In this document: positions 1 to 64,000 of the stretch, piece by piece
Layout: each line of letters starts with the position of its first letter
How positions within the stretch are numbered: the first letter of the stretch is position 1
Assembly: GCA_041641305.1 (NCBI GenBank)
Contig: JBEPYN010000002.1
Coordinates: forward strand, 320,001 to 384,000
Source: Nitrososphaerota archaeon
Lineage (GTDB): Archaea > Thermoproteota > Nitrososphaeria_A > Caldarchaeales > Caldarchaeaceae
Direction: 5' to 3'
DNA length: 64,000 bases
Made by a program: the position numbers and the translations under genes
Notes under the pieces: generated by a model
Databases searched by the model: none
What the model was told of the DNA's origin: nothing
What the model saw: the letters and a program-made list of their open reading frames with translations, nothing else

Positions 1-1227
1 GGACCTATGAGAGATGTAGGTGAATCACAGGGGCACTTCATTCTAGAAGTGGGCGTAGACATGCTCGCTGAAAAACTTGGGATAGACCCTGTAGAGTTTA
101 GGCTAAAGAACATGAGGACCAAGGAGAATGCAATAGATCCGGTCACCGGAAACAGGTATACCGGCTTCGGCCAGCCAGAGGCTTTCCTTAGAGCTATGGA
201 GAAATTCCGATGGAAAGAGAGATGGAAAGGCTGGGGGGCCCCTTCATCAGTCAATGGGACAAAGAGACGTGGCGTAGGCGTATCGCTCCTAAACGCGGCA
301 AAAGGAGCAGCATCTCCACCCATAACAGGCCAGATCGAGGTTGCACCTGATGGAACGGTGACGTTTTACACAGGGTTAACTGACCATGGTGCCGGAGGAA
401 GAACTTCATTCGCAATCATGACTGCTGAGGCCCTTGGGCTCACATCACTTGAAAACGTAAAAGTGGTTTCATCAGACACGTCAGTCACCACAAACTCCGG
501 AGTTACTGCTGGAAGCCGCTCAACACGTGTAGCGGGACTCGCGATAGTTAAGGCAGTCGAAGACCTTAAGAGGCAATGGTTTCCAATTATCGCTGAGAAG
601 CTGGGCGTAAAACCAGAAGACCTTGAATTCGGCGACAACAGGGTCTACGTCAAAAACGACCCAGCCAAAGGAATGTCATTTAAAGAGGCGGCCGCACTGC
701 TCAAAGCCCCTATAAAAGGATACGGCACATTCACACTACCTCAAGGAATAGTATCAAGAGTAGGCGGCGTCAAATTCGTAGAGGTAGAGGTGGATGTTGT
801 AAGCGGCGAGGTACACGTAACAGAGTATGTCTCCGGGATGGACATAGGACGGGTTATTTTCTGGAAAGGTGCAGAAAGCCAAGTTAGAGGAGGTTTCGTC
901 GGCATGGGCATGGGTGAAACATTCTTCCAAGAAATAATCCTTGATCCAGTTACAGGCGGCTATCTCAACCCCAACCTCCATGACTTCCGTATCCCAACCA
1001 TCATGGAGGCTCCCGACAAGATTGACTACCATTGGGAGGAATACCATGACCCAATATCAGGGTTCGGGGAGAAAGGAATTGGAGAAAATGTGTTAACAGG
1101 TGTGAGTCCCGTTATTGCAAACGCCCTCAGTAATGCGCTTGGCGGCTATAGGTTCACAAAACTGCCTATTAATAAGAAAGATATCATGGAAGCAATAGCT
1201 TGGATGCGGAGGAGGGGGATGATATGA
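1..1227 (+). CDS. Xanthine dehydrogenase family molybdopterin-binding subunit (5'-truncated by window)
   Basis: Motifs DPVEFRLKN, GSRST, VEVEVD..GEV, SQVRGG, NPNLHDFRIPT, KGIGE. Confidence 0.92.
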   Translation, partial: GPMRDVGESQGHFILEVGVDMLAEKLGIDPVEFRLKNMRTKENAIDPVTGNRYTGFGQPEAFLRAMEKFRWKERWKGWGAPSSVNGTKRRGVGVSLLNAAKGAASPPITGQIEVAPDGTVTFYTGLTDHGAGGRTSFAIMTAEALGLTSLENVKVVSSDTSVTTNSGVTAGSRSTRVAGLAIVKAVEDLKRQWFPIIAEKLGVKPEDLEFGDNRVYVKNDPAKGMSFKEAAALLKAPIKGYGTFTLPQGIVSRVGGVKFVEVEVDVVSGEVHVTEYVSGMDIGRVIFWKGAESQVRGGFVGMGMGETFFQEIILDPVTGGYLNPNLHDFRIPTIMEAPDKIDYHWEEYHDPISGFGEKGIGENVLTGVSPVIANALSNALGGYRFTKLPINKKDIMEAIAWMRRRGMI

Positions 1228-2228
1228 GAAGTGAAGTAAAAAGAATGGGCCTTCTCCAGCCTTCGACACTACAAGAAGCAGTTAGCTTACTTGACCGTTT
1301 TGGTAACGAGGCGAAAATTGTAGCAGGCGGAACAGACCTACTATATCTGGTGAAGAACGGCGTAAAATCGCATATACCGCAGCTCATGATTGACATCTCT
1401 GGACTTGGACTCTCTTACATAAACTTCGATGGAGAAGGGCTAAGGATAGGTGCAACAACGCATCTTAGCGAGGTTGCGGAGAATGATATCGTTAGGGAAC
1501 GTTTCACAGTCTTGGCCGAGGCAGCGGAGAGAGCGGCATCTCCACAGCTTAGGAACATGGCTACAATAGGTGGCGACCTTCTCCAAGAGGTCTGGTGCTG
1601 GTATCTGCGCTACAACTATGACTGCTGGCGAAACGGTGGAACAATCTGCTATGGAGCCATAGGCGACAACCGTTTTTACCACAGTATTTTCGGCGGCAGA
1701 CTATGCTACGCAGTTCACCCCGGAGATATTGCGCCAGCACTGTTTGCTCTAAACGCGCGCGTTGTGATAGCGGGACCAAGCGGAGAGAAAACTTTAAGGA
1801 TGGATGAGTTTATGCCCGGTATAGTTTTGGTCGACGGAAGAATAAAGGAAAACGTGTTAAGACGCAACGAAATTTTAAAGGAGGTTATTGTACCCACACC
1901 CCCAGCAGGCACCAAGTCGGCTTACTACAAAATTGCGGAGAGAGGGTCAATTGATTTTGCCTTGGCAAGTGTAGCAGTAGTAGCTAACATGAATGGTTCT
2001 ACAGTCAATAACATAAGCATCGTATTAGGCGGTGTTGACGTGAAGCCCAGACGCGCCAAGGACGCCGAAACATTTCTTCAAGGAAAAACGCTCAACGAAG
2101 AAAACATAACGAGAGCTGCAGACCTTGCCGTGCACGATGCACAACCACTTGCCATCGGCACCGGAAACGCATTCAGAGTAGAGATTGCACGGGGCGCAGT
2201 GACAAAAGCGCTGACCAAACTCATTTAA
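1224..2228 (+). CDS. Xanthine dehydrogenase family FAD-binding subunit with 4Fe-4S insertion (PaoB/YagS/HcrB-like)
   Basis: AGGTDL, ASPQLRNMATIGG, Cys cluster CWY..C......C...C; ATG at 1224 overlaps upstream stop. Confidence 0.92.
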   Translation: MRSEVKRMGLLQPSTLQEAVSLLDRFGNEAKIVAGGTDLLYLVKNGVKSHIPQLMIDISGLGLSYINFDGEGLRIGATTHLSEVAENDIVRERFTVLAEAAERAASPQLRNMATIGGDLLQEVWCWYLRYNYDCWRNGGTICYGAIGDNRFYHSIFGGRLCYAVHPGDIAPALFALNARVVIAGPSGEKTLRMDEFMPGIVLVDGRIKENVLRRNEILKEVIVPTPPAGTKSAYYKIAERGSIDFALASVAVVANMNGSTVNNISIVLGGVDVKPRRAKDAETFLQGKTLNEENITRAADLAVHDAQPLAIGTGNAFRVEIARGAVTKALTKLI

Positions 2229-2238
2229 CTTACAGAGT

Positions 2239-2454
2239 ATGTCTGAAGAACTCTCAATAGACGACATATACAAAAAACATAGAGGATTCTGGGTCGCCTT
2301 ACTGGTTACAGCAAGAGACGAAAACGGCCAACCTGTGAGAGGAAAAGTGGTCTGCACAGACATTGATCGATACAGACTTAGACAGGAAACCAGGGGCTAC
2401 AAAGAATTATGTATATTTTATGCAGGTGATCCAGAATATCCACTATTAGTTTGA
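2239..2454 (+). CDS. Small protein, DUF5678-like
   Basis: 71 aa, KHRGFWVAL...GKVV pattern; directly upstream of retropepsin-like genes. Confidence 0.55.
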   Translation: MSEELSIDDIYKKHRGFWVALLVTARDENGQPVRGKVVCTDIDRYRLRQETRGYKELCIFYAGDPEYPLLV

Positions 2455-2867
2455 AACTCAAGTCGAGTTCGAAACTTTTTCCAAGTTTATTTGTCTCCTT
2501 AAAAGGACGAGGGGAGTTGACTAGAGAGTATCTCGCTTTACTTTCGACCACGACCGAATACTGCGTCATGCCGCGGGTGGATGCATACATGCTTGGTTAT
2601 CCCGAAGCCATATCAGACACCATGACAGAAATGATAACTAGACCGAACTATGTTACAACACTCGCATCCGTCAACAGCTTCGTTGACGCACCTCTGCTAT
2701 CAATGAAAGAAGTAACGATAGGACAACTTACCGTCAAAAACCTCGAATTCATAGCATTTGACCTGCCCCAAGAAACTAGAATAGACGCAATTCTAGGGAG
2801 AAATTTCCTCGAAAGGGTAAAAGCAAAAATAGACTACCACAATAGGGTTATCGAACTTGAGGGCTAA
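2451..2867 (+). CDS. Retropepsin-like (clan AA) protein, catalytic Asp absent
   Basis: C-terminal DAILGRNFL...IDY motif; ALLSTT where ALLDTG is expected. Confidence 0.7.
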   Translation: MKLKSSSKLFPSLFVSLKGRGELTREYLALLSTTTEYCVMPRVDAYMLGYPEAISDTMTEMITRPNYVTTLASVNSFVDAPLLSMKEVTIGQLTVKNLEFIAFDLPQETRIDAILGRNFLERVKAKIDYHNRVIELEG

Positions 2868-3294
2868 GCTCATCCACGATTATCCAGCCATATGCATTTG
2901 TCGAGTCAAGGGGGTAAACAACTATGTCAGAGAGATACCTACACTGATCAACTTAAGTTACTGCAATAGCATTATGAACAGGACCACGGCAGCAGAACTT
3001 GGATACGCAGATGTAACATCACGCATTCAAGAACTTGAAGAATTATACCATGATAGCAAAGTTAAATATTTTTTAACATTAAAAGGCATAGAACGAGCTT
3101 ACATAATCAAGCTAAAACAGGTCACAATGGGTAAAATAATACGTCGCAACTTTCCCGTGGCTGTATTAGAAGAAGAGCTCAACCCCCACCTACCTGTAGA
3201 CATGATCCTCGGATTAGATTTTTTCAAAAACTGTAACGTTGTAATCGATTCAGGGAAAAAGAAAATCAAGGTGGGCTTTTCAAGAGAAAGGTAA
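2857..3294 (+). CDS. Second retropepsin-like protein, catalytic Asp absent
   Basis: DMILGLDFF...VVID motif; TLINLS where DTG is expected. Confidence 0.65.
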   Translation: MRAKLIHDYPAICICRVKGVNNYVREIPTLINLSYCNSIMNRTTAAELGYADVTSRIQELEELYHDSKVKYFLTLKGIERAYIIKLKQVTMGKIIRRNFPVAVLEEELNPHLPVDMILGLDFFKNCNVVIDSGKKKIKVGFSRER

Positions 3295-3907
3295 GGCGAT
3301 TGGAAGAAAGCTGAAAATCGCTAGCCATCTCGAGACCAACAGTGGTATGCAAAAGTTTAGAGATAGGTAAACATCTCACTCTCCCCCACAACACTTTATT
3401 CTCGCCCACAAACAAGGGTGTCGAATGTACATCTGTTTCCCTGTTTTCACTCGTCAATATGTAAAGATGATTGGGTGAAATCTCCTCAGCAAATTGTTCA
3501 AGGGTTTCTTTTTGCATGTCTACATCGGAAAAGGAAACATAAATATACCTATGAGGTATCTTCATTACTGCAAATATGTTTAATGTTCCAAGCTTCTTGT
3601 CAACTCTGTTAAGTACGCTGGAAGCCCCGCCTTCACCGGCGTATTCTCTCCTCAAGTATTCTTCAACAAACTCAATCAATAACTCCAAATCCATAGTCAC
3701 ATGAATTTCATCACCTGTCTTTGAAATCTGTAGCCGTCCTTTCAATTTTTCTAATACATCTCTAACCAAGTCGTCTTGGTAACTATCCGATGAAGAGCCG
3801 AAATGAATTTTTGGCATACTTCCTATTTCAGTAACCGCCTGTAACAAGAAAGGGAAAAGCCCCAGAAGGACTTTTCTTCTCATCTCGTAGGTGCTGGGGT
3901 CTGACAC
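3266..3907 (-). CDS. Hypothetical protein
   Basis: 213-aa ORF with protein-like composition. Confidence 0.55.
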   Translation of the reverse strand: MSDPSTYEMRRKVLLGLFPFLLQAVTEIGSMPKIHFGSSSDSYQDDLVRDVLEKLKGRLQISKTGDEIHVTMDLELLIEFVEEYLRREYAGEGGASSVLNRVDKKLGTLNIFAVMKIPHRYIYVSFSDVDMQKETLEQFAEEISPNHLYILTSENRETDVHSTPLFVGENKVLWGRVRCLPISKLLHTTVGLEMASDFQLSSNRLTFLLKSPP

Positions 3908-4317
3908 AACGTAGCTTCTTGTGGTCGATTAATGAATTTTTCTGTCCAACCACAAGGCGTGGTCAACCAGATATTTCTCCTCTTCCTTCTCATGGATTGA
4001 GTTTTAGTTTGTGTATCAGCGCTGTTGCAGATGCTATACTCTTTATCAGATATTTGGCGAATAATAGTAGGTTATGAAAAGAGTTGGATAATGGAGACAG
4101 CAATATCGGTTAAATTCGATATTTGGTGAAGGAAACTTGTCGTAGAATCCAGGATGGATGAAAATGGAGCACAGAAGCATCCGCAGGAGGAGAGGAAATA
4201 ATGCGGTGGAATTAAGCCAGACCGACACTCAGTAACACTCTGCCTTCCTAGGATGAGCCATACCTTAAAAAGTAGAACATAGATAAGATATTTTACCTCT
4301 TGATTAAATCTTGCTAT

Positions 4318-5316
4318 ATGGTTCTTGCCGTTAGGACCAATGGTCTTGTGAAGGTTTACGATGGGGAGATAAGGGCGTTGGATGGTGTTGACTTGAGTGT
4401 TGAAGCTGGGACGGCTTTTGCGCTTCTAGGCCCTAATGGTGCTGGGAAAACCACACTTATGCGTATATTGACGACGCAGATTAGGCCTACCGCGGGCGAT
4501 GCGTATGTTTTTGGGTTAGATGTTGTTCGACAAGGGGGTAAAGTCAGGAGGCTAATAAGTTATGTGCCCCAAGAGATGAGTGTCTGGACGGATATTAGTG
4601 GCTACGAGAATCTCCTAATATATGCGAAAATATTTGGTATACCTAGCCACGATAGAAGGATGGTTGTTGAAGAAGTTTTAGAAAACATGGGTTTAACACA
4701 TGTGAAAAATAAGCTTGTTGGAACATATTCGGGTGGGATGATTAGGAGGCTTGAGATAGCTTGTGCCATGCTAATAAAGCCCAAAATAATTTTTTTGGAT
4801 GAGCCGACAATTGGTTTAGATCCCGCAGCTAGAAAGATTGTTTGGGAGAGGCTTAAACTCTTCAAGAAAGAGTACGGAGTAACTATCTTCTTTAACACCC
4901 ACTATATGGATGAAGCCGAACTATACGCCGATGACTTAGCCATAATAAATCAGGGGAGGATAGTCGCGAGGGGTTCAAGCGAAGAGTTAAAACGTTCCTT
5001 GGGCGGCGAGATTATCGCATTTACCTTCAAGAAAGCTGTCTTCAAGCCTAAATCGACGCACGAAATCCGGAAATTAGGTTTCGTTAAAGACGTTTTTATA
5101 GAAGACGAGGGCTTAACTGTGTTTGTTGATGATGCTGAATCAGCGCTACCAATTTTAATAAATATATTGAAGAATGAAGGAATATTGGTGGAAAAAGTGT
5201 CCATCACTAAACCGACTTTGGATGATGTTTTCCTTAAATATGTTGGAACCAGGATTGTGGAGGTTGGAAGAATAAGCGAATTCAAACATATGCGCTACAT
5301 GATTATGAAGGGATAA
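4318..5316 (+). CDS. ABC transporter ATP-binding protein (DrrA-like)
   Basis: Walker A GPNGAGKT, signature YSGGM, Walker B IFLDEPT, H-loop THYMDEA. Confidence 0.95.
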   Translation: MVLAVRTNGLVKVYDGEIRALDGVDLSVEAGTAFALLGPNGAGKTTLMRILTTQIRPTAGDAYVFGLDVVRQGGKVRRLISYVPQEMSVWTDISGYENLLIYAKIFGIPSHDRRMVVEEVLENMGLTHVKNKLVGTYSGGMIRRLEIACAMLIKPKIIFLDEPTIGLDPAARKIVWERLKLFKKEYGVTIFFNTHYMDEAELYADDLAIINQGRIVARGSSEELKRSLGGEIIAFTFKKAVFKPKSTHEIRKLGFVKDVFIEDEGLTVFVDDAESALPILINILKNEGILVEKVSITKPTLDDVFLKYVGTRIVEVGRISEFKHMRYMIMKG

Positions 5317-5319
5317 GCT

Positions 5320-6085
5320 ATGTTCGAAGGCCTGAACAACACGCTGGTCATGATTGAGCTGGAGTTGAGGAGGCTGCGTCACGACAGGACGGAGTTATAC
5401 TTTAGAGCTGTTCAGCCCATACTCTGGATAGTAATCTACGGCCCCGTGATGAGCAGTGTCAGGACCATACCCACCGGAGGGGTGCCATACACAGATTTTA
5501 TAACTCCAGGTATCATGGTTCAAACGACGACGTTCGTGAGCATATTCTATGGTTTGATGATGGTTTGGGAACGGGACTCTGGCATTCTTAAGAAGTTGCT
5601 TGTCACACCAGCTTCTAGATATTCAACAGTTATTGGCCGCGCTATGGCTTCGGGCGTTAGAGCGCTGTTCCAGGCCCTAATAATACTCCCCATAGCCCTA
5701 GTGATAGGCGTACGTTTTATACCCAACCCAGCCTACCTCATCCTTGCCTTGACCATAATATTCTTCTCCTCAGGCGGATTCGCAGCCATATCAATACTAG
5801 TGGCCTCCTTCATGAAAACTAGGGATGAGGTTTTTAGGATTAGGACAGGCCATAATTATGCCGCTATTCTTCGCGAGCAACGCCCTATACCCCACCCAGA
5901 TAATGCCCCCAATCCTGAGAGAACTCTCAACCTTCAACCCTCTAAGTTATGTCGTCGACGCAGTAAGAGGGCTATTAATTACGGGCGAACTTTCAAATCT
6001 GATAATAGATCTGATTGCTATCACTATTTTCGACGCATTGTTATTCATTTTAGCGTCCATAAGTTTCAGACGCATCATAGAATGA
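5320..6085 (+). pseudogene. ABC-2 permease, frameshifted near 5826 (pseudogene or sequence error)
   Basis: Removing T5826 fuses ...MKTR to ERFLGLGQ..MPLFFASNALYP..NPLSYVVDAVR. Confidence 0.85.
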
Positions 6086-6267
6086 GGCCTATTGTCATCC
6101 TGAAGTAGGCTTGAACAAGGGAATTTACAGTGGAAATATTTCTCCTCCAAGTTGGAGGGGCTTAAGAGGCCGTGTGAGGCTAAGCGCCTAGATCAGGCCT
6201 AGCGTGAGAAAGAAGCGTATCGAAAATTTGTTGGGCTGGTTAGTCTTTCGTTATAATGGGCTGGCCG

Positions 6268-7053
6268 TCAACTAAGTATTACGCTTCCTTGTGCCTTTAG
6301 GTCTATAGAGGTCGTCAGGTTTTTCCAAGTTTTTTGAAGCGTGAGGTCACTCAACGTCATCCATGAGTTCCTTGATTTAGAGCATATGGTGTATATTAGG
6401 TAGTTGTGGGAGATAGCAGTTCTACCATTGCACATATCCATTTGATAGCTTTTTATTGTTCTCAACGCATGTTTATCGTCCTCGTCTTCGATAAATCTGT
6501 TTAATATTTTGTCGAGCCACAGTCGTGATGGTGACAAGCCGTGGGAATAGAGAAGGTTAGCAGTTTCTCTTATGGACTTCCGTTCCCGAGGGCTTGTTGA
6601 AACTGCCGGCAGCTTCGCAGTTATGTCTTCGTATTGACAGACTTCAATCATCATCATAAGTACGTTACCCCAGAAGTTCATGAAAATGCTGCCTTCGTAT
6701 TCGATCACCCACCTCAGGGTTCTGCTCAGGTTCAGCTTTTTTAGCGGCTCGTCTTTAATACGTTGTCTAGGTTTAGCAGGCCACTCAAGAAGTGACAAGG
6801 CTATGTCTGAGAGTCTCTTGGGAAAGTAGGCGCCGAGACACCATGTATCTCCTGTACCTCTTACCGGGAAAACTGTCCTGATGAGCTGCTTGTCCGCAAG
6901 ATGTCTGAAGATCATCGGGTCTATGTTCCGCACCCCTATGGCCACTCCGTTATGGTGTCCATCGGTCAAGTATGTAGCCAGTAGTATCTCAAGTTTCTCC
7001 CATGTAGCTTCTGGAAGCTGCTGTACCACTGATTTATTGTCCCATAGATTCAT
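6268..7053 (-). CDS. Hypothetical protein
   Basis: 261-aa ORF, GGTGA SD-like sequence upstream. Confidence 0.55.
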   Translation of the reverse strand: MNLWDNKSVVQQLPEATWEKLEILLATYLTDGHHNGVAIGVRNIDPMIFRHLADKQLIRTVFPVRGTGDTWCLGAYFPKRLSDIALSLLEWPAKPRQRIKDEPLKKLNLSRTLRWVIEYEGSIFMNFWGNVLMMMIEVCQYEDITAKLPAVSTSPRERKSIRETANLLYSHGLSPSRLWLDKILNRFIEDEDDKHALRTIKSYQMDMCNGRTAISHNYLIYTICSKSRNSWMTLSDLTLQKTWKNLTTSIDLKAQGSVILS

Positions 7054-7180
7054 TTCACAGTCACCTGATCAGCCATCCTCCTGCCGGGTAGCAGGATGGC
7101 GTGCAGGGCCTCTGAACTGATTCAGGGCACATTTCCCGGGTGCACCCGAGAGTTTTTGAGAAAGACATATGTGATGCCCT

Positions 7181-7844
7181 CTATCCGTTCACCTCCCCAT
7201 CGTTGGCCTTACTAAGGCTCCGGTTCTGCTGGACGCCGTCAGCCCTTAGCTTTCTATACAGGTTTTCTACTTCGTCTAGACATTTTAAGAAATCCTCCCC
7301 CAGCTTGGTGATCTTGCAGTATTCTGTATTCGCCAGAGTTTTTACAAGTCACGTATGAATAAGGTTCCCAGCCTCATGTTTCAGGAACCGTACCCCATGT
7401 GCAATGTCGCGCAGTATCTGAATATCGTTTCTAGTCAGCCATGTGATGTCAGCCACATTATGACCTCTGCTTCTCATCATATAGCTGACCAGCTTTAGCT
7501 TGTTGATGTGTAAACTATCTGGCGAAAAGCGCCACCCATATTTTAACAGGTCTACTAAGAAACCATTGGTCAGCATGTTTTTTAAACCCTTCACGATCCT
7601 AATCCTCCCGAAGTTTTCGAGAAAGGACTCCCCCTGAAGAGTTATATCCACGTATTTTTGATTTGGTGCAAAGGCCCAGTTCAACAAGCTCTGTCACCTG
7701 CTGCCTTGTCAGCCCCAGCTCCGAAGGCTTAAGGGGCCCCTCTAGGTAGAGCCGCATCAACACCTTAACCAGCTTACGCTTGCTCAAACGCTCCGCCTCT
7801 ACTTGTCTACCAATGCTTTGTCCTTCCTTTCCATTCAGGTTCAT
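7181..7844 (-). pseudogene. Tandem winged-helix protein disrupted by a frameshift (~7670) and an in-frame TGA (7349-7351)
   Basis: ELVELGL/..KYVDITLQGESFL is split across frames; after the TGA the frame continues LVK..YCKITKLGEDFL to TAG at 7181. Confidence 0.65.
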
Positions 7845-7975
7845 ACCGATTCTAGCATTCTACGTATGTCCAAAAACATAAGAGTTACATGATAGTGTCG
7901 TACAAAAACAAAGATGTAGTACACGATTCGAAAACCCACTTTCGGGCCACTCTCTTAACATATAGTCTTAATTAG

Positions 7976-8749
7976 ATGAGGATTAGGCTGAGGCCGGCAA
8001 AGACAAGAAAAATAGAGATCCGCGTAGAAGAACAAACCTACAAAGCCATAGAAAGCCAAATCAAGGCCGGAGAGGCGAGAGACATCAGCAGCTATGTGAG
8101 AAAAGCATTAGAACTCAAGCTCAGGAAAAACAACCACCAGACAACCACAAACATCTCAAAACTTCTCACCGACGAACTTGAGCAGGAGATGGAAAACTTT
8201 CTAAACTCCTCCTTAGCAGCTAAACTAGGGATAGAGAACAAGCATCAGCTAATATCCCAAGCCGTCAGATCCTTCCTACACACCTATCGCCCATTTCTCC
8301 ACAGAACGGACAGTACACGAATATTCCTGCGACTCAACGACACAATCTACGTCACAATATGTACAACACGTCCAGGGCTAGCATACCATTGGAGACAGCT
8401 CCTGAAATTCATCCATGAAAATGGCATAGCAATAAAGGTCAAGCTTTACTTATCAAGAGACAGCGAACACCTCATAGAAGCATATCTAGCAGCCCTAACT
8501 GTCAACGCCACATTCATCATAGGCAAGTTCACCGAAACCACAACCGCCAAAATGGAGCTAGAGGACACCCTCACCCTAATCAACGAGCTGGGAATACCGC
8601 TAGAGATAATAACGGCCACAGACCAATCATACAAAGGCACACAACATCTCCTCGAAGAAGCACAACAGAAAGAACAACAGCTAGAAGCCTACACCCTAAA
8701 AGAAATCGAAACAACACTCATATCAAAAAGACAAAACATAACAAATTAA
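7976..8749 (+). CDS. Ribbon-helix-helix domain protein
   Basis: N-terminal KIEIRVEEQTYKAIE..ISSYVRKAL, with a second RHH-like repeat. Confidence 0.65.
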   Translation: MRIRLRPAKTRKIEIRVEEQTYKAIESQIKAGEARDISSYVRKALELKLRKNNHQTTTNISKLLTDELEQEMENFLNSSLAAKLGIENKHQLISQAVRSFLHTYRPFLHRTDSTRIFLRLNDTIYVTICTTRPGLAYHWRQLLKFIHENGIAIKVKLYLSRDSEHLIEAYLAALTVNATFIIGKFTETTTAKMELEDTLTLINELGIPLEIITATDQSYKGTQHLLEEAQQKEQQLEAYTLKEIETTLISKRQNITN

Positions 8750-8755
8750 ACAGAC

Positions 8756-8784
8756 AAAACACCCAAAAAAGAAAAAAGAAAAAG
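8756..8784 (-). terminator. U-rich archaeal terminator after rps19
   Basis: CTTTTTCTTTTTCTTTTTTG on the minus strand directly after the stop codon. Confidence 0.6.
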
Positions 8785-9204
8785 TCACTTCAACGGGACG
8801 TACATGCTGCTTCTGGTGGCTCCTATGCCTGCTCTTCCGTGGACAACTCTTTTGTTTGTAATGGCGTATTCGCCTAGTCTATGGCCTATCATTTCGGGTG
8901 TTATCTCGACGGGTTGGAATTCTTTTCCGTTGTGGACATGTATGGTGAGGCCGACCATTTCGGGGAGTATGAACATGTCGCGGCAGTGTGTTTTGATGGG
9001 TTTCTCGAGCTTCTGACCTGATTCGAGAAGTTTTTTGGCTTTGCGGATTTTGAGGAGGAGTTTGGACTGGGCGGGTGTGAGGCCCCGTTTGTAGAGGCTG
9101 CGTCGCGCTCTGCTGGGGAGAAGCTTGATTACGGTATCCATGCTCATCGACTTAAGCTGTTCGACGGTGTATCCGCGGTATGTCAGCTCCCTAACCATTT
9201 CCAC
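8785..9204 (-). CDS. rps19p: 30S ribosomal protein S19
   Basis: [37 protein letters not shown]. Confidence 0.97.
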
Positions 9205-9317
9205 CTATGTTCAGGAACGGTTTCTAATAAAGACACTCCTCTACCACGCCGCCGTCTCCTGAAGCAAGGATCTGGACCCGTGAAAACCGTATGCCCCCAC
9301 GCGGTTCTTGTTGTGTT

Positions 9318-10040
9318 TTACGCTTTTTTCTTGCGGCCTGTTCTCCGTGCGGCGATGAGGCCGACTTTTCTGCCGGGTGGTGTGGTGCGTTTGACTGTTT
9401 CAGGTCTTCCGATGCGTTTGTGGCTGCCTCCGCCGAATGGGTGGACGGCGGGAACCATTGCGACTCCTCGTGACTTGGGCCAGTACCTGTGCCGTGCTCT
9501 CATCAGGTAGTATTTTGCGCCTGCTTTTAGGAAGGGTTTCTCGCCTCTTCCGCCGCCTGCCACAACACCGATGACCGCGAAAGCTTTTGCAGACACTTCC
9601 ACATCTTTCTTCGACGGCAGCTTGAGGACGGTGCGGTCTCCCAGCTGGGCGGTGACCACGGCGTAGGATCCGGAGGAGCGTACAAGCTTCCCGCCGTCGC
9701 CGGGTATCCGTTCAACGGTTGACACCACACCTCCTTCGGGAACTTTGCCTACTGGCAGGATGTTGCCGGGAGCGGGTTTAGCGGCTTCGCCTATCTCGAT
9801 GACTTGGCCCCTGTACATGCCTTCTACGGCTGGGATGTAGAACTCTGTTCCGTCGTGTCTTAGCACCGCCACTGGCGCTCCTCGGCCCGGGTCATGAACT
9901 ATGTCGCTGACAACAGCTGTCGTGAGGCTTTTCCCGCTGAAGAGCTGAGACGGGAGCCCGACCATGTATCGGCGGTGTTTAGAGGCTATGAACCGTGGCG
10001 AACCCCTGCCAATTCTCTGGGCCCTAATATTTCTTCCCAT
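9318..10040 (-). CDS. rpl2p: 50S ribosomal protein L2
   Basis: HDPGRGAP, RSSG, RGVAM..HPFGGG, GRKVGLIAARRTG. Confidence 0.97.
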   Translation of the reverse strand: MGRNIRAQRIGRGSPRFIASKHRRYMVGLPSQLFSGKSLTTAVVSDIVHDPGRGAPVAVLRHDGTEFYIPAVEGMYRGQVIEIGEAAKPAPGNILPVGKVPEGGVVSTVERIPGDGGKLVRSSGSYAVVTAQLGDRTVLKLPSKKDVEVSAKAFAVIGVVAGGGRGEKPFLKAGAKYYLMRARHRYWPKSRGVAMVPAVHPFGGGSHKRIGRPETVKRTTPPGRKVGLIAARRTGRKKKA

Positions 10041-10053
10041 AACTCTCCACCAT

Positions 10054-10314
10054 CTAGAATATTCCGAGTTTGACCGCGAGGTCGGAGGCCTTGTACTCGG
10101 GCTTGAGTTTGACGTATGCCTTTTTCTCGCCGCGGCTGGTTATCAGCGTGTTTACCTTCTCCACTTTCACGTCATAGAGCTGTTCGACGGCGTTTTTTAT
10201 CATGTGCTTGTCTGCCCTGAGGTCGACTATGAAGACCAGCTTGTTCTCGGACTCGATGAGGGATACTGTATCCTGTGTGATGTAAACACGTTTCACAACA
10301 TCCTGTGGGTTCAT
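10054..10314 (-). CDS. rpl23p: 50S ribosomal protein L23
   Basis: [24 protein letters not shown]. Confidence 0.96.
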
Positions 10315-11129
10315 TTCAGCCTCTCCTCCAGCGCTTTGAGCGCCGACTTTGTGAATAAAGTGAGTCTGCCAGGCTTTGCTCCGGGTGCGAGATGTAGGAC
10401 GCTGAGGTCTTTGGCGGTGACGACTTCTACACCAGGGATGTTTGACGCGGCTTTTCCTATTCCACGGTCGGCTGAGACAACTATCAAGGGCCCTTTTCTC
10501 CGCTTGTATCTTCTACCCCTCATCTTACCCTTTCCAGCTCTCACCTTTTTCTGGCTGCATCTCTTCAGCTCCTCGCCGAGACCAAGCTTGGCCAGAAAGC
10601 TCCTTGCCTCCGACGTCTTGGAAACGGTCTCGAGACGATCGTCCACTATCAGCGGGAGAGATGTTTGCTCAGTTATTCTATGGCCGCGTGCCTTGACGTG
10701 TTGAGGTGAGGCTGTGAATGCGAGTGCGGAGAGTAACGCGTTCCACAGTTCTTTTTTGTTGATTTTCTTATGTATCTTTTTCTCGGGTGTTGGGGGATGT
10801 GTTGGGCGACCGCCTACAGCTGAGGGAACCATGCCGCCCGCTCCATACTTTGGCGAACCTCTACCCTTTATACGGGATATGCGGGCTAATCCGAACCCGG
10901 GTCCCCATGACTCAACGGAGTGTTTGTGTCCCGAGAGCTTGGATGTGCCTTTTGGCTGGAGGCTGTGTGTCGCGAGGTGGATGTAGGCTCGTGTGACGAG
11001 GTCTTCGCGGAGAGGTGCTGAGAAAAAGTTTGGGAGCTGTATTGTTTCAGTGGCTTCGCCTTCGAGGTTGTAGACGTTGGTTGTCCGCTGCTGAGGCTTC
11101 TGGAGAAGAAGAGTAGAAGTGAAATCCAT
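10311..11129 (-). CDS. rpl4p: 50S ribosomal protein L4
   Basis: [31 protein letters not shown]. Confidence 0.97.
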
Positions 11130-11132
11130 TCA

Positions 11133-12095
11133 CTACACCTCAAGTAAAGTGATTTCAGGGGCCTCCATCTGCTTGGGAGGTCTGGCCGGTGCACGGAGAA
11201 CAAGCGGCCTTAGAGGAGTGCCGGCGACCGAGCCCTCTAAGACAACGTAATCAGTTTTGATAACGCCGAACCTGTGCCATCCCGACTTCGGGTTAATCGC
11301 CGCAGGGTCATCGCCAATCCTGAGTATGCGTTTGTTAAACTCTGTCCGCCGATGATAGCCCATCTGCCCAGACCTCGGAACCGTGTACATGACGTAATGC
11401 GGGTTCCACGGCCCTATAGCAGCCACACCTCTTCTCGTTTTACGGGATTTACGCTGCAGAATAGAGACACCGTATCTCTTGACAACGCCTTGGAAGCCTT
11501 TGCCCTTGGTTACAGCTATAACGTCTATGAACTGGCCCTCTTTGAAGACATCTGTTATGCGGAGGTCTTTTCCGAGAAGCTGCTTCGCTTTCTCCAAGGC
11601 TTCATCAGGTTTGCCGCCCACCTTGATCTCCAATATCCTCGGCGTCTTGCCCGCGCCCACCAGCCTTGGCTGCGTCGCCACCACCAGCCTCACCTCATCC
11701 ACACCATCTTTGAGCTGGCCGATCTCGTCGGCGGATGGCTCAGGCTTGAACGTCGGGTTTCTCCTCTTCACATCCTCCGGCACCTCCCTGCTCCAGTATC
11801 TTCCTATGTTGACGAGTGCTCCGTCTTCGCTGCGGTAGAGGGAGATTCCTATGACTTTGAGGGGTGGAGCAGCGACCACTGTGCATGCTTTAGCTACCTC
11901 GCTTCCCTGCGTTGGCGAGTTGGGAGTGTTGTCGACGTAGTGCACCATAGTCATGCCAACCTTGTAGCCAACGAAGCCGAGAACACCCTCTCCATCGGGC
12001 CAGTGCTTGACCCGGGGAAGAATGCTCACCGCTCGGCCCCGCGGCAGATAAGCCAGAGACCCATGCCTCGGCCGCGAATACTTACGTCTGCCCAA
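11133..12095 (-). CDS. rpl3p: 50S ribosomal protein L3
   Basis: PRHGSL, GYKVGMT, TKGKGFQG, GQMGYHRRTE. Confidence 0.97.
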   Translation of the reverse strand: MGRRKYSRPRHGSLAYLPRGRAVSILPRVKHWPDGEGVLGFVGYKVGMTMVHYVDNTPNSPTQGSEVAKACTVVAAPPLKVIGISLYRSEDGALVNIGRYWSREVPEDVKRRNPTFKPEPSADEIGQLKDGVDEVRLVVATQPRLVGAGKTPRILEIKVGGKPDEALEKAKQLLGKDLRITDVFKEGQFIDVIAVTKGKGFQGVVKRYGVSILQRKSRKTRRGVAAIGPWNPHYVMYTVPRSGQMGYHRRTEFNKRILRIGDDPAAINPKSGWHRFGVIKTDYVVLEGSVAGTPLRPLVLRAPARPPKQMEAPEITLLEV

Positions 12096-12186
12096 TTTCC
12101 ACTACCTGCGTTCACCTCTAGGATGCATGATAAAAACCTTACAGAGGGTTTCAAGACTTATTTGCCGCCCAAACAGCTTGGAAGCC

Positions 12187-12660
12187 ATGAGCGACGAAAT
12201 TACAGACGAGATAATCGGTTTAATAACTTCGGAGAACGTTGTGGGGCTGGCTACGCATAGACACTATCCACGTGAGAGAATAATCTACTCGAGGTTCGGT
12301 AGATGCGGGTTCGCTATCGACGTGGTTAAGAATGTTGACGGAGTGAGGAAAACCTTCTCGGTCCTCGTCGAAGCCCATGTCGACACCGCGTCAGACAAGG
12401 TTGAGGACTTTTACAAGCTGCCGGGGAAAATCATCTACATCTTATCGTCGCCGTCGGATGGTGGAAGGGTTTTGAAGAGGCGTGAGGCGGCTTACAGGGA
12501 TGGTGATGACCTTTTCAGCAGAGTGGAACGGGTGCGGAGAAGCTTCTACAGCGTCTACAGCAGGTTGAAGGAGAAGGAGAAAGAGGCAGTAACCCGAATA
12601 GGTGAAGAGATTTTCCACGCAGTCGGGTTGACGGCCGACGAGCTTCACCTCGGCGTCTAA
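12187..12660 (+). CDS. Hypothetical protein
   Basis: ORF divergent from rpl3; ATG at 12187 is the likely start. Confidence 0.6.
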   Translation: MSDEITDEIIGLITSENVVGLATHRHYPRERIIYSRFGRCGFAIDVVKNVDGVRKTFSVLVEAHVDTASDKVEDFYKLPGKIIYILSSPSDGGRVLKRREAAYRDGDDLFSRVERVRRSFYSVYSRLKEKEKEAVTRIGEEIFHAVGLTADELHLGV

Positions 12661-12812
12661 CTCTTCACACCCGGTATCCGATAGGTCCTGTTCTCTTCAT
12701 CGCTGTGAACAAAAACGTCCCCGCATTTCCTACACCGGAAATATTTGTTGACACCCCTCTCCGCTTTCTGGTCACCGATAAACTCGAGGACATGTTCGCA
12801 GGATTCTGACAT
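12657..12812 (-). CDS. Small Zn-ribbon protein (51 aa, not in ORF track)
   Basis: MSESCEHVLEFIGDQKAERGVNKYFRCRKCGDVFVHSDEENRTYRIPGVKS; fills the gap between neighbours. Confidence 0.6.
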   Translation of the reverse strand: MSESCEHVLEFIGDQKAERGVNKYFRCRKCGDVFVHSDEENRTYRIPGVKS

Positions 12813-12865
12813 GTATGGGGTTTGTATGCGTTGGCTATATGTTTTCGAGGCGGGTTTGAGGCCCT

Positions 12866-14068
12866 ATGATGAAGTATCTGCTGACCTCTGCTGGTGACGA
12901 GGGGCCGCGGACGTTCAAAGCAAGCCGCCGCATCGACCTTAGCCAAATGATGCTCCACGTCGAAGGCGAAAACACAGCTGTGGAGGGTTTCTTCGAGGGA
13001 GTGCGTGACAACGAGGCGGTGTCCATCATCTATCCTCCCGTTGAGAAGACTCCAACTGTTCCTCGGACGTTTGACAAGGTTGTAGAATGGCTGAGGTTGT
13101 CTGAGGGGTTTGCAGGAGGCGTCGTAGACGGCGGATGCCTTGTGTTCAGGGATGTTGTCGGGCTTGTGCCTGTTTTCGCCGACAGGGAGGGGTATATTGT
13201 TACCAACGTGAAGGCTGAGGCTTTGGTGAGAGGTCTCGAGCCCCTGCCACCTGCCACTGCTCTCAACACATCAACCAAGGAAACAGTCAGATACCATAAA
13301 TGGCGGAACGTTGAGGCTGGGCCTCATCAGCTTCTCGAAACATTGGAAAAAGCCGTAGAGAAATTCTGTCCACGCCATGTATCGGTCTTCTTCTCAGGAG
13401 GTTTGGACAGTCTAATTCTCGCAAAGCTTTTACAGGACAGTGGCTTTTCACCTCTTCTTCTTACTGTTGGGACCGTGGATAGCCACGACTTCGCAGCCGC
13501 GGAGGCCGCTGCATCGTTTCTAGGTATGGATGTTGAGAAAACGGTTGTTGATGAGAAGATTGTGGCGGAGGCTTTGGAGATGATTGAAAAAGTGCTGGGA
13601 CCCCTCGGTTACATGGATGCGGCCATCGCTGTCGCCATGTATCTCCTCTCGAAAAAATCCATGGAGATGGGGTGTGGGACGGCGGTTTTGGGGCAGGGGG
13701 CTGACGAGCTCTTCGGCGGCTACATGAAGTATGAGAAGGTGTTTCATGAGCAAGGGTATCCCGCGCTAGCACATGCTCTCCAGAGAGATTTTGAGATGCT
13801 TGCTGTCGAGGGGTTGGTGAGGGATTTCACCGCAGTGAGGCTTGGCGGCGCATATCCACTCCCGCTTTATCTCACCCGAGATGTTGTCTCGGTGGCCTTG
13901 TCCATGCCAGTGGAGCAGAAGTTAGGGACTCATGGTGGAATGGTTATGAGGAAACAGGTTTTACGGATGGTGGGCAAGATGCTGGGGCTCGGCGACTTGG
14001 CTGACAGAAGTAAAAAAGCTCTTCAATATGGGTCGGGGTTGATGAAGATGGTGAGAAGACTTCGTTGA
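12866..14068 (+). CDS. Asparagine synthetase-related PP-loop protein
   Basis: FSGGLDS, LGQGADELFGGY, RKQVLR, KKALQYGSG; N-terminal glutaminase Cys not evident. Confidence 0.85.
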   Translation: MMKYLLTSAGDEGPRTFKASRRIDLSQMMLHVEGENTAVEGFFEGVRDNEAVSIIYPPVEKTPTVPRTFDKVVEWLRLSEGFAGGVVDGGCLVFRDVVGLVPVFADREGYIVTNVKAEALVRGLEPLPPATALNTSTKETVRYHKWRNVEAGPHQLLETLEKAVEKFCPRHVSVFFSGGLDSLILAKLLQDSGFSPLLLTVGTVDSHDFAAAEAAASFLGMDVEKTVVDEKIVAEALEMIEKVLGPLGYMDAAIAVAMYLLSKKSMEMGCGTAVLGQGADELFGGYMKYEKVFHEQGYPALAHALQRDFEMLAVEGLVRDFTAVRLGGAYPLPLYLTRDVVSVALSMPVEQKLGTHGGMVMRKQVLRMVGKMLGLGDLADRSKKALQYGSGLMKMVRRLR

Positions 14069-14532
14069 AGCAGCTTGTCTCAGCACTTCTTCTTCTCAAG
14101 AGGCTTCCGCGCACGGGCTGGCTCGAGGAAGGTGTCAAAGATCCCGAAAGTGTGGCAAGCCACAGCTACTCCCTCGCGGTATTGGCCATGGTGGAGGCCG
14201 AAGCTCGTGGCCTCGATGCCTGCAAAGCCGTGAAAATGGCCCTACTACACGACCTCGCCGAAAGCTACACAGGAGACCTAACACCCGCCACCAAGAAAAA
14301 CATCCCAAAAAACATACTGCACCAAGTCGAGAAAGCAATTATCAGAGAACTGGTCTCCAGCCTCCCAGCCCAAACCGCCCAGCAATACATCAAGCTACAC
14401 GAAGAATACCTTAGGAGAAAAACCCCAGAAGCACGTCTTGTCCACAGGCTCGACCGCAGAGAACTCGTCGCAGAAGCCCTCTGGCTCAACAAAAGACAAA
14501 GAATCAACTTGGAAAGATTCGGCATAGCTTAA
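14065..14532 (+). CDS. HD-domain 5'-deoxynucleotidase (YfbR/HDDC2-like)
   Basis: LKRLPRTGW, ESVASHS, ALLHDLAES.TGD. Confidence 0.9.
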   Translation: MKQLVSALLLLKRLPRTGWLEEGVKDPESVASHSYSLAVLAMVEAEARGLDACKAVKMALLHDLAESYTGDLTPATKKNIPKNILHQVEKAIIRELVSSLPAQTAQQYIKLHEEYLRRKTPEARLVHRLDRRELVAEALWLNKRQRINLERFGIA

Positions 14533-14554
14533 AAGCGACGGGGCCATTGATTGC

Positions 14555-15628
14555 TTGGGTTTGGCGGCTGACGACTACGTAGTGAAGGCGCTTCTCTCAG
14601 GTTTTCCGTTTCTGAGAGAAGTTAGGGACTATGTTGCGCAGCAGGGATTGCGTCTAGAGGATTTTGAGGGCAACAACGAGTACCTCGAGGCTGCTGTGAG
14701 GAGGGTTGAGGAGGCTCTCCGCCGCTGGCCCGCACAACGTCTTCAACACTTTGAGACAAGCGATGTCGAAATCTTCAGCCACCCACTTGCCATGGCTCTT
14801 GTAGCGATGCTTGACAGCCCCTTCGCCAAGAGAAGGTTCGCGGCCTACGAGGCCGAAAGATATGCGGCGATGTTGAAAAACACACGAGAGGAGCAGCGGA
14901 AGGTTCTCGCATACGTGATGTCCGAGGTTCTTGGCATGAGGATAAGAGAGGGCCAGCCGCCGTATGAGTATTGGATACATTTCGTCGACTATCTCAGACA
15001 TGCTACACCCCTCAACGAGCCGCGGTTCAAACTGGTAAACAGAATCCTTGACAAAGGATACGTCGCCGTGACACGCAGCGAAGCACTGACGCTTGTCAAA
15101 AACGGCCTCGAGAAACTCATCCATCAGAGGCTCGAGAAAATGGGCAGCCTAGCTCCACCACCCTTCCTCGAAAAACATGTGCAGAGGTTGAAGAAGCTGC
15201 TTGAATCTGTTCACCAGAGAGAAGCGGCTCCCGCTGTTAGGCTTGACCCCGACAAATGGCCGCCATGCATGCAGGCTCTTCGGAAACGTCTTCTCGCAGG
15301 CGAGCCGGTGAGTCATTTCGGCAACTTCGCCGCCGCAGCCTTCATGCTACGCATAGGTATGACCGTGGAAGAGGTTGTCAACATCTACAGCCAGCGGGGA
15401 GACTTCGACCCCAAGATAGCGAGGTATCAGGTCGAGCACATCGCAGGCCTCAAGGGAAGCCGGACAAAATACAGCGTCCCCCGATGCGCAACCATGCAGA
15501 CACACGGTCTCTGCATAGAGGAGGGCAGGCTCTGCGGAGGCGTCAAAACACCTCTTCAGTTTTATAAGAGAGTGAAAGCTGGAATAAGAAATGAGCGGAG
15601 CAGGGCAGACGCTTCTGCAGGCGGTTAA
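14555..15628 (+). CDS. priL: DNA primase large subunit
   Basis: WPPCM, DFD.KIARYQVEHI.G, Y..PRCATM..GLC Fe-S domain. Confidence 0.93.
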   Translation: MGLAADDYVVKALLSGFPFLREVRDYVAQQGLRLEDFEGNNEYLEAAVRRVEEALRRWPAQRLQHFETSDVEIFSHPLAMALVAMLDSPFAKRRFAAYEAERYAAMLKNTREEQRKVLAYVMSEVLGMRIREGQPPYEYWIHFVDYLRHATPLNEPRFKLVNRILDKGYVAVTRSEALTLVKNGLEKLIHQRLEKMGSLAPPPFLEKHVQRLKKLLESVHQREAAPAVRLDPDKWPPCMQALRKRLLAGEPVSHFGNFAAAAFMLRIGMTVEEVVNIYSQRGDFDPKIARYQVEHIAGLKGSRTKYSVPRCATMQTHGLCIEEGRLCGGVKTPLQFYKRVKAGIRNERSRADASAGG

Positions 15629-16808
15629 ACGTAACCTTGCACTCATAGCCGCGGCACAGGCTTTTTTGACGATTAATGTCCAGACATTTGTGGTGCATGT
15701 TCCGATAACAATATCTCTCCTAGGCGGGTCGGCTGCTCTGGCTGGGCTGGGTTCTGCGCTGATGTGGGGTGGGAGAATCGTGACAACCTATCAGATGGGT
15801 AGGCTGATGGACAGAGTTGGACGAATGCCGATCATCTACTCGGGAATGGTTATAGTAGCGTTGTCCGCGGCAGCTGCCTCGTTTTTCTACCAGCAACGGT
15901 TCATGGAGGCTTTCCTGCTAGTGATTGTCTTGTTCGGTGTTGGCCGTGGGATGGCTGACTATGGCAGGATGGCCGCTGGAGACATGCTGCCGCCCGAGAA
16001 ACGCGGCGTGGGAACAGGTGTTATCTTGACTGGGAGCATGGTGGGAACTTTGGCTGTGCCGCCGATAGTCGCGGCTGTTCAGATGCTCGCGGGCGGGGAA
16101 AACATCGCCGCAACCTATCTCATGCTCATACCCTTCGCCGCCGCAGGCTTTGCTGTTGCATACGCCGTGAAACCCGACCCGCTCCAGATAGCCAAGGCCC
16201 TCAGATACAGTAACCCAGCCGAAACACCTCAACAAGCCGCAAGAAAGCTCTCGGCCATCATAAACCGTAGACTGGTTTTCGCATACGTGTCGGCCGCGGT
16301 GGCCACGGGTGTGATGGTTGCCTTCATGTCGCTCGGCTCCCTGCTCCTACATCTCGGACATGTTGAGACAACAGTCATCTCAGCCATCGTAACCGTCCAC
16401 GTCATAGGGATGTACGCGTTCTCCATACCTCTTGGAAAAGCAGCCGATATGGTTGGAAGAGTGCCTGTCACGCTGGCTGGGGTGATTGTCTGCTCCATAG
16501 GCTCCTACATAATGTCCGTCAGCAAAAGCCTCGACATAGTCACCCTAGGCATGTTTCTCGTCGGCGTGGGATGGAGCGCGGCAACAGTCGGCTCAATAGC
16601 CCTCATCTCAGACGAGACACAGCCATCCGAGAGAGGAAAAGCCATGGGCCTCAACGACACAACCACAGCACTCACATCACTCACCGCACCAATACTACTA
16701 TCAATAATCTTCCAAAACCACGGAAACACAGCTCTAGGCCTCGCAGGACTGGCAGCAGCCACACCAACAATAATACTCGCAATAACCACCAAAAACAAAA
16801 AAGAGTAA
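15591..16808 (+). CDS. MFS transporter
   Basis: About 12 hydrophobic segments; GRLMDRVGR and GKAADMVGR motif A. Confidence 0.9.
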   Translation: MSGAGQTLLQAVKRNLALIAAAQAFLTINVQTFVVHVPITISLLGGSAALAGLGSALMWGGRIVTTYQMGRLMDRVGRMPIIYSGMVIVALSAAAASFFYQQRFMEAFLLVIVLFGVGRGMADYGRMAAGDMLPPEKRGVGTGVILTGSMVGTLAVPPIVAAVQMLAGGENIAATYLMLIPFAAAGFAVAYAVKPDPLQIAKALRYSNPAETPQQAARKLSAIINRRLVFAYVSAAVATGVMVAFMSLGSLLLHLGHVETTVISAIVTVHVIGMYAFSIPLGKAADMVGRVPVTLAGVIVCSIGSYIMSVSKSLDIVTLGMFLVGVGWSAATVGSIALISDETQPSERGKAMGLNDTTTALTSLTAPILLSIIFQNHGNTALGLAGLAAATPTIILAITTKNKKE

Positions 16809-16891
16809 TAGACCTCGGCTTCACAAATTTTTTATCAACGTAGTTAAAATTAATGGAACGGGTTTTATTGGTGCTAATTTTTAGGCCTCCT

Positions 16892-17099
16892 ATGGTTTGT
16901 TTTTCTGACAAGTCTTGGCATCACATATCGACTAGGCATTCTGAAGTATCACCTTACAGAGATGAAATAGTCAACACGGTTAAGGAGTCTGACATTTGGT
17001 GGTTGTTTATAGGGTGTTGACGAGAAAAAGCATATTATAACCGCATACTTTACATTAGATGTGGGGAGGTTAAAGGGTGAGGTTGTTTGGAGAAAATAG
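16892..17099 (+). pseudogene. Decayed toxin (RelE/DUF4258-like) upstream of a DUF2283 gene
   Basis: Fragments in different frames: WHHISTRHSE..., LVVVYR, IITAYFT...VVWRK*. Confidence 0.55.
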
Positions 17100-17302
17100 C
17101 TCTTAAACTTTACGTAGATTATGATGAGGATAATGATGTTCTCTACATATCTTTCGGCGAGCCACGGGAGGCCGATGACAGCGTAGAGTCTCAGGAAGGA
17201 GTCATATTGCGAACAAGAGAGGGAGAACTAGTAGGGATAACGATAGTAGGGCTCAAGTCGCGAAAGAAAATAAACCATAATAAGCCTCCGCAGAGTTTCT
17301 GA
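17087..17302 (+). CDS. DUF2283 family protein (putative antitoxin)
   Basis: YDEDNDVLYI...GELVGITI. Confidence 0.85.
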   Translation: MEKIALKLYVDYDEDNDVLYISFGEPREADDSVESQEGVILRTREGELVGITIVGLKSRKKINHNKPPQSF

Positions 17303-17334
17303 ACCCTATTCAACAAAGAAAACAAAATAAAGAA

Positions 17335-17940
17335 TTAGACCTTTACTTTGGAGAATCTTTTTTCGACGTCGTCCCAGTTGACGACTTCCCACCACTTGTC
17401 TACGTATGCGGCGCGGTCGTTTTTGTATTGTAGGTAGTAGGCGTGCTCCCATACGTCGAGGGTTAGCAGCAGTGGGAGGTCGGGTGGATGCATGAAGTTC
17501 TGTTTCTCAACTTGGTAGATGAGAAGTGTCTCGGACTCGGCGTCGTATGTGAGTATGGCCCATCCCACGGCCTCGACATTCTTAGCCGCGTCGCTGAACT
17601 GTTTCTTGAAGTTCTCGAAGCTGCCGAAGTCCTTGTTTATCTGGTCGGCTATTGCTCCGCCCGGTGTCCCTCCGCCCTTTCCCGGCGGCGCCATGTTTGG
17701 CCAAAAGACTGAGTGGAGCTTGTGTCCGCTGAGGTTGAAGCTGAGGTCACGCAGTATGCCGCGTATGTTCTCCGGGTTCTCCCCCTTCCGTTGTTTCTCC
17801 AGCCTCTCCAAAGCCGCGTTGGCGCCGTTAACATACGCCTGATGATGCTTGGTGTGGTGAAGCGTCATGATCTCACCAGAGATAATAGGCTCCAACGCAT
17901 TATAGGCATAGGGCAGTTGTGGTAATGTATATTTCTTCAT
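17335..17940 (-). CDS. sod: Fe/Mn superoxide dismutase
   Basis: LPYAYNALEP, HHTKHHQAY, DVWEHAYY. Confidence 0.97.
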   Translation of the reverse strand: MKKYTLPQLPYAYNALEPIISGEIMTLHHTKHHQAYVNGANAALERLEKQRKGENPENIRGILRDLSFNLSGHKLHSVFWPNMAPPGKGGGTPGGAIADQINKDFGSFENFKKQFSDAAKNVEAVGWAILTYDAESETLLIYQVEKQNFMHPPDLPLLLTLDVWEHAYYLQYKNDRAAYVDKWWEVVNWDDVEKRFSKVKV

Positions 17941-17984
17941 GTGGGCAAACAGGTAACGCGTTTATAAAAAAGTATCGCATCGTG

Positions 17985-19127
17985 TCATTTTTTGGAGAGA
18001 AGCGGGATAAATGGGAGAAGCAGGGTGTATAGTGCCGCAGCTGTGTAGAATGAAGCGGTGAAGCTTTTGAAAGCTTCGTGCAGAACACCGAAGAAAAGAG
18101 GCATAGCTATGGCTCCTGCCGCGGCAGACGTGTTGAGATAACCCGCCGCCACACCTGCCACGCCTTGGGGATACCTGTCCCGGAGTATGGCGAAGGCCGC
18201 TGGAGTGGGCAGGTAAACTAGGAAACCCAGAGCCGTCATGTGGATGGGGAGCAGCCAGGCCGGTGTGCTGGAGGCCGTGGCCAGCGATGCTGCGAGAGCC
18301 GCGGCGTTTAATGCAAGCACCCTTGTTTTCCCCAGCAGGTCGGTGATGTAGCCGCCCAAGGTGAGAGAAACTATGCCCGCCGTCTGGAGAACAAACGCGT
18401 ACGAGGCTGCCAAGCCACCCGGCATTCCATAAACCTTGGCGAGAGCCGTAGGCATCCACGTGGTTACGGCGATTATCACACCTAGGCGCACAAAATGCAG
18501 CATGTTAAGAAAATAGAAGGCCGCGTCTCTACGAAAATTGACCGACTGTCTTATACTGAAGCTGTGTTGCCGTGAAAGAAATGTTAGAAATGTGGCGACG
18601 GGGATGAGTGTGGCGAAGAGCAGGGTCGAGTGTGTTAACCCTGTTTGCCATCCGCCGTTGCCTGAGGCGTTGAAGCTGTAGACCGCGCCCAGCCCGGTGC
18701 CGATGTTGAACCCGCATGCCACAAATCCCGTCGCTAACGAGCGTCTCCTCTCACAGACCTCGAAAGCAAGCTGTAGACTTGGAATAAAAACCGCGCCGCC
18801 GATAAACCCTTGAATAAACCGGTAAACCAGAATCTCAAACCATGTGGACGAGGTTGCGAAGAAAAAATGTGTAAAAGTGTATAGAACAAGTCCGGAGGAA
18901 ATAACTTTCCACCTGCCAAGCTTCTCGGCCAAAATGGCGAATGGCACTTGGCTAATCAGATATCCCGCGAAGAAGGCGGAGCCGATCAACCCGCCCTCCG
19001 CATAGGGGACGCCTACGTCATCCAATATGTTAGAAAGCAGGGATGAAAACGAGCCTACATAGGCGCCGAAAACAACGTTAGCCAAAACCCCTCCGACAAC
19101 AGGAAGCCATTCACCGTACCTGCGCAC
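17985..19127 (-). CDS. MFS transporter
   Basis: Multiple TM segments; LAEKLGR and GGYITDLLG motifs. Confidence 0.88.
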   Translation of the reverse strand: MRRYGEWLPVVGGVLANVVFGAYVGSFSSLLSNILDDVGVPYAEGGLIGSAFFAGYLISQVPFAILAEKLGRWKVISSGLVLYTFTHFFFATSSTWFEILVYRFIQGFIGGAVFIPSLQLAFEVCERRRSLATGFVACGFNIGTGLGAVYSFNASGNGGWQTGLTHSTLLFATLIPVATFLTFLSRQHSFSIRQSVNFRRDAAFYFLNMLHFVRLGVIIAVTTWMPTALAKVYGMPGGLAASYAFVLQTAGIVSLTLGGYITDLLGKTRVLALNAAALAASLATASSTPAWLLPIHMTALGFLVYLPTPAAFAILRDRYPQGVAGVAAGYLNTSAAAGAIAMPLFFGVLHEAFKSFTASFYTAAALYTLLLPFIPLLSKK

Positions 19128-19204
19128 GGTCAGACCTTTGTCACCCTTTATTTAAGCCACCCCAAAACTCATATCACAAAGCATCAACCAAGTCTTACCA
19201 AGGC

Positions 19205-19858
19205 TTGGACAGGGAAAGCTTCAAGGAAATAGTCGAGGTTTTGAAGAGACGATATGGAGGACACGCCTTCCCCATGCATGTCAGCGACAGGGATGCGTTC
19301 AAAGTCCTTGTCGGAGCAGTTCTCTCACATCGAACACGTGACGAGAAAACCGACGAAGCCTACCACAACCTTTTCACACATTTCAAAAACCCGCGTGACC
19401 TCGCTTCAGCCGATGTACGAACCATCGCACGCCTCATCAAACCCGTCGGCTTCTATCGACAGAAAGCCAAGAGAATTAAGCAGCTGGCGCAGATTGTTTA
19501 CGGCCGGTTGGGTGGCCGTGTTCCCGACAGTCGGGAGGAGTTGTTGAAGCTTCCCGGCGTCGGCCCCAAGTCGGCTGACATCGTTTTATCGGTTGTTTTC
19601 GGAAGGCCTGAGATTGCGGTTGACACGCATGTGGAGACTGTTTCTAAGAGGCTGGGTATCGTCGACGAGAAGGCTGGATACGAGGAGGTGAAGAAGGCTT
19701 TGACCACACTGACCACGGCCAGCGACATACTTCTAATCAATCATCTCTTCGTCAGGTTTGGGCGCGAGATATGCCGGAGGCCTAGGCCACGTTGCAGCGT
19801 CTGCCCAATAACCATGTATTGCCGCTACTATAGGGAGGTCAGAGCCCGAGCTTCTTAA
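19205..19858 (+). CDS. nth: Endonuclease III
   Basis: HhH LPGVGPKSA, VDTHV, C-X6-C-X2-C-X5-C. Confidence 0.95.
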   Translation: MDRESFKEIVEVLKRRYGGHAFPMHVSDRDAFKVLVGAVLSHRTRDEKTDEAYHNLFTHFKNPRDLASADVRTIARLIKPVGFYRQKAKRIKQLAQIVYGRLGGRVPDSREELLKLPGVGPKSADIVLSVVFGRPEIAVDTHVETVSKRLGIVDEKAGYEEVKKALTTLTTASDILLINHLFVRFGREICRRPRPRCSVCPITMYCRYYREVRARAS

Positions 19859-20297
19859 TTGTCTGGAGTACCTCTTCAGCGTGGCCGTCGGCGACAACCT
19901 TGTGAAACGCAGCCCTAATTACGCCGTCTTTGTCGATGATGAATGTTTTTCTTATGCAGCGTCCTTTCTCCTCGCTGTAGCTGTTGTATAGCCGCGCAAC
20001 CTTTCCATCAGCATCTGTCAAAAGTGTGAAATTCAGCCCATATTTTGCGATGAATTTTTGATGCGATTCTGGGCTGTCGACGCTTACGCCCACCACGTTT
20101 ACACCATGTTTACTCAGTTTCTCCATCGAGTCTCTGAAGCCGCAGGCCTCGGTTGTGCATCCAGGTGTATCGTCTTTTGGATAAAAGTAGAGAACGAGCG
20201 CCCTGCCGCTTTGGAGGAGCTGTTTTAGACTGGTTTTGCGTCCTTGATGGTCTGGTAGCTCGAAGTCCGGGGCCTTGTCGCCTGGCTCGGGCTTCAT
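19839..20297 (-). CDS. bcp: Peroxiredoxin (BCP/PrxQ)
   Basis: FYPKDDTPGCTTEAC. Confidence 0.95.
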   Translation of the reverse strand: MKPEPGDKAPDFELPDHQGRKTSLKQLLQSGRALVLYFYPKDDTPGCTTEACGFRDSMEKLSKHGVNVVGVSVDSPESHQKFIAKYGLNFTLLTDADGKVARLYNSYSEEKGRCIRKTFIIDKDGVIRAAFHKVVADGHAEEVLQTIKKLGL

Positions 20298-20647
20298 TTC
20301 AGGTTGAAGCTCTGTCCGCAGCCGCAGCTGGAGACGACGTTGGGGTTGTTGATGGCGAACCCTGAGCCCATCACGTCCTCGATGTAGTCGATTTCAGAGC
20401 CCTCGAGAAACGGTGCGCTAAAGCTATCCACCACAACTTTTACACCATATGCGTTGACGACGACATCATCCTCGTAGATGTTCTCGTCCAGCGCCATGCC
20501 ATAGCGGTACCCCGAGCACCCGCCGCCGGTTATGTATATCCTGAGAGCCATGTTTTCGCTGCCGCCCTCCTGCTCAATAAGCTGAGCAATCTTCTTTGCA
20601 GCCCGCTCGGTAACCGTCAGCTTGAAAGCTTCCTTCTGAACCTCCAT
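20294..20647 (-). CDS. A-type Fe-S carrier (IscA/ErpA/HesB)
   Basis: GGGCSG and C-terminal CGCGQSF. Confidence 0.95.
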   Translation of the reverse strand: MEVQKEAFKLTVTERAAKKIAQLIEQEGGSENMALRIYITGGGCSGYRYGMALDENIYEDDVVVNAYGVKVVVDSFSAPFLEGSEIDYIEDVMGSGFAINNPNVVSSCGCGQSFNLK

Positions 20648-20658
20648 GCCTGCTGTAG

Positions 20659-21375
20659 TTGTTAAGCCTTATAAAAGCATTTGCAACTTACACTTTTAAA
20701 CTGGCGGTGCAATCCAGAGGAACAGGTTTGAAGATAGTGGCGGAGGACGCTGAATCCATTACGCTTGACGTTACAGACTTACCGCATCCTCTGGCGAATG
20801 CGCTGAGGCGGATGATTATCCGCGAGGTACCCACCATGGCTGTTGAGGAGATTCTGGTTATTGAGAATTCGTCGGCCATGACTAATGAGGTGCTGGCTCA
20901 CAGGATCTCTCTCATCCCCTTCATAACTGATTTGGATAACTTTAACGTGGCCGAGGAATGTAGTTGCCAGAGTAGGCTTGGCTGCGAAAAATGTGTCGTC
21001 AGGTTCGTGTTGAGAGCGGAAGCATCGGAACAGCCGATAACGGTCTACAGCCGCGACATCAAGCCAGAGAGACATGACACGAAGGTCGCGCCCTTCGACG
21101 GAAACATCCCGATAGTGGCTCTTGCCCCTCGTCAGAAAATAGAGCTGGAGCTGTATGTAAGACTCGGGAGAGGGAAGAAACATGCAAAATGGCAGTCGGG
21201 AATAGCTACTCTCTATCAAGAGGATTCCCGCTGGCTTCTTTACGTCGAGAGCTACGGGTTTCTGCCGCCGCGGCGGATGGTTCTCGAAGCCGCCAGAATA
21301 GTTAAAACGAGGATTGAAGAAATCGGCGCAGGTCTGAGGGAGTTGATGGCCCGTGAGCCGCAGGGTGCAGGCTGA
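20659..21375 (+). CDS. rpoD: RNA polymerase subunit D (Rpo3)
   Basis: ANALRR...EVPTMAV, EVLAHRISLIP, GKKHAKW; true start may be slightly downstream. Confidence 0.95.
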   Translation: MLSLIKAFATYTFKLAVQSRGTGLKIVAEDAESITLDVTDLPHPLANALRRMIIREVPTMAVEEILVIENSSAMTNEVLAHRISLIPFITDLDNFNVAEECSCQSRLGCEKCVVRFVLRAEASEQPITVYSRDIKPERHDTKVAPFDGNIPIVALAPRQKIELELYVRLGRGKKHAKWQSGIATLYQEDSRWLLYVESYGFLPPRRMVLEAARIVKTRIEEIGAGLRELMAREPQGAG

Positions 21376-21688
21376 GATAACTGTGAGGAAGCTGGGCGGC
21401 AAGACCCGGTTCGCCAAACGGTTGCTGAAGGAGCTGAGGCGTAGCAGACGCTCCACCAGAGAGGTTAACATAAGCCGCCTCCAGCGCAACACCGTGGACA
21501 ACGAAGTGGTTTTTGTGCCGGGCAAGGTTCTCGGACACGGTTATCTAACGAAGAAGCTAACTGTCGGCGCCTTCGCCTTCTCACAATCAGCCATCCAGAA
21601 AATACAGAAAGCCGGTGGAAGGACCCTTTTGCTGGAAGAGTTTTTGAGGGAGTTTGGGAAAGGTTCGGGGGTTAGGATAATTGGCTGA
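21353..21688 (+). CDS. rpl18e: 50S ribosomal protein L18e
   Basis: VNISRL, VPGKVLG.G, AFSQSA. Confidence 0.94.
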   Translation: MSRRVQAEITVRKLGGKTRFAKRLLKELRRSRRSTREVNISRLQRNTVDNEVVFVPGKVLGHGYLTKKLTVGAFAFSQSAIQKIQKAGGRTLLLEEFLREFGKGSGVRIIG

Positions 21689-22136
21689 GAAAACATATGT
21701 CGTGGACGCAGAGGGATACAGGCTCGGCAGACTAGCATCCTATGTAGCCAAGCTCCTGCTCAAAGGCCACCGGGTCACAGTCATTAACGCGGAGAAAACC
21801 ATCATTACGGGGAACAAGTCAGCCATTCTCGAACACTATCTGATGCTGAGAAACAGGAAACAGTTCTCCTCTCACAAGAAAATTACGGTCTGGTATCCCA
21901 CCAAGCCCGACGCAATTCTGAGGCTGGCGATAACGAGGATGCTGCCGCGGAAGAAGCCGCGGGGACGTGAGGCGGCGAAGAGGCTGGTGGTGTTGAAGGG
22001 CCCCGCCAACGTGGAGGGTGAGAAGATAGAGTTTGAGGACGCGAAGCTCACAAAGTTATATAACCGCTCTGCGAAAATAGTCAGATACATCACGCTCGAG
22101 GAGCTGTCTAAGATGCTTAGAGGTGGTAGAGAATGA
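21681..22136 (+). CDS. rpl13p: 50S ribosomal protein L13
   Basis: VDA..LGRLAS, NAEK..ITG, MLPRKKPRG. Confidence 0.94.
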   Translation: MAEKTYVVDAEGYRLGRLASYVAKLLLKGHRVTVINAEKTIITGNKSAILEHYLMLRNRKQFSSHKKITVWYPTKPDAILRLAITRMLPRKKPRGREAAKRLVVLKGPANVEGEKIEFEDAKLTKLYNRSAKIVRYITLEELSKMLRGGRE

Positions 22137-22528
22137 GGAAAACAGAGCATATTTTCGTGGGGAAACGGAAAACATCTGTGGCAAAGGTTTTCCTCCGTCC
22201 TGGGAAAGGAAACGTCTTCGTCAACAAGACACCTATCGAACTCTTCAACGAGTTTTTCAAGAGCAAAGTCCTGGCACCGCTGATGCTTTTACCTGAGTTT
22301 TGGAAGAAACACGACTTTCACGTAACTGTGAAAGGCGGCGGTGTCATGTCTTCGGCTGAGGCCATAGCCATAGCGGTTTCGAAGGCCGCTGCAGCCGAGT
22401 CCGAGGAATACAAGCAGAGGCTTGAAAGCTATGACAGAAGCCTGCTGGTCGATGACCCGAGGAGAGCGGAGCCCAAGAAGCCCAACAGGAGGAGCGCTCG
22501 ACGGAAGCCGCAGAAAAGCTACAGGTGA
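22133..22528 (+). CDS. rps9p: 30S ribosomal protein S9
   Basis: GKRKTS.A, V.GGG, DPRR.EPKK, QKSYR. Confidence 0.96.
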   Translation: MRKTEHIFVGKRKTSVAKVFLRPGKGNVFVNKTPIELFNEFFKSKVLAPLMLLPEFWKKHDFHVTVKGGGVMSSAEAIAIAVSKAAAAESEEYKQRLESYDRSLLVDDPRRAEPKKPNRRSARRKPQKSYR

Positions 22529-22537
22529 GAAGCGGAG

Positions 22538-22756
22538 TTGATGTTTCCAATCCGATGCTTCAGCTGCGGCCGCGTTATCGCCCACAAATGGGACGAGTAT
22601 CAGAGAAGGGTGTCTGAGGGAGAGCATCCGAAGGACGTCCTCGACAGCCTCGGCTTCAAAAGATACTGCTGCAGAAGAATGTTCATCTCAGCGGTCAACG
22701 TCATGGACGAGCTCATAGAGTTTCATCAAAAATACTCCGAGGCCACTAGTGCATAG
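22538..22756 (+). CDS. rpoN: RNA polymerase subunit N (Rpo10)
   Basis: PIRCFSCG, RYCCRRM. Confidence 0.97.
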   Translation: MMFPIRCFSCGRVIAHKWDEYQRRVSEGEHPKDVLDSLGFKRYCCRRMFISAVNVMDELIEFHQKYSEATSA

Positions 22757-22758
22757 CC

Positions 22759-24006
22759 ATGGGCCGTGAATCATTCACGATAACCGGTGCGGAGGCATGG
22801 GTTGTCCTCGACAGCCGGGGAAGCGAAACCATCGAGGTAACTCTATCCTCGGGCAGGGTGTCAGCCACCGCGTCGGCGCCCTCCGGAAAAAGCAGGGGGA
22901 GCAGGGAAGCTGTTCCGTTCCCCGAAGGCGGCGCCAAACAGTCTGTCAAAATTTTCAGCAGCACGTTGCGGGGCAGACTCGTTGGACGTGACCCATCTGA
23001 CCAAACAGGCATAGACACGTTGCTCAAGGAAGCTGACGGCACAGAGAACTTTTCAAAAATAGGCGGGAACTTGGCCTACGCTGTCTCGGCCTGCGCTGTA
23101 AAGCTCGCGGCCATGCTGATGGAGAAGCACATATGGAGGCGTGTGGCTGACTTGTCCGGGCTTGCTCCCGTCTATCCTATTCCTCTTGGCAACGTATTGG
23201 GTGGAGGGGCGCATGCGGGCGAAGGCGCTCCAGATATACAGGAGTTTCTCGTTTTTCCAAAGAAACCGGGAAGCATTGAGGAGGCTGTTAGGACGAATGT
23301 GGAGGTGCATAGGAGGCTTGGCAGGGTTTTGGCGAAAAAGGTCGGTGGATACGGTGGAGGGAAAGGTGACGAGGGTGCCTATGCGCCACCCGTCGACGAC
23401 GAAAACGCTCTGCGGGCTGTGAAAGAGGCGTCGGAGGGATTGGATGTAGGGTTTGGACTGGACGTCGCCGCCTCAAGCCTCTACGATGCATCTCAGAAAA
23501 AATATCATTACAGGAACCGTGGAAAACATCTGACCCGTGAGCAGCACATGCAACACATTTCAGAGCTTGTCGAGAGGTATGGGATAAGCTATGTCGAGGA
23601 CCCGTTTGAGGAAACGGATGTGGAAGGGTTTGCTGAGCTGTGCAAAGCTTTTCCGAAGCTGCTTGTATGCGGAGACGACCTCGTCGTAACACGTGCGGAG
23701 CTGATTAGAATGGCTTCTGAGAAAAGGGCCGTGAGGGCGGTTATTCTTAAGCCCAACCAGGTCGGCACGGTAACGGACACGGTGGAGGCTGCGAAGGAGG
23801 CTGAGAGAAGGGGGATTGTGCGTGTTGTGTCGCATAGGTCGGGTGAGACATGCGACAGCTTTTTGACGCATCTGGCCATCGGGCTGGGGGGCAAGTTTAT
23901 TAAGGCAGGTGTAGCGGGGGGTGAAAGGGTGGCTAAGGCAAATGAGCTGCTGCGGATATGGTACATGGTTGGCGGCTCGATTCACTTGCAGGAGGCTGAT
24001 GTATAA
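22759..24006 (+). CDS. eno: Enolase
   Basis: DSRG, APSG.S.G, GDEG, VSHRSGET, R.AK.NELLRI. Confidence 0.96.
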   Translation: MGRESFTITGAEAWVVLDSRGSETIEVTLSSGRVSATASAPSGKSRGSREAVPFPEGGAKQSVKIFSSTLRGRLVGRDPSDQTGIDTLLKEADGTENFSKIGGNLAYAVSACAVKLAAMLMEKHIWRRVADLSGLAPVYPIPLGNVLGGGAHAGEGAPDIQEFLVFPKKPGSIEEAVRTNVEVHRRLGRVLAKKVGGYGGGKGDEGAYAPPVDDENALRAVKEASEGLDVGFGLDVAASSLYDASQKKYHYRNRGKHLTREQHMQHISELVERYGISYVEDPFEETDVEGFAELCKAFPKLLVCGDDLVVTRAELIRMASEKRAVRAVILKPNQVGTVTDTVEAAKEAERRGIVRVVSHRSGETCDSFLTHLAIGLGGKFIKAGVAGGERVAKANELLRIWYMVGGSIHLQEADV

Positions 24007-24632
24007 TGACGATGTCGGCTGAACAGGAAGCGGAGATACTTGAGCAGCTTGTCAAATACAACGTTCACGTAGGCTCACGCATCAAGGTCAAGCACATGGA
24101 GCCCTACATCTTCAGGATGAGGTATGACGGCGTCTACCTTTTCGAGGTCAAGAAGATTCTTACGCGGCTTAACCTCGCCGCTAAGCTGATATCATTCTAC
24201 GAGCCCAACGAGGTGCTGGCTGTCTCGACACACGTATTCGGCATGAAGGCTGTGCAGAAGTTTGCGGAGCTGACGGGCGGCATGGCTATAGCGGGCAAGA
24301 TGATGGCGGGCATGCTCACAAACAGGACGCTCAAAAACTACACCGAGCCCTCAATCGTGATTATCTCCGACCCGCGTTACGATGCGCAGGCCCTTGAAGA
24401 AGCGGCTATAGCCCGTATTCCCGTGATAGCTATGTGCAGCACAGACAACACATGCTCCAACGTCGACCTCGTGATACCGATGAACAACAGAAGCAGAACA
24501 TCGCTGCCCTATGCTTTCTGGTATCTGACGAGACGTGTGCTCGAGGAGAGAGGCCAGCTCACACCAGATTTCGACGCCTTGGTGAAGCCCGAGGACTTCA
24601 TGGCGCTTCCCAGCTCCGGCGAAGCAGAGTAG
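24006..24632 (+). CDS. rps2p: 30S ribosomal protein S2
   Basis: VHVG, DPRYDAQA..EA, VDLVIP.NN. Confidence 0.96.
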   Translation: MTMSAEQEAEILEQLVKYNVHVGSRIKVKHMEPYIFRMRYDGVYLFEVKKILTRLNLAAKLISFYEPNEVLAVSTHVFGMKAVQKFAELTGGMAIAGKMMAGMLTNRTLKNYTEPSIVIISDPRYDAQALEEAAIARIPVIAMCSTDNTCSNVDLVIPMNNRSRTSLPYAFWYLTRRVLEERGQLTPDFDALVKPEDFMALPSSGEAE

Positions 24633-26745
24633 AGAAAGGCTGGATAACCGTCTCATACGCACGCCGCAGAAAATCCACATAATATTCTTCATCATAGTCG
24701 CTGCTGCGGAGAAGCTGTAGCGGAACCCCTGCTCCCCGTTTCACTATGTAGCTGACAGACTGGCCCGGTGAAACAGAGGCCCCCATCTGCTTCAGCATCC
24801 TAGCCGCCTGCACATGCTTAACCTCCTTGTCATAACTCTCCACAGGCCCTGACACACTCCTCGTCACAGCAAGTTCCTCGGCTTCGACGCCGCCAAGGTA
24901 AACCATGCGCATATACTTCCTGAAAATTTCATGACATTCTCCGAGCTTTTGAGGCACATCCTGCAACGAACATATCTCGGCCAGCCTCGCGAGAAGCTCG
25001 TGCTGCATCTTGCGCACAATCGGCGGCGTATCTCTTCTCCTTGCCTCTATTCCTCTGCACTTGACTCTGCCACCGATGTATGCGCCGAAGTATCTGTTGT
25101 TTACCGGTCTTCCCGGGCTGGTGCGTGAGTCGAGGAAGGCTATCCACTTGAACGTGCCCTCGTAGCCGACCGGCAGACCCAGCCTCTTCTCCAACACCTC
25201 TCCAAAGGCCCTGTAATCATCCTCGGAAGCATCTCTCCGCCAAATCCATAGACAGTCGACTATGCCATGCAGGACCTTGAAACCATGTTCCTCGGCGAGC
25301 TTGACGCTTCTGAGCAGGGTGTCGCGGGCGAGGGCGCAGACAGCCATGTGCGCCTCCCGGCTCCCGAACTTCGCCTTCTTGTATCCCAGGTAGCCGAACG
25401 AGGTGACAAGTATCCACTTCAACGCATCGGCCCGAGCCTTGTAGACCTTGTCACCCATCTCTTGGTAAAGCCTCTTGTACTCGAGCCTTCTACGCAAGGG
25501 CTCCTCGATGGCCCGTGGCACTATGCCTCGCCATTTTCTGCAGACGTGGTAGCCGAGCTCCGGTATGTCGTTGCCGCTGCAGCATCGACAGTTCACGGTT
25601 TCGCCGCTGATGTTGTGCTTCAGCATGAGCATGGGGTAGAGGCTGTGGAAATCCAGCTCACCAACATTCCAGTAAACACCGGGCTGATGGTCGAGTATCC
25701 ACCCGCCTCTGTCAGCTTTTAGTAGCTCCTTCCCAGTCATGCATGTGGGTCTGCCGCATTCAACAGGTATCAACACATCGTTGAGAAAAGCTTGATGATA
25801 CTGGAGCGAGGTCATGCAGCGGCCGATGGTGTAGCGTGCCGCATCCTGCACCGGAAGCCTGGCGACACGCGCCACCTCCACAACACCATGAAGCCCCGTC
25901 TCCCTGTAAAGCATCGAATTATCCGCATCTATGTGAAGTCTTCCACGGAGCCTGTAGCCTGAATAGCTGTGGTAAACTCTTCCATAGCTCATGTAGGAGA
26001 AGCCCCGGCTCCTGCTACGTGGGTCCTCTTCCCGGCCCAGCCGAAGCTCTACACCGTTGACACGGGCCCTGTACCGGAGATATGGCAAGAGAAACGAGTC
26101 GCCCCCATATGTGACAACCACATCCACATCAAGCTCGTCGAGAACATGCCCCAGCTCCGTGAGAACCTTCTCCTCATCACCGTCGAGAACAATCTCCTCA
26201 CCGTCGCAGACAACCTTCACGTTTTTGAGGGGATGGATGAAACGTGGGAAAGGAGTCGCCGAGGCCACCGTGGCCTCGAGATAAGCAACATGGAGAAAAG
26301 AGATGTCGTAGAAGAGGTTGCCGAGGTCCTCGGCCGCATACAGCCTACCATCCTTCTCCTCGACAGCGGCTGTCGGAGCAAGCCCGTGGCTGTAGAGAAA
26401 CTCCTGCGCAGGCGGGAGGTCCACGTTGTAGACACGTATGCCGCGGCAGCACCACTTCTCAGAAACAAACTCGGCGAGAAAACGCCTCTCCGAAGGAGGC
26501 GTCTCCACCTCCAAGGCTTCAACCAACCCAGTCCCCAAAACCCTCTTCACAACCCGTCCAACCACATAACGCTCCCCAAGAACCCTCTCAACCTCTGTTA
26601 AAACATCAAGAGGACCCGCAAAGTAGAGCCGCGGCCACCACCCAACAACAACCCGCACAACACCAGACAACCCTCTAACCCAAGCCACCACACCATCATC
26701 ACGACACCAAACATCGAGAAGAAACCCAACCACACAAACAAGCAA
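24598..26745 (-). CDS. polB2: Family B DNA polymerase, PolB2 subgroup
   Basis: DFHSLYP, KWILVTSFGY, motif C as HGIVDC (PolB2-type), RGIEARRRD. Confidence 0.88.
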   Translation of the reverse strand: MLVCVVGFLLDVWCRDDGVVAWVRGLSGVVRVVVGWWPRLYFAGPLDVLTEVERVLGERYVVGRVVKRVLGTGLVEALEVETPPSERRFLAEFVSEKWCCRGIRVYNVDLPPAQEFLYSHGLAPTAAVEEKDGRLYAAEDLGNLFYDISFLHVAYLEATVASATPFPRFIHPLKNVKVVCDGEEIVLDGDEEKVLTELGHVLDELDVDVVVTYGGDSFLLPYLRYRARVNGVELRLGREEDPRSRSRGFSYMSYGRVYHSYSGYRLRGRLHIDADNSMLYRETGLHGVVEVARVARLPVQDAARYTIGRCMTSLQYHQAFLNDVLIPVECGRPTCMTGKELLKADRGGWILDHQPGVYWNVGELDFHSLYPMLMLKHNISGETVNCRCCSGNDIPELGYHVCRKWRGIVPRAIEEPLRRRLEYKRLYQEMGDKVYKARADALKWILVTSFGYLGYKKAKFGSREAHMAVCALARDTLLRSVKLAEEHGFKVLHGIVDCLWIWRRDASEDDYRAFGEVLEKRLGLPVGYEGTFKWIAFLDSRTSPGRPVNNRYFGAYIGGRVKCRGIEARRRDTPPIVRKMQHELLARLAEICSLQDVPQKLGECHEIFRKYMRMVYLGGVEAEELAVTRSVSGPVESYDKEVKHVQAARMLKQMGASVSPGQSVSYIVKRGAGVPLQLLRSSDYDEEYYVDFLRRAYETVIQPFSTLLRRSWEAP

Positions 26746-26800
26746 ACAAACTGGAATAAATCATGAGAGAGCACCGCGAAAATGCGGCACCAACCTTTAT

Positions 26801-26857
26801 CATAGATTCCCTGTATGTCTTGAAGTTAAGCATAATCAGGGGGTAACGGATGTTCAC
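26801..26857 (-). pseudogene. 5' remnant of triosephosphate isomerase
   Basis: VNIRYPLIMLNFKTYRESM resembles the archaeal TIM N-terminus (NFKTY); TTTAAAA upstream; no TIM-like continuation. Confidence 0.5.
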
Positions 26858-26970
26858 GATGTCTCTTCATCAGGTTTGTTTTAAAGGATGCAGAGAATAT
26901 TTGAGCGTTGTCTGGCCGAGAAAACCATCCGCCTAAAGCCATAACACACGGTTAAGTAGGCTGGGGAGAA

Positions 26971-27044
26971 CCTTCTAAGCTGGGGGTCGTGAGTCAGACC
27001 TTTACAGTAGGCGGCCGGTAGGTTTCAAGTCCCACCCGGGCCCA
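26971..27044 (+). tRNA. tRNA-Arg(TCT) 3' half with ~30-nt intron-like insert in the T-arm; no 5' half nearby
   Basis: C-CTTCTAA-GCTGG-GGGTC-GTG ... GGTTTCAAGTCCCACCCGGGCCCA; the 5' strand of the anticodon stem is missing. Confidence 0.6.
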
Positions 27045-27073
27045 ATAGCCTACAACATCATATTGGTCGTTGT

Positions 27074-27853
27074 TTATTCTATTCTTGGTGCTTGGTATAT
27101 TGTTAATAAGATATCCTTTATCTTAGCTCTAATAGCCATAGGAGCTGGCTTATTACTACCATGTATATAAAAGCATAGACTAACCCCCATACAACCAAGC
27201 CTATCAAGACCTTTAACACTCTCATAAATATACCCGAAGGAAAAACACTGCCTATCCAAATAACCCCATCCAGGAGCCTTAACAACCTTCTCCATATTAT
27301 CGTCCCAAACCTTTAAAACCCCATCATGATAACTAAACCTGACATAGTCATAGTTGTTTGTGAAGATAGCTAATATGGATAGAAGCTCTTTTGTGGGGAT
27401 TTTGACCTCTGCGCATCTATCATGCTCAATATCCCATACAAGCTCCTCAACCTTCAAACCAGCATCATTCTCCCTATAAACAACCATATCACCATACCTA
27501 ATCACCCCAATCTGAGAAAAATCATAGACAAGAGGTGTGTCTGATTTGATGCTTCTAAGGGCTTTAAGAGCGTTCTCAAGGTTTAAAAGACCTAACGGAG
27601 GCTCAACAACAGGGTTCTCAAAAACCCCGTCAACGGTTAAACGGACACAGGTAACATGGGTAGGGCTTAAAACGGCGCTGTTTAAAACACCATTCCTCAC
27701 ATAAACCCCGAAATTATCGAAATAATGCGAGCGTAGCATCTTGAAAAACGCCTTAAGCCTTGAGGCTGGCATAGCTATACGCAACGGCTTAACCTCAACC
27801 CTCTCAACAGCATCCATCTCAACCCTCTCAAGAAACATATCCAAGCTTGTCAT
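27074..27853 (-). CDS. Divergent PCNA sliding clamp
   Basis: LSPTHVTCVRL (cf. DPSHV.LV.L), ~260 aa, C-terminal APRIE. Confidence 0.8.
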   Translation of the reverse strand: MTSLDMFLERVEMDAVERVEVKPLRIAMPASRLKAFFKMLRSHYFDNFGVYVRNGVLNSAVLSPTHVTCVRLTVDGVFENPVVEPPLGLLNLENALKALRSIKSDTPLVYDFSQIGVIRYGDMVVYRENDAGLKVEELVWDIEHDRCAEVKIPTKELLSILAIFTNNYDYVRFSYHDGVLKVWDDNMEKVVKAPGWGYLDRQCFSFGYIYESVKGLDRLGCMGVSLCFYIHGSNKPAPMAIRAKIKDILLTIYQAPRIE

Positions 27854-27876
27854 GGCTAAACCATCTTATCCAAAGT

Positions 27877-27894
27877 ATTTAACCGACTTAGGCC
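27877..27894 (-). promoter_or_regulatory. Element promoter GGCCT-N7-TTAAAT (PCNA gene)
   Basis: GGCCTaagtcggTTAAAT, 24 nt before ATG 27853. Confidence 0.75.
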
Positions 27895-27955
27895 AACAAG
27901 GGAATGTAACTATCTCCTCATAAGAACGCTGGTCTTCATACAACCTTCAAAAACC

Positions 27956-28594
27956 TTATCCCTGACCATTATTGTTCGGCTCTTCCTCATTTTCGTCAAA
28001 ATCGAAATCATACCGCTTAACATCCCCTCTTCTCTTTCTCGGCTTCTCTCTTAGTTTAAGACCACACATAGGGCAGTAAGGCTTCTCAAGCTTGAGCTGA
28101 AAAGCGGTAAGACAATGGGAGCAAAAACCATGACCTTTTCTATAGAAAGGCTGTCTCGACGCTGGATAGAAAAAGGCAAGCTTCTCGTCAGGCTTATAAG
28201 ACATACACAGCATATTATCCTCAACCCATAAATCAACCCTGATACGGTTGCCGTCCCAGCCGTTGAACAGGCCAGCATATTGGCTCGGTATCCTAAGCCT
28301 CAGCCCCGCTGTCGTGTCGTAACGGCCCGTAAACCTCTCCCCCCTCACAACCGCTATATAATCGCCCTTCGGAGGTAACTCAAATTCCTTAAAAACACGG
28401 ATAGGTAGCTTAAGCCTCAAAGTGCCAGACGCTTCATGTATAATCCTCGCCTCCATGCCTTCAAGAACCTTCTTAGGCGAAAAATCATCAATACGGCTAT
28501 TCATAGCATTCTCTTTTCCATGAAACGATAAAGGCTTTGCCTGAACATCTTCATCAGGTTTGGGTGGCTGAAAATCCTCTTCACGACCGTTCAT
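27956..28594 (-). CDS. AbrB-like protein with C-terminal family Zn finger
   Basis: LRLKLP/LRLRIP repeats; GHGFCSHC..CPMCGLKLREKPR. Confidence 0.65.
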   Translation of the reverse strand: MNGREEDFQPPKPDEDVQAKPLSFHGKENAMNSRIDDFSPKKVLEGMEARIIHEASGTLRLKLPIRVFKEFELPPKGDYIAVVRGERFTGRYDTTAGLRLRIPSQYAGLFNGWDGNRIRVDLWVEDNMLCMSYKPDEKLAFFYPASRQPFYRKGHGFCSHCLTAFQLKLEKPYCPMCGLKLREKPRKRRGDVKRYDFDFDENEEEPNNNGQG

Positions 28595-28792
28595 AGCTTA
28601 TTCTACTTGATGAAATTATAAAAGCGTTAAACAATCTCTGAAAACCAGAAATTCTGGCTCTCCACGGCTTAGAAAGCCAAAATACCTCAAAAAACCATGT
28701 CATAAACACTTTGGCCACAAAAATGCAAAATTTCGCCACTACCTGGCGTAAATCGTCGAAATAAAAACAAGGAGTTTAGCGAAAGCCATACT

Positions 28793-29263
28793 TCATACCT
28801 CACTCTCCGTCGTCTTCGCCTTCTCCTCGATAAGGTCTGCGATACGTTTCAGGAAATCAGCATCGCTCTCATCCAAGGTCATCCAGCTCTCCATCGGAGG
28901 AATGAAACGTAGCTCGTAATAATGTAGAAAAGGCATCATACCACCCTTGAAAAACACCCTCAGCTTGAACCCTCTCTTCTCTCCAGCCAACCTAAGCCAC
29001 CTCGTTATCCTGCGGTCTGGACAAACAAATTTCCGAGCCAGCCCTTGTCTCTCAACCTCGTCCAGCCTCTCCATGGCCGCGTCTCTCAAATCAGGGCTTC
29101 TGAGGAAAACCAGCAGACAACGGCACCCATCCGTGGCAAACATAAACCATAGATGCGGATGGTTATCAGTCGTGGCGGTAACAACCTCCAAAAACGGCGT
29201 ATCATTAGAAATTCCTGTTCTCACATCCCTTATAGCGTTCACATCACAGAGCAAGGAAACCAC
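28793..29263 (-). CDS. Hypothetical protein
   Basis: ORF coupled to 29239-29481. Confidence 0.5.
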   Translation of the reverse strand: MVSLLCDVNAIRDVRTGISNDTPFLEVVTATTDNHPHLWFMFATDGCRCLLVFLRSPDLRDAAMERLDEVERQGLARKFVCPDRRITRWLRLAGEKRGFKLRVFFKGGMMPFLHYYELRFIPPMESWMTLDESDADFLKRIADLIEEKAKTTESEV

Positions 29264-29481
29264 CTCTCTACCTCACTATTATAGGGCAGAAAATCCTCAA
29301 CATCCTTACCCGCCATCATAGCCCAAAGCCTGAAATACAACACGAAATTCAGAAGCCTTCCATAGCTGGGCCGCTCCCTCAACCCGTCCAACTTCAGCAA
29401 CAATTGAACAGGCATGTCGTTGCTAAATCTTCTCCACACTTCTTCACACCAATCCTGAACCGAACGCTGATGAACGCTCAT
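29239..29481 (-). CDS. Hypothetical protein
   Basis: Element promoter at 29505-29522, 24 nt upstream. Confidence 0.6.
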   Translation of the reverse strand: MSVHQRSVQDWCEEVWRRFSNDMPVQLLLKLDGLRERPSYGRLLNFVLYFRLWAMMAGKDVEDFLPYNSEVERWFPCSVM

Positions 29482-29599
29482 GTCTGAAACATCTCAACCT
29501 AAGAATAAAAACAGAAAAGGCCTGCCCAGTATTTGTCGGCCTTCACCAATTCAGACATGGCCTTAAATAATTAAATCCATCCAAGGCATAGCGTATTGT

Positions 29600-30043
29600 A
29601 TGTTGTCATACGTGGCCGCAATGCTATACGCACACGTCCTCAGAGACCATGCACCGCCCTCTCCCCCAATAACGATATCAATTGATGCTTTCAAGGCTTA
29701 TGTCAAGGAACTTGGCGTAATTGACATGATAGGTGAGGAGGAGGTTGAGCCGTATCTGAGCATGCTCGCTAAACTCGGATTTATTGAAAAATATGAAAAC
29801 AACAAGATAACGATACATGAGGAGGGCTGGGAACTACTCAACTCTCATTGGTTTGAACTTAGAAAGTCATGGCTGAGGAAAATAAGTATCGTTAATGAAT
29901 TGTTGTCTAAGATTGAGGACAGCCTTACAGTAAGTCGGGGCTCACCGAATAGGGCGGGAGAAAACACCGTAAAATTAGTTCTGACCGCGCCACCCACAGC
30001 ATCTATGACGATTGTATTCATGTTCGACACCTCAGGCCGCTAA
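29600..30043 (+). CDS. Winged-helix protein
   Basis: YLSMLAKLGFIEK..KITIHEEGW; promoter at 29559-29576. Confidence 0.65.
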   Translation: MLSYVAAMLYAHVLRDHAPPSPPITISIDAFKAYVKELGVIDMIGEEEVEPYLSMLAKLGFIEKYENNKITIHEEGWELLNSHWFELRKSWLRKISIVNELLSKIEDSLTVSRGSPNRAGENTVKLVLTAPPTASMTIVFMFDTSGR

Positions 30044-30452
30044 ACTCCTTGAATACATGAGAAGAGCGTTTTCAAAAAACCGTCTCTGCTCATTTGTAAG
30101 AGCTATCTCTGTGATGATGTGGTTATCAAGGTTATCATTTGAGAAAACGGCGACGTAAAAAACACCAGAAGACGCCACCGCCATCAACCACTCCTCTACA
30201 TCTTCGAAAACCCCTAAATATTCTTCGCTGGAATGAAGCAGAACCCTGACGAGGAGCCTTCCATCAAACATGAAATTGCAACAATGAGGGGTTTCAACCT
30301 TTTCCACAAAAACTACTATACACGGGCGCCCACGTATTACTGCGAGTTTAATATCACTCTTGGGGAACGACGACAAGCTCCACCACCTCTCCATCCCTCA
30401 TAAATTTCTTCAAAGCTTCAGGCTTTGAAGAAACACGGTAAACTGTTTTCAT
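30032..30452 (-). CDS. Hypothetical protein with apparent frameshift in the G4 run at ~30362
   Basis: Promoter 30476-30493 points to ATG 30452 (MKTVYRVSS..VVVP); removing one base joins it to KSDIKLAVIRG. Confidence 0.55.
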
Positions 30453-30493
30453 ACCTGCTTCTAAACCCGCTAAACATTTAAACAGCTCAGGCC

Positions 30494-30853
30494 TCATTCT
30501 TCAACCAAACCCGTCCGAGGACGCATTTGGAGTGCTTCGCTGATATGCATGTATGTATAACTGTTGAAGCTGAGGCTCTGCCCCCGATTTATCATATGTG
30601 ATTTATTCAATTCAGAGGCTTTCTTCTCCGCTTCGTCCTGGGTGTAAGCGGTGTCCACAACCGTAAACTCACGCATGTAACCGTTGTCAAACTCCTGAAG
30701 GACGAGGTAAAAGCTATGGCTGTCGCATACGACAGCACCCATATCGCTTAAATAAATTGCTTGTTTACCGACAAGCGGTTTAGAACATAGAAGGCATGAG
30801 CCATAGCGGGCTGTGATGCTGTAAACTCTCGGAGGCTTCAAATAATACCTCAT
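30494..30853 (-). CDS. Hypothetical Zn-finger protein
   Basis: CLLC...CDSH. Confidence 0.55.
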   Translation of the reverse strand: MRYYLKPPRVYSITARYGSCLLCSKPLVGKQAIYLSDMGAVVCDSHSFYLVLQEFDNGYMREFTVVDTAYTQDEAEKKASELNKSHMINRGQSLSFNSYTYMHISEALQMRPRTGLVEE

Positions 30854-31077
30854 TCAGCCTCATCCTCGTCTACACAGTGTTCCACTACTTTTGAGCCTGC
30901 TCTGCTCATCTGCTCGTAAAGCCAATCCTCAACAGCCTCGTATTGCGCCCGATACTTCTCAAATACATGGTCAGCCCTCGGGTCTGATACACAGTCTCCA
31001 CATACATAGAAAATCAGCTCAATCTCGAAATCAAATTTCTCTTTCTTACCGCAAACCTCACATTTATACACACTCAT
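30850..31077 (-). CDS. Small Zn-finger protein
   Basis: CEVC...CGDC; promoter at 31101-31118. Confidence 0.65.
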   Translation of the reverse strand: MSVYKCEVCGKKEKFDFEIELIFYVCGDCVSDPRADHVFEKYRAQYEAVEDWLYEQMSRAGSKVVEHCVDEDEAE

Positions 31078-31102
31078 GCCAACAAATTGTCAAGCCATGT
31101 AT

Positions 31103-31330
31103 TTAATCGGATGAGGCCCCCGCATGTTTTCTATCCATAAAATCACGAATTAAAAGCTCTCTATGACCGCATTTAGGACATTCATAGTCAATAGGTTCAC
31201 AATCTACATCCTCAACATAGCTTGGCTGAATATTCGGCGATGGAAAGACCTTGAAAATTTTGACCACGGAGAGATGCTCTAACAAATATGTAAGCTTCTC
31301 TCCACAGCCTGGACACTTAAACCTCGCCAC
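31103..31330 (-). CDS. Small Zn-ribbon protein
   Basis: CPGC...CPKC; SD-like GGAGGTG upstream. Confidence 0.6.
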   Translation of the reverse strand: MARFKCPGCGEKLTYLLEHLSVVKIFKVFPSPNIQPSYVEDVDCEPIDYECPKCGHRELLIRDFMDRKHAGASSD

Positions 31331-32300
31331 CTACTCCCCCCTCTTTCTGTCTCAAATAAGACAGGAGCGCGTCATCTACAAACACGTCATAGAACCCTTT
31401 AATCTCGCTACTGCGCTTAACCACATGAGGCACCCCGCGGAAATCAAGGAAATGCGACAACTCCTTGGCATGAAGCCGCGACAACGTATATTTCCTTCCC
31501 TCGCCTCTCTCCAGAGCTTCCATGCGTTTTTTAAGGATGCTGAAAAGCCTAAGCCATAGAAGCGCCATTCCTTTGACATATCTGTAATCGTCTCCATAGT
31601 ATAGCCCTTGTTTGTAGCATTCCTCGATAACCTTCAACTTTCTCTTCATGTGTCTGATTGCTTTATGAACCGTCCCGTGGTCAATAAGGGCGACAACATA
31701 TGCCTGCATCAACGGCATCCTCGGCCACGGCGCAGTAGAGTGGACATACGGTATCTTCCCCGCTAAAGCCTTCTCGATAAGGGGCACAACCTCTTTTCTA
31801 TGCCTCTCTGCACCTATTCCACGGTAATCATGTAAAATGTCTCCTATAATCGCCTTGACATCAACGTCTCGTATAACCAACTTCTCGTATATGTCGGACT
31901 CAAGGACGACCTCGTAGTGATAAGCATCTATTATCTTCGCGATAACCCCCCAACGATTATGGTGCTGAGAAAGCTCAGGGTCAAAACATCCATTAATTTT
32001 GATTACTGTTCCGACACGGTATCCGAGCCTTCCCCTTTCCTTAGCAACCGTGTAGGCTTCGGGGCCTCCGAGTATCTCTTGTAAAAAGCCTCCTTCGGGG
32101 AGCTTTCCTGTAAGCTGTGAGGGGCTAAGCTTCAGACCATCTTTGGTCTTGACTTTGCCAGCGAGAACGTCTTCGAGAAAGGCCTCGATAGGCTTCTCTT
32201 TATCAGAGTAGAACTGCTGGACGTATTCGAGCCGCTCAACGGGTAGCCGAACATTTAGGCTTGCAGATGGTTTAGCTGGGACAAAAACCTCCGCATCCAT
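31317..32300 (-). CDS. Hypothetical protein (possible N-terminal RHH)
   Basis: 327-aa ORF. Confidence 0.6.
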   Translation of the reverse strand: MDAEVFVPAKPSASLNVRLPVERLEYVQQFYSDKEKPIEAFLEDVLAGKVKTKDGLKLSPSQLTGKLPEGGFLQEILGGPEAYTVAKERGRLGYRVGTVIKINGCFDPELSQHHNRWGVIAKIIDAYHYEVVLESDIYEKLVIRDVDVKAIIGDILHDYRGIGAERHRKEVVPLIEKALAGKIPYVHSTAPWPRMPLMQAYVVALIDHGTVHKAIRHMKRKLKVIEECYKQGLYYGDDYRYVKGMALLWLRLFSILKKRMEALERGEGRKYTLSRLHAKELSHFLDFRGVPHVVKRSSEIKGFYDVFVDDALLSYLRQKEGGVGGEV

Positions 32301-32339
32301 AAGTTATCCAACCCTAGCCAAACTACCTTCCTGTTTTAT

Positions 32340-32573
32340 TCAATCAGCAACGACAATCTCCAGCACTTCTCCAGTGAGAAGCTTCTTCAAACTCTCCAAC
32401 TCCCTTTGTGCCTTTGGAGAAAGCGACTGAAAAACCTCTTCGTCGAGGTAAACGGGTATTGTGCTACTGCTTGTCTCTAACTCGAGAAGCTCCTGAGCAA
32501 CGTCATCACTCACCTCGCATACTTTCTTCCATTCAATCAAATAAACCGCCCTCGTCTTTACCATATCGTTCAC
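32340..32573 (-). CDS. Hypothetical protein
   Basis: Promoter at 32610-32627. Confidence 0.55.
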   Translation of the reverse strand: MNDMVKTRAVYLIEWKKVCEVSDDVAQELLELETSSSTIPVYLDEEVFQSLSPKAQRELESLKKLLTGEVLEIVVAD

Positions 32574-32629
32574 CTACCCTTTCATCACAGGTATAGACCT
32601 CTCTCATACATTTAATCCCATGAGGCCAG

Positions 32630-33670
32630 TTATGGAGCAAGGAGGATAACCCTCTTATGTGTAATGATGGGTTTAGCGAGTGGGGGTTTCGGCAACTCTT
32701 TAACAGGCTTCGGTTTGATGTAGAAATCTTCGGTTCTTATCAACTCCTTCGGAGCATCGGCAGGAGGCTCATGAAAGCGGCTGTTAATGCGCCTATGAAG
32801 GCGCACATCTATACCTCTATCCCTCAAAATTTTGCAGGCAATCAGGGTTGATAGGTTAGCGGACATGCCGAGCTGAGCTTGGTAATAGTAATAACCCTTA
32901 ATTATGTAAACTTTCTCGGCGACGTCGCTGATTTTCTCAACAAGAGCGGATGGAAGGCTTTGGATATCAACTTCATAGAAGCCTGGGGCAATCTCCCGTA
33001 GTTTTCTCACCTCTTCGATAGACCGCCTATATTCCATCAATAAGCGTTCTCTCTGTTCTATCCTTCTCTTCTCTTTATCTGTTAGCGTTCTGTATATATG
33101 AGCCGTGGTGAAGAGGTCTTTCGGAATCCAAATCAAATCAATAAGGTCATAATTCCAACGCCTTGTGAAAACTACTTCAAAGTCCTCGTCTGGTATCTCG
33201 GGATAGGAAACGTCCATGTATCTACTCAGCCTCCTCATATACCGTTTACATTCGTTAAACATTTTCAAGAACTCCTGTTTGCTGACCGTAATAGGCTCGT
33301 TGGGTTTGGTCGGGAAAAAGGGCGGTAAAGCTTCGCCCAATTCAAGATATATGGTTTTGTTATGCATGGATGTTCCTGTGTTTAGAAAAACACGTCCATC
33401 ATACCCTACAAGCTCCGACTGAATTCGGTAAGTTTTGTTTAAACCAAATATTTCAAGCCTGCCATGATAAGGCAGGTAGGCACGCTCTAATTCCCCTCCA
33501 AATAAATAGGGCTTATAGCCAAGGGATAGAGCTTTTTTCAAATAACGCAGTCTCCTTAAATGAGGAGCGATGGAATGAACGAAATCTGGATATATTCTCG
33601 CCTTTTCGAGCCGCTCTCTAAATCTTCTCTCGAAGACCTGCAAAACCTCCTTAGGGTTAACCTCTTCCAT
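32630..33670 (-). CDS. Hypothetical protein
   Basis: 346-aa ORF; promoter 33694-33711, 24 nt upstream. Confidence 0.65.
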   Translation of the reverse strand: MEEVNPKEVLQVFERRFRERLEKARIYPDFVHSIAPHLRRLRYLKKALSLGYKPYLFGGELERAYLPYHGRLEIFGLNKTYRIQSELVGYDGRVFLNTGTSMHNKTIYLELGEALPPFFPTKPNEPITVSKQEFLKMFNECKRYMRRLSRYMDVSYPEIPDEDFEVVFTRRWNYDLIDLIWIPKDLFTTAHIYRTLTDKEKRRIEQRERLLMEYRRSIEEVRKLREIAPGFYEVDIQSLPSALVEKISDVAEKVYIIKGYYYYQAQLGMSANLSTLIACKILRDRGIDVRLHRRINSRFHEPPADAPKELIRTEDFYIKPKPVKELPKPPLAKPIITHKRVILLAP

Positions 33671-33752
33671 ACCCTAAAGAAAATAGTTGATTTTTATTAC
33701 CGCTAAAGGCCATATTCATAAAAAAAGGTGAAGGGTTTTAGGGGCTGGGTGT

Positions 33753-33974
33753 TTAGATATCCACCCATGCCCCCACAGTCTTGTCTCTGACATGGACGAT
33801 GGGGTCTCCAGCCGCTGGCTCGACTATTGCTATATCCTCGGGCTTCTCGGCAATCTTCAGAACCTTTTCCCTGATTGGTTTAGGCATGTTTCTGACCTTC
33901 TCTTTGACGCTTTTTGCTCCGCCCTTCTTTCGTCCCGACTTTCTCGCCTTCGTCTTTGTCTTTTTCTTAGTCAT
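33753..33974 (-). CDS. Small basic protein with Lys-rich N-tail; paralog of 39798-39968
   Basis: MTKKKTKTKARKSGRKK...DPIVHVRDKTVGAWVDI. Confidence 0.65.
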   Translation of the reverse strand: MTKKKTKTKARKSGRKKGGAKSVKEKVRNMPKPIREKVLKIAEKPEDIAIVEPAAGDPIVHVRDKTVGAWVDI

Positions 33975-34024
33975 GGCAGGCGATAATATCTCTCTCAAGT
34001 AAATAACTCTCAGAGGCCCGCTGT

Positions 34025-34040
34025 TGTCAACAAGTTGACA
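34025..34040. promoter_or_regulatory. Palindromic operator TGTCAACAAGTTGACA
   Basis: One of four near-identical intergenic palindromes. Confidence 0.65.
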
Positions 34041-34052
34041 GCATTTAGGGCC

Positions 34053-35270
34053 TTAGTAGAGCTTTATGAAACCCTTTAGAATGCATTTTATCTTGTGTAT
34101 GAGCTTGGTCTCTACAGTGCCGTTTGCGTATATCACATAGAGCCTTGCCTGCTTGCCTTCACGCGGCCTCATAATCCTTCCTTTTCTCTGCACAAGTTGT
34201 CTAACGCTCTGTCCGCTTGCTATGATAGCGGCTATAGCCACCTCTGGCACGTCCACACCCTCGTCCAAGGCTCTAACAGCTAACAAGACGTTGAAGCTCT
34301 TCCCCCACTCGGAGAATATTCTGCCCCTCTCGCTCATGGATTTATCGCTGTGATACGTTTCTGCCGCGACCCCTTTCTCGGAAAGATACGTCTTCAGCTC
34401 CTCAATGCTGTGTATCGACTCGCTGAACACTATTATCTTCTCATGGGGATGTTGGGTTACGACATTGTATAGGGCATCTTTCTTGGAGGCTATCCTGCTT
34501 AGGAAAATCCGCCTCTCATTGATGAGAACCTTGAGCCTCCGCTCCAGCTCCTCGGCATCTCTTTGAAACGCTTTGGAGTTCTTTAAAAATGAGAGCATGC
34601 TTCTAACTTTCCATATTTCGGCTTGTATCTCCATATACCTTTTCCTCTCTTCCCTGTTCATTTCGGCTGGGATGGGGACGAGCGTTATTGGTGCCACGTA
34701 TCCGTTCTCAACAGCATTCTTCAAGTCCAACGTGTAAACAACCGGCAACTTTGATAGGATGTTGTAGTGTTTACCATCTTCTCTTTTAAGCGTGGCTGTC
34801 AGGCCGAGAACCTTTTTCCCATCAATCTTCGGCAGAATAGTGGAGAACACATCGGCTCCAACATGGTGTATCTCATCAAGAATTATCAGCTCGAAATGGT
34901 TCAGTATCTCGGGATGGCGGCACACGCTGTTATAAATAGCGACCGTGTATCTGCTCAGCCTTTTCTCACCACCATAGAACCTCGTAAACAAAACATCAGC
35001 CTCTCTACCCTTCTTAACCCACTCCACCATCACCCTTTCGTATGGTGTGATTACAAGCGTCGGTAACCCAATCCTCTTAATGGCGTGAAGCCCAATAATC
35101 GTCTTCCCCGTCCCCGTCGGCGCTATAACTACTCCCCTACATCCCCGACCAGCCCATTTCTCGAAAGCCTCGACCTGATATGGTCGGAGAACCCTTCCAC
35201 CGACTGCTTCGTTTTGTGCCTGACTCGGAGAATTTTCCTGCAGAAGAAACTGCTCTAATCGGGACAGCAT
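34053..35270 (-). CDS. XPB/Rad25-like superfamily 2 helicase
   Basis: LRPYQ, PTGTGKT, DEIH, LTAT, DEGVDVP, QRKGRIMR. Confidence 0.92.
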   Translation of the reverse strand: MLSRLEQFLLQENSPSQAQNEAVGGRVLRPYQVEAFEKWAGRGCRGVVIAPTGTGKTIIGLHAIKRIGLPTLVITPYERVMVEWVKKGREADVLFTRFYGGEKRLSRYTVAIYNSVCRHPEILNHFELIILDEIHHVGADVFSTILPKIDGKKVLGLTATLKREDGKHYNILSKLPVVYTLDLKNAVENGYVAPITLVPIPAEMNREERKRYMEIQAEIWKVRSMLSFLKNSKAFQRDAEELERRLKVLINERRIFLSRIASKKDALYNVVTQHPHEKIIVFSESIHSIEELKTYLSEKGVAAETYHSDKSMSERGRIFSEWGKSFNVLLAVRALDEGVDVPEVAIAAIIASGQSVRQLVQRKGRIMRPREGKQARLYVIYANGTVETKLIHKIKCILKGFIKLY

Positions 35271-35324
35271 CGTGGCTAAACTTGCAAAAATAGCAATAAA
35301 ACCGGCTAAGGCCAGAGGCCCTGC

Positions 35325-35672
35325 TCACATAACAGCCCTGTAAAAAACGGTTACCCCGAAGGGATAGTCATCATCCTCATAACCTACATATACATATCCA
35401 TCCCATCCTGTTTCGATGATTTCTCCAGCTTTCTCGAAAATAGCCTCATAAACCAGCTCATCCTCATCCAAGCCTGTTGGAAGCTTTTCAGCGACGCATT
35501 CAATAGACCAGCCCTCAGCCCATACCTCATACAAATCCCCATCCTCTACCTGAACCAAAACAGGCTGGAAAAGAGGCAAAGCAGAGCTGGCTATGGCGTT
35601 CTCCAGCTCCTCTTCAGACAAACTCTGTAGCCTGATTATCGTTTTAGTTTCTTCGAATTCACGGACAACCAT
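35325..35672 (-). CDS. Acidic hypothetical protein
   Basis: Operon-like overlap with neighbour. Confidence 0.55.
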   Translation of the reverse strand: MVVREFEETKTIIRLQSLSEEELENAIASSALPLFQPVLVQVEDGDLYEVWAEGWSIECVAEKLPTGLDEDELVYEAIFEKAGEIIETGWDGYVYVGYEDDDYPFGVTVFYRAVM

Positions 35673-35844
35673 GTTCTATGAAATCCTCAGCATCCGGGTC
35701 ATAAGTGCCTACATACATAAACTTGTGTTCGAATTCCTTGCCACAGCTACACTTCACTTTGACGACGCCGATTTTCTCCCACCAGTCAACTTGGAATTCA
35801 CCGGTTAGAGGCAGCCCCTCTCCGCAGTATGGGCATTCGACCAT
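35659..35844 (-). CDS. Small Zn-ribbon protein
   Basis: CPYC...CSC. Confidence 0.6.
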   Translation of the reverse strand: MVECPYCGEGLPLTGEFQVDWWEKIGVVKVKCSCGKEFEHKFMYVGTYDPDAEDFIEHGCP

Positions 35845-35850
35845 GAAATA

Positions 35851-36066
35851 TCACCCCAACCACAGCCTGAGCTCATCTGTTGTCGGCAGCATCTCCCCAA
35901 GCTGTATGCCTGCGCTTCTGGCCCATATATGTAGGTCAAGGAGAAACTGAACAAGCATAGTTGTATTAGCTGTCAAGTTCTCGAGCTTCAGTTGCAAAAA
36001 TTTTGGCGCATTTAGCTGGGTAAGACGATTTGTCAGGTCAGTTTTCCATGTTTCAAAACTTCTCAT
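35851..36066 (-). CDS. Hypothetical protein
   Basis: Likely start MRSFETW at 36066. Confidence 0.45.
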   Translation of the reverse strand: MRSFETWKTDLTNRLTQLNAPKFLQLKLENLTANTTMLVQFLLDLHIWARSAGIQLGEMLPTTDELRLWLG

Positions 36067-36520
36067 GTGATACACCACTTTCACCTCTCTTATAACATTT
36101 AGAGGCCATGTAGGAATTGAATGCTTCTTCAAAGTCCTCGAAATCGGGCAGTTTTCCAGTCTTCAGCCATTTCTGAAAGATGTGGCTGGCGAGCTGCTCC
36201 AATCTGGCGTCTGAGACCGAGTAGTGTTTGTTTCCTGTGTTGCTTGAAACCAAGGTGATGTGTTGGATGTCGTGTTGAGAAGGGTGAATGTAGAATTTTT
36301 CCCCATGTGTGCCGGCTTTTGAGGACCTGCTGTAGTCTGGTCTTAGGGGACGATAACATGTGAAACATACGACATAAACCGAAGTAATTCCTCCCATCCT
36401 TGTATGCCGCCAATCAAATATCAGAACGTTTTCAGGTTCGACTGGTTTTTCAATCATTTCCCACACCACCTCATACGCATTTCGTGTTTGGGGAGAAATA
36501 TAACCAGATGAGGCCATCAT
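36053..36520 (-). CDS. Hypothetical protein
   Basis: Promoter variant AGCCT-N7-TTAAAC (36544-36561), 24 nt before ATG 36520. Confidence 0.6.
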   Translation of the reverse strand: MMASSGYISPQTRNAYEVVWEMIEKPVEPENVLIFDWRHTRMGGITSVYVVCFTCYRPLRPDYSRSSKAGTHGEKFYIHPSQHDIQHITLVSSNTGNKHYSVSDARLEQLASHIFQKWLKTGKLPDFEDFEEAFNSYMASKCYKRGESGVSHEKF

Positions 36521-36570
36521 AGTTTCTGAAATAGCGAACTCATGTTTAAAATCTGGAGGCTTTGACGAAG

Positions 36571-36687
36571 TTACATAAGGCATGAGGACCAGCCGCAGTC
36601 AAGACAGGTCACGCATCTACCTTGGTTTATGATACGCTCTGACTCGCACTCTGGGCATTTTCGCGGGAAATTCATCCGACCATCCAT
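36571..36687 (-). CDS. 38-aa Cys-rich peptide resembling the class II RNR C-terminal tail (not in ORF track)
   Basis: MDGRMNFPRKCPECESERIINQGRCVTCLDCGWSSCLM; promoter 36711-36728, 24 nt upstream. Confidence 0.72.
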   Translation of the reverse strand: MDGRMNFPRKCPECESERIINQGRCVTCLDCGWSSCLM

Positions 36688-36691
36688 AAAC

Positions 36692-36707
36692 TGTCAACAT
36701 GTTGACG
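36692..36707. promoter_or_regulatory. Palindromic operator TGTCAACATGTTGACG
   Basis: Lies between the TATA and ATG of the 38-aa gene. Confidence 0.65.
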
Positions 36708-36770
36708 GAAATAAAGAGGTTTAAGGCCCTACTATAACGGGATAAATCAAGGCGCTTCATCTGAAAAGTC

Positions 36771-37175
36771 ATGGTAGAAAATCACGGGATTTCCCGGGAG
36801 CTGCTGGTTCGCGGCGACCGTAGAGCCATGTCGATGTTCAGGGCCCGGCTCCGAAAATTGGCGAGTAAAGGGCTTTGGGAGGAGTGGGACAGGTTTCTCG
36901 ACAGCCTTGAGCCGGTGGCGAGGTATTGGCTGGCGAGCGAAACATGTGGCGAGTATACGGAGCTGCTTCACTTGGGTGAGGTGATTTTCTTTATCGAGGT
37001 TGGTGTAGATGGGGCGGTGAGTGTAACTGGTCTCAGGTGGGATACACGTCTTTCCAGAATTGGGGTGCAGTTGAAGCACTATCTATTAGAGCACTGCTTC
37101 AAGGAGATTAAGCGCCAAGCTACCTCCCAAACCAGTAACGTCCGTTTAAACCATGCTGCATCAGCAGGGCCGTGA
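36771..37175 (+). CDS. Hypothetical protein
   Basis: ATAAAT 24 nt upstream of ATG. Confidence 0.55.
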   Translation: MVENHGISRELLVRGDRRAMSMFRARLRKLASKGLWEEWDRFLDSLEPVARYWLASETCGEYTELLHLGEVIFFIEVGVDGAVSVTGLRWDTRLSRIGVQLKHYLLEHCFKEIKRQATSQTSNVRLNHAASAGP

Positions 37176-37974
37176 AAAGCTTTCCAACACGCTGGTCGAA
37201 TGAATAGTCCACGCTCAGCTCCTCTCCCAGAGCATTTGCGAGATAAGTCATGTTCATTCCCCTGATGTGTAGGGTTTCTCCATAGACCATGTCAGGCCTG
37301 ACCCTTCCCAAAGCATCAAAAATCTGCATCAAGTCACCTTCCACGTCAGGTCTTAGCCTGCACGGCGGTAGAATAGGAGCGATGATTACACCTGTCCTGA
37401 GCCCCGCCTCTCGCGCCTGTCTGATTATGTCAAGCCTTCTCTGCGGCGTAGTAACTCGCGGCTCAATAGCCCTCGCCAGCTCCGTGCTGAACGTTGCCAC
37501 GGAGACCTGAACCCTTACCTGCTCCCTGTATTTCTCGAGTAAGTCAAGGTCTTCGAGGACGAGCGGCGACCTTGTCTGGATGCAGAACCTCACCCCGCAT
37601 CGCAAGCCGTGCTCAAGGATTTTCCTCGTCCATCCAGCAAGCTGAGGTAGATAGGGGTCATGTGTTGAACTGAGGAGAACCTCCTCGCCGCGCCACCTGC
37701 TCCATGGTGTTTGCTCGATAACCTCGTCTAAGTTGGTTGGTGTAGCAAAATAATATCCCCAGTCCTTATCGACCAGCCGCCCCGCTCTCGGAGAGGAGTA
37801 TAGCTTATGTATCGAGTCCACGTAGCAGAACCTACATCCAAAAGTGCACCCAATCGCATAGTTAGCGACCCAGCCGTCGGAAAGCCCCTTACCCACGCCC
37901 CCCTTCTCCTCAACCGTCAGCTTCGAGGGCTTGACCAGAGGCGGCTTAATCCTATACCTTCCAAACTCTATCAA
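37120..37974 (-). CDS. Radical SAM protein, SplB/Rv2578c-like
   Basis: CTFGCRFCY, SSTHDPY, QTRS, IEP..TTPQRRL. Confidence 0.88.
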   Translation of the reverse strand: MIEFGRYRIKPPLVKPSKLTVEEKGGVGKGLSDGWVANYAIGCTFGCRFCYVDSIHKLYSSPRAGRLVDKDWGYYFATPTNLDEVIEQTPWSRWRGEEVLLSSTHDPYLPQLAGWTRKILEHGLRCGVRFCIQTRSPLVLEDLDLLEKYREQVRVQVSVATFSTELARAIEPRVTTPQRRLDIIRQAREAGLRTGVIIAPILPPCRLRPDVEGDLMQIFDALGRVRPDMVYGETLHIRGMNMTYLANALGEELSVDYSFDQRVGKLFTALLMQHGLNGRYWFGR

Positions 37975-37999
37975 CTCAACCTATATTGTTTTGGTGGGG

Positions 38000-38017
38000 A
38001 TTTAAACGGATAAGGCC
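38000..38017 (-). promoter_or_regulatory. Element promoter GGCCT-N7-TTAAAT
   Basis: GGCCTtatccgtTTAAAT. Confidence 0.75.
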
Positions 38018-38262
38018 AAGATAAAAAATGGTCAAAGGCTCCTGAAGACCATCCAAATAAACCACGGCATATGGGCCGGGGGTTTTGAAACCCCGATGGA
38101 CCGAACGGGACTTGAACCTTATCGGCCAGCTCAATTTCTTGGAGCTGACTCGCGACCTCCCGCAAGCCAAGCGGGCGCTCTTCCATGTTGAGCTACCGGC
38201 CCATGCTGTCGCTTCGGCTTGCTGGCTAAAGAACCTTCATGGCCAAGCACTGCTTGGCTTAT

Positions 38263-38970
38263 CTACTGGCTGGCTATTGACCATAGGCGGTCAAACTCCT
38301 CCACGAATTGCTTAGCTACGTCTTCGGATAGTATCGCGACGAGGTTTTCGTCATTAGCCTCCTCAGCCGCTCCCGACCAGTTGTAGCTACCGGTTGCCAC
38401 GATTCTTTCGTCGATAACCATGAACTTGTGATGCATAAGCGCAGAGTTGCCGTCGAGCCTGATGTCTAAGCCCGCCTCCTTTAGGCGCTGGTATTCGGAG
38501 CCTCGTATCTCGGCTGACTCGGCTTCGAGCACCACCTTCACATCCACGCCCCTATTGTGAGCGGCTATCAAAGCGTTGGCGAGCCTATCGTTTGTGAATA
38601 CGTATACTGCTACGAGAATACGTCTCTGCGCCGCGTTGATGAGGGTTTCCAACATTGATTCGCAGACCATGGGCCTTGAGAAGCAGACCGCTACGCCTGA
38701 GTGGTTGTATAGCTGAGGTATTTCGGGGATGATTGAAGTGGTAACCGTGACTGTTCTCGTAGAAGTTAGTGTGGTGGGCTGTGTTGCTGTTGTCGTAGAT
38801 GTTACGGTGTAACTGGCTGTCGCGGTTAGCACGCGTGTGGAGACCGCGGTTGCCGTGGTTGTGAACGTGGTGGCAACCCTTTCCCTCGGGCTTAGGGTTA
38901 AGCCAGCGGCAAGTCCCGCGAATAACCCAATCAATAGAAGGACAACAGGGACCACAACGCTTCTATTCAT
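38263..38970 (-). CDS. Membrane-anchored/secreted PLD-family (Nuc-like) nuclease
   Basis: Signal/TM segment, Thr-rich linker, single HKFMVID..GSYNWS..N.EN motif. Confidence 0.9.
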   Translation of the reverse strand: MNRSVVVPVVLLLIGLFAGLAAGLTLSPRERVATTFTTTATAVSTRVLTATASYTVTSTTTATQPTTLTSTRTVTVTTSIIPEIPQLYNHSGVAVCFSRPMVCESMLETLINAAQRRILVAVYVFTNDRLANALIAAHNRGVDVKVVLEAESAEIRGSEYQRLKEAGLDIRLDGNSALMHHKFMVIDERIVATGSYNWSGAAEEANDENLVAILSEDVAKQFVEEFDRLWSIASQ

Positions 38971-38973
38971 GTC

Positions 38974-39771
38974 TCAGACCCCCATGACGCATTCCATAAC
39001 TATCTTGAGAGGGTCTATCTGCTCGTAAGGTATCGGGACCACTACCGCGAAGCCGCTGTTATGAACGAATGTTTTCGGGTATGATGTCGCCTTTGGTATA
39101 AACTTCCCCTCATTAGCCTGTATCAACATGGTGCCTCCATCCCTTGAAGGCATCACAGCTCCTATGATGTGTTTGTCTGCGTGAGCCTCACGGATATAGG
39201 TGAGGTTGAGGGGTTTGGGTGAGAACACTACGTAGCCGAGGGGTGTTGGAAAGAGCTTGACGCCGTTTTTGGCGAATAGGAAGTCGTCAAGCAAGGCAAG
39301 AACGGATTCTCCGACACATCTCATGATATAATGGAGTGGATGCTCTGGAGAAAGCAACGTGATTGTCGAGAAGTACTTCAGCATCGCCCTCTCCACAAGA
39401 CCACGGTCTTCATCCATATTCAGAACCTTCTTAGCCACGTAGGCCCCAAACCTATCCCGCAGGTCAATATACCTAAAGTCCGTCGGTAGATTCTCGCTAT
39501 CTATTCCGAAGAAGTCTCTTAGCACGAGGATGAAGCTGCTTGGCAGGTCTTCGTCTTGGTGATGGTCGAAGAAAATTCTGCCGTCGTATCTCTTGCCTAC
39601 ATCGACGACTATCTCACCTTCCTCAGGCTCGCCGGTGAAGTCGGGGACTCTAATAACAACGGCGTCAGGATACTTGTGTAGCAGAAGGCTTACCGCCAAG
39701 AACTCGTCTGAGTGAGCCGGCCCAGAATGCGTGATAATCTTTTTGACGGCTAAAGGCTCCAGACTTTGCAA
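38974..39771 (-). CDS. MYG1-family exonuclease/hydrolase
   Basis: THSG.AH.DE, VDVG..YD, FDHHQ, FVHNSGF. Confidence 0.85.
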   Translation of the reverse strand: MQSLEPLAVKKIITHSGPAHSDEFLAVSLLLHKYPDAVVIRVPDFTGEPEEGEIVVDVGKRYDGRIFFDHHQDEDLPSSFILVLRDFFGIDSENLPTDFRYIDLRDRFGAYVAKKVLNMDEDRGLVERAMLKYFSTITLLSPEHPLHYIMRCVGESVLALLDDFLFAKNGVKLFPTPLGYVVFSPKPLNLTYIREAHADKHIIGAVMPSRDGGTMLIQANEGKFIPKATSYPKTFVHNSGFAVVVPIPYEQIDPLKIVMECVMGV

Positions 39772-39797
39772 CGGTAACTCAGCCTCATCTCAAGCCA

Positions 39798-39968
39798 TCA
39801 GAGGTCAAGCCAGCCTCCGACAACTTTACCATTCACTATCAGTAGAGGGTCTAGCCCGACTCGCCTAATCTCATAGCTTTCAATATGCACAGGCTCGAGG
39901 GCTTTCTGCAGAGCTTTTGGCACCTCTTCTGGTAGTTTTTTCTCCTGTTTGACAACTACTTGGCTCAT
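39798..39968 (-). CDS. Small protein, paralog of 33753-33974
   Basis: Promoter 39992-40009, 24 nt before ATG 39968; DPLLIVNGKVVGGWLDL. Confidence 0.65.
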   Translation of the reverse strand: MSQVVVKQEKKLPEEVPKALQKALEPVHIESYEIRRVGLDPLLIVNGKVVGGWLDL

Positions 39969-39993
39969 GGCTATACCTTCATGCATCATAGAT

Positions 39994-40668
39994 TTAACCG
40001 GATAAGGCCTTATCCAAAGCCTCTAACAGGTTCTCCAATTCTCCATGCATCTCCGCTCCATATTTCTCCATTTTGTGGCTAAGCTTGGCTGAAAGAGGCG
40101 TCAGGTGGACCGGCCTGCCGAGCCTAATCGCGGACCATGCGGTTGATTCTGAGTCGCCCCCCTCATCCGCCTCCACGACCACGACGATGTCAGAAATCAG
40201 GGCTATCGTCATGTTTCTGAGGATAAAGTCTCTGGGCTGCGTCCTGTGTCCATCAGGGAATTGGCTGACCGCGAGGTGCTCGCTCATGATGAGGCTTTGT
40301 AGGCCTTTGTTTTCTGGTGGATAGACACGGCTTAATGGTGTGCCGAGAACGGCGGCCGTCTCCCCGCCGCTGCGGACGGCTTCTAAATGAGCCGCGGTGT
40401 CAATCCCTTTCGCGAGGCCGCTGACAATAATCACCCGTTGTCTGCAGAGCCATTTGACTAGCTCCCGTGCATAGTTCAGACCTTCTTCGCTTGCGTTCCT
40501 TGTTCCCACGACGGCTACACGGGGGGTCTGAAGAGGGATACGCATTTTTCCGCAGACGTAAAGCCTGTTTGGGGCGAGTCTCCTCTCGACGCGGTTTAGC
40601 GGTCTTCCGAGGAGCTGCTCCACCGTGATGCTACGTGCCTGTCTGTAGGCTCTGGATTGCGTCGTCAT
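39994..40668 (-). CDS. dprA: DNA-processing protein DprA (Smf), core domain
   Basis: VAVVGTR, VSGLAKGIDTAAH, FILRN, VVVEA. Confidence 0.92.
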   Translation of the reverse strand: MTTQSRAYRQARSITVEQLLGRPLNRVERRLAPNRLYVCGKMRIPLQTPRVAVVGTRNASEEGLNYARELVKWLCRQRVIIVSGLAKGIDTAAHLEAVRSGGETAAVLGTPLSRVYPPENKGLQSLIMSEHLAVSQFPDGHRTQPRDFILRNMTIALISDIVVVVEADEGGDSESTAWSAIRLGRPVHLTPLSAKLSHKMEKYGAEMHGELENLLEALDKALSG

Positions 40669-41668
40669 CCACTAGAACCACTCTCGAGCCCTCGGATACA
40701 ATCCTTGCGGGCCTTATTTCGAGATGCAGAAACTTCCGTGGAAACAGTACGAGATACCTGCTGTTCAGCGGGTATCTTGTCCTAAGATGAATCACTAGGC
40801 CATACTTGTTCAATGGCTGGATGAAGTTATAGTGGAAAACCACGCCGCGCAGGGATAGGAGCCTGGCAGCCGCCAGCACGTCTATCGGTGAGCGGGTGGA
40901 GAGCTGTATAAGGTTGCCGACCGCGTCTCTATCCACCACAGCTATTCTTCCTAAACTACCTATCCAAAGGTTTTCAGGCCATAAAATCTCCTGAAGCAGC
41001 TTTTCTGAGAGGAAGGTTACTTGCTGGCTGTTTAGGCCCAGCTTGTCGCGTACATAGAAGCTGTGGTGGCCGAAGAGCGAGAGCAGGACCGGGTTGTATA
41101 TCTGTACGAGGTCGGGGTGGCTGAACGCGGCCGCTTTCGTCAAGTAGATTTCTTCGAAAACCATCAACTCCTCGATTGAGGGGAGATACTGCGTGAGCTG
41201 GTAAGCGGAGAAGCTTCTCCTCATGTATTCGAGCGGCTCTTTAAGGGAGTCAATGGTGTAGACCCGCAGCTCATATGAGTTGATTTTTTCCAGCCTCGTG
41301 GGCCTCAGCTCGAACGGCTCCTGCTCTTCTCCTTCAATTTTTGCAAAAATTCCTCCAATGATGGGGATGTAGTAGGAGCTGTTTATCTGGTAGACGTTTG
41401 TTAGTGAGCCTAATATGGAGAAAGCTTGCCAGACCTTTGGAGGGTATGGATGTGAAGCAGGCTTGAAAGGCATCTTGGATGCAAGAATGACATGGAACCC
41501 CGCGTCCCTAAGCCTCCGAACCAAGGAAAGGAGACGAGCAATCGGCTCAAGCTCTTGCAGGAGGCTCGGCATATAAGCCGCTTTTCTAAGCTTTTTCACA
41601 AATGTTTCCTGTATTTCTGCAAGCAGGTGTTCGACGTCTCCCTCCATGGTCATGGGGATGCTGGACAT
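40631..41668 (-). CDS. Hypothetical protein
   Basis: 345-aa ORF in operon. Confidence 0.6.
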   Translation of the reverse strand: MSSIPMTMEGDVEHLLAEIQETFVKKLRKAAYMPSLLQELEPIARLLSLVRRLRDAGFHVILASKMPFKPASHPYPPKVWQAFSILGSLTNVYQINSSYYIPIIGGIFAKIEGEEQEPFELRPTRLEKINSYELRVYTIDSLKEPLEYMRRSFSAYQLTQYLPSIEELMVFEEIYLTKAAAFSHPDLVQIYNPVLLSLFGHHSFYVRDKLGLNSQQVTFLSEKLLQEILWPENLWIGSLGRIAVVDRDAVGNLIQLSTRSPIDVLAAARLLSLRGVVFHYNFIQPLNKYGLVIHLRTRYPLNSRYLVLFPRKFLHLEIRPARIVSEGSRVVLVDDDAIQSLQTGT

Positions 41669-41671
41669 GGA

Positions 41672-42217
41672 TTAGGGTCTTTGAGGCCTTGTTAGCGGGA
41701 GTCTATGTCTTGTGAGGAAACCGAACCATTTATCAAGCTCAGCGGCCCTCTCGCGCTCGAAAGGCAGCACAGCCGCAGTAGCGCCTAACTCCCTCAGTTT
41801 ATTGGCCGCAATCTCAGCCCCCTTCAAATCCGAGAACACTAGGACATCATCGTTGAAGAATTTCGCTATGCCTGTGCATAGGCCGGCTGAGGCTGTGTAT
41901 AGTGTCGCGGCGGTGTGGATGAGCCCAGCCCGGCATTCGTTTAGGGCTGTTGCTGTGTAGACTCTTACATCGTCTGGATGATAGACGATTACACATGAGC
42001 CGGCGTGGAGCCTTCCCCATCGCCTGCATTCGCATCTTTCCTTAACCATGTCGAGAAGCATGTTGTTGACAGACTCGAAGCCGATGAACCCGTTCGCCTC
42101 AACCCCGTCAACCTTCTGGTCTTCCACGAGTCTATACTCGTCTATCAGGCCTTCAAACATGGATAGGTAGCTGGCGAAGCTTTCTAAATACATGGGGTTT
42201 ACTCTGAACTTTATCAT
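41672..42217 (-). CDS. Hypothetical protein
   Basis: ORF in operon. Confidence 0.6.
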   Translation of the reverse strand: MIKFRVNPMYLESFASYLSMFEGLIDEYRLVEDQKVDGVEANGFIGFESVNNMLLDMVKERCECRRWGRLHAGSCVIVYHPDDVRVYTATALNECRAGLIHTAATLYTASAGLCTGIAKFFNDDVLVFSDLKGAEIAANKLRELGATAAVLPFERERAAELDKWFGFLTRHRLPLTRPQRP

Positions 42218-42220
42218 GTT

Positions 42221-42541
42221 TCACGCCCCCGTGGTCTGCTGGCTTGCTTGTAGATGTCTGCGTCTTAGGAAGCGTTTTCCCCCGCTTTCGGTAACCTCGT
42301 AAACATACTCCCCAATCTTTACCCCGCCCTTGGCCGAGGCCTTTTCGACAAGGTCTGGAGGAGCTTGGTCTGCGAAGACCCATTCGCCGCGGCCGTCACG
42401 GTATTGTCTCCACGGCAGGTTGTCGAAGCCTGTCTCCCCCTCCTCTCTAAGAAGGTCCCTGAGCTGTTTCAATATATCCAGCTCTTTCTCGAGCTGTTTT
42501 ATTCTCTCGTCGAGGAAGGCGCGTAGTTTATCGCTGCTCAT
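42221..42541 (-). CDS. Hypothetical coiled-coil protein
   Basis: Overlaps the RNR stop; N-terminal coiled coil. Confidence 0.6.
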   Translation of the reverse strand: MSSDKLRAFLDERIKQLEKELDILKQLRDLLREEGETGFDNLPWRQYRDGRGEWVFADQAPPDLVEKASAKGGVKIGEYVYEVTESGGKRFLRRRHLQASQQTTGA

Positions 42542-44783
42542 GAGCCAGCACCTGCTCCTTCCCGAGGCCGAGGACCTCCAATGTCCTGTTTCTCACCTGT
42601 CTCCTCACCTTGACTGAGGGGGCGTGTAGGACTTGAACGCCTTTGGATGTGTCTCTGAACACGGTTATCCCTTTGACTCCTATTTTTTCAGCCGCGACGT
42701 ATGCGTTTAGGACGTCCTCAACCGTTGCCTCTGCCGGCATGTTGATTGTCTTGCTCACAGAGCTGTCAACCCACTTCTGTATCTCATACTGGGCCCTGAG
42801 ATGGTCCCACCAAGCAATTTCCCTAGCTGTGACGAAGACGTCCCGCATATCCTCAGGTATCTCGTCTATCCCTTGTACGGAGCCGCCGTTTTCGGAGACT
42901 TTTTTGAGCAGCTCCATGGAGTAAAGCCCACGCTCCTTCAACTGCCTCTCAAACTCTATGTCGACATAGTAGAACCGCCCCACTGTGACATGTTTTTCAT
43001 AGACAAGCGCGAACTGTGGCTCTAGCCCGGCCGATACATCGAATATCATGGATATGCTGCCTGTGGGGGCTACCGTGGTGACGTGGCTGTTTCTAAGCCC
43101 CACCCGCTTCACGCGTTCCGACACTTCTCTCCAGTCCATTGTCCACATCTCGGGGTGATAGAAGCCCTCTACGGCAAGCAGCCCCTGTGTGTAGAAGCTG
43201 GCGTCATACAATGGGAATCTGCCCTTCTCCTCCGCAAGGCTTGACGATGCCATGTAGGCGTGGTAGGAGATGAACTCCATCACCCTGCTCATGGTGCTGA
43301 AGCCTTCTTCGCTGTCATAGGGTATGCCGAGGGCGTAGAGCATGTCCGCTAACCCCATTATGCCTAGCCCAATCCTCCGGTGTCGCCGGTTCTCCTCTGT
43401 TAGGCGCGGGAACGGATGTCTGTTGACGTCTATCGCGTTGTCTAGGAATCTTACAGAGGTTTCAACGGATTCTCTCAGCTTTTCCCAGTCGATTTTTCTG
43501 GCTTCCCTGTCCACGTGCTCGTAAAGGTTGATGCTGCCTAGGTTACAGGACTCATATGGATAGAGCGGCTGCTCCCCGCATGGGTTGGTGCATACTATAT
43601 CGCCCAAAGCTTGTCGGAGAGGGTTTCTCCTGTTTATATGATGCTTGAACAATAGCCCCGGGTCGCCTGTCATCCACGCCTGTCTAGCTATCTCCTGTAA
43701 GAGTGTTCTGGCGTTCACCTCCCCCACCTTCATCCCTGTCCTTGGGTTTATCAGAGGATAGCTGGAGTTGGAGTGGTAGCTTCGCCAGAACTCCTCATCA
43801 GTCATGACGGATATGTTGAAGTTCTCGAACCCGCCGTTTTCCTTGCATGTTATGAACTTCATGACATCTGGGTGCCATGCCTCGAGTATGCCCATGTTGG
43901 CTGCTCTTCTTCTACCGCCTTGCTTGATAACATCGGCTACCTTATCTATCAGGCTCATGAATGAGACCGGTCCGGATGCGACACCACCGCTTGAAGATAC
44001 AACGTCACCTTCCGGTCTCAGCTTTGAATAGTTTATTCCAACTCCTCCGCCTGTCTTGAAAATCAACGCAGCCCCCTCAGCAGCCCTCATAATCGAGGAA
44101 ATATCATCCTCGACGTCGAGCACAAAGCATGCGCTGAGCTGGCCGAGCCTAGCTCCTGCGTTGAAGAGCGTCGGGCTGTTGGGTAGAAAGCGTTTCTCGA
44201 ACAAAAGGTTGGCGAACCTGTGGAAAGACTCCACCGCCTTTTCGGGAAGCGGCTTGCCCCTTATGTGGATGTATTGGTTTGTCACGAAGTTTTCTGGAAT
44301 ATTGTATGTTAGGGCTCCGCCCTTGTCTGCGACGGCTATGGCTGAAGCAACGCGGTACACCATTCCCTCGGGGGTTTCGATAATCCTGCCCTCCTCATTC
44401 CGTAGAAGATACCTCGAAGCAAGCAGCCTAACCGCGTTGACGGATAGCGCTTTCTTGGTCCATCTCTGAGGCTCCACCCCAAGTATGGATTTCTTCTCAG
44501 CTCTCTCCTGCTCCCTTCTGTGCCTGTAGGTTATGTAGGCTTTGGCAACGTCGTAGAGGCCATGCCTCATTAATGAAAGCTCGACAATATCTTGTATCCG
44601 CTCGACGTGAGGCTTTTCATCACCCTGTGTCTCCAATATCGAGACCACTTCAGCGGTCACTTTCTTGGCGGACACGGTGTCAACACGCCCAACCTCTCTC
44701 ATTGCCCCGAGTATGGCTTTCTCTATACGTGAAGGGTCGAAATCCTCAAGCCTTCCATCCCTCTTCACAACAGCCTTCAACAT
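42528..44783 (-). CDS. nrdJ: Class II (AdoCbl) ribonucleotide reductase with ATP cone, lacking C-terminal Cys tail
   Basis: VVKRDG cone, PNSPTLFNAG, SACF, NPCGEQ, CNLGSINL, APTGSIS, SKTIN. Confidence 0.93.
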   Translation of the reverse strand: MLKAVVKRDGRLEDFDPSRIEKAILGAMREVGRVDTVSAKKVTAEVVSILETQGDEKPHVERIQDIVELSLMRHGLYDVAKAYITYRHRREQERAEKKSILGVEPQRWTKKALSVNAVRLLASRYLLRNEEGRIIETPEGMVYRVASAIAVADKGGALTYNIPENFVTNQYIHIRGKPLPEKAVESFHRFANLLFEKRFLPNSPTLFNAGARLGQLSACFVLDVEDDISSIMRAAEGAALIFKTGGGVGINYSKLRPEGDVVSSSGGVASGPVSFMSLIDKVADVIKQGGRRRAANMGILEAWHPDVMKFITCKENGGFENFNISVMTDEEFWRSYHSNSSYPLINPRTGMKVGEVNARTLLQEIARQAWMTGDPGLLFKHHINRRNPLRQALGDIVCTNPCGEQPLYPYESCNLGSINLYEHVDREARKIDWEKLRESVETSVRFLDNAIDVNRHPFPRLTEENRRHRRIGLGIMGLADMLYALGIPYDSEEGFSTMSRVMEFISYHAYMASSSLAEEKGRFPLYDASFYTQGLLAVEGFYHPEMWTMDWREVSERVKRVGLRNSHVTTVAPTGSISMIFDVSAGLEPQFALVYEKHVTVGRFYYVDIEFERQLKERGLYSMELLKKVSENGGSVQGIDEIPEDMRDVFVTAREIAWWDHLRAQYEIQKWVDSSVSKTINMPAEATVEDVLNAYVAAEKIGVKGITVFRDTSKGVQVLHAPSVKVRRQVRNRTLEVLGLGKEQVLAHEQR

Positions 44784-44785
44784 GC

Positions 44786-44980
44786 CTAACCTGCCTCCGC
44801 CTTGGATATAACTGGATGAGGCCTTGTGCTGGTTTCGAGCCGGTTCCTCTTCCTTCTCGGCTTCTTTCTCAACAGCGTGCCGCAGTCAGGGCATCTAATG
44901 GCCCTTGTCTTGAAGTATGTCCTGCATCTCGAGCAGAAGCGGTATCCAAGGGCATAGCAGCCGTATCCGCTTCTAATCAC
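44786..44980 (-). CDS. Family Zn-finger protein
   Basis: GYRFCSRC..RCPDCGTLLRKKPR. Confidence 0.75.
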   Translation of the reverse strand: MIRSGYGCYALGYRFCSRCRTYFKTRAIRCPDCGTLLRKKPRRKRNRLETSTRPHPVISKAEAG

Positions 44981-45366
44981 TGCGCCTCACCCACCTTGGG
45001 GATGAACAGCATTAGTTTCTGTTCTATTGAGCCTTTGACTGTTATCTCGAAAACCTCGCCGTATATGGGCGGGCATAGCACCCGGATAAATGTGCCCCTC
45101 TGTGGAGGTACGAAAACCGCGTGGACCTGTTCATGTTCTCCTGTGATATTTTTGCAGATGGCCTCCCGCACCTCTACGAACCTGTCTGAGTAGAGCCACA
45201 GCCATAGGTAGGAGCCCATAAGTCTAATATCTGCGAGACTAGCCTCTAAGCGGGGCGGCGCCGATTCTTCTGGGAACATGTCCAAAACAGGTCCCCTAGA
45301 GCTTGTAACCGCTAAAACCGCCGCCCCTATGCCGAGTATAACCATGAGTAAAACGGCGCGCCTCAT
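44977..45366 (-). CDS. Membrane-anchored hypothetical protein
   Basis: N-terminal hydrophobic helix; promoter at 45391-45408. Confidence 0.6.
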   Translation of the reverse strand: MRRAVLLMVILGIGAAVLAVTSSRGPVLDMFPEESAPPRLEASLADIRLMGSYLWLWLYSDRFVEVREAICKNITGEHEQVHAVFVPPQRGTFIRVLCPPIYGEVFEITVKGSIEQKLMLFIPKVGEAQ

Positions 45367-45478
45367 CAAAATCTTCTCGGAGGCGCATACATTTATTCCG
45401 ATGAGGCCATTTAGCTAATGGACCATCCAGCCACAACCGCTACCCACGACCTCATGAAAACCATGAGCTAATCGAAGA

Positions 45479-45510
45479 ATTTAATTGATAAAGGCCCTAT
45501 CCGCTTAAAT
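45479..45510. promoter_or_regulatory. Bidirectional element promoter sharing one AGGCCC core
   Basis: ATTTAA-N7-AGGCCC-N7-TTAAAT; ATGs at 45455 (-) and 45535 (+). Confidence 0.7.
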
Positions 45511-45534
45511 TATTAAACGGCCTCTGCCAATAAC

Positions 45535-45744
45535 ATGGAAGTGAGGAAAACAGCTAGGAACAGCTATGCAATGGGTTACAAGTTTTGTAGAAGATGCCAC
45601 CTATATGTGAAAACGGAGTCAAGGATTTGCCCAATCTGCCACAATCATGTGCGAAGCGGCCCGAGGAGCAGAAGGTTGAAGCAAAAAATTCGTCTAGATA
45701 AAATGGAGAATGTAGGCTCAACATCCCTCAATCCATCAGCGTAA
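45535..45744 (+). CDS. Family Zn-finger protein
   Basis: GYKFCRRC..ICPICHNHVRSGPR. Confidence 0.75.
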   Translation: MEVRKTARNSYAMGYKFCRRCHLYVKTESRICPICHNHVRSGPRSRRLKQKIRLDKMENVGSTSLNPSA

Positions 45745-45956
45745 TACCTTCCACCTATTTTCGGTCACAGGATAATCCGCTCTAATTCGCCAAAATTTCG
45801 GCTTTCTACAGGGAGGGCTTGACCATATATGGTCAAAGCAGCCCTCACGTATCTTGAAGCGTAATACTTCTTGGGTAATTTCGGTCGCCAGATAATTGGG
45901 CCTAATTCCCGGAAATTTCGCCTCTCCACGGATACTCGTTGACCATATATTGTCAA
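45738..45956. repeat. Two degenerate direct repeats (120-bp period), each ending in palindrome TTGACCATATATKGTCAA
   Basis: AGCGTAATAC at 45738 and 45858; palindromes at 45819-45836 and 45939-45956. Confidence 0.85.
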
Positions 45957-46020
45957 AAAATAGCAAATTTTTTCCGACTTGCCCTCATTTTCTTATATCC
46001 ACCTAGTCTAATCTAAACAA

Positions 46021-46386
46021 TTGGTTATGAATCCGGTGTTCTTTGAAGACATTTCCGTGGTCAAGTATTGCTCCAACTGTGGAGTGCACATGTATTTCGC
46101 GGGTGATGAATGTCCGGGTTGCTCTGAACTTCTCATCGTCGAGTTTCATACTCGTAGGAAAAACCGCCTCCCAGTGTATCTGGTGAGGAAAGGGGGAAGG
46201 TATAGACATGGTTTCAAGTATTGCTGCTCCTGCAGGCTCCACATATGGCTGGAAGGAGGTTTACAAAGGTGCCCGTTCTGTAAAAGACTTGTTCGTAACG
46301 GTCCACGGGGCAAACACAATGGAGATGGGAAACCGAGAGTAGATATATCCACTTTGGAAGAGGAAGAATACGGCTCTATGTTTTAA
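46021..46386 (+). CDS. Family Zn-finger protein with two fingers
   Basis: YCSNC..CPGC and GFKYCCSC..CPFCKRLVRNGPR. Confidence 0.72.
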   Translation: MVMNPVFFEDISVVKYCSNCGVHMYFAGDECPGCSELLIVEFHTRRKNRLPVYLVRKGGRYRHGFKYCCSCRLHIWLEGGLQRCPFCKRLVRNGPRGKHNGDGKPRVDISTLEEEEYGSMF

Positions 46387-46801
46387 CCTCTATGAGATTA
46401 TCCTCTACATGAAGGCCTTCATCAATTAGTTTTTCGCTCAGTTCTTTGGCTCTCCGCGCTATTCTAATCATCCTCTCCCTAGGAGATTCAAGAGCTATGA
46501 GCCTGAAGCTAGCCGGCTGCTTAGCCACCTCATCGATGCTCTCGATAGCTGCTGCCAAGAGCGCGGCCTTGGTAAGCGGCATGGTTATAGGCAGCTTGAG
46601 GAGCCAATTGTCGCCGCTTCTCTCCAGTAGACATCTGCCTGCTTCACCTGTTGCTTGGAGGCGGCTCAGGGATATGTTCTCTAGGATGTCTGTGTTCCCG
46701 TAGAGGGCTCCGAATATCTGCTTATCAGAGACTTCTCCGTCGACCTTGATGGAGAAAACCAACGTGGACTCATGTTTGTAGCTGTTCTGAATGCTCTGCA
46801 T
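46376..46801 (-). CDS. Stand-alone N-terminal domain of archaeal DnaG
   Basis: VDGEV..QIFGALYGNT, LQATG..GR, ALLAAAIESID.V, IARRAKEL; no TOPRIM domain. Confidence 0.75.
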   Translation of the reverse strand: MQSIQNSYKHESTLVFSIKVDGEVSDKQIFGALYGNTDILENISLSRLQATGEAGRCLLERSGDNWLLKLPITMPLTKAALLAAAIESIDEVAKQPASFRLIALESPRERMIRIARRAKELSEKLIDEGLHVEDNLIEVKT

Positions 46802-46802
46802 G

Positions 46803-46970
46803 TCACCACCTCCTAACTACCTGTTTTCCACCGTTTCTTTTATCACGGTTGTTTCCGTTGAATGGTCTAAACAGCCTCATGAAAAAGAGGCCCAACGCAA
46901 ACCTTGCTTTTCGGCTAATCATGAGGAAGAGGACGACGGCCATGGCGATGACGAGTAATGGTAGACTCAT
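46803..46970 (-). CDS. Small membrane protein (55 aa, not in ORF track)
   Basis: MSLPLLVIAMAVLFLMISRK...; promoter 46994-47011, 24 nt upstream. Confidence 0.55.
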   Translation of the reverse strand: MSLPLLVIAMAVVLFLMISRKARFALGLFFMRLFRPFNGNNRDKRNGGKQVVRRW

Positions 46971-46995
46971 GGTTTTAGGGATTATAATGATGGAT

Positions 46996-49338
46996 TTAAG
47001 GGGATGAGGCCTCTGTCGCTACAACATCATGTATGTTTACTGTCATCGCTCCATCTATTCTTATGAAGGATGCTATGGCCTTGAATGTCTTCCCTTTCTT
47101 GAGAAGGTCCCGTGGCCCTTGATAGGTTGCTGGCTCCAGCCTAGCCCTGAAGCTATCATCGACAACCACTACCGCGAAACCGGGGTAAACCTTCTCAACC
47201 CTGATGGTGTGAACCTTGGATGGAGCTTTGGCTGCTTTCACCGCAGCTTTCGCCACATACCTGTCACCAGCCTTCACCACCAGCCCCTCGCCGACAAGCC
47301 TGTTGATGGACATTCTCACGATATCCGGGTCGTATTCGACAGCTTGCAGGGCATCGGCAAAGGATAATCCTTTTTCCCCAGAGTTAAGTATCAGCTCGTA
47401 GAGCCTCTTCCTGCATGCAAATAGCTCGCCGTGGGATATCTTACGCGCGGTTACATAAACAGGTTCGCCGTCCTCGGCCTGAACATATTCTGTCGGCTTG
47501 GTCTGCCTAAGCCATGGCCATGGCTTACCCGGCTCAGGCTCCGGCCCCTTCCTACCCAGCTTGAACCCCTCTAGTTTCTTAGCTACTTTCTCCAACAGCT
47601 TCGCCATCTTCTTCGCCCTCCGGTAGCCCTCGGCGAAGTAGTATTCGTCAACCGTGTCTTCGGCGAGGAGGATGGTCACCTTGCCCGGCAGCCTTCGGCC
47701 GGTTCTGCCCCTTCTCTGGATGTAGCGTATCCCCGATATCGCCGGCTCGTAGAAAATCACGTATCCGCACTCCGGTATGTCTAGCCCCTCCTCTCCAATG
47801 GATGTGGCGACGAGTATGTTGAACTCTCCTTCCCTGAACCCTTTCAGCACCCTCATCTGCTCCTCTTGGCTCATCTTGGGCCCTTCCTTGCCCTCGCCCT
47901 TGCCGACGAACATCTTAGCCCTGTAGCCGAGCTGGCTGAGCCTCCACGTAACCACCTCAGCCGTGTTCCTGATGTTAGCGAAGACCATGACCCTGTCGCC
48001 GGGTTTCTCGCTGAAGTGCTGCGACAGCCTGTTGAGCAAAGCCTCTACCTTTGGATGGTCTAGGCTGCATTTCTCCGCCAGCTCAGCTATTCTATGGAAG
48101 TCCCCGCTTGACGCGAGCATTCTATGGCTCCTCAGCTCCGAGGACTTTACGTCGTTGAGGTATTGCCTCAGGCTGTATACATGCTGGCTCTCTATCAGCT
48201 CTAGCGCATGGTATAGGCTGAGGACCTCGGATATCATGGCCATGTAATGCATGTTCCGCCCCTTTATTCCAGAGCTTATCTCGGCCCTCAGCCTATTCAT
48301 CGCCTGCACGAGGGCGGCTCTGGTGACGTTTTTCAGAGGCATCCTCACTACGCCGAAGCCCTGTAGCTGTCTTACCCTGTTCTCTATCGCTGCCTTGATT
48401 GCTGACCTTATCTCCTCATACTCCTTTGGTAGCTTGACCCTGACCCAGTCAACCTTCACCCCGGGTATGTAGCTCGATACTTCTTCATGCTCCTCGCTCC
48501 TCCACGATATCTTTTCTATCCATAGGTTCTTCACAACCTCCATCACCCTGTCCTCGTCGCTTCCGGGGCTGGCTGTGAGAGCAAGGATGCGGGGCCATGG
48601 GCAGCTTCTGACGTATTCTGAAGCCAGCCTAGTGTATGCGTACCGGCTTCTGCTTCTATGGCACTCGTCAAAGACTAGAAGCGCGAACTCCTCAAGCCTT
48701 ACCCAGCCGCGCCTATAGTCGTTGTAAGCCGTCTGGGGTGTGGAGAACACTATCCTGACGGATGGGCTGCCCCAAGCCATTTTCCTGACGCTTTCACCGG
48801 TTTCCCCAGTTACTGCGACAGCCTCGTCCTCCGAAATGTTTAGGTGTTTGAGGAAGCTCTGCCTGTGCTGGAGGACTAGAGGTTTTGTAGGTGCCATAAC
48901 AAGTATCCTGCAGCCGGGGTGCCTGTGAAGTAGTTCGGCTGCAGCTAGCTCAGCTATCACAGTTTTCCCCAATGCCGTTGGCAGAACCACCAATGTATTG
49001 TTTTTGAGAGCTTCCTCAACCATGTTCCTCTGGTATTCTCGGTCCTCTATTGTGTCCGGCTTAACCATCGGATGGCTGACAAACACATGCCTATCAAGAG
49101 GCTGCTCAACAACTTTCCTATCCTTTTTCTTCTCCGCCTCTGTCTTCTTCGGGGGCGGTGGAGTTGTTAACAGGCCTTCAGCAACCTTAACCGCGTAAAT
49201 ATGCTTACAGTCTCTTACCAACTTTTTTGCTCTGAAGACATAGTCTGGGCATGTGCATGAGAATTTTTCACCATCAAAAGTCACCCTATAGATTTTTGTG
49301 GGGTCTTCTTGGCTGGGTATGTCCCAGTGGACCGGCAT
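46996..49338 (-). CDS. Hef/FANCM-like helicase with N-terminal SWIM Zn finger, no ERCC4 nuclease
   Basis: CTCPD..CKH SWIM; REYQ, PTALGKT, DECH, TASPG, EEGLDIP, QRRGRTGR. Confidence 0.92.
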   Translation of the reverse strand: MPVHWDIPSQEDPTKIYRVTFDGEKFSCTCPDYVFRAKKLVRDCKHIYAVKVAEGLLTTPPPPKKTEAEKKKDRKVVEQPLDRHVFVSHPMVKPDTIEDREYQRNMVEEALKNNTLVVLPTALGKTVIAELAAAELLHRHPGCRILVMAPTKPLVLQHRQSFLKHLNISEDEAVAVTGETGESVRKMAWGSPSVRIVFSTPQTAYNDYRRGWVRLEEFALLVFDECHRSRSRYAYTRLASEYVRSCPWPRILALTASPGSDEDRVMEVVKNLWIEKISWRSEEHEEVSSYIPGVKVDWVRVKLPKEYEEIRSAIKAAIENRVRQLQGFGVVRMPLKNVTRAALVQAMNRLRAEISSGIKGRNMHYMAMISEVLSLYHALELIESQHVYSLRQYLNDVKSSELRSHRMLASSGDFHRIAELAEKCSLDHPKVEALLNRLSQHFSEKPGDRVMVFANIRNTAEVVTWRLSQLGYRAKMFVGKGEGKEGPKMSQEEQMRVLKGFREGEFNILVATSIGEEGLDIPECGYVIFYEPAISGIRYIQRRGRTGRRLPGKVTILLAEDTVDEYYFAEGYRRAKKMAKLLEKVAKKLEGFKLGRKGPEPEPGKPWPWLRQTKPTEYVQAEDGEPVYVTARKISHGELFACRKRLYELILNSGEKGLSFADALQAVEYDPDIVRMSINRLVGEGLVVKAGDRYVAKAAVKAAKAPSKVHTIRVEKVYPGFAVVVVDDSFRARLEPATYQGPRDLLKKGKTFKAIASFIRIDGAMTVNIHDVVATEASSP

Positions 49339-49394
49339 CTGAGTGGAAGAAGGCCCTAGACTCTTAAATATTTTGAGTGACCTAGTGACTTCGG

Positions 49395-49682
49395 ATGAGT
49401 TATAGAAAAGGCCGGAGATTCGAGTATGAGGTTAGGGATTATTTTGAGAGGAGAGGATGGCTTGTTATCAGGGCTGCTAGAAGCAGGCCCGTTGACTTGG
49501 TGTGTATAAAGGATGGGAAAGTTATGCTGGTTGAATGCAAGTACGCTGGAGGCAGGGTTCAAAAAGATGAGCGGAAAGCTCTTGAGAAAATGGGTGAAAA
49601 ACATGGAGTGGATGTGGCTGTTGTGCGGAGAAAGAGGAGAGGCGTGATAGAGATTGAGCCGCTCTATTCCGGAGGCGTGTAG
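49395..49682 (+). CDS. hjc: Holliday junction resolvase Hjc-like
   Basis: KGRRFE..V, R...S.PVDL, VECK. Confidence 0.8.
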   Translation: MSYRKGRRFEYEVRDYFERRGWLVIRAARSRPVDLVCIKDGKVMLVECKYAGGRVQKDERKALEKMGEKHGVDVAVVRRKRRGVIEIEPLYSGGV

Positions 49683-50056
49683 GGCTCTATCCTTGTTTCG
49701 CATCCACAGCGTGGACAGGGCGGCCTAGTCTTGCCAACTATCTCAGGCCACCTGTGTCCACATTGTTGGTCTGTGCAGACTGCTGTGACGACTTGAAGCT
49801 CCCCCTGCTCTCTCATCTTATGAATCTCCCAGTCTTCATACATCTGGGCCGGTGACATTGTTGTGAAGCTTTCACTAGAGGGGTATTCAGCGTAGCATTT
49901 AGGGCATCTATAGGATGAGCTGACAAGTTTCCAATATTTACTCCCATGGTGGTCGATGCTCAGCAGATACTCCTGTGTAACAACGAGCGTGTGTAGGGTG
50001 GAGTTGCAGTTCGGGCATTTGAGAACCTTCTCAAACCTCGGAGGGCCTATCATCAT
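49664..50056 (-). CDS. Multi-Zn-ribbon protein
   Basis: CPNC, CPKC, C...C, CPRC. Confidence 0.6.
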   Translation of the reverse strand: MMIGPPRFEKVLKCPNCNSTLHTLVVTQEYLLSIDHHGSKYWKLVSSSYRCPKCYAEYPSSESFTTMSPAQMYEDWEIHKMREQGELQVVTAVCTDQQCGHRWPEIVGKTRPPCPRCGCETRIEPYTPPE

Positions 50057-50098
50057 GGATATGCTTAGCTGTCCCTGCTTTGGTTAAAAACCTGTCGG

Positions 50099-50416
50099 TT
50101 ATATTTCCAGCGCCTCTCCGCCTTCTTCGGAAGCCGGGTTGAGTCTCTCTATTGCGTCTAGAACCTCTTCAAGCCTTTTATCTTCTAGTAGCCTTCTGAA
50201 CCTCTCCAGCTCATCACGTCTCCTCAGCATGAGGCCTCGTCTCTTAGTAGGCGCCCCGTCTTCTCCGACAGGGTTGACCTCGACCAGTAGTGAAGCAGAC
50301 CTGCCACGCGAGGCCGGAGCCTTCACCACGAATATTCCCGGAGAGCCTTTGACTGGGACACGCTGCCAGTCCTTACCTGTCTCAAGAAACCTCTCAAGCG
50401 CGTCCGTCATAGCCAT
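50099..50416 (-). CDS. Conserved archaeal hypothetical protein
   Basis: KDW..PGIFVVK.P..EVNP..TKRRG pattern. Confidence 0.6.
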   Translation of the reverse strand: MAMTDALERFLETGKDWQRVPVKGSPGIFVVKAPASRGRSASLLVEVNPVGEDGAPTKRRGLMLRRRDELERFRRLLEDKRLEEVLDAIERLNPASEEGGEALEI

Positions 50417-50448
50417 GGCTTCAATGCTTCAAAGCAGGAGATAACCTT

Positions 50449-51069
50449 TCAAGGCCACCTGTTTTCGGCACGTATAGTTTGGAAGGCTACCGCGAGTATG
50501 ATGTATCCTGCGATTGAGATATACACGCCCACGAATACTAGGGCCAGCACCGCTCCCAAAAACAGTAACAGCCCGCTCGTCTTGAACGTTTTAATACCCA
50601 GTCTGTCGCCCACTATGTCGAGCGATTTCTTGAGGAGGAAAGCTGATGCAATGGTGAATATTGCGGATATCCCAATCACGGCTATGGCTCCGAATAGATA
50701 ATACGAAGGAAACGTGAACGCGTACGTGTAGGGGTCGGGGGAGCCCAGCACCGAGGCGTAGGCTGGAGGCCACGCCAGCATCAGCAGAACCACAGCAACC
50801 ATTCCAGCAACCGTAGCCGCGGCGCTGTATAGCGCAAACCTGTATATTTCGGGTTGTTTAACAGCCTCTGATATACGCTTCAACGCTATTACGACAGCTA
50901 TAATCCCAGCAGTTGTCAGCGGCCCTCCGATAGCAATCGTGACAATCGGTATGTAGGCCAGCAGCATGGAAAACAGCAGGCCGACTGTGGATATGATTGC
51001 TCCGGTTGAGCCAATCTTCCGAGCGTTAGCCAACATTGCCGCCTCCATACCACAGCAAATCATGCTCAC
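50449..51069 (-). CDS. DUF996-like membrane protein
   Basis: About 5 TM helices; ALKRIS, FKTSGLL, ILAVAF. Confidence 0.75.
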   Translation of the reverse strand: MSMICCGMEAAMLANARKIGSTGAIISTVGLLFSMLLAYIPIVTIAIGGPLTTAGIIAVVIALKRISEAVKQPEIYRFALYSAAATVAGMVAVVLLMLAWPPAYASVLGSPDPYTYAFTFPSYYLFGAIAVIGISAIFTIASAFLLKKSLDIVGDRLGIKTFKTSGLLLFLGAVLALVFVGVYISIAGYIILAVAFQTIRAENRWP

Positions 51070-51124
51070 GGATAAAATCGTTTAACGCGTTTATCAGCTT
51101 ATTTGCGCGCGTCGCGTAGAACAG

Positions 51125-53926
51125 TTGATGGGCAGGGCGCTGAGGCGTGGTCTCTATATCTCCTCAATCGTGTTGGCAGCTCTCTGGGCAGCGGCCACCG
51201 TGTACCCGGTGCAGCTCTCCATAGCCGAGGAATGGTACGAGGAGTGGGATAGGGGTATGGTCTATCTAACCGCTAACAGGCAACCGGTGTACGTCATGGC
51301 TGTGTACTCCGTCGACTTCACCGGCAACGGGACCTTAGCCTTCAACTGGACGGTAATCGACCCACGGCTCTATGCGGACGTTGTTACCCATATGTCGGGC
51401 ATCATACGGTTCATGGAGCCATACGAGCGTGTGCCAATGGTTGCGGACGAGGTTGTCCTCTTCCAGAGAAGGGGTGAAGTAGCACTATGGCTGCCGGGCG
51501 TGGTTGAGCCGTTTGACACAGGTCTTCTTCTCGGCCGGCCGGCGGTAGCAAACTCTACTCATCTATACTTCGCGGGCCCCACCAAGCTGTGCGAGGGCCT
51601 GTTCTCAGGTGAGCGGGTTCCGGTGTATTGTCGCCCGTATAGGGGCGGGAGGCTTTTCCACCTAGCCGTCAACGGCAGCGTACTCGGGCTCTCCATTGTA
51701 AACGGCTCCGCTTGGCTCGTCAAGATGGTTAAACGGGGTGAGACATGGCATACCATACCTGTTTACAGGCTCGGCGCCGGCATGGTTCCGACCTCGCTGT
51801 CCGCGGGCCATGGAGTGGTCGTCGCCTCAGCCTCCGCCGTAGAGTCTGGCAAAATATGGTCAACTATCCTGGTTGAGGCTGGTGGAAACGTTTCGGTGGT
51901 TAAGCGGCCTCTGGACATCAGGGATGCTAAGGTGATGCCCGAGGGATACGTGGCGTTGGCTTACACCAACGCTAGCGGCGGCTATGTCGAGGTGTTCGGC
52001 ACCGCCAGAGGATATAGGGCGGTTAAGCAGTTGGATATGAGGCCGTATTTTATCAAGCCGCTGGTGGGCGACCGCCTGCTGGTAGGCGGCTCATCCAGCA
52101 ACGGCGCAGCTCTTCAGATACTTAGGCTGGAGAAGCCTGTTAAGGTCTTCGAGGTTCTCCGCGACTACTACATTATTCTCACGGGGGCCGTGGTTGTGTT
52201 TGCCGTGGTTTCGTTGTCTCTTGTTTTGAGGTCGCGTTCAGAGCTTGCCGCCGTGGCTCTTATACCCGCTCTAATAAACATCGCTCCACCTGTGCAGCCT
52301 CAGAGCCAGTTCTCTATCGTGGAGGATTTGGACAGGGAGCTGAGGGGGCTGGAGGCTGTGCTCTCCGCCGCCGACTCCTTCATGGTGTCCACGTATCTGC
52401 TGAGAGCTCTGGACAGGTTGGGTGACGAGCCCCTCAAACTATACCTTAAGCTGCTGAGCTCGAGGGCCCGGGATGCGATTCTCGCGGGTAACGTGCTTGA
52501 GGCCGAGTACACTCTCTACACGGTCTCCAAGATGCTGGAATTATCCGGCGCGGACCGTAGGCTGTTGCTGGACAGCGTCAGGCGAGGGGCCTATGCTCTG
52601 GCGCTCATGCCGTATGTCACCGACGCCGAATTCGCCGAATACATGAACGAGGTTGAGAGAAGGTCGGCCGAGGTGGGCCGCATAGTCGAGGAGATGAGAG
52701 CCAGAGGCTTCGAGGTCCGGTTTGAGGTAAGGGTTGTCGGCGGCTCGCCGATTGTATTCCTGCTGGTGGTGAACATTGTCTACGCCGGGCTGGTTGCCTA
52801 CGGCGTTTACAGCTTTATCGCCGACGCCTTCATCGACAGGATAATCCAGTACGGGTATGCCCTTGCTGGGATAAGGCTGTCTCATGCCGAGTATGTTGGG
52901 ATGCTGGCGGCCGATACAGCGGTCGAGACCATGGAGGCATTAAGCGATGTGAAGGGTGTGACTTCCATGGTGCGCCGGCTCAACGACGAGAAGATTATGC
53001 AGACATGGTACAGGGTCATGGACGGCAGCCCTCTCAGAGAGCTGGAGAGGTTTGAGCAGATAGGGAGCCCGGTGGCTAGGAGGGAGCTGGCTGATAGGCT
53101 TAGGGAGTTCTGCGAAACACTGAGTCCTGAGATTAGGGGCAGTATCTGTGGCTTGTCGGGTTTTGCGTCTGACATGGAGCACTTCGTGGCAGAGGTTCTG
53201 GAGGAGGTTATGCATATCGATAAAAGGCGTCAGCGAGCGGTGTATGATGAATTCCGTGAAAAGGTTGTACAAGAGTTACTTGAATTTGCGAAAAACCTTG
53301 CCGCGGATGTTGTATTGAAGAGAACAGGCCTCGCCCGGATGCATGCTCTCATGCATAACCCCGTTCTAAGCGAGATGGGTTACCTTGTCGAGGAGCTTGG
53401 GTCGCCGTTGGATTTCTTCAGACAGAAGCTGTACCTGATGCTGTTCCTCAGAAACTTCATGGCGTATCTCAGGGGAGAGGTGGAGCAGCAGCCGCTTATA
53501 CCTGTGGTTTTCACTGTCACGGCTCTTGAGAACAAGCATGGCTGCAGGTTTGGCGATATGATGACGTATCTGCTTCCCCCGGTCTATGTTAGCGGCACGG
53601 AGGAGGTTGAGGTGGATGCCGGCGTCAGGGTGAGGTATGTATCGCTTCACGGCACCTATGTCGTCAGGGTAGAGGACACGATGAAGTGCTCTAGCGGGCA
53701 TGAGGACGAGCCTGACTACGACGACCTGATACTGCACATTGTCCCCCAAGGGGTCAACGAGTATGAGGTGGCGACGGCGTATGCGGAGCGGGTGTGGGAG
53801 ATGACCGCCGCCATAGGGCCGTTTGGGCGCAACATAACCCTCACCAACAATGACCTGCTGCTCAAGATACATGAGCCTGCTAAGGTGTTTACCTATCCAA
53901 AGCTCTACGGGGAGGTGGTGAGGTGA
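51125..53926 (+). CDS. Large membrane-associated protein (933 aa)
   Basis: Signal peptide, beta-rich N-domain, two internal hydrophobic segments, helical region. Confidence 0.7.
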   Translation: MMGRALRRGLYISSIVLAALWAAATVYPVQLSIAEEWYEEWDRGMVYLTANRQPVYVMAVYSVDFTGNGTLAFNWTVIDPRLYADVVTHMSGIIRFMEPYERVPMVADEVVLFQRRGEVALWLPGVVEPFDTGLLLGRPAVANSTHLYFAGPTKLCEGLFSGERVPVYCRPYRGGRLFHLAVNGSVLGLSIVNGSAWLVKMVKRGETWHTIPVYRLGAGMVPTSLSAGHGVVVASASAVESGKIWSTILVEAGGNVSVVKRPLDIRDAKVMPEGYVALAYTNASGGYVEVFGTARGYRAVKQLDMRPYFIKPLVGDRLLVGGSSSNGAALQILRLEKPVKVFEVLRDYYIILTGAVVVFAVVSLSLVLRSRSELAAVALIPALINIAPPVQPQSQFSIVEDLDRELRGLEAVLSAADSFMVSTYLLRALDRLGDEPLKLYLKLLSSRARDAILAGNVLEAEYTLYTVSKMLELSGADRRLLLDSVRRGAYALALMPYVTDAEFAEYMNEVERRSAEVGRIVEEMRARGFEVRFEVRVVGGSPIVFLLVVNIVYAGLVAYGVYSFIADAFIDRIIQYGYALAGIRLSHAEYVGMLAADTAVETMEALSDVKGVTSMVRRLNDEKIMQTWYRVMDGSPLRELERFEQIGSPVARRELADRLREFCETLSPEIRGSICGLSGFASDMEHFVAEVLEEVMHIDKRRQRAVYDEFREKVVQELLEFAKNLAADVVLKRTGLARMHALMHNPVLSEMGYLVEELGSPLDFFRQKLYLMLFLRNFMAYLRGEVEQQPLIPVVFTVTALENKHGCRFGDMMTYLLPPVYVSGTEEVEVDAGVRVRYVSLHGTYVVRVEDTMKCSSGHEDEPDYDDLILHIVPQGVNEYEVATAYAERVWEMTAAIGPFGRNITLTNNDLLLKIHEPAKVFTYPKLYGEVVR

Positions 53927-53927
53927 T

Positions 53928-54953
53928 ATGAACCTTCTCGGGCTTAAGCTCAAGATGTATCTGGTGTTCTCCCTGATTATGGCTTACATAGCCTTCGGAC
54001 TTGGTGTACACTATGCGGTTGTATGGTTTCTCTCCAGCATAGAGGGGCTTGAGCTCTTGGTGACGATATACAATATCCTCATCATGGTCATGGTGGCTGC
54101 ATTCTTTATGCCTTGGCTGTTCTCTGAAGGGCTGTTCACCAAGGTGCTGTACGCTGACATTGGTCAGGTTTACCACGCTAAGCTTATCCTTGCGGTTATG
54201 AAGGTGTCGAATTTATTCGGCATGGATACGCCTAAGGTGGCTTATTCGCGGAAGCTTATCCCCAACGCGTTCGCCTTCCATGGATTGGGAGGGCCTGTTG
54301 TAGGGGCTACTGATGCCCTCGTGAGAACGCTTCCAGATGATGAGCTGGAGGCGGTGATGGCTCATGAGCTGGCGCATATCAAGAACCGTGACGCGTTATT
54401 TGTGACATCGATAGGTTTGGGTCTGGCCGCTGTTTACACGATTAGCTACCGCGTTATACCTGCTCTGGGAGGCAGGCGGGCCAAGTCGCTGGCGCTGCTC
54501 CTTATGCCGAGCTGGTTCATAGGCCTTGTCGGGATTCCCGTTAGGATGCTTTTCTTCTACTTTAGCAGGCTCAGGGAAGAATACGCGGATGCGGTGGCTG
54601 CTCTGACCCTGCCCGATGGGGCTGACAAGCTTCAGCGGGCGCTCTCCCGCATATACCTGCTCAACCAGAGGCTGGAAAATGCTCCACTTGTTTCAGACCG
54701 TTCTTTCCTGAACGAGTTTTACAAGGAGCTTACGGTCTTTTTGACGCTGGAGAGCTCTGTACCACTCTCTGACGACCCAATGAGAATCATTTTCCACATA
54801 CCTGATGAGGAGGTTCAGCGTGCGGTGGAAAATCTGAAGATGTATAAGCCAAGCATCTGGGAGAGGATTAAGCCGAAGCGCACCCATCCACATATATCGG
54901 ATAGGATAAGGAAGCTGGAAAAACTCAAGCTTCGGCAAGCCCCTCTCCCATGA
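53928..54953 (+). CDS. HtpX-like M48 zinc metalloprotease
   Basis: PNAFA, ELEAVMAHELAHIKNRD, SRLREEYAD, THP...RI. Confidence 0.9.
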   Translation: MNLLGLKLKMYLVFSLIMAYIAFGLGVHYAVVWFLSSIEGLELLVTIYNILIMVMVAAFFMPWLFSEGLFTKVLYADIGQVYHAKLILAVMKVSNLFGMDTPKVAYSRKLIPNAFAFHGLGGPVVGATDALVRTLPDDELEAVMAHELAHIKNRDALFVTSIGLGLAAVYTISYRVIPALGGRRAKSLALLLMPSWFIGLVGIPVRMLFFYFSRLREEYADAVAALTLPDGADKLQRALSRIYLLNQRLENAPLVSDRSFLNEFYKELTVFLTLESSVPLSDDPMRIIFHIPDEEVQRAVENLKMYKPSIWERIKPKRTHPHISDRIRKLEKLKLRQAPLP

Positions 54954-55142
54954 GAACATCGCATTCTCAATACTGGCTATTGTGGAGTGTAAGGACCTCG
55001 CTCACATTACCGTGAATTAATGACATGGATTAAAGAGTATGAGGCCATCCTCCGACCTCTGCTAAACATGTCTCTGAGTTGCAGCGTTACAGAAGTGGTA
55101 AACGTTTTACTACAACCTTCTACACATAGTATGTGAAGAGCT

Positions 55143-55289
55143 GTGGCGGGCAAGAAGGCTGCTAAGAAGATGGGGTCGAAGCCGGCGAAGAAGAAGGTGA
55201 AGGCTAAGAGAAAGGCTAAACCTAAACCCGCTCCGCCAGCTCCCTCCGAGAAGCGGGCGGAGTCTGCTGCTGAAGCGCCGGCGATGTAG
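55143..55289 (+). CDS. 48-aa Lys/Ala/Pro-rich basic protein (histone H1 tail-like; not in ORF track)
   Basis: MAGKKAAKKMGSKPAKKKVKAKRKAKPKPAPPAPSEKRAESAAEAPAM (GTG start). Confidence 0.6.
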   Translation: MAGKKAAKKMGSKPAKKKVKAKRKAKPKPAPPAPSEKRAESAAEAPAM

Positions 55290-55836
55290 CCCCAACCCCA
55301 CCCTCATTATTTTTTACATGTATCCCGAGCTTCTCTCTCATTATCTTGGACTTTCGGCATACAGCTACTGTTGAGAAACCGGATGCTCTGGTCACCTCGG
55401 TCAAGGAGCAGCTTGGTGCGGCTGCAATATACAGGGCCGCGGTGGCGGCGATGTATGTGTGTTCTCCATATCTATGCAGGATGCTCGCTGCCTCGTCTAC
55501 GTAGGTCTCTAGACCAAGCTTGGTGGCTAGCATCCTTAGGAAGAGTTGTGCTGACTGTCTCTGGTCAGCCACGGTGCTGTAGCCAAGTGCCTCCGACACC
55601 TTTCTCAGCGTCTTCAGGAAGCCCCTCTTCCTCTGGAGTATTTCCTTTAGCTGGATAGGGTACTGGTTATGTTTGCAGACAATGTAGAGAACCGCGGCCA
55701 CTAGGGTCTCCCCATTCCTTCCCTGCGACAAACCCATTCTCCTGAGCCTTTCCAGCATCTGTCTAGCCAAGTCTACGAGGTGGCTGGGTAACGAGAGGGT
55801 CTCGGCGTAGCTTGTCAGCAGCTCGTCGAGCCTCAT
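55222..55836 (-). CDS. TFB/TFIIB-like protein, cyclin repeats only
   Basis: L.LP......A, GR..ETLVAAVLYIVCK..YPI.LKEI; second repeat IAATAALYIA..LTEV..ASG.S; no Zn ribbon. Confidence 0.82.
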   Translation of the reverse strand: MRLDELLTSYAETLSLPSHLVDLARQMLERLRRMGLSQGRNGETLVAAVLYIVCKHNQYPIQLKEILQRKRGFLKTLRKVSEALGYSTVADQRQSAQLFLRMLATKLGLETYVDEAASILHRYGEHTYIAATAALYIAAAPSCSLTEVTRASGFSTVAVCRKSKIMREKLGIHVKNNEGGVGATSPALQQQTPPASRRELAERV

Positions 55837-56016
55837 CCAGTCTTTTTAAACACCTCATGGATAAAAGCTGATGTGGATGCCATCCATAAAACTTGAAATC
55901 ATGTTATCTAACGCCGGTTTCATGGATGGATATGTGGATAATGAGGGGGTGAAGGTGGTTAGTGGAATCGAAGCAGATGATTCGGTTTAAACTCTCTGGT
56001 CTAAACCATTTTTAGC

Positions 56017-56702
56017 ATGTGGGAAAACATTTTGACTGGGATGGTTAAACCATACGCTAAGCTTTACATTCCTGCTTGGATGGCTGTCTATGATAGGCTT
56101 AGACGTGCTAAGGGTAGGCCTTTTAAGACGACTTTGCTGTCGGAGGAGCTGGGGATACCTAGGACGTCGGTGAATCAGGCGCTTCTAGCGCTCCGTGTTA
56201 AAGGGCTCGCCCGCAAGACATCCAATGGCTATGTTTACGATGTCTTCCAAACCGAGCCTGTGAGCAACGGGGGAATTCCATGTTATTCATGTGGCTCTAA
56301 AAGCTATAGGACGGTCTCCGTCACCGTGGCAGGCTCTGAGAAGCTTCTCTGTCTTAATGTCTCTCCCATATCGTTGAACTAGCTCTGAGAATCGCAGGCC
56401 GGCTCAAGAACCTTGAAGGCGGAGACATCCAGAGGCATACAAAGCGGGAAAAGGCTGCGATATATGGCAGGTTTGTAGGGCGTCTCATCTCCTTGGTTGG
56501 GCGTCGGGGTAGGGTTTGCGCCACCTCCCTTGGTCTTCGTCATGGGCTGTCGAAGAGAGAGGTTAGGAGAGTATTGGATAAGATGGCTCCAAAAATGGGC
56601 TGGGTTATTGAGCGGAGGTCTGGCCATCTCTATGTGAGGCCCGGGGAATCTCTTAGGGAGCCGGAGCAGGTTATCGCATCGACTATAAATGGTCAGGGAT
56701 AG
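56017..56702 (+). CDS. HTH + Zn-finger + wHTH protein with apparent frameshift at ~56356
   Basis: Adding one A changes CLNV* to CLKCLSHIVELALR..., open through to 56702. Confidence 0.65.
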
Positions 56703-58177
56703 CTCCCCCATCTTGTTAAAAGGTCTTTGCCGACACTTGCCACATCCGCTTCTTTATCCACTACGCAGATAACAGGCCTCTGTATCTTGAGCGCGTGTCC
56801 CTTGTATATGCAGTATCCTCTGGGCAGTAGCCTTGCGGAGTAGGCTATATCGCTTCCCACTATGCTCCTAAGCCTCTCAAGGTCCACGTCCTCAACCCTG
56901 AAGGCGAATATGTTCTGGCCCATCTGTGTTGATATGAATTTGTCCACTTCCGAGAGTCTCTGCGTGGCTATGAAGAGTGGCATGCCGTTTCTGGGGCCTG
57001 TTGTCGCTATCAGCTTCATGACCGGTATCATCATGTCGTATGCTTCTCTGCTTGCCGCGCCTTCATGTGGTGATTGTGGGGCGAAGTTATGGACCTCGTC
57101 TATGAAGACGGCGACTCCGAATGTCGGGTCTGTTCTTGCCTTGGCGTAGCAGGCATCCAGCATCTCTCTGCTCTTGTTGATTATCTCGTCCCAGTTCGAG
57201 GCGTCTGAGAAATCTGCGTGAACCAACGCGTTGGACCTTACCGCTTCGACGATATCTAATCCATTCTCCTCCGGAGCGTGTTGGAAGATGTTTCTCCCCA
57301 AGTCTTCGAGGCGTTTCTTCACATCCTCTGATTCAACCATGGACAGTATGGTGTCGAGGCCTTGCTGAGACCATTCTATCGAGCTGACCCCCATCTCCTC
57401 CAGCTTTTTGGCTATGGCGTATAGCGTTCTCGCCTCTCTCGCGTTTCCCGAAAGACCTGCGAGGGCTCTGAAGCTGCTGTACCAGTTTACCGGGCTCATG
57501 TTTTTCTCCTTCCGCGCAAGTTTAGTGGATGCGGTTACCTTCATGTAGCCTCCATGTTCCTGCGCTGTTTTCTCTAAGACATCGCTTCTAAACTCTCCAT
57601 CCCAGTCTATCAAGAGTATGTGGGGGTTTCTAACGTTTTTCAGTATTTTCAGCATCATTGACATGAGGAGCGTGCTTTTCCCTGTCCCAACTCCTCCAAC
57701 GACCAGAGCACCCTGCCTAAACAGTGTCTTGAGGCTGAGGTTTAGCCTGACATCGGTTGGGTAAATTGTTCCCAGCGATATGCTGGGGCCCTCTGGGCTG
57801 ATGAATGAGGCTAAAGCCTCTGGGCTAGGTCTATAGACTGGTGTGAGAGGCGGTATCGGTGTGAGCAGGGACTTGACGATACCATTCTCCTCGTATCCGA
57901 CCTGCCAGCAGACAGCTTTTCCCACTATCTTTTCGGGGTCTTGCACAGCGTCTCCGTCTCTCAGCATCTTCTCATCGTAGCTGGAGCTAGGCCTCTTCAT
58001 GAAGGCTGCTTCGACCTGTATGAAGACGGGCTTGTCCTCGGTCGGATGCTTTATGCAGAGGTACTCTCCTCTATGTACCGATTTGTTAGCCAATAGTGTT
58101 ATCTCTGCTCTGTCTGAGCCGTAGCTCCCCTCCGTCGAGTGGACGTAGCCGACTATTTCTCTGAAGATGTTTACCAT
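56693..58177 (-). CDS. herA: HerA-family helicase/ATPase
   Basis: HAS-barrel-like N-terminus, GGVGTGKS, IDWDGE, IDEVHNFAP, ATQR. Confidence 0.9.
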   Translation of the reverse strand: MVNIFREIVGYVHSTEGSYGSDRAEITLLANKSVHRGEYLCIKHPTEDKPVFIQVEAAFMKRPSSSYDEKMLRDGDAVQDPEKIVGKAVCWQVGYEENGIVKSLLTPIPPLTPVYRPSPEALASFISPEGPSISLGTIYPTDVRLNLSLKTLFRQGALVVGGVGTGKSTLLMSMMLKILKNVRNPHILLIDWDGEFRSDVLEKTAQEHGGYMKVTASTKLARKEKNMSPVNWYSSFRALAGLSGNAREARTLYAIAKKLEEMGVSSIEWSQQGLDTILSMVESEDVKKRLEDLGRNIFQHAPEENGLDIVEAVRSNALVHADFSDASNWDEIINKSREMLDACYAKARTDPTFGVAVFIDEVHNFAPQSPHEGAASREAYDMMIPVMKLIATTGPRNGMPLFIATQRLSEVDKFISTQMGQNIFAFRVEDVDLERLRSIVGSDIAYSARLLPRGYCIYKGHALKIQRPVICVVDKEADVASVGKDLLTRWGSYP

Positions 58178-59112
58178 ATCTTCTCACCCCATCTCGGGAC
58201 AAGCGGGGCCCATAGCTTACGTGGAACATTCGACAAAACTCTATGGATGCATGACTTGTATAGGTCTGTGACCAGTCTTCTGCTTATCTTGACCTCTTCG
58301 TCGGCCTTCATGATTAGGGCGGGTGGTCCATGCACGGGGTCCGAACTGTATGTGATGTACTCCAGTATCTCTAGGGCTCGGCTATCATCGATGTATGGTG
58401 GTGTATCTATTCGGAAGACCCCGGCCTCCGGCTCGTTCAATAACTTGATGTAGGTGTATTTCGCATCTGTTTTCTCGGTCGGCGGTGTGGCGGGAGGCCA
58501 TGGACAGGCTTCATTCTTCTCGAGGGTGGCTGAGAGAAGCGACCTATCTGTCCCAAGCGTCGAGAGATACCTGCTCTGCGGCCTCTTCACAAACCCAGCC
58601 ACCATGACATCTCTCTCTTTACAGAGCTCTATCAGTGACTTGAGCTGGTAAACATATTCTCCGACATATTTTGGTCGGGGAATCAAAGGCCCATCCACGA
58701 TAAGCAAATCTGGTTTATTCTCCTCCACAACCTTTTGCGCCAGCATCAGCAGCATAGTCTCTCTTTCTATGTCAAGCCTGTCGCTAAACTCGCCATCATC
58801 TTCTCCATATTCTTGGATGAGGAGCTTAGGCTCCATTATTCTGCGCCTGTGTTCATCATCATGTATGACTGCAAGTGCTGCCGCGAAGCCCACGTTGACG
58901 TCTGCGAATGGGAGGATGCTGCTGCCCCCGTCCACGGCCGCAACCCTCCAGTTCTTGCGGGATGGGGAGATGATTATTCTACGCGGTGGAGTAAACATGC
59001 TGACGGCGCTGGCGAATTTTTCAGCCTCTGTATCCATGAAATGTGTAAGCCTGTCCTCAAGCCTCCTGATAAGCTGGCTGTAGGTTTTTACCTCTTCCTC
59101 TTCCTGAGCCAA
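58171..59112 (-). CDS. nurA: NurA-family nuclease
   Basis: AAVDGGS, E, IVDGPL, GFVKR, P..L..AD; adjacent to herA. Confidence 0.88.
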   Translation of the reverse strand: MAQEEEEVKTYSQLIRRLEDRLTHFMDTEAEKFASAVSMFTPPRRIIISPSRKNWRVAAVDGGSSILPFADVNVGFAAALAVIHDDEHRRRIMEPKLLIQEYGEDDGEFSDRLDIERETMLLMLAQKVVEENKPDLLIVDGPLIPRPKYVGEYVYQLKSLIELCKERDVMVAGFVKRPQSRYLSTLGTDRSLLSATLEKNEACPWPPATPPTEKTDAKYTYIKLLNEPEAGVFRIDTPPYIDDSRALEILEYITYSSDPVHGPPALIMKADEEVKISRRLVTDLYKSCIHRVLSNVPRKLWAPLVPRWGEKIW

Positions 59113-59191
59113 ACCAATTTAGTAATCTGAGTTGAGGGCTTTAAACTCTCGAGGCCTAGAAAACCTTATTGAAGGAGGCATGTAGAATGCT

Positions 59192-59398
59192 CTAAACCGC
59201 TTCAACCCCCTTTTCTATGGGTTCCGCATCATCCGGCTTAACAAGTATAACGTTCACGTCTTTCTTCTTTTTCTTTGGTTTGCTTCTCATGGTGACGCCG
59301 CATTCTGGACATCTATGGGCGTCGGTCTTCCGGTAAACCATGCATCTACTACAGTATCTGTAGCTGAACACAGCTCTTTTCCAGCCATTCCGTAACAC
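59192..59398 (-). CDS. Family Zn-finger protein
   Basis: YRYCSRC..RCPECGVTMRSKP. Confidence 0.7.
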   Translation of the reverse strand: MLRNGWKRAVFSYRYCSRCMVYRKTDAHRCPECGVTMRSKPKKKKKDVNVILVKPDDAEPIEKGVEAV

Positions 59399-59448
59399 GT
59401 TTTAGGAGAATCTCTGGGTTTTCTGTTGGGAAACCCTTTGATAATAGT

Positions 59449-60543
59449 CTATTTCCTTCTCTCAAACTTTCTTCTTAATGCTATGAATGCTGCTCCTAGT
59501 ATTGGAATACTTACCAATCTCTCGATTACTCCGATATTATCATCCGGCTTTGGGAATTGGAAGTATGCACTAATCCCATCTATTGCTTGTTGAGTTATGC
59601 ATGTTATATCATTTATATCATTACAATTGGTAATAATCCTCAATGCTAAGAATGATATGATTACTATTGGTGTCCACACTACTAGTGGTAAAAATGCACT
59701 CTCTCCATACATCGCTATATATTTGTATAATAGATATGGAATTGACCCTAACTTATCTAATCTATTTCCTCTCCATAATTTTTTTCTTATTGCCTCCATC
59801 TCCCCTATGAAGAAGTGCGATGCTTCATTGAACAATAATCTGGTCTCATAATTCTTCCGCAATTGGTTATATATCTTTGATACCTCTTCATAATTATGAT
59901 TCTTATCAAGGAACTCTTCATCTACTATTATATTCCTCTTTACAAGACCTAAAAACTCAGACCTTTCTCTCCATTCAACATTATAAAACTCGACATTTGT
60001 TAGATCTACTCCTTTAAACGATACTGTTTGTAAACGTAATGGATTATCTGCTTTTCCAATGAACCTAACTTTTTTTCTGAATGTTGAATAATCAAATCTT
60101 ATTGTAATATCATCACTACATTCTAAAGTAAAAATATAGGAAAAATCAACTTCATCCATGAAATCTGTATATGCGAAATTTGCTTCCTTGAATTTTGCTC
60201 CATTGAAATTTGCCTCCTCGAATTCTGCTCCAATGAAATATACAGGTTCTTTAAATTCAATCTTTAAGCCTTTTTCCCTAATAGGCCTAAAATCAAAACT
60301 AGGAAGGTTAAACCCTATACAGAATAACGGTTCCCCCTTTGTAATAGCATCTTCGACAAGCTTATAAAACTCCTTACGTACTTCTTCCTCATGGATGGAG
60401 GAGGATCTCCAATAATCTTTAGCATGAAATATACAATATCCATTACTTATAGGGTTATGAGGACATTTATAATCTTTAAGAGTTCCAACCTTCCTATCCC
60501 GATATTCAATAGTATAGTTGCACATATCTAAAGAGACAAACAT
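59449..60543 (-). CDS. Pentapeptide-repeat membrane protein, AT-rich
   Basis: YCIFH, AEFEEANFNGAKFKEANF repeats, YGES plus C-terminal TM helices. Confidence 0.82.
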   Translation of the reverse strand: MFVSLDMCNYTIEYRDRKVGTLKDYKCPHNPISNGYCIFHAKDYWRSSSIHEEEVRKEFYKLVEDAITKGEPLFCIGFNLPSFDFRPIREKGLKIEFKEPVYFIGAEFEEANFNGAKFKEANFAYTDFMDEVDFSYIFTLECSDDITIRFDYSTFRKKVRFIGKADNPLRLQTVSFKGVDLTNVEFYNVEWRERSEFLGLVKRNIIVDEEFLDKNHNYEEVSKIYNQLRKNYETRLLFNEASHFFIGEMEAIRKKLWRGNRLDKLGSIPYLLYKYIAMYGESAFLPLVVWTPIVIISFLALRIITNCNDINDITCITQQAIDGISAYFQFPKPDDNIGVIERLVSIPILGAAFIALRRKFERRK

Positions 60544-60549
60544 CTCCTA

Positions 60550-60678
60550 TTAAAATATAATACCATAAAACGCCCTCCCCATCATTGTGCCGCACTCGGG
60601 GCACCTGTCGGACATCACCATCCTATACTCCATACATCTGCTGCAGTATCTGTAGCCGTCCGCATATCTCCGGGCCAT
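60550..60678 (-). CDS. Family Zn-finger protein, 3'-truncated (42 aa, not in ORF track)
   Basis: MARRYADGYRYCSRCMEYRMVMSDRCPECGTMMGR|AFYGIIF. Confidence 0.65.
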   Translation of the reverse strand: MARRYADGYRYCSRCMEYRMVMSDRCPECGTMMGRAFYGIIF

Positions 60679-60821
60679 GGGGATATGCTATGTTCAGGTG
60701 CATTTAGCTGGATATGTGGTCAAGAGGCCTCCACCATAGCTGTGTCCTCGTTGCCGAGAAATGAGCTGAGGTATTGTTCTGAAGCGTCTAACTTTGACTA
60801 GGGGCTGGAGTTCGTTGAAGC

Positions 60822-61031
60822 TCATATTCTCGCCTTCAATAGCTTCGCGGCCTCTTCCGGGCTTAGCCCAAGCTTCTTAAAGCTGTTCTGGTAGCCGCAT
60901 CTCGGGCAGACCACGTATACCCACAGCCTTGCCCCTGCTCCGTTTACCGGTACTCCTCCGCTGTGTGGGTAGCTCTCCACGCGGCCGCCTTCGAGGCCGT
61001 CTCCACAGCTTACGCATCTAAGAGTTTTCAT
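60822..61031 (-). CDS. Small Zn-ribbon protein
   Basis: CVSC...CPRC; promoter at 61055-61072. Confidence 0.7.
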   Translation of the reverse strand: MKTLRCVSCGDGLEGGRVESYPHSGGVPVNGAGARLWVYVVCPRCGYQNSFKKLGLSPEEAAKLLKARI

Positions 61032-61054
61032 GCTCCTACTGTGTTCTGGGATGG

Positions 61055-61086
61055 ATTTATCCGGATTAGGCCTTATCCAGATATAT
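61055..61086. promoter_or_regulatory. Bidirectional element promoter sharing one AGGCCT core
   Basis: ATTTAT-ccggatt-AGGCCT-tatccag-ATATAT; starts at 61031 (-) and 61113 (+). Confidence 0.7.
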
Positions 61087-61112
61087 CCATGGCCAATCTA
61101 TTGGCCGGTGGA

Positions 61113-61535
61113 GTGTCTACTCTGGACGACTATGGCGAGCCCCCTGCCGATACTGGCATTACGGCCGAGTATGTGATGAGGCTTATCGAAAGCGGTCAAG
61201 GTAGACCGGTTAAGATAATGGGTAAAACGGTGGGATACCTTTACCCTACCCGTTTCGGGAAACTCTATGTAACGAAGAGAGCTGATTCGGAGCTTTTCCT
61301 GAAGTATGACAGCTTCGGTATAAGCGACTCGGTGCTCCGCATGGTGGCTGCAAACGGCGCTGAGAAGGTGGCAATCATCCATGCCGGCGTCGATGTATAT
61401 ATGAGCGATGTCCAGCAATGGTTCACAGACGCTATACGGCACTGGTGGGCTGAGGGCCACGAGCTTCAGCTACATCTTCCTAGGAGGCTGATGAAAAAGC
61501 TTCCACGGGAGCGCCAGCTTCAAGAGACATCTTAA
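61113..61535 (+). CDS. Hypothetical protein
   Basis: GTG start inferred from promoter spacing. Confidence 0.6.
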   Translation: MSTLDDYGEPPADTGITAEYVMRLIESGQGRPVKIMGKTVGYLYPTRFGKLYVTKRADSELFLKYDSFGISDSVLRMVAANGAEKVAIIHAGVDVYMSDVQQWFTDAIRHWWAEGHELQLHLPRRLMKKLPRERQLQETS

Positions 61536-61779
61536 TCCTGTTTATCATCTCGTCGAGGACCCTTAGCCCCTCTCTCCTCATAGAGACTTCATCTCGTGTT
61601 TTCGATTGGCTCAAGCTTTTCACGAACATGTTTCTGAGTAAAGCCATTTCCCCCTCAAGTATCTGTAGAAGTTTCTGTAACTCTGACGGGTCTCCACCGT
61701 TTCTTAGAATCGAGAGCGCGGCGTTGTAGGCCTCAGCAGCCCTCTCGGTGAAGATGAATAGTCTGTCTCCGGACCTCAA
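61480..61779 (-). CDS. Hypothetical helical protein, paralog of 62200-62436
   Basis: TATCTGG-TTAAAT 24 nt before TTG 61779. Confidence 0.55.
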   Translation of the reverse strand: MRSGDRLFIFTERAAEAYNAALSILRNGGDPSELQKLLQILEGEMALLRNMFVKSLSQSKTRDEVSMRREGLRVLDEMINRIKMSLEAGAPVEAFSSAS

Positions 61780-61834
61780 CGGATATTGTGGGGGTGTCGG
61801 TAGATTTAACCAGATAAAAAACCGCTCTTCTCGT

Positions 61835-62152
61835 CTACATTGATTTAATGAGGAACTGAAGGTCGCCATTAATATCATAAACGGCTAGCAGCTTTCCCCC
61901 GCTGCTTTCAGCCCATTTTCTGACCGCCTCGATTATGATGGTTCTCAGGGCGCGCCTGTCTCCTCTCTGATAAGCCCTGAACGCGTTCTCATAGGCTTCT
62001 TGGTCAATTTCATCCAGCAGCTTTATTTCGAGTGGCTCGGGGTGGCCATGTTGCATTCGATAGAGTCTAATGGGGGCTATTAGCTTGACGTGTATGTGGC
62101 TTTCGCTGAAGACGGCGAGGGTGTCAGCCCTCGAGGTCTTTGAAGCAAGCAT
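61835..62152 (-). CDS. Hypothetical protein
   Basis: ORF with TATA-like ATAAAT upstream. Confidence 0.5.
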   Translation of the reverse strand: MLASKTSRADTLAVFSESHIHVKLIAPIRLYRMQHGHPEPLEIKLLDEIDQEAYENAFRAYQRGDRRALRTIIIEAVRKWAESSGGKLLAVYDINGDLQFLIKSM

Positions 62153-62199
62153 TCGCCGTATCTTTGTCGCTGTTGGTGGATTTATTGTTATAAACAGGC

Positions 62200-62436
62200 T
62201 TAGGTAAGCTCGTTGTCTATCGCATTAATCAGCATCCTAATCACGACTAGCCCCCGCCGTCTAAGCCTGTAGGCGCGGCCGCTCTTGACCGAGTCGAGCC
62301 TGAGCTCGGCTACATCCGCTTCTGACGAGAGGAGGTTCCTCAGCCTCCTCATGCTGGCCCTGTCTCTTCTGCGCAGGGCTGCAGCAGCTTCGCGAACATA
62401 CTTGGCCGCATCCTCTGTCAGAATTGCTTCGGTCAC
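62200..62436 (-). CDS. Hypothetical helical protein
   Basis: Similar to 61480-61779. Confidence 0.55.
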   Translation of the reverse strand: MTEAILTEDAAKYVREAAAALRRRDRASMRRLRNLLSSEADVAELRLDSVKSGRAYRLRRRGLVVIRMLINAIDNELT

Positions 62437-62484
62437 GCCATAACTACGGGCTGGCCTGCTGGATTTAATGTTATGAGGTTGGCG

Positions 62485-62504
62485 CCTGTCAACATGTTGA
62501 CAGG
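62485..62504. promoter_or_regulatory. Perfect 20-bp palindrome CCTGTCAACATGTTGACAGG (operator)
   Basis: Intergenic, between two TATA-like boxes. Confidence 0.7.
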
Positions 62505-62633
62505 TAAGCGGCCCATGAGATTATTTAAGGGGATAAAAATGCCTGCGCTGGACATAGGGTAGAAGGATTAGACGCAACTGATAGATAGGGCTTTATCCCG
62601 TTAAATCCATCGCAATTATCTGGTTGTTTTGGG

Positions 62634-62882
62634 ATGAGTGTGGAGGAGCTGGAGAGGGAGAGGGCTAGGGAGGAGTTCGTGGCGGATATGCTTCTGCCGC
62701 CGATTTTTATGCTTACAAGCATGCTTTCAGCCCTTGCGGCGGCGCTCCTCATACACCCCATTCTCCCGGCTTTGGGGCTTTATGTGGCCGCTATACCTAT
62801 AGGGGTAGCGGCTGCGGTTACCCTGGTGGTTAGATGGATGTGGAGGAGGAGGATTTCAGCCAGGTACGGGAGGTCTAGCTGA
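62634..62882 (+). CDS. Small 2-TM membrane protein
   Basis: Promoter variant at 62589-62606. Confidence 0.6.
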   Translation: MSVEELERERAREEFVADMLLPPIFMLTSMLSALAAALLIHPILPALGLYVAAIPIGVAAAVTLVVRWMWRRRISARYGRSS

Positions 62883-63087
62883 ACCTCTGCCTGCCGCTCA
62901 AGTAGATGTATGCTATGTGGAAGTATATGGTGATGGCGGCGGCTATTACCGCTGTGAACCCAAGCTTCAGAACGGACTCGACAGACTCCGAAAGCCACAT
63001 AACAGCCATGATGAAGATGGCTGCAGCTTCGCTAAGATACATTGCTACTAGGTACTCTTTCAGACCCATCGTGTCAAAATACAGCAT
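62875..63087 (-). CDS. Small 2-TM membrane protein
   Basis: Hydrophobic ORF. Confidence 0.5.
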   Translation of the reverse strand: MLYFDTMGLKEYLVAMYLSEAAAIFIMAVMWLSESVESVLKLGFTAVIAAAITIYFHIAYIYLSGRQRFS

Positions 63088-63116
63088 TGGAAGGTAATTA
63101 ATGATTCTTCTGGGAC

Positions 63117-63132
63117 TGTCAACATGTTGACG
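63117..63132. promoter_or_regulatory. Palindromic operator TGTCAACATGTTGACG
   Basis: Intergenic copy. Confidence 0.65.
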
Positions 63133-63150
63133 GTTTCGAGCAGCATAGTG

Positions 63151-63627
63151 TTAGCGCAAGTCTGCCCTGGCCTCTAGCAGCGGCGTCTTGAGGAGCTGTG
63201 GTAGCCGGAACGGGCTGAGGCAGGCTTCGCGTAGGTCCATTATCCTGCCGCCGCTCAGCCTCCTTATCGCGAGGCTATTCTCGTAGCTTTTTATCAAGGT
63301 AGGGGGGTTTTTGAGCCTTATCTCAACACCTTCCTCAAGTGGTGTGGGGATGAGCGTTATGTCTACCATGGTGTAGACACCGTCCCTCACCTGCCTCAGG
63401 CTCTCCAGACTTGGTACATTGATGTTTTTGAAGACTTTGTAGACGCTGTCCCTCTTCATGCTTATGTCGAAGTGGTACTGCGTGGCTGGGCAGTACATCC
63501 TCACCCTCGTCCCACCTCTCTGCACCTCCATGCTTATGGCGCCGAGCTTTTCCTTGACATGGTTCCAGAGTAGCTCGACGCGTCTGTCGCAGTTGATTTT
63601 CCAGAAGCTGAACTCCAGTTCACTCAT
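63151..63627 (-). CDS. Hypothetical protein
   Basis: 158-aa ORF, coupled to the upstream gene. Confidence 0.55.
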   Translation of the reverse strand: MSELEFSFWKINCDRRVELLWNHVKEKLGAISMEVQRGGTRVRMYCPATQYHFDISMKRDSVYKVFKNINVPSLESLRQVRDGVYTMVDITLIPTPLEEGVEIRLKNPPTLIKSYENSLAIRRLSGGRIMDLREACLSPFRLPQLLKTPLLEARADLR

Positions 63628-64000
63628 CCCCCGTCAACCATATCTTCACTTGCCTGTTTATTATCTTCTGAGGCCTTGGCGAGGCCGAGCGCCAGCAACA
63701 CCGCTCTGGCTTCCCTTCTGTCCTGTGATGTTGCAGGCGAGGTAACTGCTTTCAAAGCCTTCTCGAACAGGAACACCAGCCTTTCATCGGCAAGCCTGTC
63801 CATCAGAAGACGTCTAAGGGCGTGGTCGCCTTCTACAAAGGCGTCTGCTAGGCCGGGCAGCAGCGCCTCCGCGGGGGCCAGTAGCTCGAGGTATGGATGT
63901 TTCTCACGTAGCTTTTTCGCCACCTCTTCGACGCCGAAGTCTATCCACACCCTCCGATAGCCAGACGCCTTGAGCTCATCAAGTATCTTGGAATGTGTTA
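63624..64000 (-). CDS. Hypothetical protein (5' end beyond window)
   Basis: Frame open to the window edge. Confidence 0.5.
   Translation of the reverse strand, partial: THSKILDELKASGYRRVWIDFGVEEVAKKLREKHPYLELLAPAEALLPGLADAFVEGDHALRRLLMDRLADERLVFLFEKALKAVTSPATSQDRREARAVLLALGLAKASEDNKQASEDMVDGG

Follow-up and report, generated by a model that had tools for sequence, protein, structure and literature searches.

Genes and features of the left arm

The window, i.e. the whole stretch of DNA analysed, comprises 64,000 nucleotides from the genome of a hot-spring archaeon of the genus Caldiarchaeum/Caldarchaeum (G000, contigs C1 and C2); the flagged stretch corresponds to about the first third of a 117-kb island. 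About 59 ORFs with a length of 50 aa or more have their start within positions 26801-64000; 28 of them are shorter than 130 aa and 47 lie on the minus strand. The statement of an earlier note on this sequence that no capsid, integrase or T4SS gene is present holds within the window. The change of gene content described there is confirmed, its start being at 26801 and not at 26971. The individual features are compiled in Table 1.

Table 1. Features of the left arm and its borders (window positions unless a contig is given)
Feature	Position	Strand	Evidence or remark
TTTAT 5-bp duplication, left copy	26796..26800		junctions against the empty site in G009 and sister species
TTTAT 5-bp duplication, right copy	G000 C2:463468-463472 (outside the window)		junction comparison
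Left-terminal mosaic segment	26801..27073		26802-26900: tpiA promoter and first codons, then tRNA-like 3' remnant
Terminus (sharp end) of a dispersed repeat of about 150 bp	27074..27118	+	single G000 copy; at least 10 copies in G009
Very divergent PCNA-fold sliding-clamp protein, 259 aa	27074..27853	-	structure only
Island-specific promoter-like motif GGCCTYATCC-N2-3-TTAAAT	31101..31118	-	about 26 nt before ATG
Further motif copies	38000-38017, 39992-40009, 46994-47011	-	
Motif variants	45493-45511; 61051-61079	+; -	
SF2 helicase, XPB/Rad25-ResIII kind, 405 aa	34053..35270	-	Pfam
Radical SAM protein, PA0069/Rv2578c (SplB-like) kind	37120..37974	-	
tRNA-Ala(GGC), 38-nt insert in T arm	38097..38202	-	Rfam 31.7 bits; anticodon loop UUGGCUU
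PLD-family nuclease (NucT/DrmC-like), N-terminal membrane anchor	38263..38970	-	
MYG1-like protein	38974..39771	-	N-terminal 66 residues alone match
DprA-like protein, Rossmann/SLOG domain only, 224 aa	39994..40668	-	Pfam 153 bits
NrdJ, second class II ribonucleotide reductase, ATP cone	42528..44783	-	TIGR02504 733 bits, above cut-off
Low-GC stretch	44786..46386		4-Cys zinc-ribbon mini-protein genes
Zinc-ribbon mini-protein genes	44786-44980; 45535-45744; 46021-46386	-; +; +	
SWIM zinc finger and Hef/FANCM-type helicase, without XPF nuclease part	46996..49338	-	Pfam
Hjc-like Holliday junction resolvase fragment, 95 aa	49395..49682	+	PF01870 32.4 bits, above cut-off
933-aa membrane protein and M48 peptidase	51125..54953	+	cargo block
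TFB/TFIIB core, two cyclin repeats, without zinc ribbon and B-reader	55222..55836	-	Pfam TFIIB
HerA-like ATPase	56693..58177	-	overlaps NurA gene
NurA	58171..59112	-	overlaps HerA-like gene
1110-aa surface protein gene, 3' end	63624..64000	-	opens type IV pilus locus

The XPB-like helicase, SplB-like radical SAM protein, PLD nuclease, DprA domain, NrdJ, SWIM-Hef, Hjc, TFB and NurA-HerA pair named in the earlier note were all recovered. The SF2 helicase comes closest to the helicase portion of Dnd/PbeA restriction proteins. PADLOC PbeA scores 198 bits, and the NCBIfam models dnd_restrict_1 (154 bits) and XPB (131 bits) match below cut-off. DprA also matches TIGR00732 below cut-off (127 bits); according to genome searches the island copy is the sole one in G000, and none was found in the four relatives searched. 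The Hef-type helicase covers positions 4-509 of 781 of the NCBIfam Hef profile (541 bits) and is kept in islands of G009, G002, G004, G007 and Archaeon HR02. For TFB the NCBIfam match is limited to profile positions 131-311 of 312, and no zinc ribbon is encoded upstream of the gene. The MYG1 assignment stands for the N-terminal part, the remainder of the protein being outside the match. A DnaG N-domain could not be retained: the interval from NrdJ to the helicase encodes the zinc-ribbon mini-proteins, which have no family match.

Several of these genes have host counterparts, with PCNA, Hjc (C1:138503-138778), NurA (C1:743020-743973), NrdJ and PriL located elsewhere in the genome. The island NrdJ is 56% identical to its host paralogue (C1:581729-584116), and NurA-HerA is an extra pair with 76-83% protein identity to an island module of G009, from which the cargo block is missing. 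For tRNA-Ala(GGC) a host copy lies at C1:272559-272633 (ARAGORN).

The PCNA of the earlier note is borne out by predicted structure only. No match was obtained in Pfam, the PDB sequence search or PADLOC, and a profile gave co-linear weak PCNA matches (E 0.4). The AF2 model, built with seven homologues, all confined to Caldarchaeum MAGs, reached a pLDDT of 82.8 and a pTM of 0.81. With this model Foldseek returned full-length PCNA matches (E about 1e-13 to 3e-14, TM 0.69-0.73), the top matches all being PCNA. The product is thus, as judged from the model, a PCNA-fold clamp of very divergent sequence.

Four exact copies of the promoter-like motif occur in the window compared to none in 100 shuffles, and five of seven loose matches genome-wide are situated in the left arm. 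The low-GC stretch, a candidate origin or transfer site, also contains a direct repeat with 120-bp spacing (45738-45957), including an 18-bp palindrome.

Borders and occurrence in relatives

The arm belongs to an insertion of 116,667 bp (G000 C2:346801-463467), which represents 7% of the genome. As its left border is at window position 26801, the window covers the left 37 kb only. The insertion point is a short divergent promoter region with polB on one side and a luciferase-like gene on the other. Empty sites beside polB, which the earlier note had proposed to look for, do occur. The complete sister genome G009 has an exact one, being continuous from C2:346800 to C2:463468, and many contigs of another species are empty as well: in at least nine sister-species contigs polB adjoins the luciferase-like gene and the site CACCAACCTTTATAACAT is undisturbed. 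Window positions 27000-37000 gave no match in any of the 11 genus genomes searched, short repeats excepted. The region is non-syntenic in relatives, and most of its genes are either duplicated in the host or found on the island alone. The empty sites and this lack of synteny lend strong support to the claim that a large mobile element is integrated here.

Both junctions are present at the same site in GCA_038888745.1 and other assemblies of another species. There, island parts are approximately 100% identical compared to 75-94% for the flanks, pointing towards recent cross-species transfer. Further, 10.8 kb of the left arm occurs with 99% identity in assemblies that have an empty polB site, in a different context. 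Together with the nearly identical ends, this shows that large blocks move as units.

The terminal segment 26801..27073 shares the identity of approximately 100% in the occupied genomes of the other species and is missing from contigs L040-L043, though the next 10.8 kb is common to them; their homology stops at the repeat terminus at 27074. The tpiA fragment in this segment is oriented outward, toward polB, and shows 88% identity to G009 C1:1391357-1391440 and 76% to G000 C1:307949-308032. Its name is our reading of the translated N-terminus, and the tRNA-like 3' remnant was recognised by eye only. ARAGORN and Rfam give no tRNA in 26600-27200, and the tRNA fragment assumed at the border, as well as integration beside it, found no support.

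The rest of the island and its interpretation

Beyond the window, the type IV pilus locus extends to window coordinate 97640 and contains T2SSE, T2SSF and about eight proteins with pilin-type N-termini. Two HerA/FtsK-type ATPases, both membrane-anchored, are encoded as well, one of 771 aa with four TM helices and TrwB_AAD_bind/FtsK matches, the other of 936 aa with an AAA_10 match, together with multi-pass membrane proteins of 1328, 748 and 284 aa. In sequence, both ATPases lack a match to any solved VirB4 or VirD4, the closest solved chains being HerA and DptH, and no VirB2- or VirB6-type protein was identified beyond TM counts. The nine-gene ATPase cluster is kept in other archaea; a search of 12 genomes of the genus, counting G000, and of eight others of the order recovered it in only two of the former and none of the latter. 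In one distant genome it stands among housekeeping genes and may there be a host DNA-exchange system, not part of an ICE. ParB, Hel308, a RadA/KaiC-like protein, XPD and PriL complete the genes of note.

Extension along the contig yielded pilus genes, a conjugation-type ATPase pair and ParB, and no recognisable capsid gene. The integrase predicted earlier is lacking altogether in the sense of a tyrosine recombinase, as PF00589 has no match anywhere in the genome. At the far right tip, a putative IS110/TasR-like gene (282 aa, four paralogues in the genome) is followed by a hairpin RNA, whose strings ATGTTATAAA and CCAACCTTTA match both strands of the insertion target. No Orc1/Cdc6, PriS or other replication initiator was found in the island, which is the sole point favouring a putative recombination-dependent replication.

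We consider it moderately probable that positions 26801-64000 are the left arm of an integrated mobile element of the archaeal integrative-conjugative or conjugative-plasmid kind. Of the two options left by the earlier note, provirus or ICE-like element, the pilus, the membrane ATPase pair and ParB favour the latter; a recognised capsid and a clear terminase are lacking for the former. Excision, a circular form and transfer are hypothetical steps of this reading. The IS110/TasR-like gene and its RNA would position the element at the site, and the pilus locus, the two ATPases and their multi-pass partners might carry DNA between cells. The left arm would then serve as the DNA-processing and establishment module. 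NurA-HerA could yield single-stranded or resected DNA, replacing a relaxase, while DprA, RadA-like proteins, the Hef-type helicase and Hjc would process recombination intermediates. The PCNA-like clamp and PriL may tether host polymerases, NrdJ may provide dNTPs, and transcription of the arm would follow a programme of its own through the ribbon-less TFB and the private GGCC-TATA promoters.

A possible but clearly less probable explanation is a non-autonomous composite genomic island, in which the RNA-guided IS110/TasR-like element accretes or mobilises a patchwork of host-serving cargo without its own transfer or replication cycle. Defence genes, a Ced/Ted-like DNA-import system, pili and spare repair genes would be such cargo. 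The GC mosaic of 0.36 to 0.60, the host-gene fragments (tpiA, gatD) at both termini and the defence-like matches (PbeA, DrmC, HerA/mad8, a type IIG-like methylase) fit this explanation, as do the missing initiator and the chromosomal appearance of the ATPase cluster in another genome. The membrane-anchored NucT-like nuclease and DprA are reminiscent of DNA uptake, not export. In another species a variant at the same site measures only about 27 kb and bears an IS, so that much of the 117 kb may be accreted cargo. However, the movement of the arm and the ends as near-identical blocks between contexts and species argues against a composite, the private promoter motif unites the arm, and the combination of ParB, TFB, the ATPase pair and pili is known from archaeal ICEs (PMC6563490).

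That the region is the provirus of a large, undescribed virus of archaea, with structural genes among the unannotated ORFs and recombination-dependent replication, appears improbable. Clamp, RNR, helicases, recombination genes and many small orphan or zinc-ribbon ORFs are typical large-virus content, the missing initiator would be compatible with it, and two island proteins match a PHROG named terminase large subunit. These matches, however, probably stem from the HerA/FtsK ATPases (771-936 aa, membrane anchors). No capsid, portal or tail family was seen in Pfam scans of all large ORFs or among the 25 of 67 matching PHROG families listed, three IMG/VR scans revealed no relatives, and the pilus locus and ParB suggest a plasmid-like lifestyle. 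Ordinary conserved host chromosome of merely foreign appearance, for which the lack of close paralogues of NurA-HerA, DprA and the Hef-type helicase elsewhere in G000 (tblastn) could speak, is refuted by the exact empty sites and runs against the patchy occurrence across the genus, the host NurA elsewhere and the discordant divergence of island and flanks.

Comparison with known systems

No ICE has been reported for Caldarchaeales. A tailed provirus and a cryptic element are all that is described for Ca. C. subterraneum (PMC6563490). Thaumarchaeal ICEs are known to possess ATPase pairs resembling VirB4/VirD4, together with TadC, FlaI, pilins, TFIIB and ParB, and to be devoid of relaxases (PMC6563490). 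The ICE-like element proposed here resembles those of Thaumarchaeota/Nitrososphaeria (NCAV2-E1/E2, NitEve-E6 and others; Abby 2018, PMC5797428; Krupovic 2019, PMC6563490) in being large and integrated with an empty site in relatives, in its HerA/FtsK-superfamily ATPase pair with Pfam AAA_10 and TrwB matches, in TadC- and FlaI-type pilus genes and pilins, and in a TFIIB homologue, ParB, diverse DNA-metabolism genes and RM cargo without a relaxase. With 117 kb it is about twice their median of 64 kb. In contrast to them, the place of a tyrosine integrase and tRNA att site is taken by an IS110/TasR-like gene whose RNA matches the site, and TFB is apart from ParB. The PCNA-fold clamp, NurA-HerA, DprA, NrdJ, the Hef-type helicase, XPD and PriL go beyond their repertoire.

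The Ced/Ted systems known from Sulfolobales and Thermoproteales (van Wolferen 2016; Beltran 2023, PMC9905601) resemble the island in having a VirB4/HerA-type membrane ATPase, multi-pass proteins that look like channels, small proteins with two helices, linked HerA-like genes, contact pili and a TFB paralogue (in the regulon of Ced/Ted). The proposed ssDNA role of NurA-HerA is common to both, the pair having been suggested as ssDNA source for archaeal conjugation-type transfer (PMC9905601). Solved Ced/Ted pilins show no detectable sequence similarity to island proteins. Ced/Ted are chromosomal, domesticated importers, whereas the island genes reside on a mobile island of patchy distribution.

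Similar to the IS110/IS1111 bridge- or seekRNA recombinases and TIGR-Tas, a small gene is followed by a structured RNA with two target-strand strings, and the junctions show duplication of a short core. What separates the two halves of the split target, however, amounts to 117 kb (27 kb in another species) as opposed to 1.5 kb, and the RNA is separated from the junction by host-gene fragments.

Insertion site and borders of the island

The source genome is archaeal (1.66 Mb in 4 contigs, 52% GC, rated 99% complete), and public-record homologues of proteins of the insertion described below carry the name Candidatus Caldarchaeum sp. DNA from window positions 17001-37000 finds matches in 11 of 11 genus genomes up to ~26800, beyond which only short repeats match. 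The loss of matches begins just downstream of the end of polB, and the GC content changes at ~26800 from 0.55 to 0.43-0.46. G009, the closest complete relative compared (one contig of 1,680,938 bp), is collinear with contig C2 of the source genome to C2:346800 (window 26800) and then resumes directly at C2:463468. The source genome therefore contains an insertion of 116,667 bp, or 7% of the genome, called the island in the following; the window takes in its left 37 kb. It occupies a short spacer separating the divergent polB and luciferase-like genes. With the border marked by a slash, the left junction reads ...CACCAACCTTTAT/CATAGATTCC..., the right junction ...GAGTATG/TTTATAACATC... and the empty site ...CACCAACCTTTAT/AACATC..., the intact-site string being ...CACCAACCTTTATAACATC.... 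Comparison of the junctions with the empty site shows that TTTAT was duplicated, with a junction repeat of only 5 bp. A circular form of the island would read ...GTGAGTATG-TTTAT-CATAGATTCC.... Judged from its sequence, the insertion site probably coincides with the TATA-like TTTATAA of the polB/luciferase-like genes.

The large integrated element proposed in the earlier note is thus a discrete chromosomal insertion with its border at ~26800 and a site that is empty in relatives. The tRNA fragment that had been read at this border was not recovered: ARAGORN reported none in the window, Rfam none at E<=10 in 26600-27200, and an Rfam tRNA search of two paralogous loci of the border sequence was likewise negative. 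This reading was rejected. The paralogous loci correspond to tpiA at its 5' end. The left terminus carries an outward-reading tpiA 5' fragment (promoter and first codons) with 88% identity to G009 and 76% to the tpiA of the source genome itself. At the right terminus lies an outward-reading gatD 5' fragment with 92% identity to G009 and 87% to the genome's own gatD. By their sequence, both fragments look like DNA acquired during earlier residence in another, G009-like lineage.

No integrase could be assigned. A search for tyrosine recombinases with PF00589 (Phage_integrase) gave no match at E<=0.1 in the whole source genome, and the same search detected the family in 14 of 14 control genomes; a XerA-type recombinase may be absent or very divergent. 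At the right tip of the island lies an IS110/TasR-like gene with four paralogues in the genome, encoding a 282-aa protein that has no Pfam match. Just downstream, a hairpin displays two strings, ATGTTATAAA at 142840 and CCAACCTTTA at 142878 (window numbering continued past 64000). They represent both strands of the target CCAACCTTTATAACAT and overlap at its duplicated core. In place of an integrase, the island has this IS110/TasR-like gene and an RNA that matches the site.

Occurrence in other assemblies and species

Assemblies holding the target region were found by exact-protein look-ups. The empty site adjoining polB, which the earlier note had suggested looking for, exists in exact form in G009 and in at least nine sister-species contigs; in the latter, polB stands directly beside the luciferase-like gene with the target intact, and the flanks show 83-89% identity to the source genome. 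Other sister-species assemblies, e.g. GCA_038888745.1, have both island junctions. There the island's right-hand 3 kb match the source genome at 100% identity with the adjoining host gene at only 75-92%, and the left-terminal 300 bp is ~100% identical with polB at only 85-94%. In GCA_038888745.1 (locus L074, JAWAHY010000002.1, ~42.8-70.1 kb) only ~27 kb separate polB from the luciferase-like gene, which shows that the element exists in short and long forms. An insertion sequence of the DDE_Tnp_1 family directly follows the clamp gene in this version.

Six contigs from other samples share a left-arm stretch of 10.8 kb (window 27073-37858) at 99% identity; three of the six belong to assemblies with an empty polB site. 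In the four that were aligned to the source genome (L040-L043) homology ends exactly at 27073, and other genes follow, namely genes for restriction-modification and an ORF of 182 aa. With its final 45 nt (27074-27118) the clamp ORF forms the sharp terminus of a ~150-bp dispersed repeat with at least 10 copies in G009 (loci L065-L070) and one copy in the source genome, and the homology of the four contigs breaks exactly at this terminus. Elsewhere in the source genome, the 26-nt end of the G009 repeat was not found.

In a 63-kb variable region elsewhere on its chromosome, G009 carries a related module of SWIM helicase, Hjc-like gene, DUF996, TFB and HerA-NurA at 74-83% nucleotide identity, as well as genes related to XPD and PriL of the right arm. 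Further pieces of the island were found in the genus relatives G002, G004 and G007 and in 'Archaeon HR02'. A patch inside PriL shows 78-93% identity within surroundings that are 100% identical between the islands of two species.

Gene content

Genes were called by a simple longest-ORF procedure. Most assignments of the earlier note, from the SF2 helicase through NurA, were borne out by family scans (Table). The DprA-like protein matches the Pfam DNA_processg_A Rossmann domain with 153 bits (cut-off 29.6) and TIGR00732 with 127 bits, below the cut-off of 191; with only 224 aa it has no additional domains. NurA scores 79.6 bits (cut-off 21) and the HerA-like protein 30.8 bits for DUF87 (cut-off 23.2), and their genes overlap by 7 nt. 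Since the HerA equivalog models remain far below their cut-offs, the latter is a divergent member of the NurA-HerA pair. An Hjc-like match is present as well, located on the plus strand; the minus-strand ORF 49356-49703 has no PDB match and was rejected as Hjc. A DnaG N-domain is unsupported: between NrdJ and the helicase lie ORFs for small 4-Cys zinc-ribbon proteins. The members of their family have 60-70 aa, the pattern (Y/F)C.RC..Y.KT....CP.C and a tail of basic character; at least six copies occur, all but one inside the left arm of the island, and none has a family match.

Table. Coordinates of features in and around the island (window numbering, continued past 64000 into the rest of the island, unless a contig or locus is named; L014 and L016 are loci of the island's right side and pilus part)
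Feature	Coordinates	Strand	Basis or remark
polB	24598-26745		
tpiA 5' fragment	26802-26900		left island terminus
PCNA-fold clamp	27074-27853		predicted fold
SF2 helicase	34053-35270		family scan
Radical SAM protein	37120-37974		family scan
tRNA-Ala(GGC)	38097-38202	minus	Rfam
PLD nuclease	38263-38970		family scan
MYG1-like protein	38974-39771		family scan
DprA-like protein	39994-40668		family scan
345-aa ORF	40631-41668		
NrdJ	42528-44783		family scan
SWIM + Hef-type helicase	46996-49338		family scan
Hjc-like protein	49395-49682	plus	family scan
TFB core	55222-55836		family scan
HerA-like protein	56693-58177		family scan
NurA	58171-59112		family scan
Zinc-ribbon copies	44786-44980, 45535-45744, 46021-46386, 59192-59398; ~28016-28144, ~60580-60666; C2:178838-178948		
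Paralogous small ORFs	33753-33998 / 39798-39989		motif DP..V....VG.W.D
Paralogous small ORFs	29239-29481 / 35851-36132		leucine-rich C-terminal half
Direct repeats	45738-45957		candidate origin or transfer site
Type IV pilus locus	63624-97640		
Tubulin/FtsZ-family GTPase	66931-67947 (L016:12931-13947)		
PriL patch	139750-140496 (L014:15750-16500)		
IS110/TasR-like gene	141971-142819		right tip
gatD 5' fragment	L014:18985-19460 (C2:462985-463460)		right island terminus
Host PCNA	C2:643878		
Host PriL	C2:334969		
Host Hjc	C1:138503		
Host NrdJ	C1:581729		
Host NurA	C1:743020		
Host duplicate of tRNA-Ala(GGC)	C1:272559-272633		

Other small features were observed in the left arm. The 345-aa ORF has neither a family nor a PDB match. 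The members of one small paralogous ORF pair share a C-terminal motif, those of another a leucine-rich C-terminal half. The island also carries a tRNA-Ala(GGC) whose T-arm contains a 38-nt insert; this tRNA was missed by ARAGORN, matches Rfam just above threshold and has a duplicate in the host. In a low-GC stretch among the zinc-ribbon genes, two 100-nt direct repeats with 120 bp spacing each terminate in the palindrome TTGACCATATATGGTCAA; they are a candidate origin or transfer site.

PCNA, the first gene claimed in the earlier note, holds by predicted fold and fails by sequence: Pfam (PCNA_N/PCNA_C), PDB phmmer and PADLOC were all negative, and a profile of the protein reached E 0.4 at best against PCNA chains. 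A PCNA clamp is characterized by a two-domain fold of ~250 aa with four beta-alpha-beta-beta-beta motifs. From a library of 1.8 billion proteins an alignment of 7 sequences was obtained (the query and six distant homologues), and only this alignment gave a usable AF2 model (pLDDT 82.8, pTM 0.81), the single-sequence model having a pLDDT of only 32. In a Foldseek comparison with the PDB the best 50 matches were all PCNA, full length, with E ~1e-13 to 3e-14 and TM 0.69-0.73. According to the model and these matches, the protein is a very divergent PCNA-fold clamp, recognisable by fold only.

Several left-arm genes share a promoter-like motif. GGCCTYATCC-N2-3-TTAAAT has 4 exact copies in the window compared to 0 in 100 shuffles, and of seven loose matches across the 1.66-Mb genome five fall in the left arm; a further variant occurs at 61051. 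In five of six motif copies TTAAAT stands ~23-29 nt upstream of an ATG, a spacing shown by the TATA box of leaderless archaeal mRNAs, and GGCC stands where a BRE is expected. The genes concerned are the zinc-ribbon genes 30850-31077, 45535-45744 and 60822-61031, the radical SAM gene and a small gene heading the MYG1-PLD run; for the copy at 46994-47011 no ORF start was identified ~23-29 nt downstream. The island TFB is without zinc ribbon and B-reader, covering profile positions 131-311 of 312 only, and no zinc ribbon is encoded upstream of it. This TFB may read the GGCC-TATA promoters.

Further into the island, the type IV pilus locus comprises a T2SSE ATPase, a T2SSF platform protein and about eight proteins with pilin-type N-termini, along with large surface proteins, a tubulin/FtsZ-like protein and glycosyltransferases. 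The gene of the tubulin/FtsZ-family GTPase lies between two giant surface proteins, and a relative adjoins the PLD gene in G004. A patch with a GC content of 0.36 encodes a type IIG-like N6-methylase, and beyond it follow an M50 peptidase, an MCM-like AAA+ protein, RadA/KaiC-like proteins, ParB and Hel308. A nine-gene cluster encodes two membrane-anchored HerA/FtsK-superfamily ATPases (771 and 936 aa) and multi-pass proteins of 1328, 748 and 284 aa. Both ATPases were assigned from Pfam scores that only slightly exceed the cut-offs: AAA_10 with 32.8 bits (cut-off 27.5) for the 936-aa protein and TrwB_AAD_bind with 28.7 bits (cut-off 20.5) for the 771-aa protein, which also matches FtsK and carries 4 TM helices at its N-terminus. 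The nearest solved chains are HerA and DptH, not VirB4/VirD4. TM helices number 8, 5 and 2 in the 1328-, 284- and 167-aa proteins; candidates for a VirB6-like channel and a VirB2-like pilin have no Pfam or PDB sequence match, and a sequence search found no VirB2/TedC-type pilin. The cluster keeps its gene order in other archaeal contigs and is present in 2 of 12 genus genomes searched (the source genome included) and in 0 of 8 other genomes of the order. XPD and PriL are encoded in the right arm; Orc1/Cdc6 and PriS were not found inside the island.

Nature of the element

A defined insertion site, ends that are nearly identical across species, a site-matching RNA, additional copies of DNA-handling genes, and pilus and ATPase genes are located on one island. 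From this we infer an ICE-like or plasmid-like replicon. The earlier note had left the choice between a provirus and an ICE-like element; the pilus and conjugation-type ATPase genes favour the latter.

In the main rival reading the island is a passive composite whose cargo, among it a Ced/Ted-like importer and defence genes, serves the host. In favour of this reading are the mosaic GC content, the variant of 27 kb, the matches to defence proteins and, in one distant genome, an ATPase cluster in surroundings that look chromosomal. The pointer to transfer is indirect, island ends being ~100% identical between species with flanks at 75-94%. A provirus is unlikely: Pfam scans of the large ORFs, and the 25 of 67 PHROG families listed, showed no capsid, portal or clear terminase. 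These 67 families were matched in a scan of 137 island ORFs that included an ambiguous 'terminase' match, and IMG/VR scans with HerA, a 346-aa ORF and the 936-aa ATPase gave no relatives. Conserved host DNA, the outcome by which the earlier note would have judged its own reading wrong, is excluded by the empty sites, the discordant identity of island and flanks across species and the variable contexts; the region is not syntenic across relatives and the element reading stands. Nor are several of the island genes the sole host orthologs, as host copies of PCNA, Hjc, NurA (with orthologues in relatives), NrdJ (56% identical to the island NrdJ) and PriL lie elsewhere. DprA occurs only on the island in the source genome and was not found in four relatives searched.

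For an ICE-like or plasmid-like replicon the most likely scheme is the following. The RNA-guided module would place the element at its site, and the pilus and ATPase apparatus would move it between cells. The left arm might then act as a DNA-processing and establishment module, in which NurA-HerA would be the source of single-stranded or resected DNA and DprA, the RadA-like proteins, the Hef-type helicase and Hjc would handle recombination intermediates. Clamp and PriL could engage host polymerases, NrdJ could supply precursors, and the membrane-anchored NucT-like nuclease could act at the envelope. Replication may be recombination-dependent, as the earlier note suggested, the only pointer being that no initiator could be recognised. 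We know of no relaxase in archaeal conjugation.

The ICE-like reading fits published thaumarchaeal ICEs, which have VirB4/VirD4-like ATPases, TadC, FlaI, pilins, TFIIB and ParB and no relaxases (PMC6563490, PMC5797428), and also the proposal that NurA-HerA produces ssDNA for archaeal conjugation-type transfer (PMC9905601). In its fullest form, which we regard as unlikely, the island would be a self-transmissible element addressed by a guide RNA without integrase, in which NurA-HerA replaces the relaxase, DprA, RadA-like proteins and a private PCNA-like clamp serve establishment in the recipient, and a ribbon-less TFB reads private GGCC-TATA promoters. If true, a complete portable DNA-exchange kit would be crossing species borders in hot-spring Caldarchaeales.

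Three features are linked on the island: NurA-HerA, DprA, a private clamp and a private transcription factor accompany a set of conjugation-type ATPase and pilus genes; RNA, and not an integrase, appears to specify where the element is placed; and two species hold nearly identical copies. With these, NurA-HerA as an archaeal relaxase substitute, TFB paralogues as element-specific, sigma-factor-like specificity factors and the RNA-guided insertion of very large DNA become testable with defined genes and sites. No ICE in Caldarchaeales was described in the literature searched. Archaeal integrated conjugative-type elements as such are a known kind. The island differs from the known archaeal ICEs in size, in lineage, in having no integrase and a site spelled by RNA, and in the breadth of its DNA toolkit, which includes a clamp recognisable only by its fold.

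Follow-up and report, generated by a model that had tools for sequence, protein, structure and literature searches.

Little is known of how conjugative elements of archaea turn on their genes. Among the closest described systems are the ICEs of thaumarchaea, all of which encode TFIIB homologs (Krupovic et al. 2019, PMC6563490) that have been proposed to change promoter specificity (Abby et al. 2018, PMC5797428); as far as the accessible portions of these two papers go, that proposal is so far without a DNA target, and no promoter motif was found in them. Among other archaeal systems, the UV-inducible promoters of Sulfolobus require a non-palindromic box that lies at -44 to -39, ahead of weak BREs (Le et al. 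2017, PMC5817253), and Ptr2 and TFB-RF1 are known activators that recruit TBP or TFB (PMC5569661). On the island described here, about 30 genes carry the same unusual predicted promoter, and because this signal is absent from host genes, the island probably switches them on together. The initial annotation of this DNA had noticed the promoter motif and linked it to a truncated, element-encoded TFB, an interpretation that is partly supported as a whole.

The island and its recurrent motif

The motif marks an ICE-like island of about 116 kb and of conjugative type in the genome of a member of Caldarchaeum, a hot-spring archaeon, and the island runs about 79 kb past the 64,000-nt stretch of DNA that was analysed (the window). 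At the left edge of the island, a tRNA-Arg(UCU)-like gene is left only as a decayed 3' remnant (26972-27044, + strand), and similarity to the C. subterraneum chromosome stops at about 26800. No clean att direct repeat was found at the island, and a search of the genome for tyrosine integrases with profile PF00589 gave no match. Beyond the window the island codes for HerA/TrwB/TraG-family (VirB4/VirD4-like) ATPases and a T2SSE ATPase, and pilin-like ORFs were recognized on it by inspection. It also carries a TFIIB homolog and ParB, 56 kb apart, the latter preceded by a Hel308-like helicase rather than by the TFB. A separate palindrome is a better candidate for a partition role than the motif.

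The fixed-spacing motif reported by the initial annotation is real. Strict matches to GGCCY-N7-WTWWAT number 19 in the window versus 0.35 +/- 0.54 expected (100 dinucleotide shuffles, maximum 2), and all 19 fall within 27.9-61.1 kb; there is none at 1-27 kb. The spacing is specific to N7 in the island, with 26 matches versus 1-13 at other spacers, and no N7 peak was found in the rest of the genome. When a weight matrix was trained on 21 of the originally reported sites and the site at 44806, 28 strong sites (> 17 bits) were recovered in the 116-kb island as against 2 in the remaining 1.54 Mb, where one of the two lies in a decayed island relative on contig C1. Of the 28 island sites, seven fall outside the window and are therefore out-of-sample. 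The tetranucleotide GGCC as such shows no excess on the island (observed/expected 0.79).

The TATA hexamer lies a modal 23 nt from the start codon (range 21-28 at most sites), the same gap as in host leaderless promoters (peak 22-26), none of which (0/113) has GGCC at the motif position. The BRE region is pyrimidine-rich, with C at -4 (and -3) in 19 of 32 island sites, whereas host leaderless promoters have A at -4 in 67 of 113 (59%). GGCC occupies -11 to -8 from the 8-bp TATA box, upstream of and outside the BRE; of the earlier suggestion that a GC-rich box replaces or abuts the BRE, just the second half holds. The motif also reaches downstream of TATA, where T is found at +9 in 19 of 22 sites compared with 23 of 113 host promoters. 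It is asymmetric and non-palindromic, with no mirror half-site and no stable hairpin found at the motif. The box is thus oriented and stands at a constant distance upstream of an anti-consensus BRE, the distance to the start site being deduced from leaderless spacing. These sequence features support the assignment of a promoter class that is specific to the element, whose spacing is of the TATA type and whose BRE region is non-purine.

All 22 sites of the initial annotation were found where they had been placed (each coordinate being the low end of an 18-mer), and the list proved incomplete, five sites having been overlooked. The genes behind the motif serve replication, recombination and repair or are small orphans, of which there are many; one conserved sequence around TATA is common to many small genes of the island. 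On the - strand, the spacing of 23 nt separates the motif from a PCNA-like gene (site 27877-27894, gene 27074-27853), an 80-aa ORF (29505-29522), the ATG of a short ORF (30476-30493), a 75-aa Zn-finger ORF (31101-31118, near consensus), a 346-aa ORF (33694-33711, a weaker site whose ortholog in G037 has a variant motif) and a small basic protein (39992-40009, the top score); on the + strand, it separates site 29559-29576 from a 147-aa winged-helix-like ORF. The same distance holds at a degenerate AGCCT site with an in-frame ATG (36544-36561, -) and at two - strand sites that had been said to reveal missed genes, both genes being confirmed as ORFs: a weak one (36711-36728) before a 38-aa Cys-containing ORF starting at 36687, and another (46994-47011) before a 55-aa membrane peptide from 46970, for which a relative has a gene call too, and before a stand-alone DnaG-N-like domain. 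Distances are 26 nt before a second small basic protein (34001-34018, -), 25 nt before an XPB/Rad25-like helicase (35296-35313, -), a radical-SAM (SPL-like) gene (38000-38017, -) and Hjc (49352-49369, +), which is divergent from the Hef helicase, and 27 nt before an 82-aa membrane ORF (62589-62606, +, GGCTT). Further - strand sites precede a 77-aa ORF (32610-32627), a 130-aa ORF (45391-45408) and the nurA-herA operon (59139-59156; kept in G009 and L010, and as a variant in G037), and two pairs of divergent sites, on both strands, each have one GGCC in common (45479-45510, GGCC at 45493-45496; 61055-61086, GGCC at 61069-61072). The overlooked sites, all on the - strand, are a strong one within ORF 36053-36583 (36498-36515), one 22 nt before the ribonucleotide reductase operon that includes DprA (44806-44823), a weak one before a conserved 105-aa protein (50439-50456, gene 50099-50416; kept in G009), a strong one with no ORF behind it and a possible small or antisense RNA instead (55029-55046), and a weak one before a 158-aa ORF (63658-63675). 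Three motif sites are without a clear ORF behind.

The motif is retained at orthologous promoters of relatives, GGCC and TATA being constant and the spacers diverged, as at the Hjc site in G009 and G031. A syntenic element in G037, from another host family, carries the variant GGCCA-CWACTCG-WTWWAT at 10 sites (9 strict matches versus 0.9 expected). The variant word also occurs about 45 times within a dispersed repeat of that genome. The strongest consensus sites are found in G002 and G003, where near-identical 22-mers recur. GGCC is kept in small chromosomal remnants of G007, G012, G016 and G031, and GGCC-N8-TATA persists before Hef, Hjc and the 105-aa gene in such remnants of several genera.

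The cyclin-only TFB

The island TFB (55222-55836, - strand, 204 aa) is cyclin-only, as first described: it has the two cyclin folds by which canonical TFBs are recognized and an altered helix-turn-helix in its second repeat, and is without Zn ribbon, B-reader and linker. Repeat 1 matches PF00382 (E 6e-13), and the AlphaFold model (mean pLDDT 86, ten helices, the helix-turn-helix fold itself present) has as its top Foldseek match 1D3U_B, the P. woesei TFB core with TBP and BRE-TATA. The open frame extends only 3 codons before the ATG; profile PF08271 scored above cut-off in the two host TFBs only, and no TFB-type Zn ribbon above cut-off was found on the island. A dN/dS of 0.16-0.24 indicates purifying selection. 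The recognition helix departs from the canonical TQxxIA...GVTEVT(I/V)RN pattern in all homologs, with Gln changed to Thr/Ser and Arg to Cys/Ser, positions that we take to be the BRE readers in canonical TFB (1D3U).

The TFB family makes up just 3 clusters among 5.8 billion proteins, and its four known homologs (4/4) have the same N-terminal truncation, their own promoter and a location on motif-bearing DNA, one of them at 49% identity. The TFB promoter (55857-55878, - strand, 24 nt before the ATG) was reported to be without the motif, which is correct for GGCCT; the inner part, with CAT in the BRE position, TTTTAT and CCAT, is present (YCAT across the 4/4 homologs). The expectation that motif and TFB would occur together in relatives mostly fails: no third TFB was found in eight motif-bearing assemblies (G002, G003, G004, G007, G012, G013, G031 and G037). 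These assemblies are fragmented, so the absence is unproven, and in three of them a contig crosses the usual TFB position with no TFB there (G013:C30, G037:C33 and G002:C21).

Possible readers of the GGCC box

The reading that we favour, with about even confidence, makes the motif the promoter shared by a regulon; this regulon would reside on a family of large islands, conjugative in type, in Caldarchaeales, where an activator box at a fixed position serves weak-BRE promoters. Transcripts would be leaderless, which would place GGCC at about -41 to -38. Host TBP would occupy the TATA box, host TFB1 would bind the anti-consensus BRE poorly, and a sequence-specific activator would dock on GGCC(T/A) and the adjacent core and recruit TFB/TBP, turning the motif genes on together. 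Such a box is favoured by the enrichment, fixed spacing and asymmetry of the motif; by host promoters that have the same TATA-to-ATG distance, yet an A-rich BRE and no GGCC; by orthologous promoters that keep GGCC and TATA while spacers diverge; by G037, which has a variant motif but a single TFB; by the 3 clusters of the TFB family compared with 161 for a motif-driven 105-aa gene; and by the precedents of the Sulfolobus UV box and of Ptr2 and TFB-RF1. An element-encoded activator is most likely, since the core that adjoins GGCC varies by element lineage whereas the host TFB1 helix is constant (identical in G000 and G037); from the persistence of GGCC in small chromosomal remnants, the reader could also be a host protein. 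No activator candidate common to all motif-bearing pieces was found, winged-helix genes being patchy. The most widely shared protein is the motif-driven 105-aa product (161 clusters, many of which may be chromosomal), whose model has at best weak matches to a rudiviral protein and PC4-type folds (Z 6.2, 3.9). Counting against an upstream activator alone is the conserved YAT downstream of TATA, which it does not explain and which a TATA-straddling factor such as a TFB core would select.

Of the two readers offered by the initial annotation, another element activator is the better reading and the element TFB is weakly supported. It is quite unlikely that the cyclin-only TFB replaces host TFB in a sigma-swap and reads the whole motif, with a trans-acting partner supplying the Zn ribbon, an arrangement opposite to that of Sulfolobus TFB3. 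Such a switch would fit the location of all four homologs, even the one at 49% identity, on motif-bearing DNA, the fold match to a TFB core bound to TBP and BRE-TATA, the purifying selection, the like alteration of BRE-reading residues in all homologs, a motif flanking TATA on both sides, and a TFB promoter free of GGCCT, as a bootstrap gene would require; the reported universality of ICE TFIIB homologs and the specificity change proposed for them point the same way. However, eight motif-bearing assemblies yielded no third TFB, three of them with contigs across its slot; the strongest consensus sites lie in G002/G003, where it was not found; the family is confined to 3 database clusters; and the helix varies among homologs while the motif is constant. 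TFB is known to read DNA 3-7 bp from TATA, and GGCC lies 8-11 bp away. The published reading distance is shorter still (3-5 bp), and the Zn ribbon that recruits RNAP (PMC7289017) is absent from this TFB, with no ribbon above cut-off on the island. Doubtful to the same degree is the wider proposal that a ribbon-less TFB core with a rewritten helix, together with a trans-acting polymerase-recruiting partner, defines a second archaeal core-promoter class (GGCC box, pyrimidine BRE, downstream YAT), the relatives' missing TFB reflecting fragmented assemblies; if true, host RNA polymerase would be redirected to the island by a true sigma-like switch in archaea. The shortened TFB is probably not the switch of the motif genes, because related islands keep the motif where the TFB is not found; on the favoured reading it would be an accessory gene of some elements, most likely a modulator or decoy on TBP-TATA without polymerase recruitment.

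A host activator, e.g. a DNA-damage or stress regulator, would wire the island's repair and replication genes into a host program. The targets (Hef, Hjc, NurA-HerA, XPB-like, DprA, SPL-like, RNR), the chromosomal remnants and the repeat-borne variant word in G037 speak for this unlikely reading; against it, 0/113 host promoters have the motif, loose matches number 11 at the right spacing versus 4-9 at wrong ones, and the only attractive site in the host, which precedes PolB1, lacks conservation across 10 further genomes of this genus. No counterpart of host TFB2 turned up in G037, G031 or G039, and it is therefore an unlikely reader. Very unlikely is a promoter, strong and either constitutive or early, that host factors read by themselves and that was copied and homogenised by recombination and is silenced by an element repressor of the rudiviral Aca8 type. 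Archaeal viruses do have one conserved TATA-region sequence on anti-defence genes that are small and early (PMC11065993), small orphans make up many of the island's targets, G002 and G003 contain recurrent near-identical 22-mers, and lineage-specific cores could come from concerted evolution; but the viral promoters have a purine-rich strong BRE where the island's is pyrimidine-rich, no sequence outside the 22-mer is in common, GGCC is fixed at orthologous sites as the spacer diverges, and the strict spacing fits a contact with the basal machinery better than an operator. That the motif is no promoter at all, and a methylation, recombination or partition site near starts by chance, is scarcely credible. 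GGCC is a restriction-modification site in some thermophilic archaea, and three sites are without a clear ORF; orientation, fixed spacing to a TATA hexamer, the 23-nt mode to ATG, the GGCC ratio of 0.79 and the lack of a stable hairpin nonetheless stand against it, and the separate palindrome better suits partition.

Relation to described archaeal systems

ICE-encoded TFBs and element-wide promoter motifs have been published, and the present motif appears to be new. The island family offers a sharply defined promoter class: it has about 30 sites and 0 at host genes, occurs as a natural variant in another host family, and is present in relatives both with the TFB and without it. The motif helps to find missed small genes and true starts on such elements, and the comparative evidence cautions against taking a neighbouring TFB as its reader.

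Like thaumarchaeal ICEs (Krupovic et al. 2019, PMC6563490; Abby et al. 2018, PMC5797428), the island combines VirB4/VirD4-like ATPases, a pilus ATPase, pilin-like genes, ParB and a divergent TFB. It differs from them in its Caldarchaeales host, in a TFB that is cyclin-only and patchy among relatives, in the separation of TFB and ParB, which are directly adjacent in most thaumarchaeal ICEs (TFIIB gene upstream), and in that searches gave neither a tyrosine integrase nor a clean att pair. The TFB resembles the archaeal core of P. woesei (PDB 1D3U/1AIS) in its two cyclin folds, the Gly-Arg loop of repeat 1 and the C-terminal helix-turn-helix, and departs from it in the missing Zn ribbon, B-reader and B-linker, the rewritten recognition helix and the shorter repeat 2.

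The promoter class recalls the early/anti-defence promoters of archaeal viruses (Bhoobalan-Chitty et al. 2024, PMC11065993) and the rudiviral GTC element downstream of TATA (reviewed in PMC5569661), in that one TATA-region sequence serves many small genes of one element, is specific to the element lineage and is useful for predicting missed genes and starts. The viral promoters combine a strong, purine-rich BRE with presumed repression by Aca8, whereas the island, a conjugative element rather than a virus, pairs an anti-consensus BRE with an upstream GC box. The UV box A(N)TTTC of the Sulfolobus ups and tfb3 promoters (Le et al. 2017, PMC5817253) is likewise a short non-palindromic hexanucleotide about 40 bp upstream of the start at a weak BRE, governs DNA transfer and repair genes, and has a truncated TFB in its wider system. 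Its sequence is different and its regulon belongs to the host, in contrast to the element-confined one of the island; and where Sulfolobus TFB3 retains the Zn ribbon without the DNA-binding part, the island TFB displays the opposite truncation.

Anatomy of the motif and its host counterparts

The island, an ICE-like element of about 116 kb, carries a conserved, element-specific sequence set in fixed register around the TATA box, with the consensus order GGCCT, YATCCGN, TTAAAT and NYAT. Every site listed in the initial annotation, which had proposed a private promoter used throughout the element, was found in the window sequence. The strict pattern GGCCY-N7-WTWWAT occurs there 19 times versus 0.35 expected, the whole set falling within 27.9-61.1 kb. 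In the island, a spacer of N7 gives 26 matches versus 1-13 for other spacers, a peak absent from the rest of the genome outside the island. Above 17 bits, a 22-column matrix returned 28 sites in the 116-kb island versus 2 in 1.54 Mb elsewhere; it was trained on window sites, so the 7 strong sites beyond the window are independent, and its top scores genome-wide are island sites. One of the two strong off-island sites lies on contig C1 of the same genome, within a decayed island relative of 20 kb (514600-534500) that adjoins tRNA-Pro and carries only that strong site. A motif site at the host PolB1 gene was rejected as not conserved in 10 other genomes of the genus, and the viral contigs searched for the motif gave no match.

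With the 8-bp TATA box taken to start one base before the hexamer, as in the host profile, the YATCCG core falls where the BRE would be, with GGCC further upstream at -11 to -8 relative to the TATA box; GGCC would thus stand at about -41 to -38 if transcripts are leaderless. The commonest distance between hexamer and start codon is 23 nt. Host leaderless promoters share the TATA-to-start spacing of the motif sites, but their BRE is A-rich and none of 113 has GGCC at the motif position; the TATA part of the motif is thus ordinary and its flanks are private. The T downstream of the TATA box is likewise present at 19 of 22 motif sites versus 23 of 113 host promoters. The motif has a fixed orientation without a mirror half, and at two places one GGCC serves divergent promoters. 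Its interpretation as a palindrome half for a dimeric regulator was rejected, there being no mirror symmetry once shared divergent sites were removed, as was a hairpin (z-scores of only -1.4 to 0.6). A strong site at 55029-55046 (-) has no ORF behind it and is aimed at the 3' end of a convergent M48 peptidase gene, making it a candidate promoter for a small or antisense RNA.

Setting and gene content of the island

Similarity to the C. subterraneum chromosome ends at ~26.8 kb, and the right end of the island lies at ~142.7 kb in window numbering. At the left edge stands the 3' piece of a decayed, intron-containing tRNA-Arg(UCU) (26972-27044); an Rfam search there gave no match, and no tyrosine integrase was found in the genome. 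In G003, G005 and G008, three other genomes, a tRNA-Arg gene lies immediately upstream of the same polB gene, which, together with the piece at the edge, suggests that the island integrated at tRNA-Arg and was rearranged later. A tRNA-Ala-like gene with an intron (38097-38202, -) was not called by ARAGORN.

Besides a pilus ATPase, pilin-like proteins, VirB4/VirD4-like ATPases, ParB and a RadA-like ATPase, the island encodes numerous small orphans behind the motif, which also drives genes for a PCNA-like clamp, an XPB-like helicase, an SPL-like enzyme, RNR with DprA, Hjc, NurA-HerA and ParB. The clamp (27074-27853) is divergent and has no Pfam match (atlas features 0.94); the relative in G037 has a clearly recognisable PCNA downstream of a variant motif. 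Two small basic proteins, encoded at approximately 33779-33973 and 39798-39968, resemble each other at the C-terminus; each stands behind a motif site, and G037 has a homolog. The palindrome GTCAA-N4-TTGAC forms a further motif of the island, which contains 19 of its 28 genome copies, at 34026-34039, 36693-36706, 62488-62501 and 63118-63131 in the window and 15 more beyond it. Frequently arrayed at ~59-bp spacing and kept in relatives, it is likely a ParB-type centromere or else an operator.

The cyclin-only TFB and its relatives

The element TFB (55222-55836, -) consists of two cyclin folds, its best fold match being the P. woesei TFB core on TBP-BRE-TATA, and it is truncated as first described, the Zn ribbon and the reader/linker being absent. 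It has four homologs, down to 49% identity, with the same start behind the same promoter, and a dN/dS of 0.16-0.24, so the gene is not broken. That promoter, as noted from the outset, lacks GGCCT; the inner motif is nevertheless kept. The recognition helix has lost the canonical-pattern Gln and Arg, which we take to be the BRE-contacting residues. The Zn ribbon of TFB recruits RNA polymerase (PMC7289017); no TFB-type Zn ribbon was found on the island above the cut-off, and no TBP gene was found on the element. Small basic double-Zn-ribbon paralogs (44786-44980, 45535-45744 and 59192-59398) are present in most related elements, and their ribbons are not TFB-type. Most simply, the element TFB would be an accessory modulator or a decoy.

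Profile searches of 5.8 billion proteins place the family in three clusters, and the closest homologs are annotated in Ca. Caldarchaeum; the window itself comes from a Caldarchaeum genome. All four homologs (4/4) lie on motif-bearing DNA. Short TFB-like matches (P0038, P0021, P0054, P0011) come from short contigs in which the motif is absent, and a short metagenomic contig (L163:352-1660) carries two adjacent, divergent cyclin-only TFB-like genes. The proposed test of motif/TFB co-occurrence across related elements mostly failed: eight assemblies (G002, G003, G004, G007, G012, G013, G031, G037) keep the motif before homologous genes, and only host TFBs were found in them. In G013:C30 and G037:C33, only one or two unrelated genes, and no TFB, separate HerA from the downstream gene for a 105-aa protein; G002 has ~49 kb of conserved core spread over four contigs, one of which (C21) runs from the pilus module through Hef-Hjc without TFB or NurA-HerA. 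Since these assemblies are fragmented, the gene order of the region is fluid and the kin are not independent, the likelihood of a link between the element TFB and the motif is lowered, not removed. G013:C1 and most of G030:C2 are not element DNA.

Candidate readers and comparison with known systems

G037, from another family, holds a 20-kb syntenic relative of the island with ten GGCCA-CWACTCG-WTWWAT sites (9 strict matches versus 0.9 expected), each 20-26 nt before a gene orthologous to one on the island, among them RNR, PCNA, the XPB-like helicase and NurA. Neither GGCC nor the spacing has changed, but the core is lineage-specific; the helix of host TFB1 is identical in both hosts, and G037 has one TFB. 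Together this suggests that the reader evolves along with the element. The variant word also occurs ~45 times in a dispersed repeat on many contigs (L254-L283), in G037 only among 75 genomes, and at least 6 of these copies precede one recurrent IS-like ORF (285 aa in L255; no Pfam match); an insertion element may use the island's promoter class there.

We consider it about an even bet that motif promoters have a weak BRE and would depend on an activator. That the activator belongs to the host is rather unlikely: GGCC persists in small chromosomal remnants and the variant word recurs in the G037 repeat, but the motif is absent from host genes. Host TFB2 was rejected as reader: searches did not find it in G037, G031 or G039, and the motif is lacking at host genes. 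The initial proposal that the element TFB reads the motif in sigma-swap fashion is unlikely, its presence on motif-bearing DNA being set against the eight assemblies in which it was not found. A strong early promoter held by a repressor is improbable, and a non-promoter site highly improbable. Within the activator reading, the downstream YAT is better explained by a factor straddling the TATA box than by one bound upstream. As regulators, 27956-28594 (a multicopy mobile gene) and the winged-helix protein at 56017 (in G000, the window's own genome, and G013 only) were rejected, as was the conserved 105-aa protein (50099-50416; 161 clusters), which has no clear fold match (best SIRV1 ORF131, Z 6.2, rmsd 3.7, 82 residues). 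Its gene usually adjoins Hef/Hjc and in contig L211 lies directly behind a TBP gene; a weak modelled likeness to SIRV1 ORF131 and PC4 makes it possibly a single-strand DNA-binding protein.

A literature search of incomplete coverage returned no description of GGCCT-N7-TTAAAT. Published precedents exist for element-wide promoter motifs in archaeal viruses (PMC11065993) and for TFBs encoded by ICEs, which have been proposed to act in promoter specificity (PMC5797428). The main value of the motif is that it makes the ICE-TFB question testable. The island resembles thaumarchaeal ICEs, every one of which encodes a TFIIB homolog (PMC6563490), and the layout of its motif promoters would be like that of the Sulfolobus UV box, located at -44 to -39 (PMC5817253).
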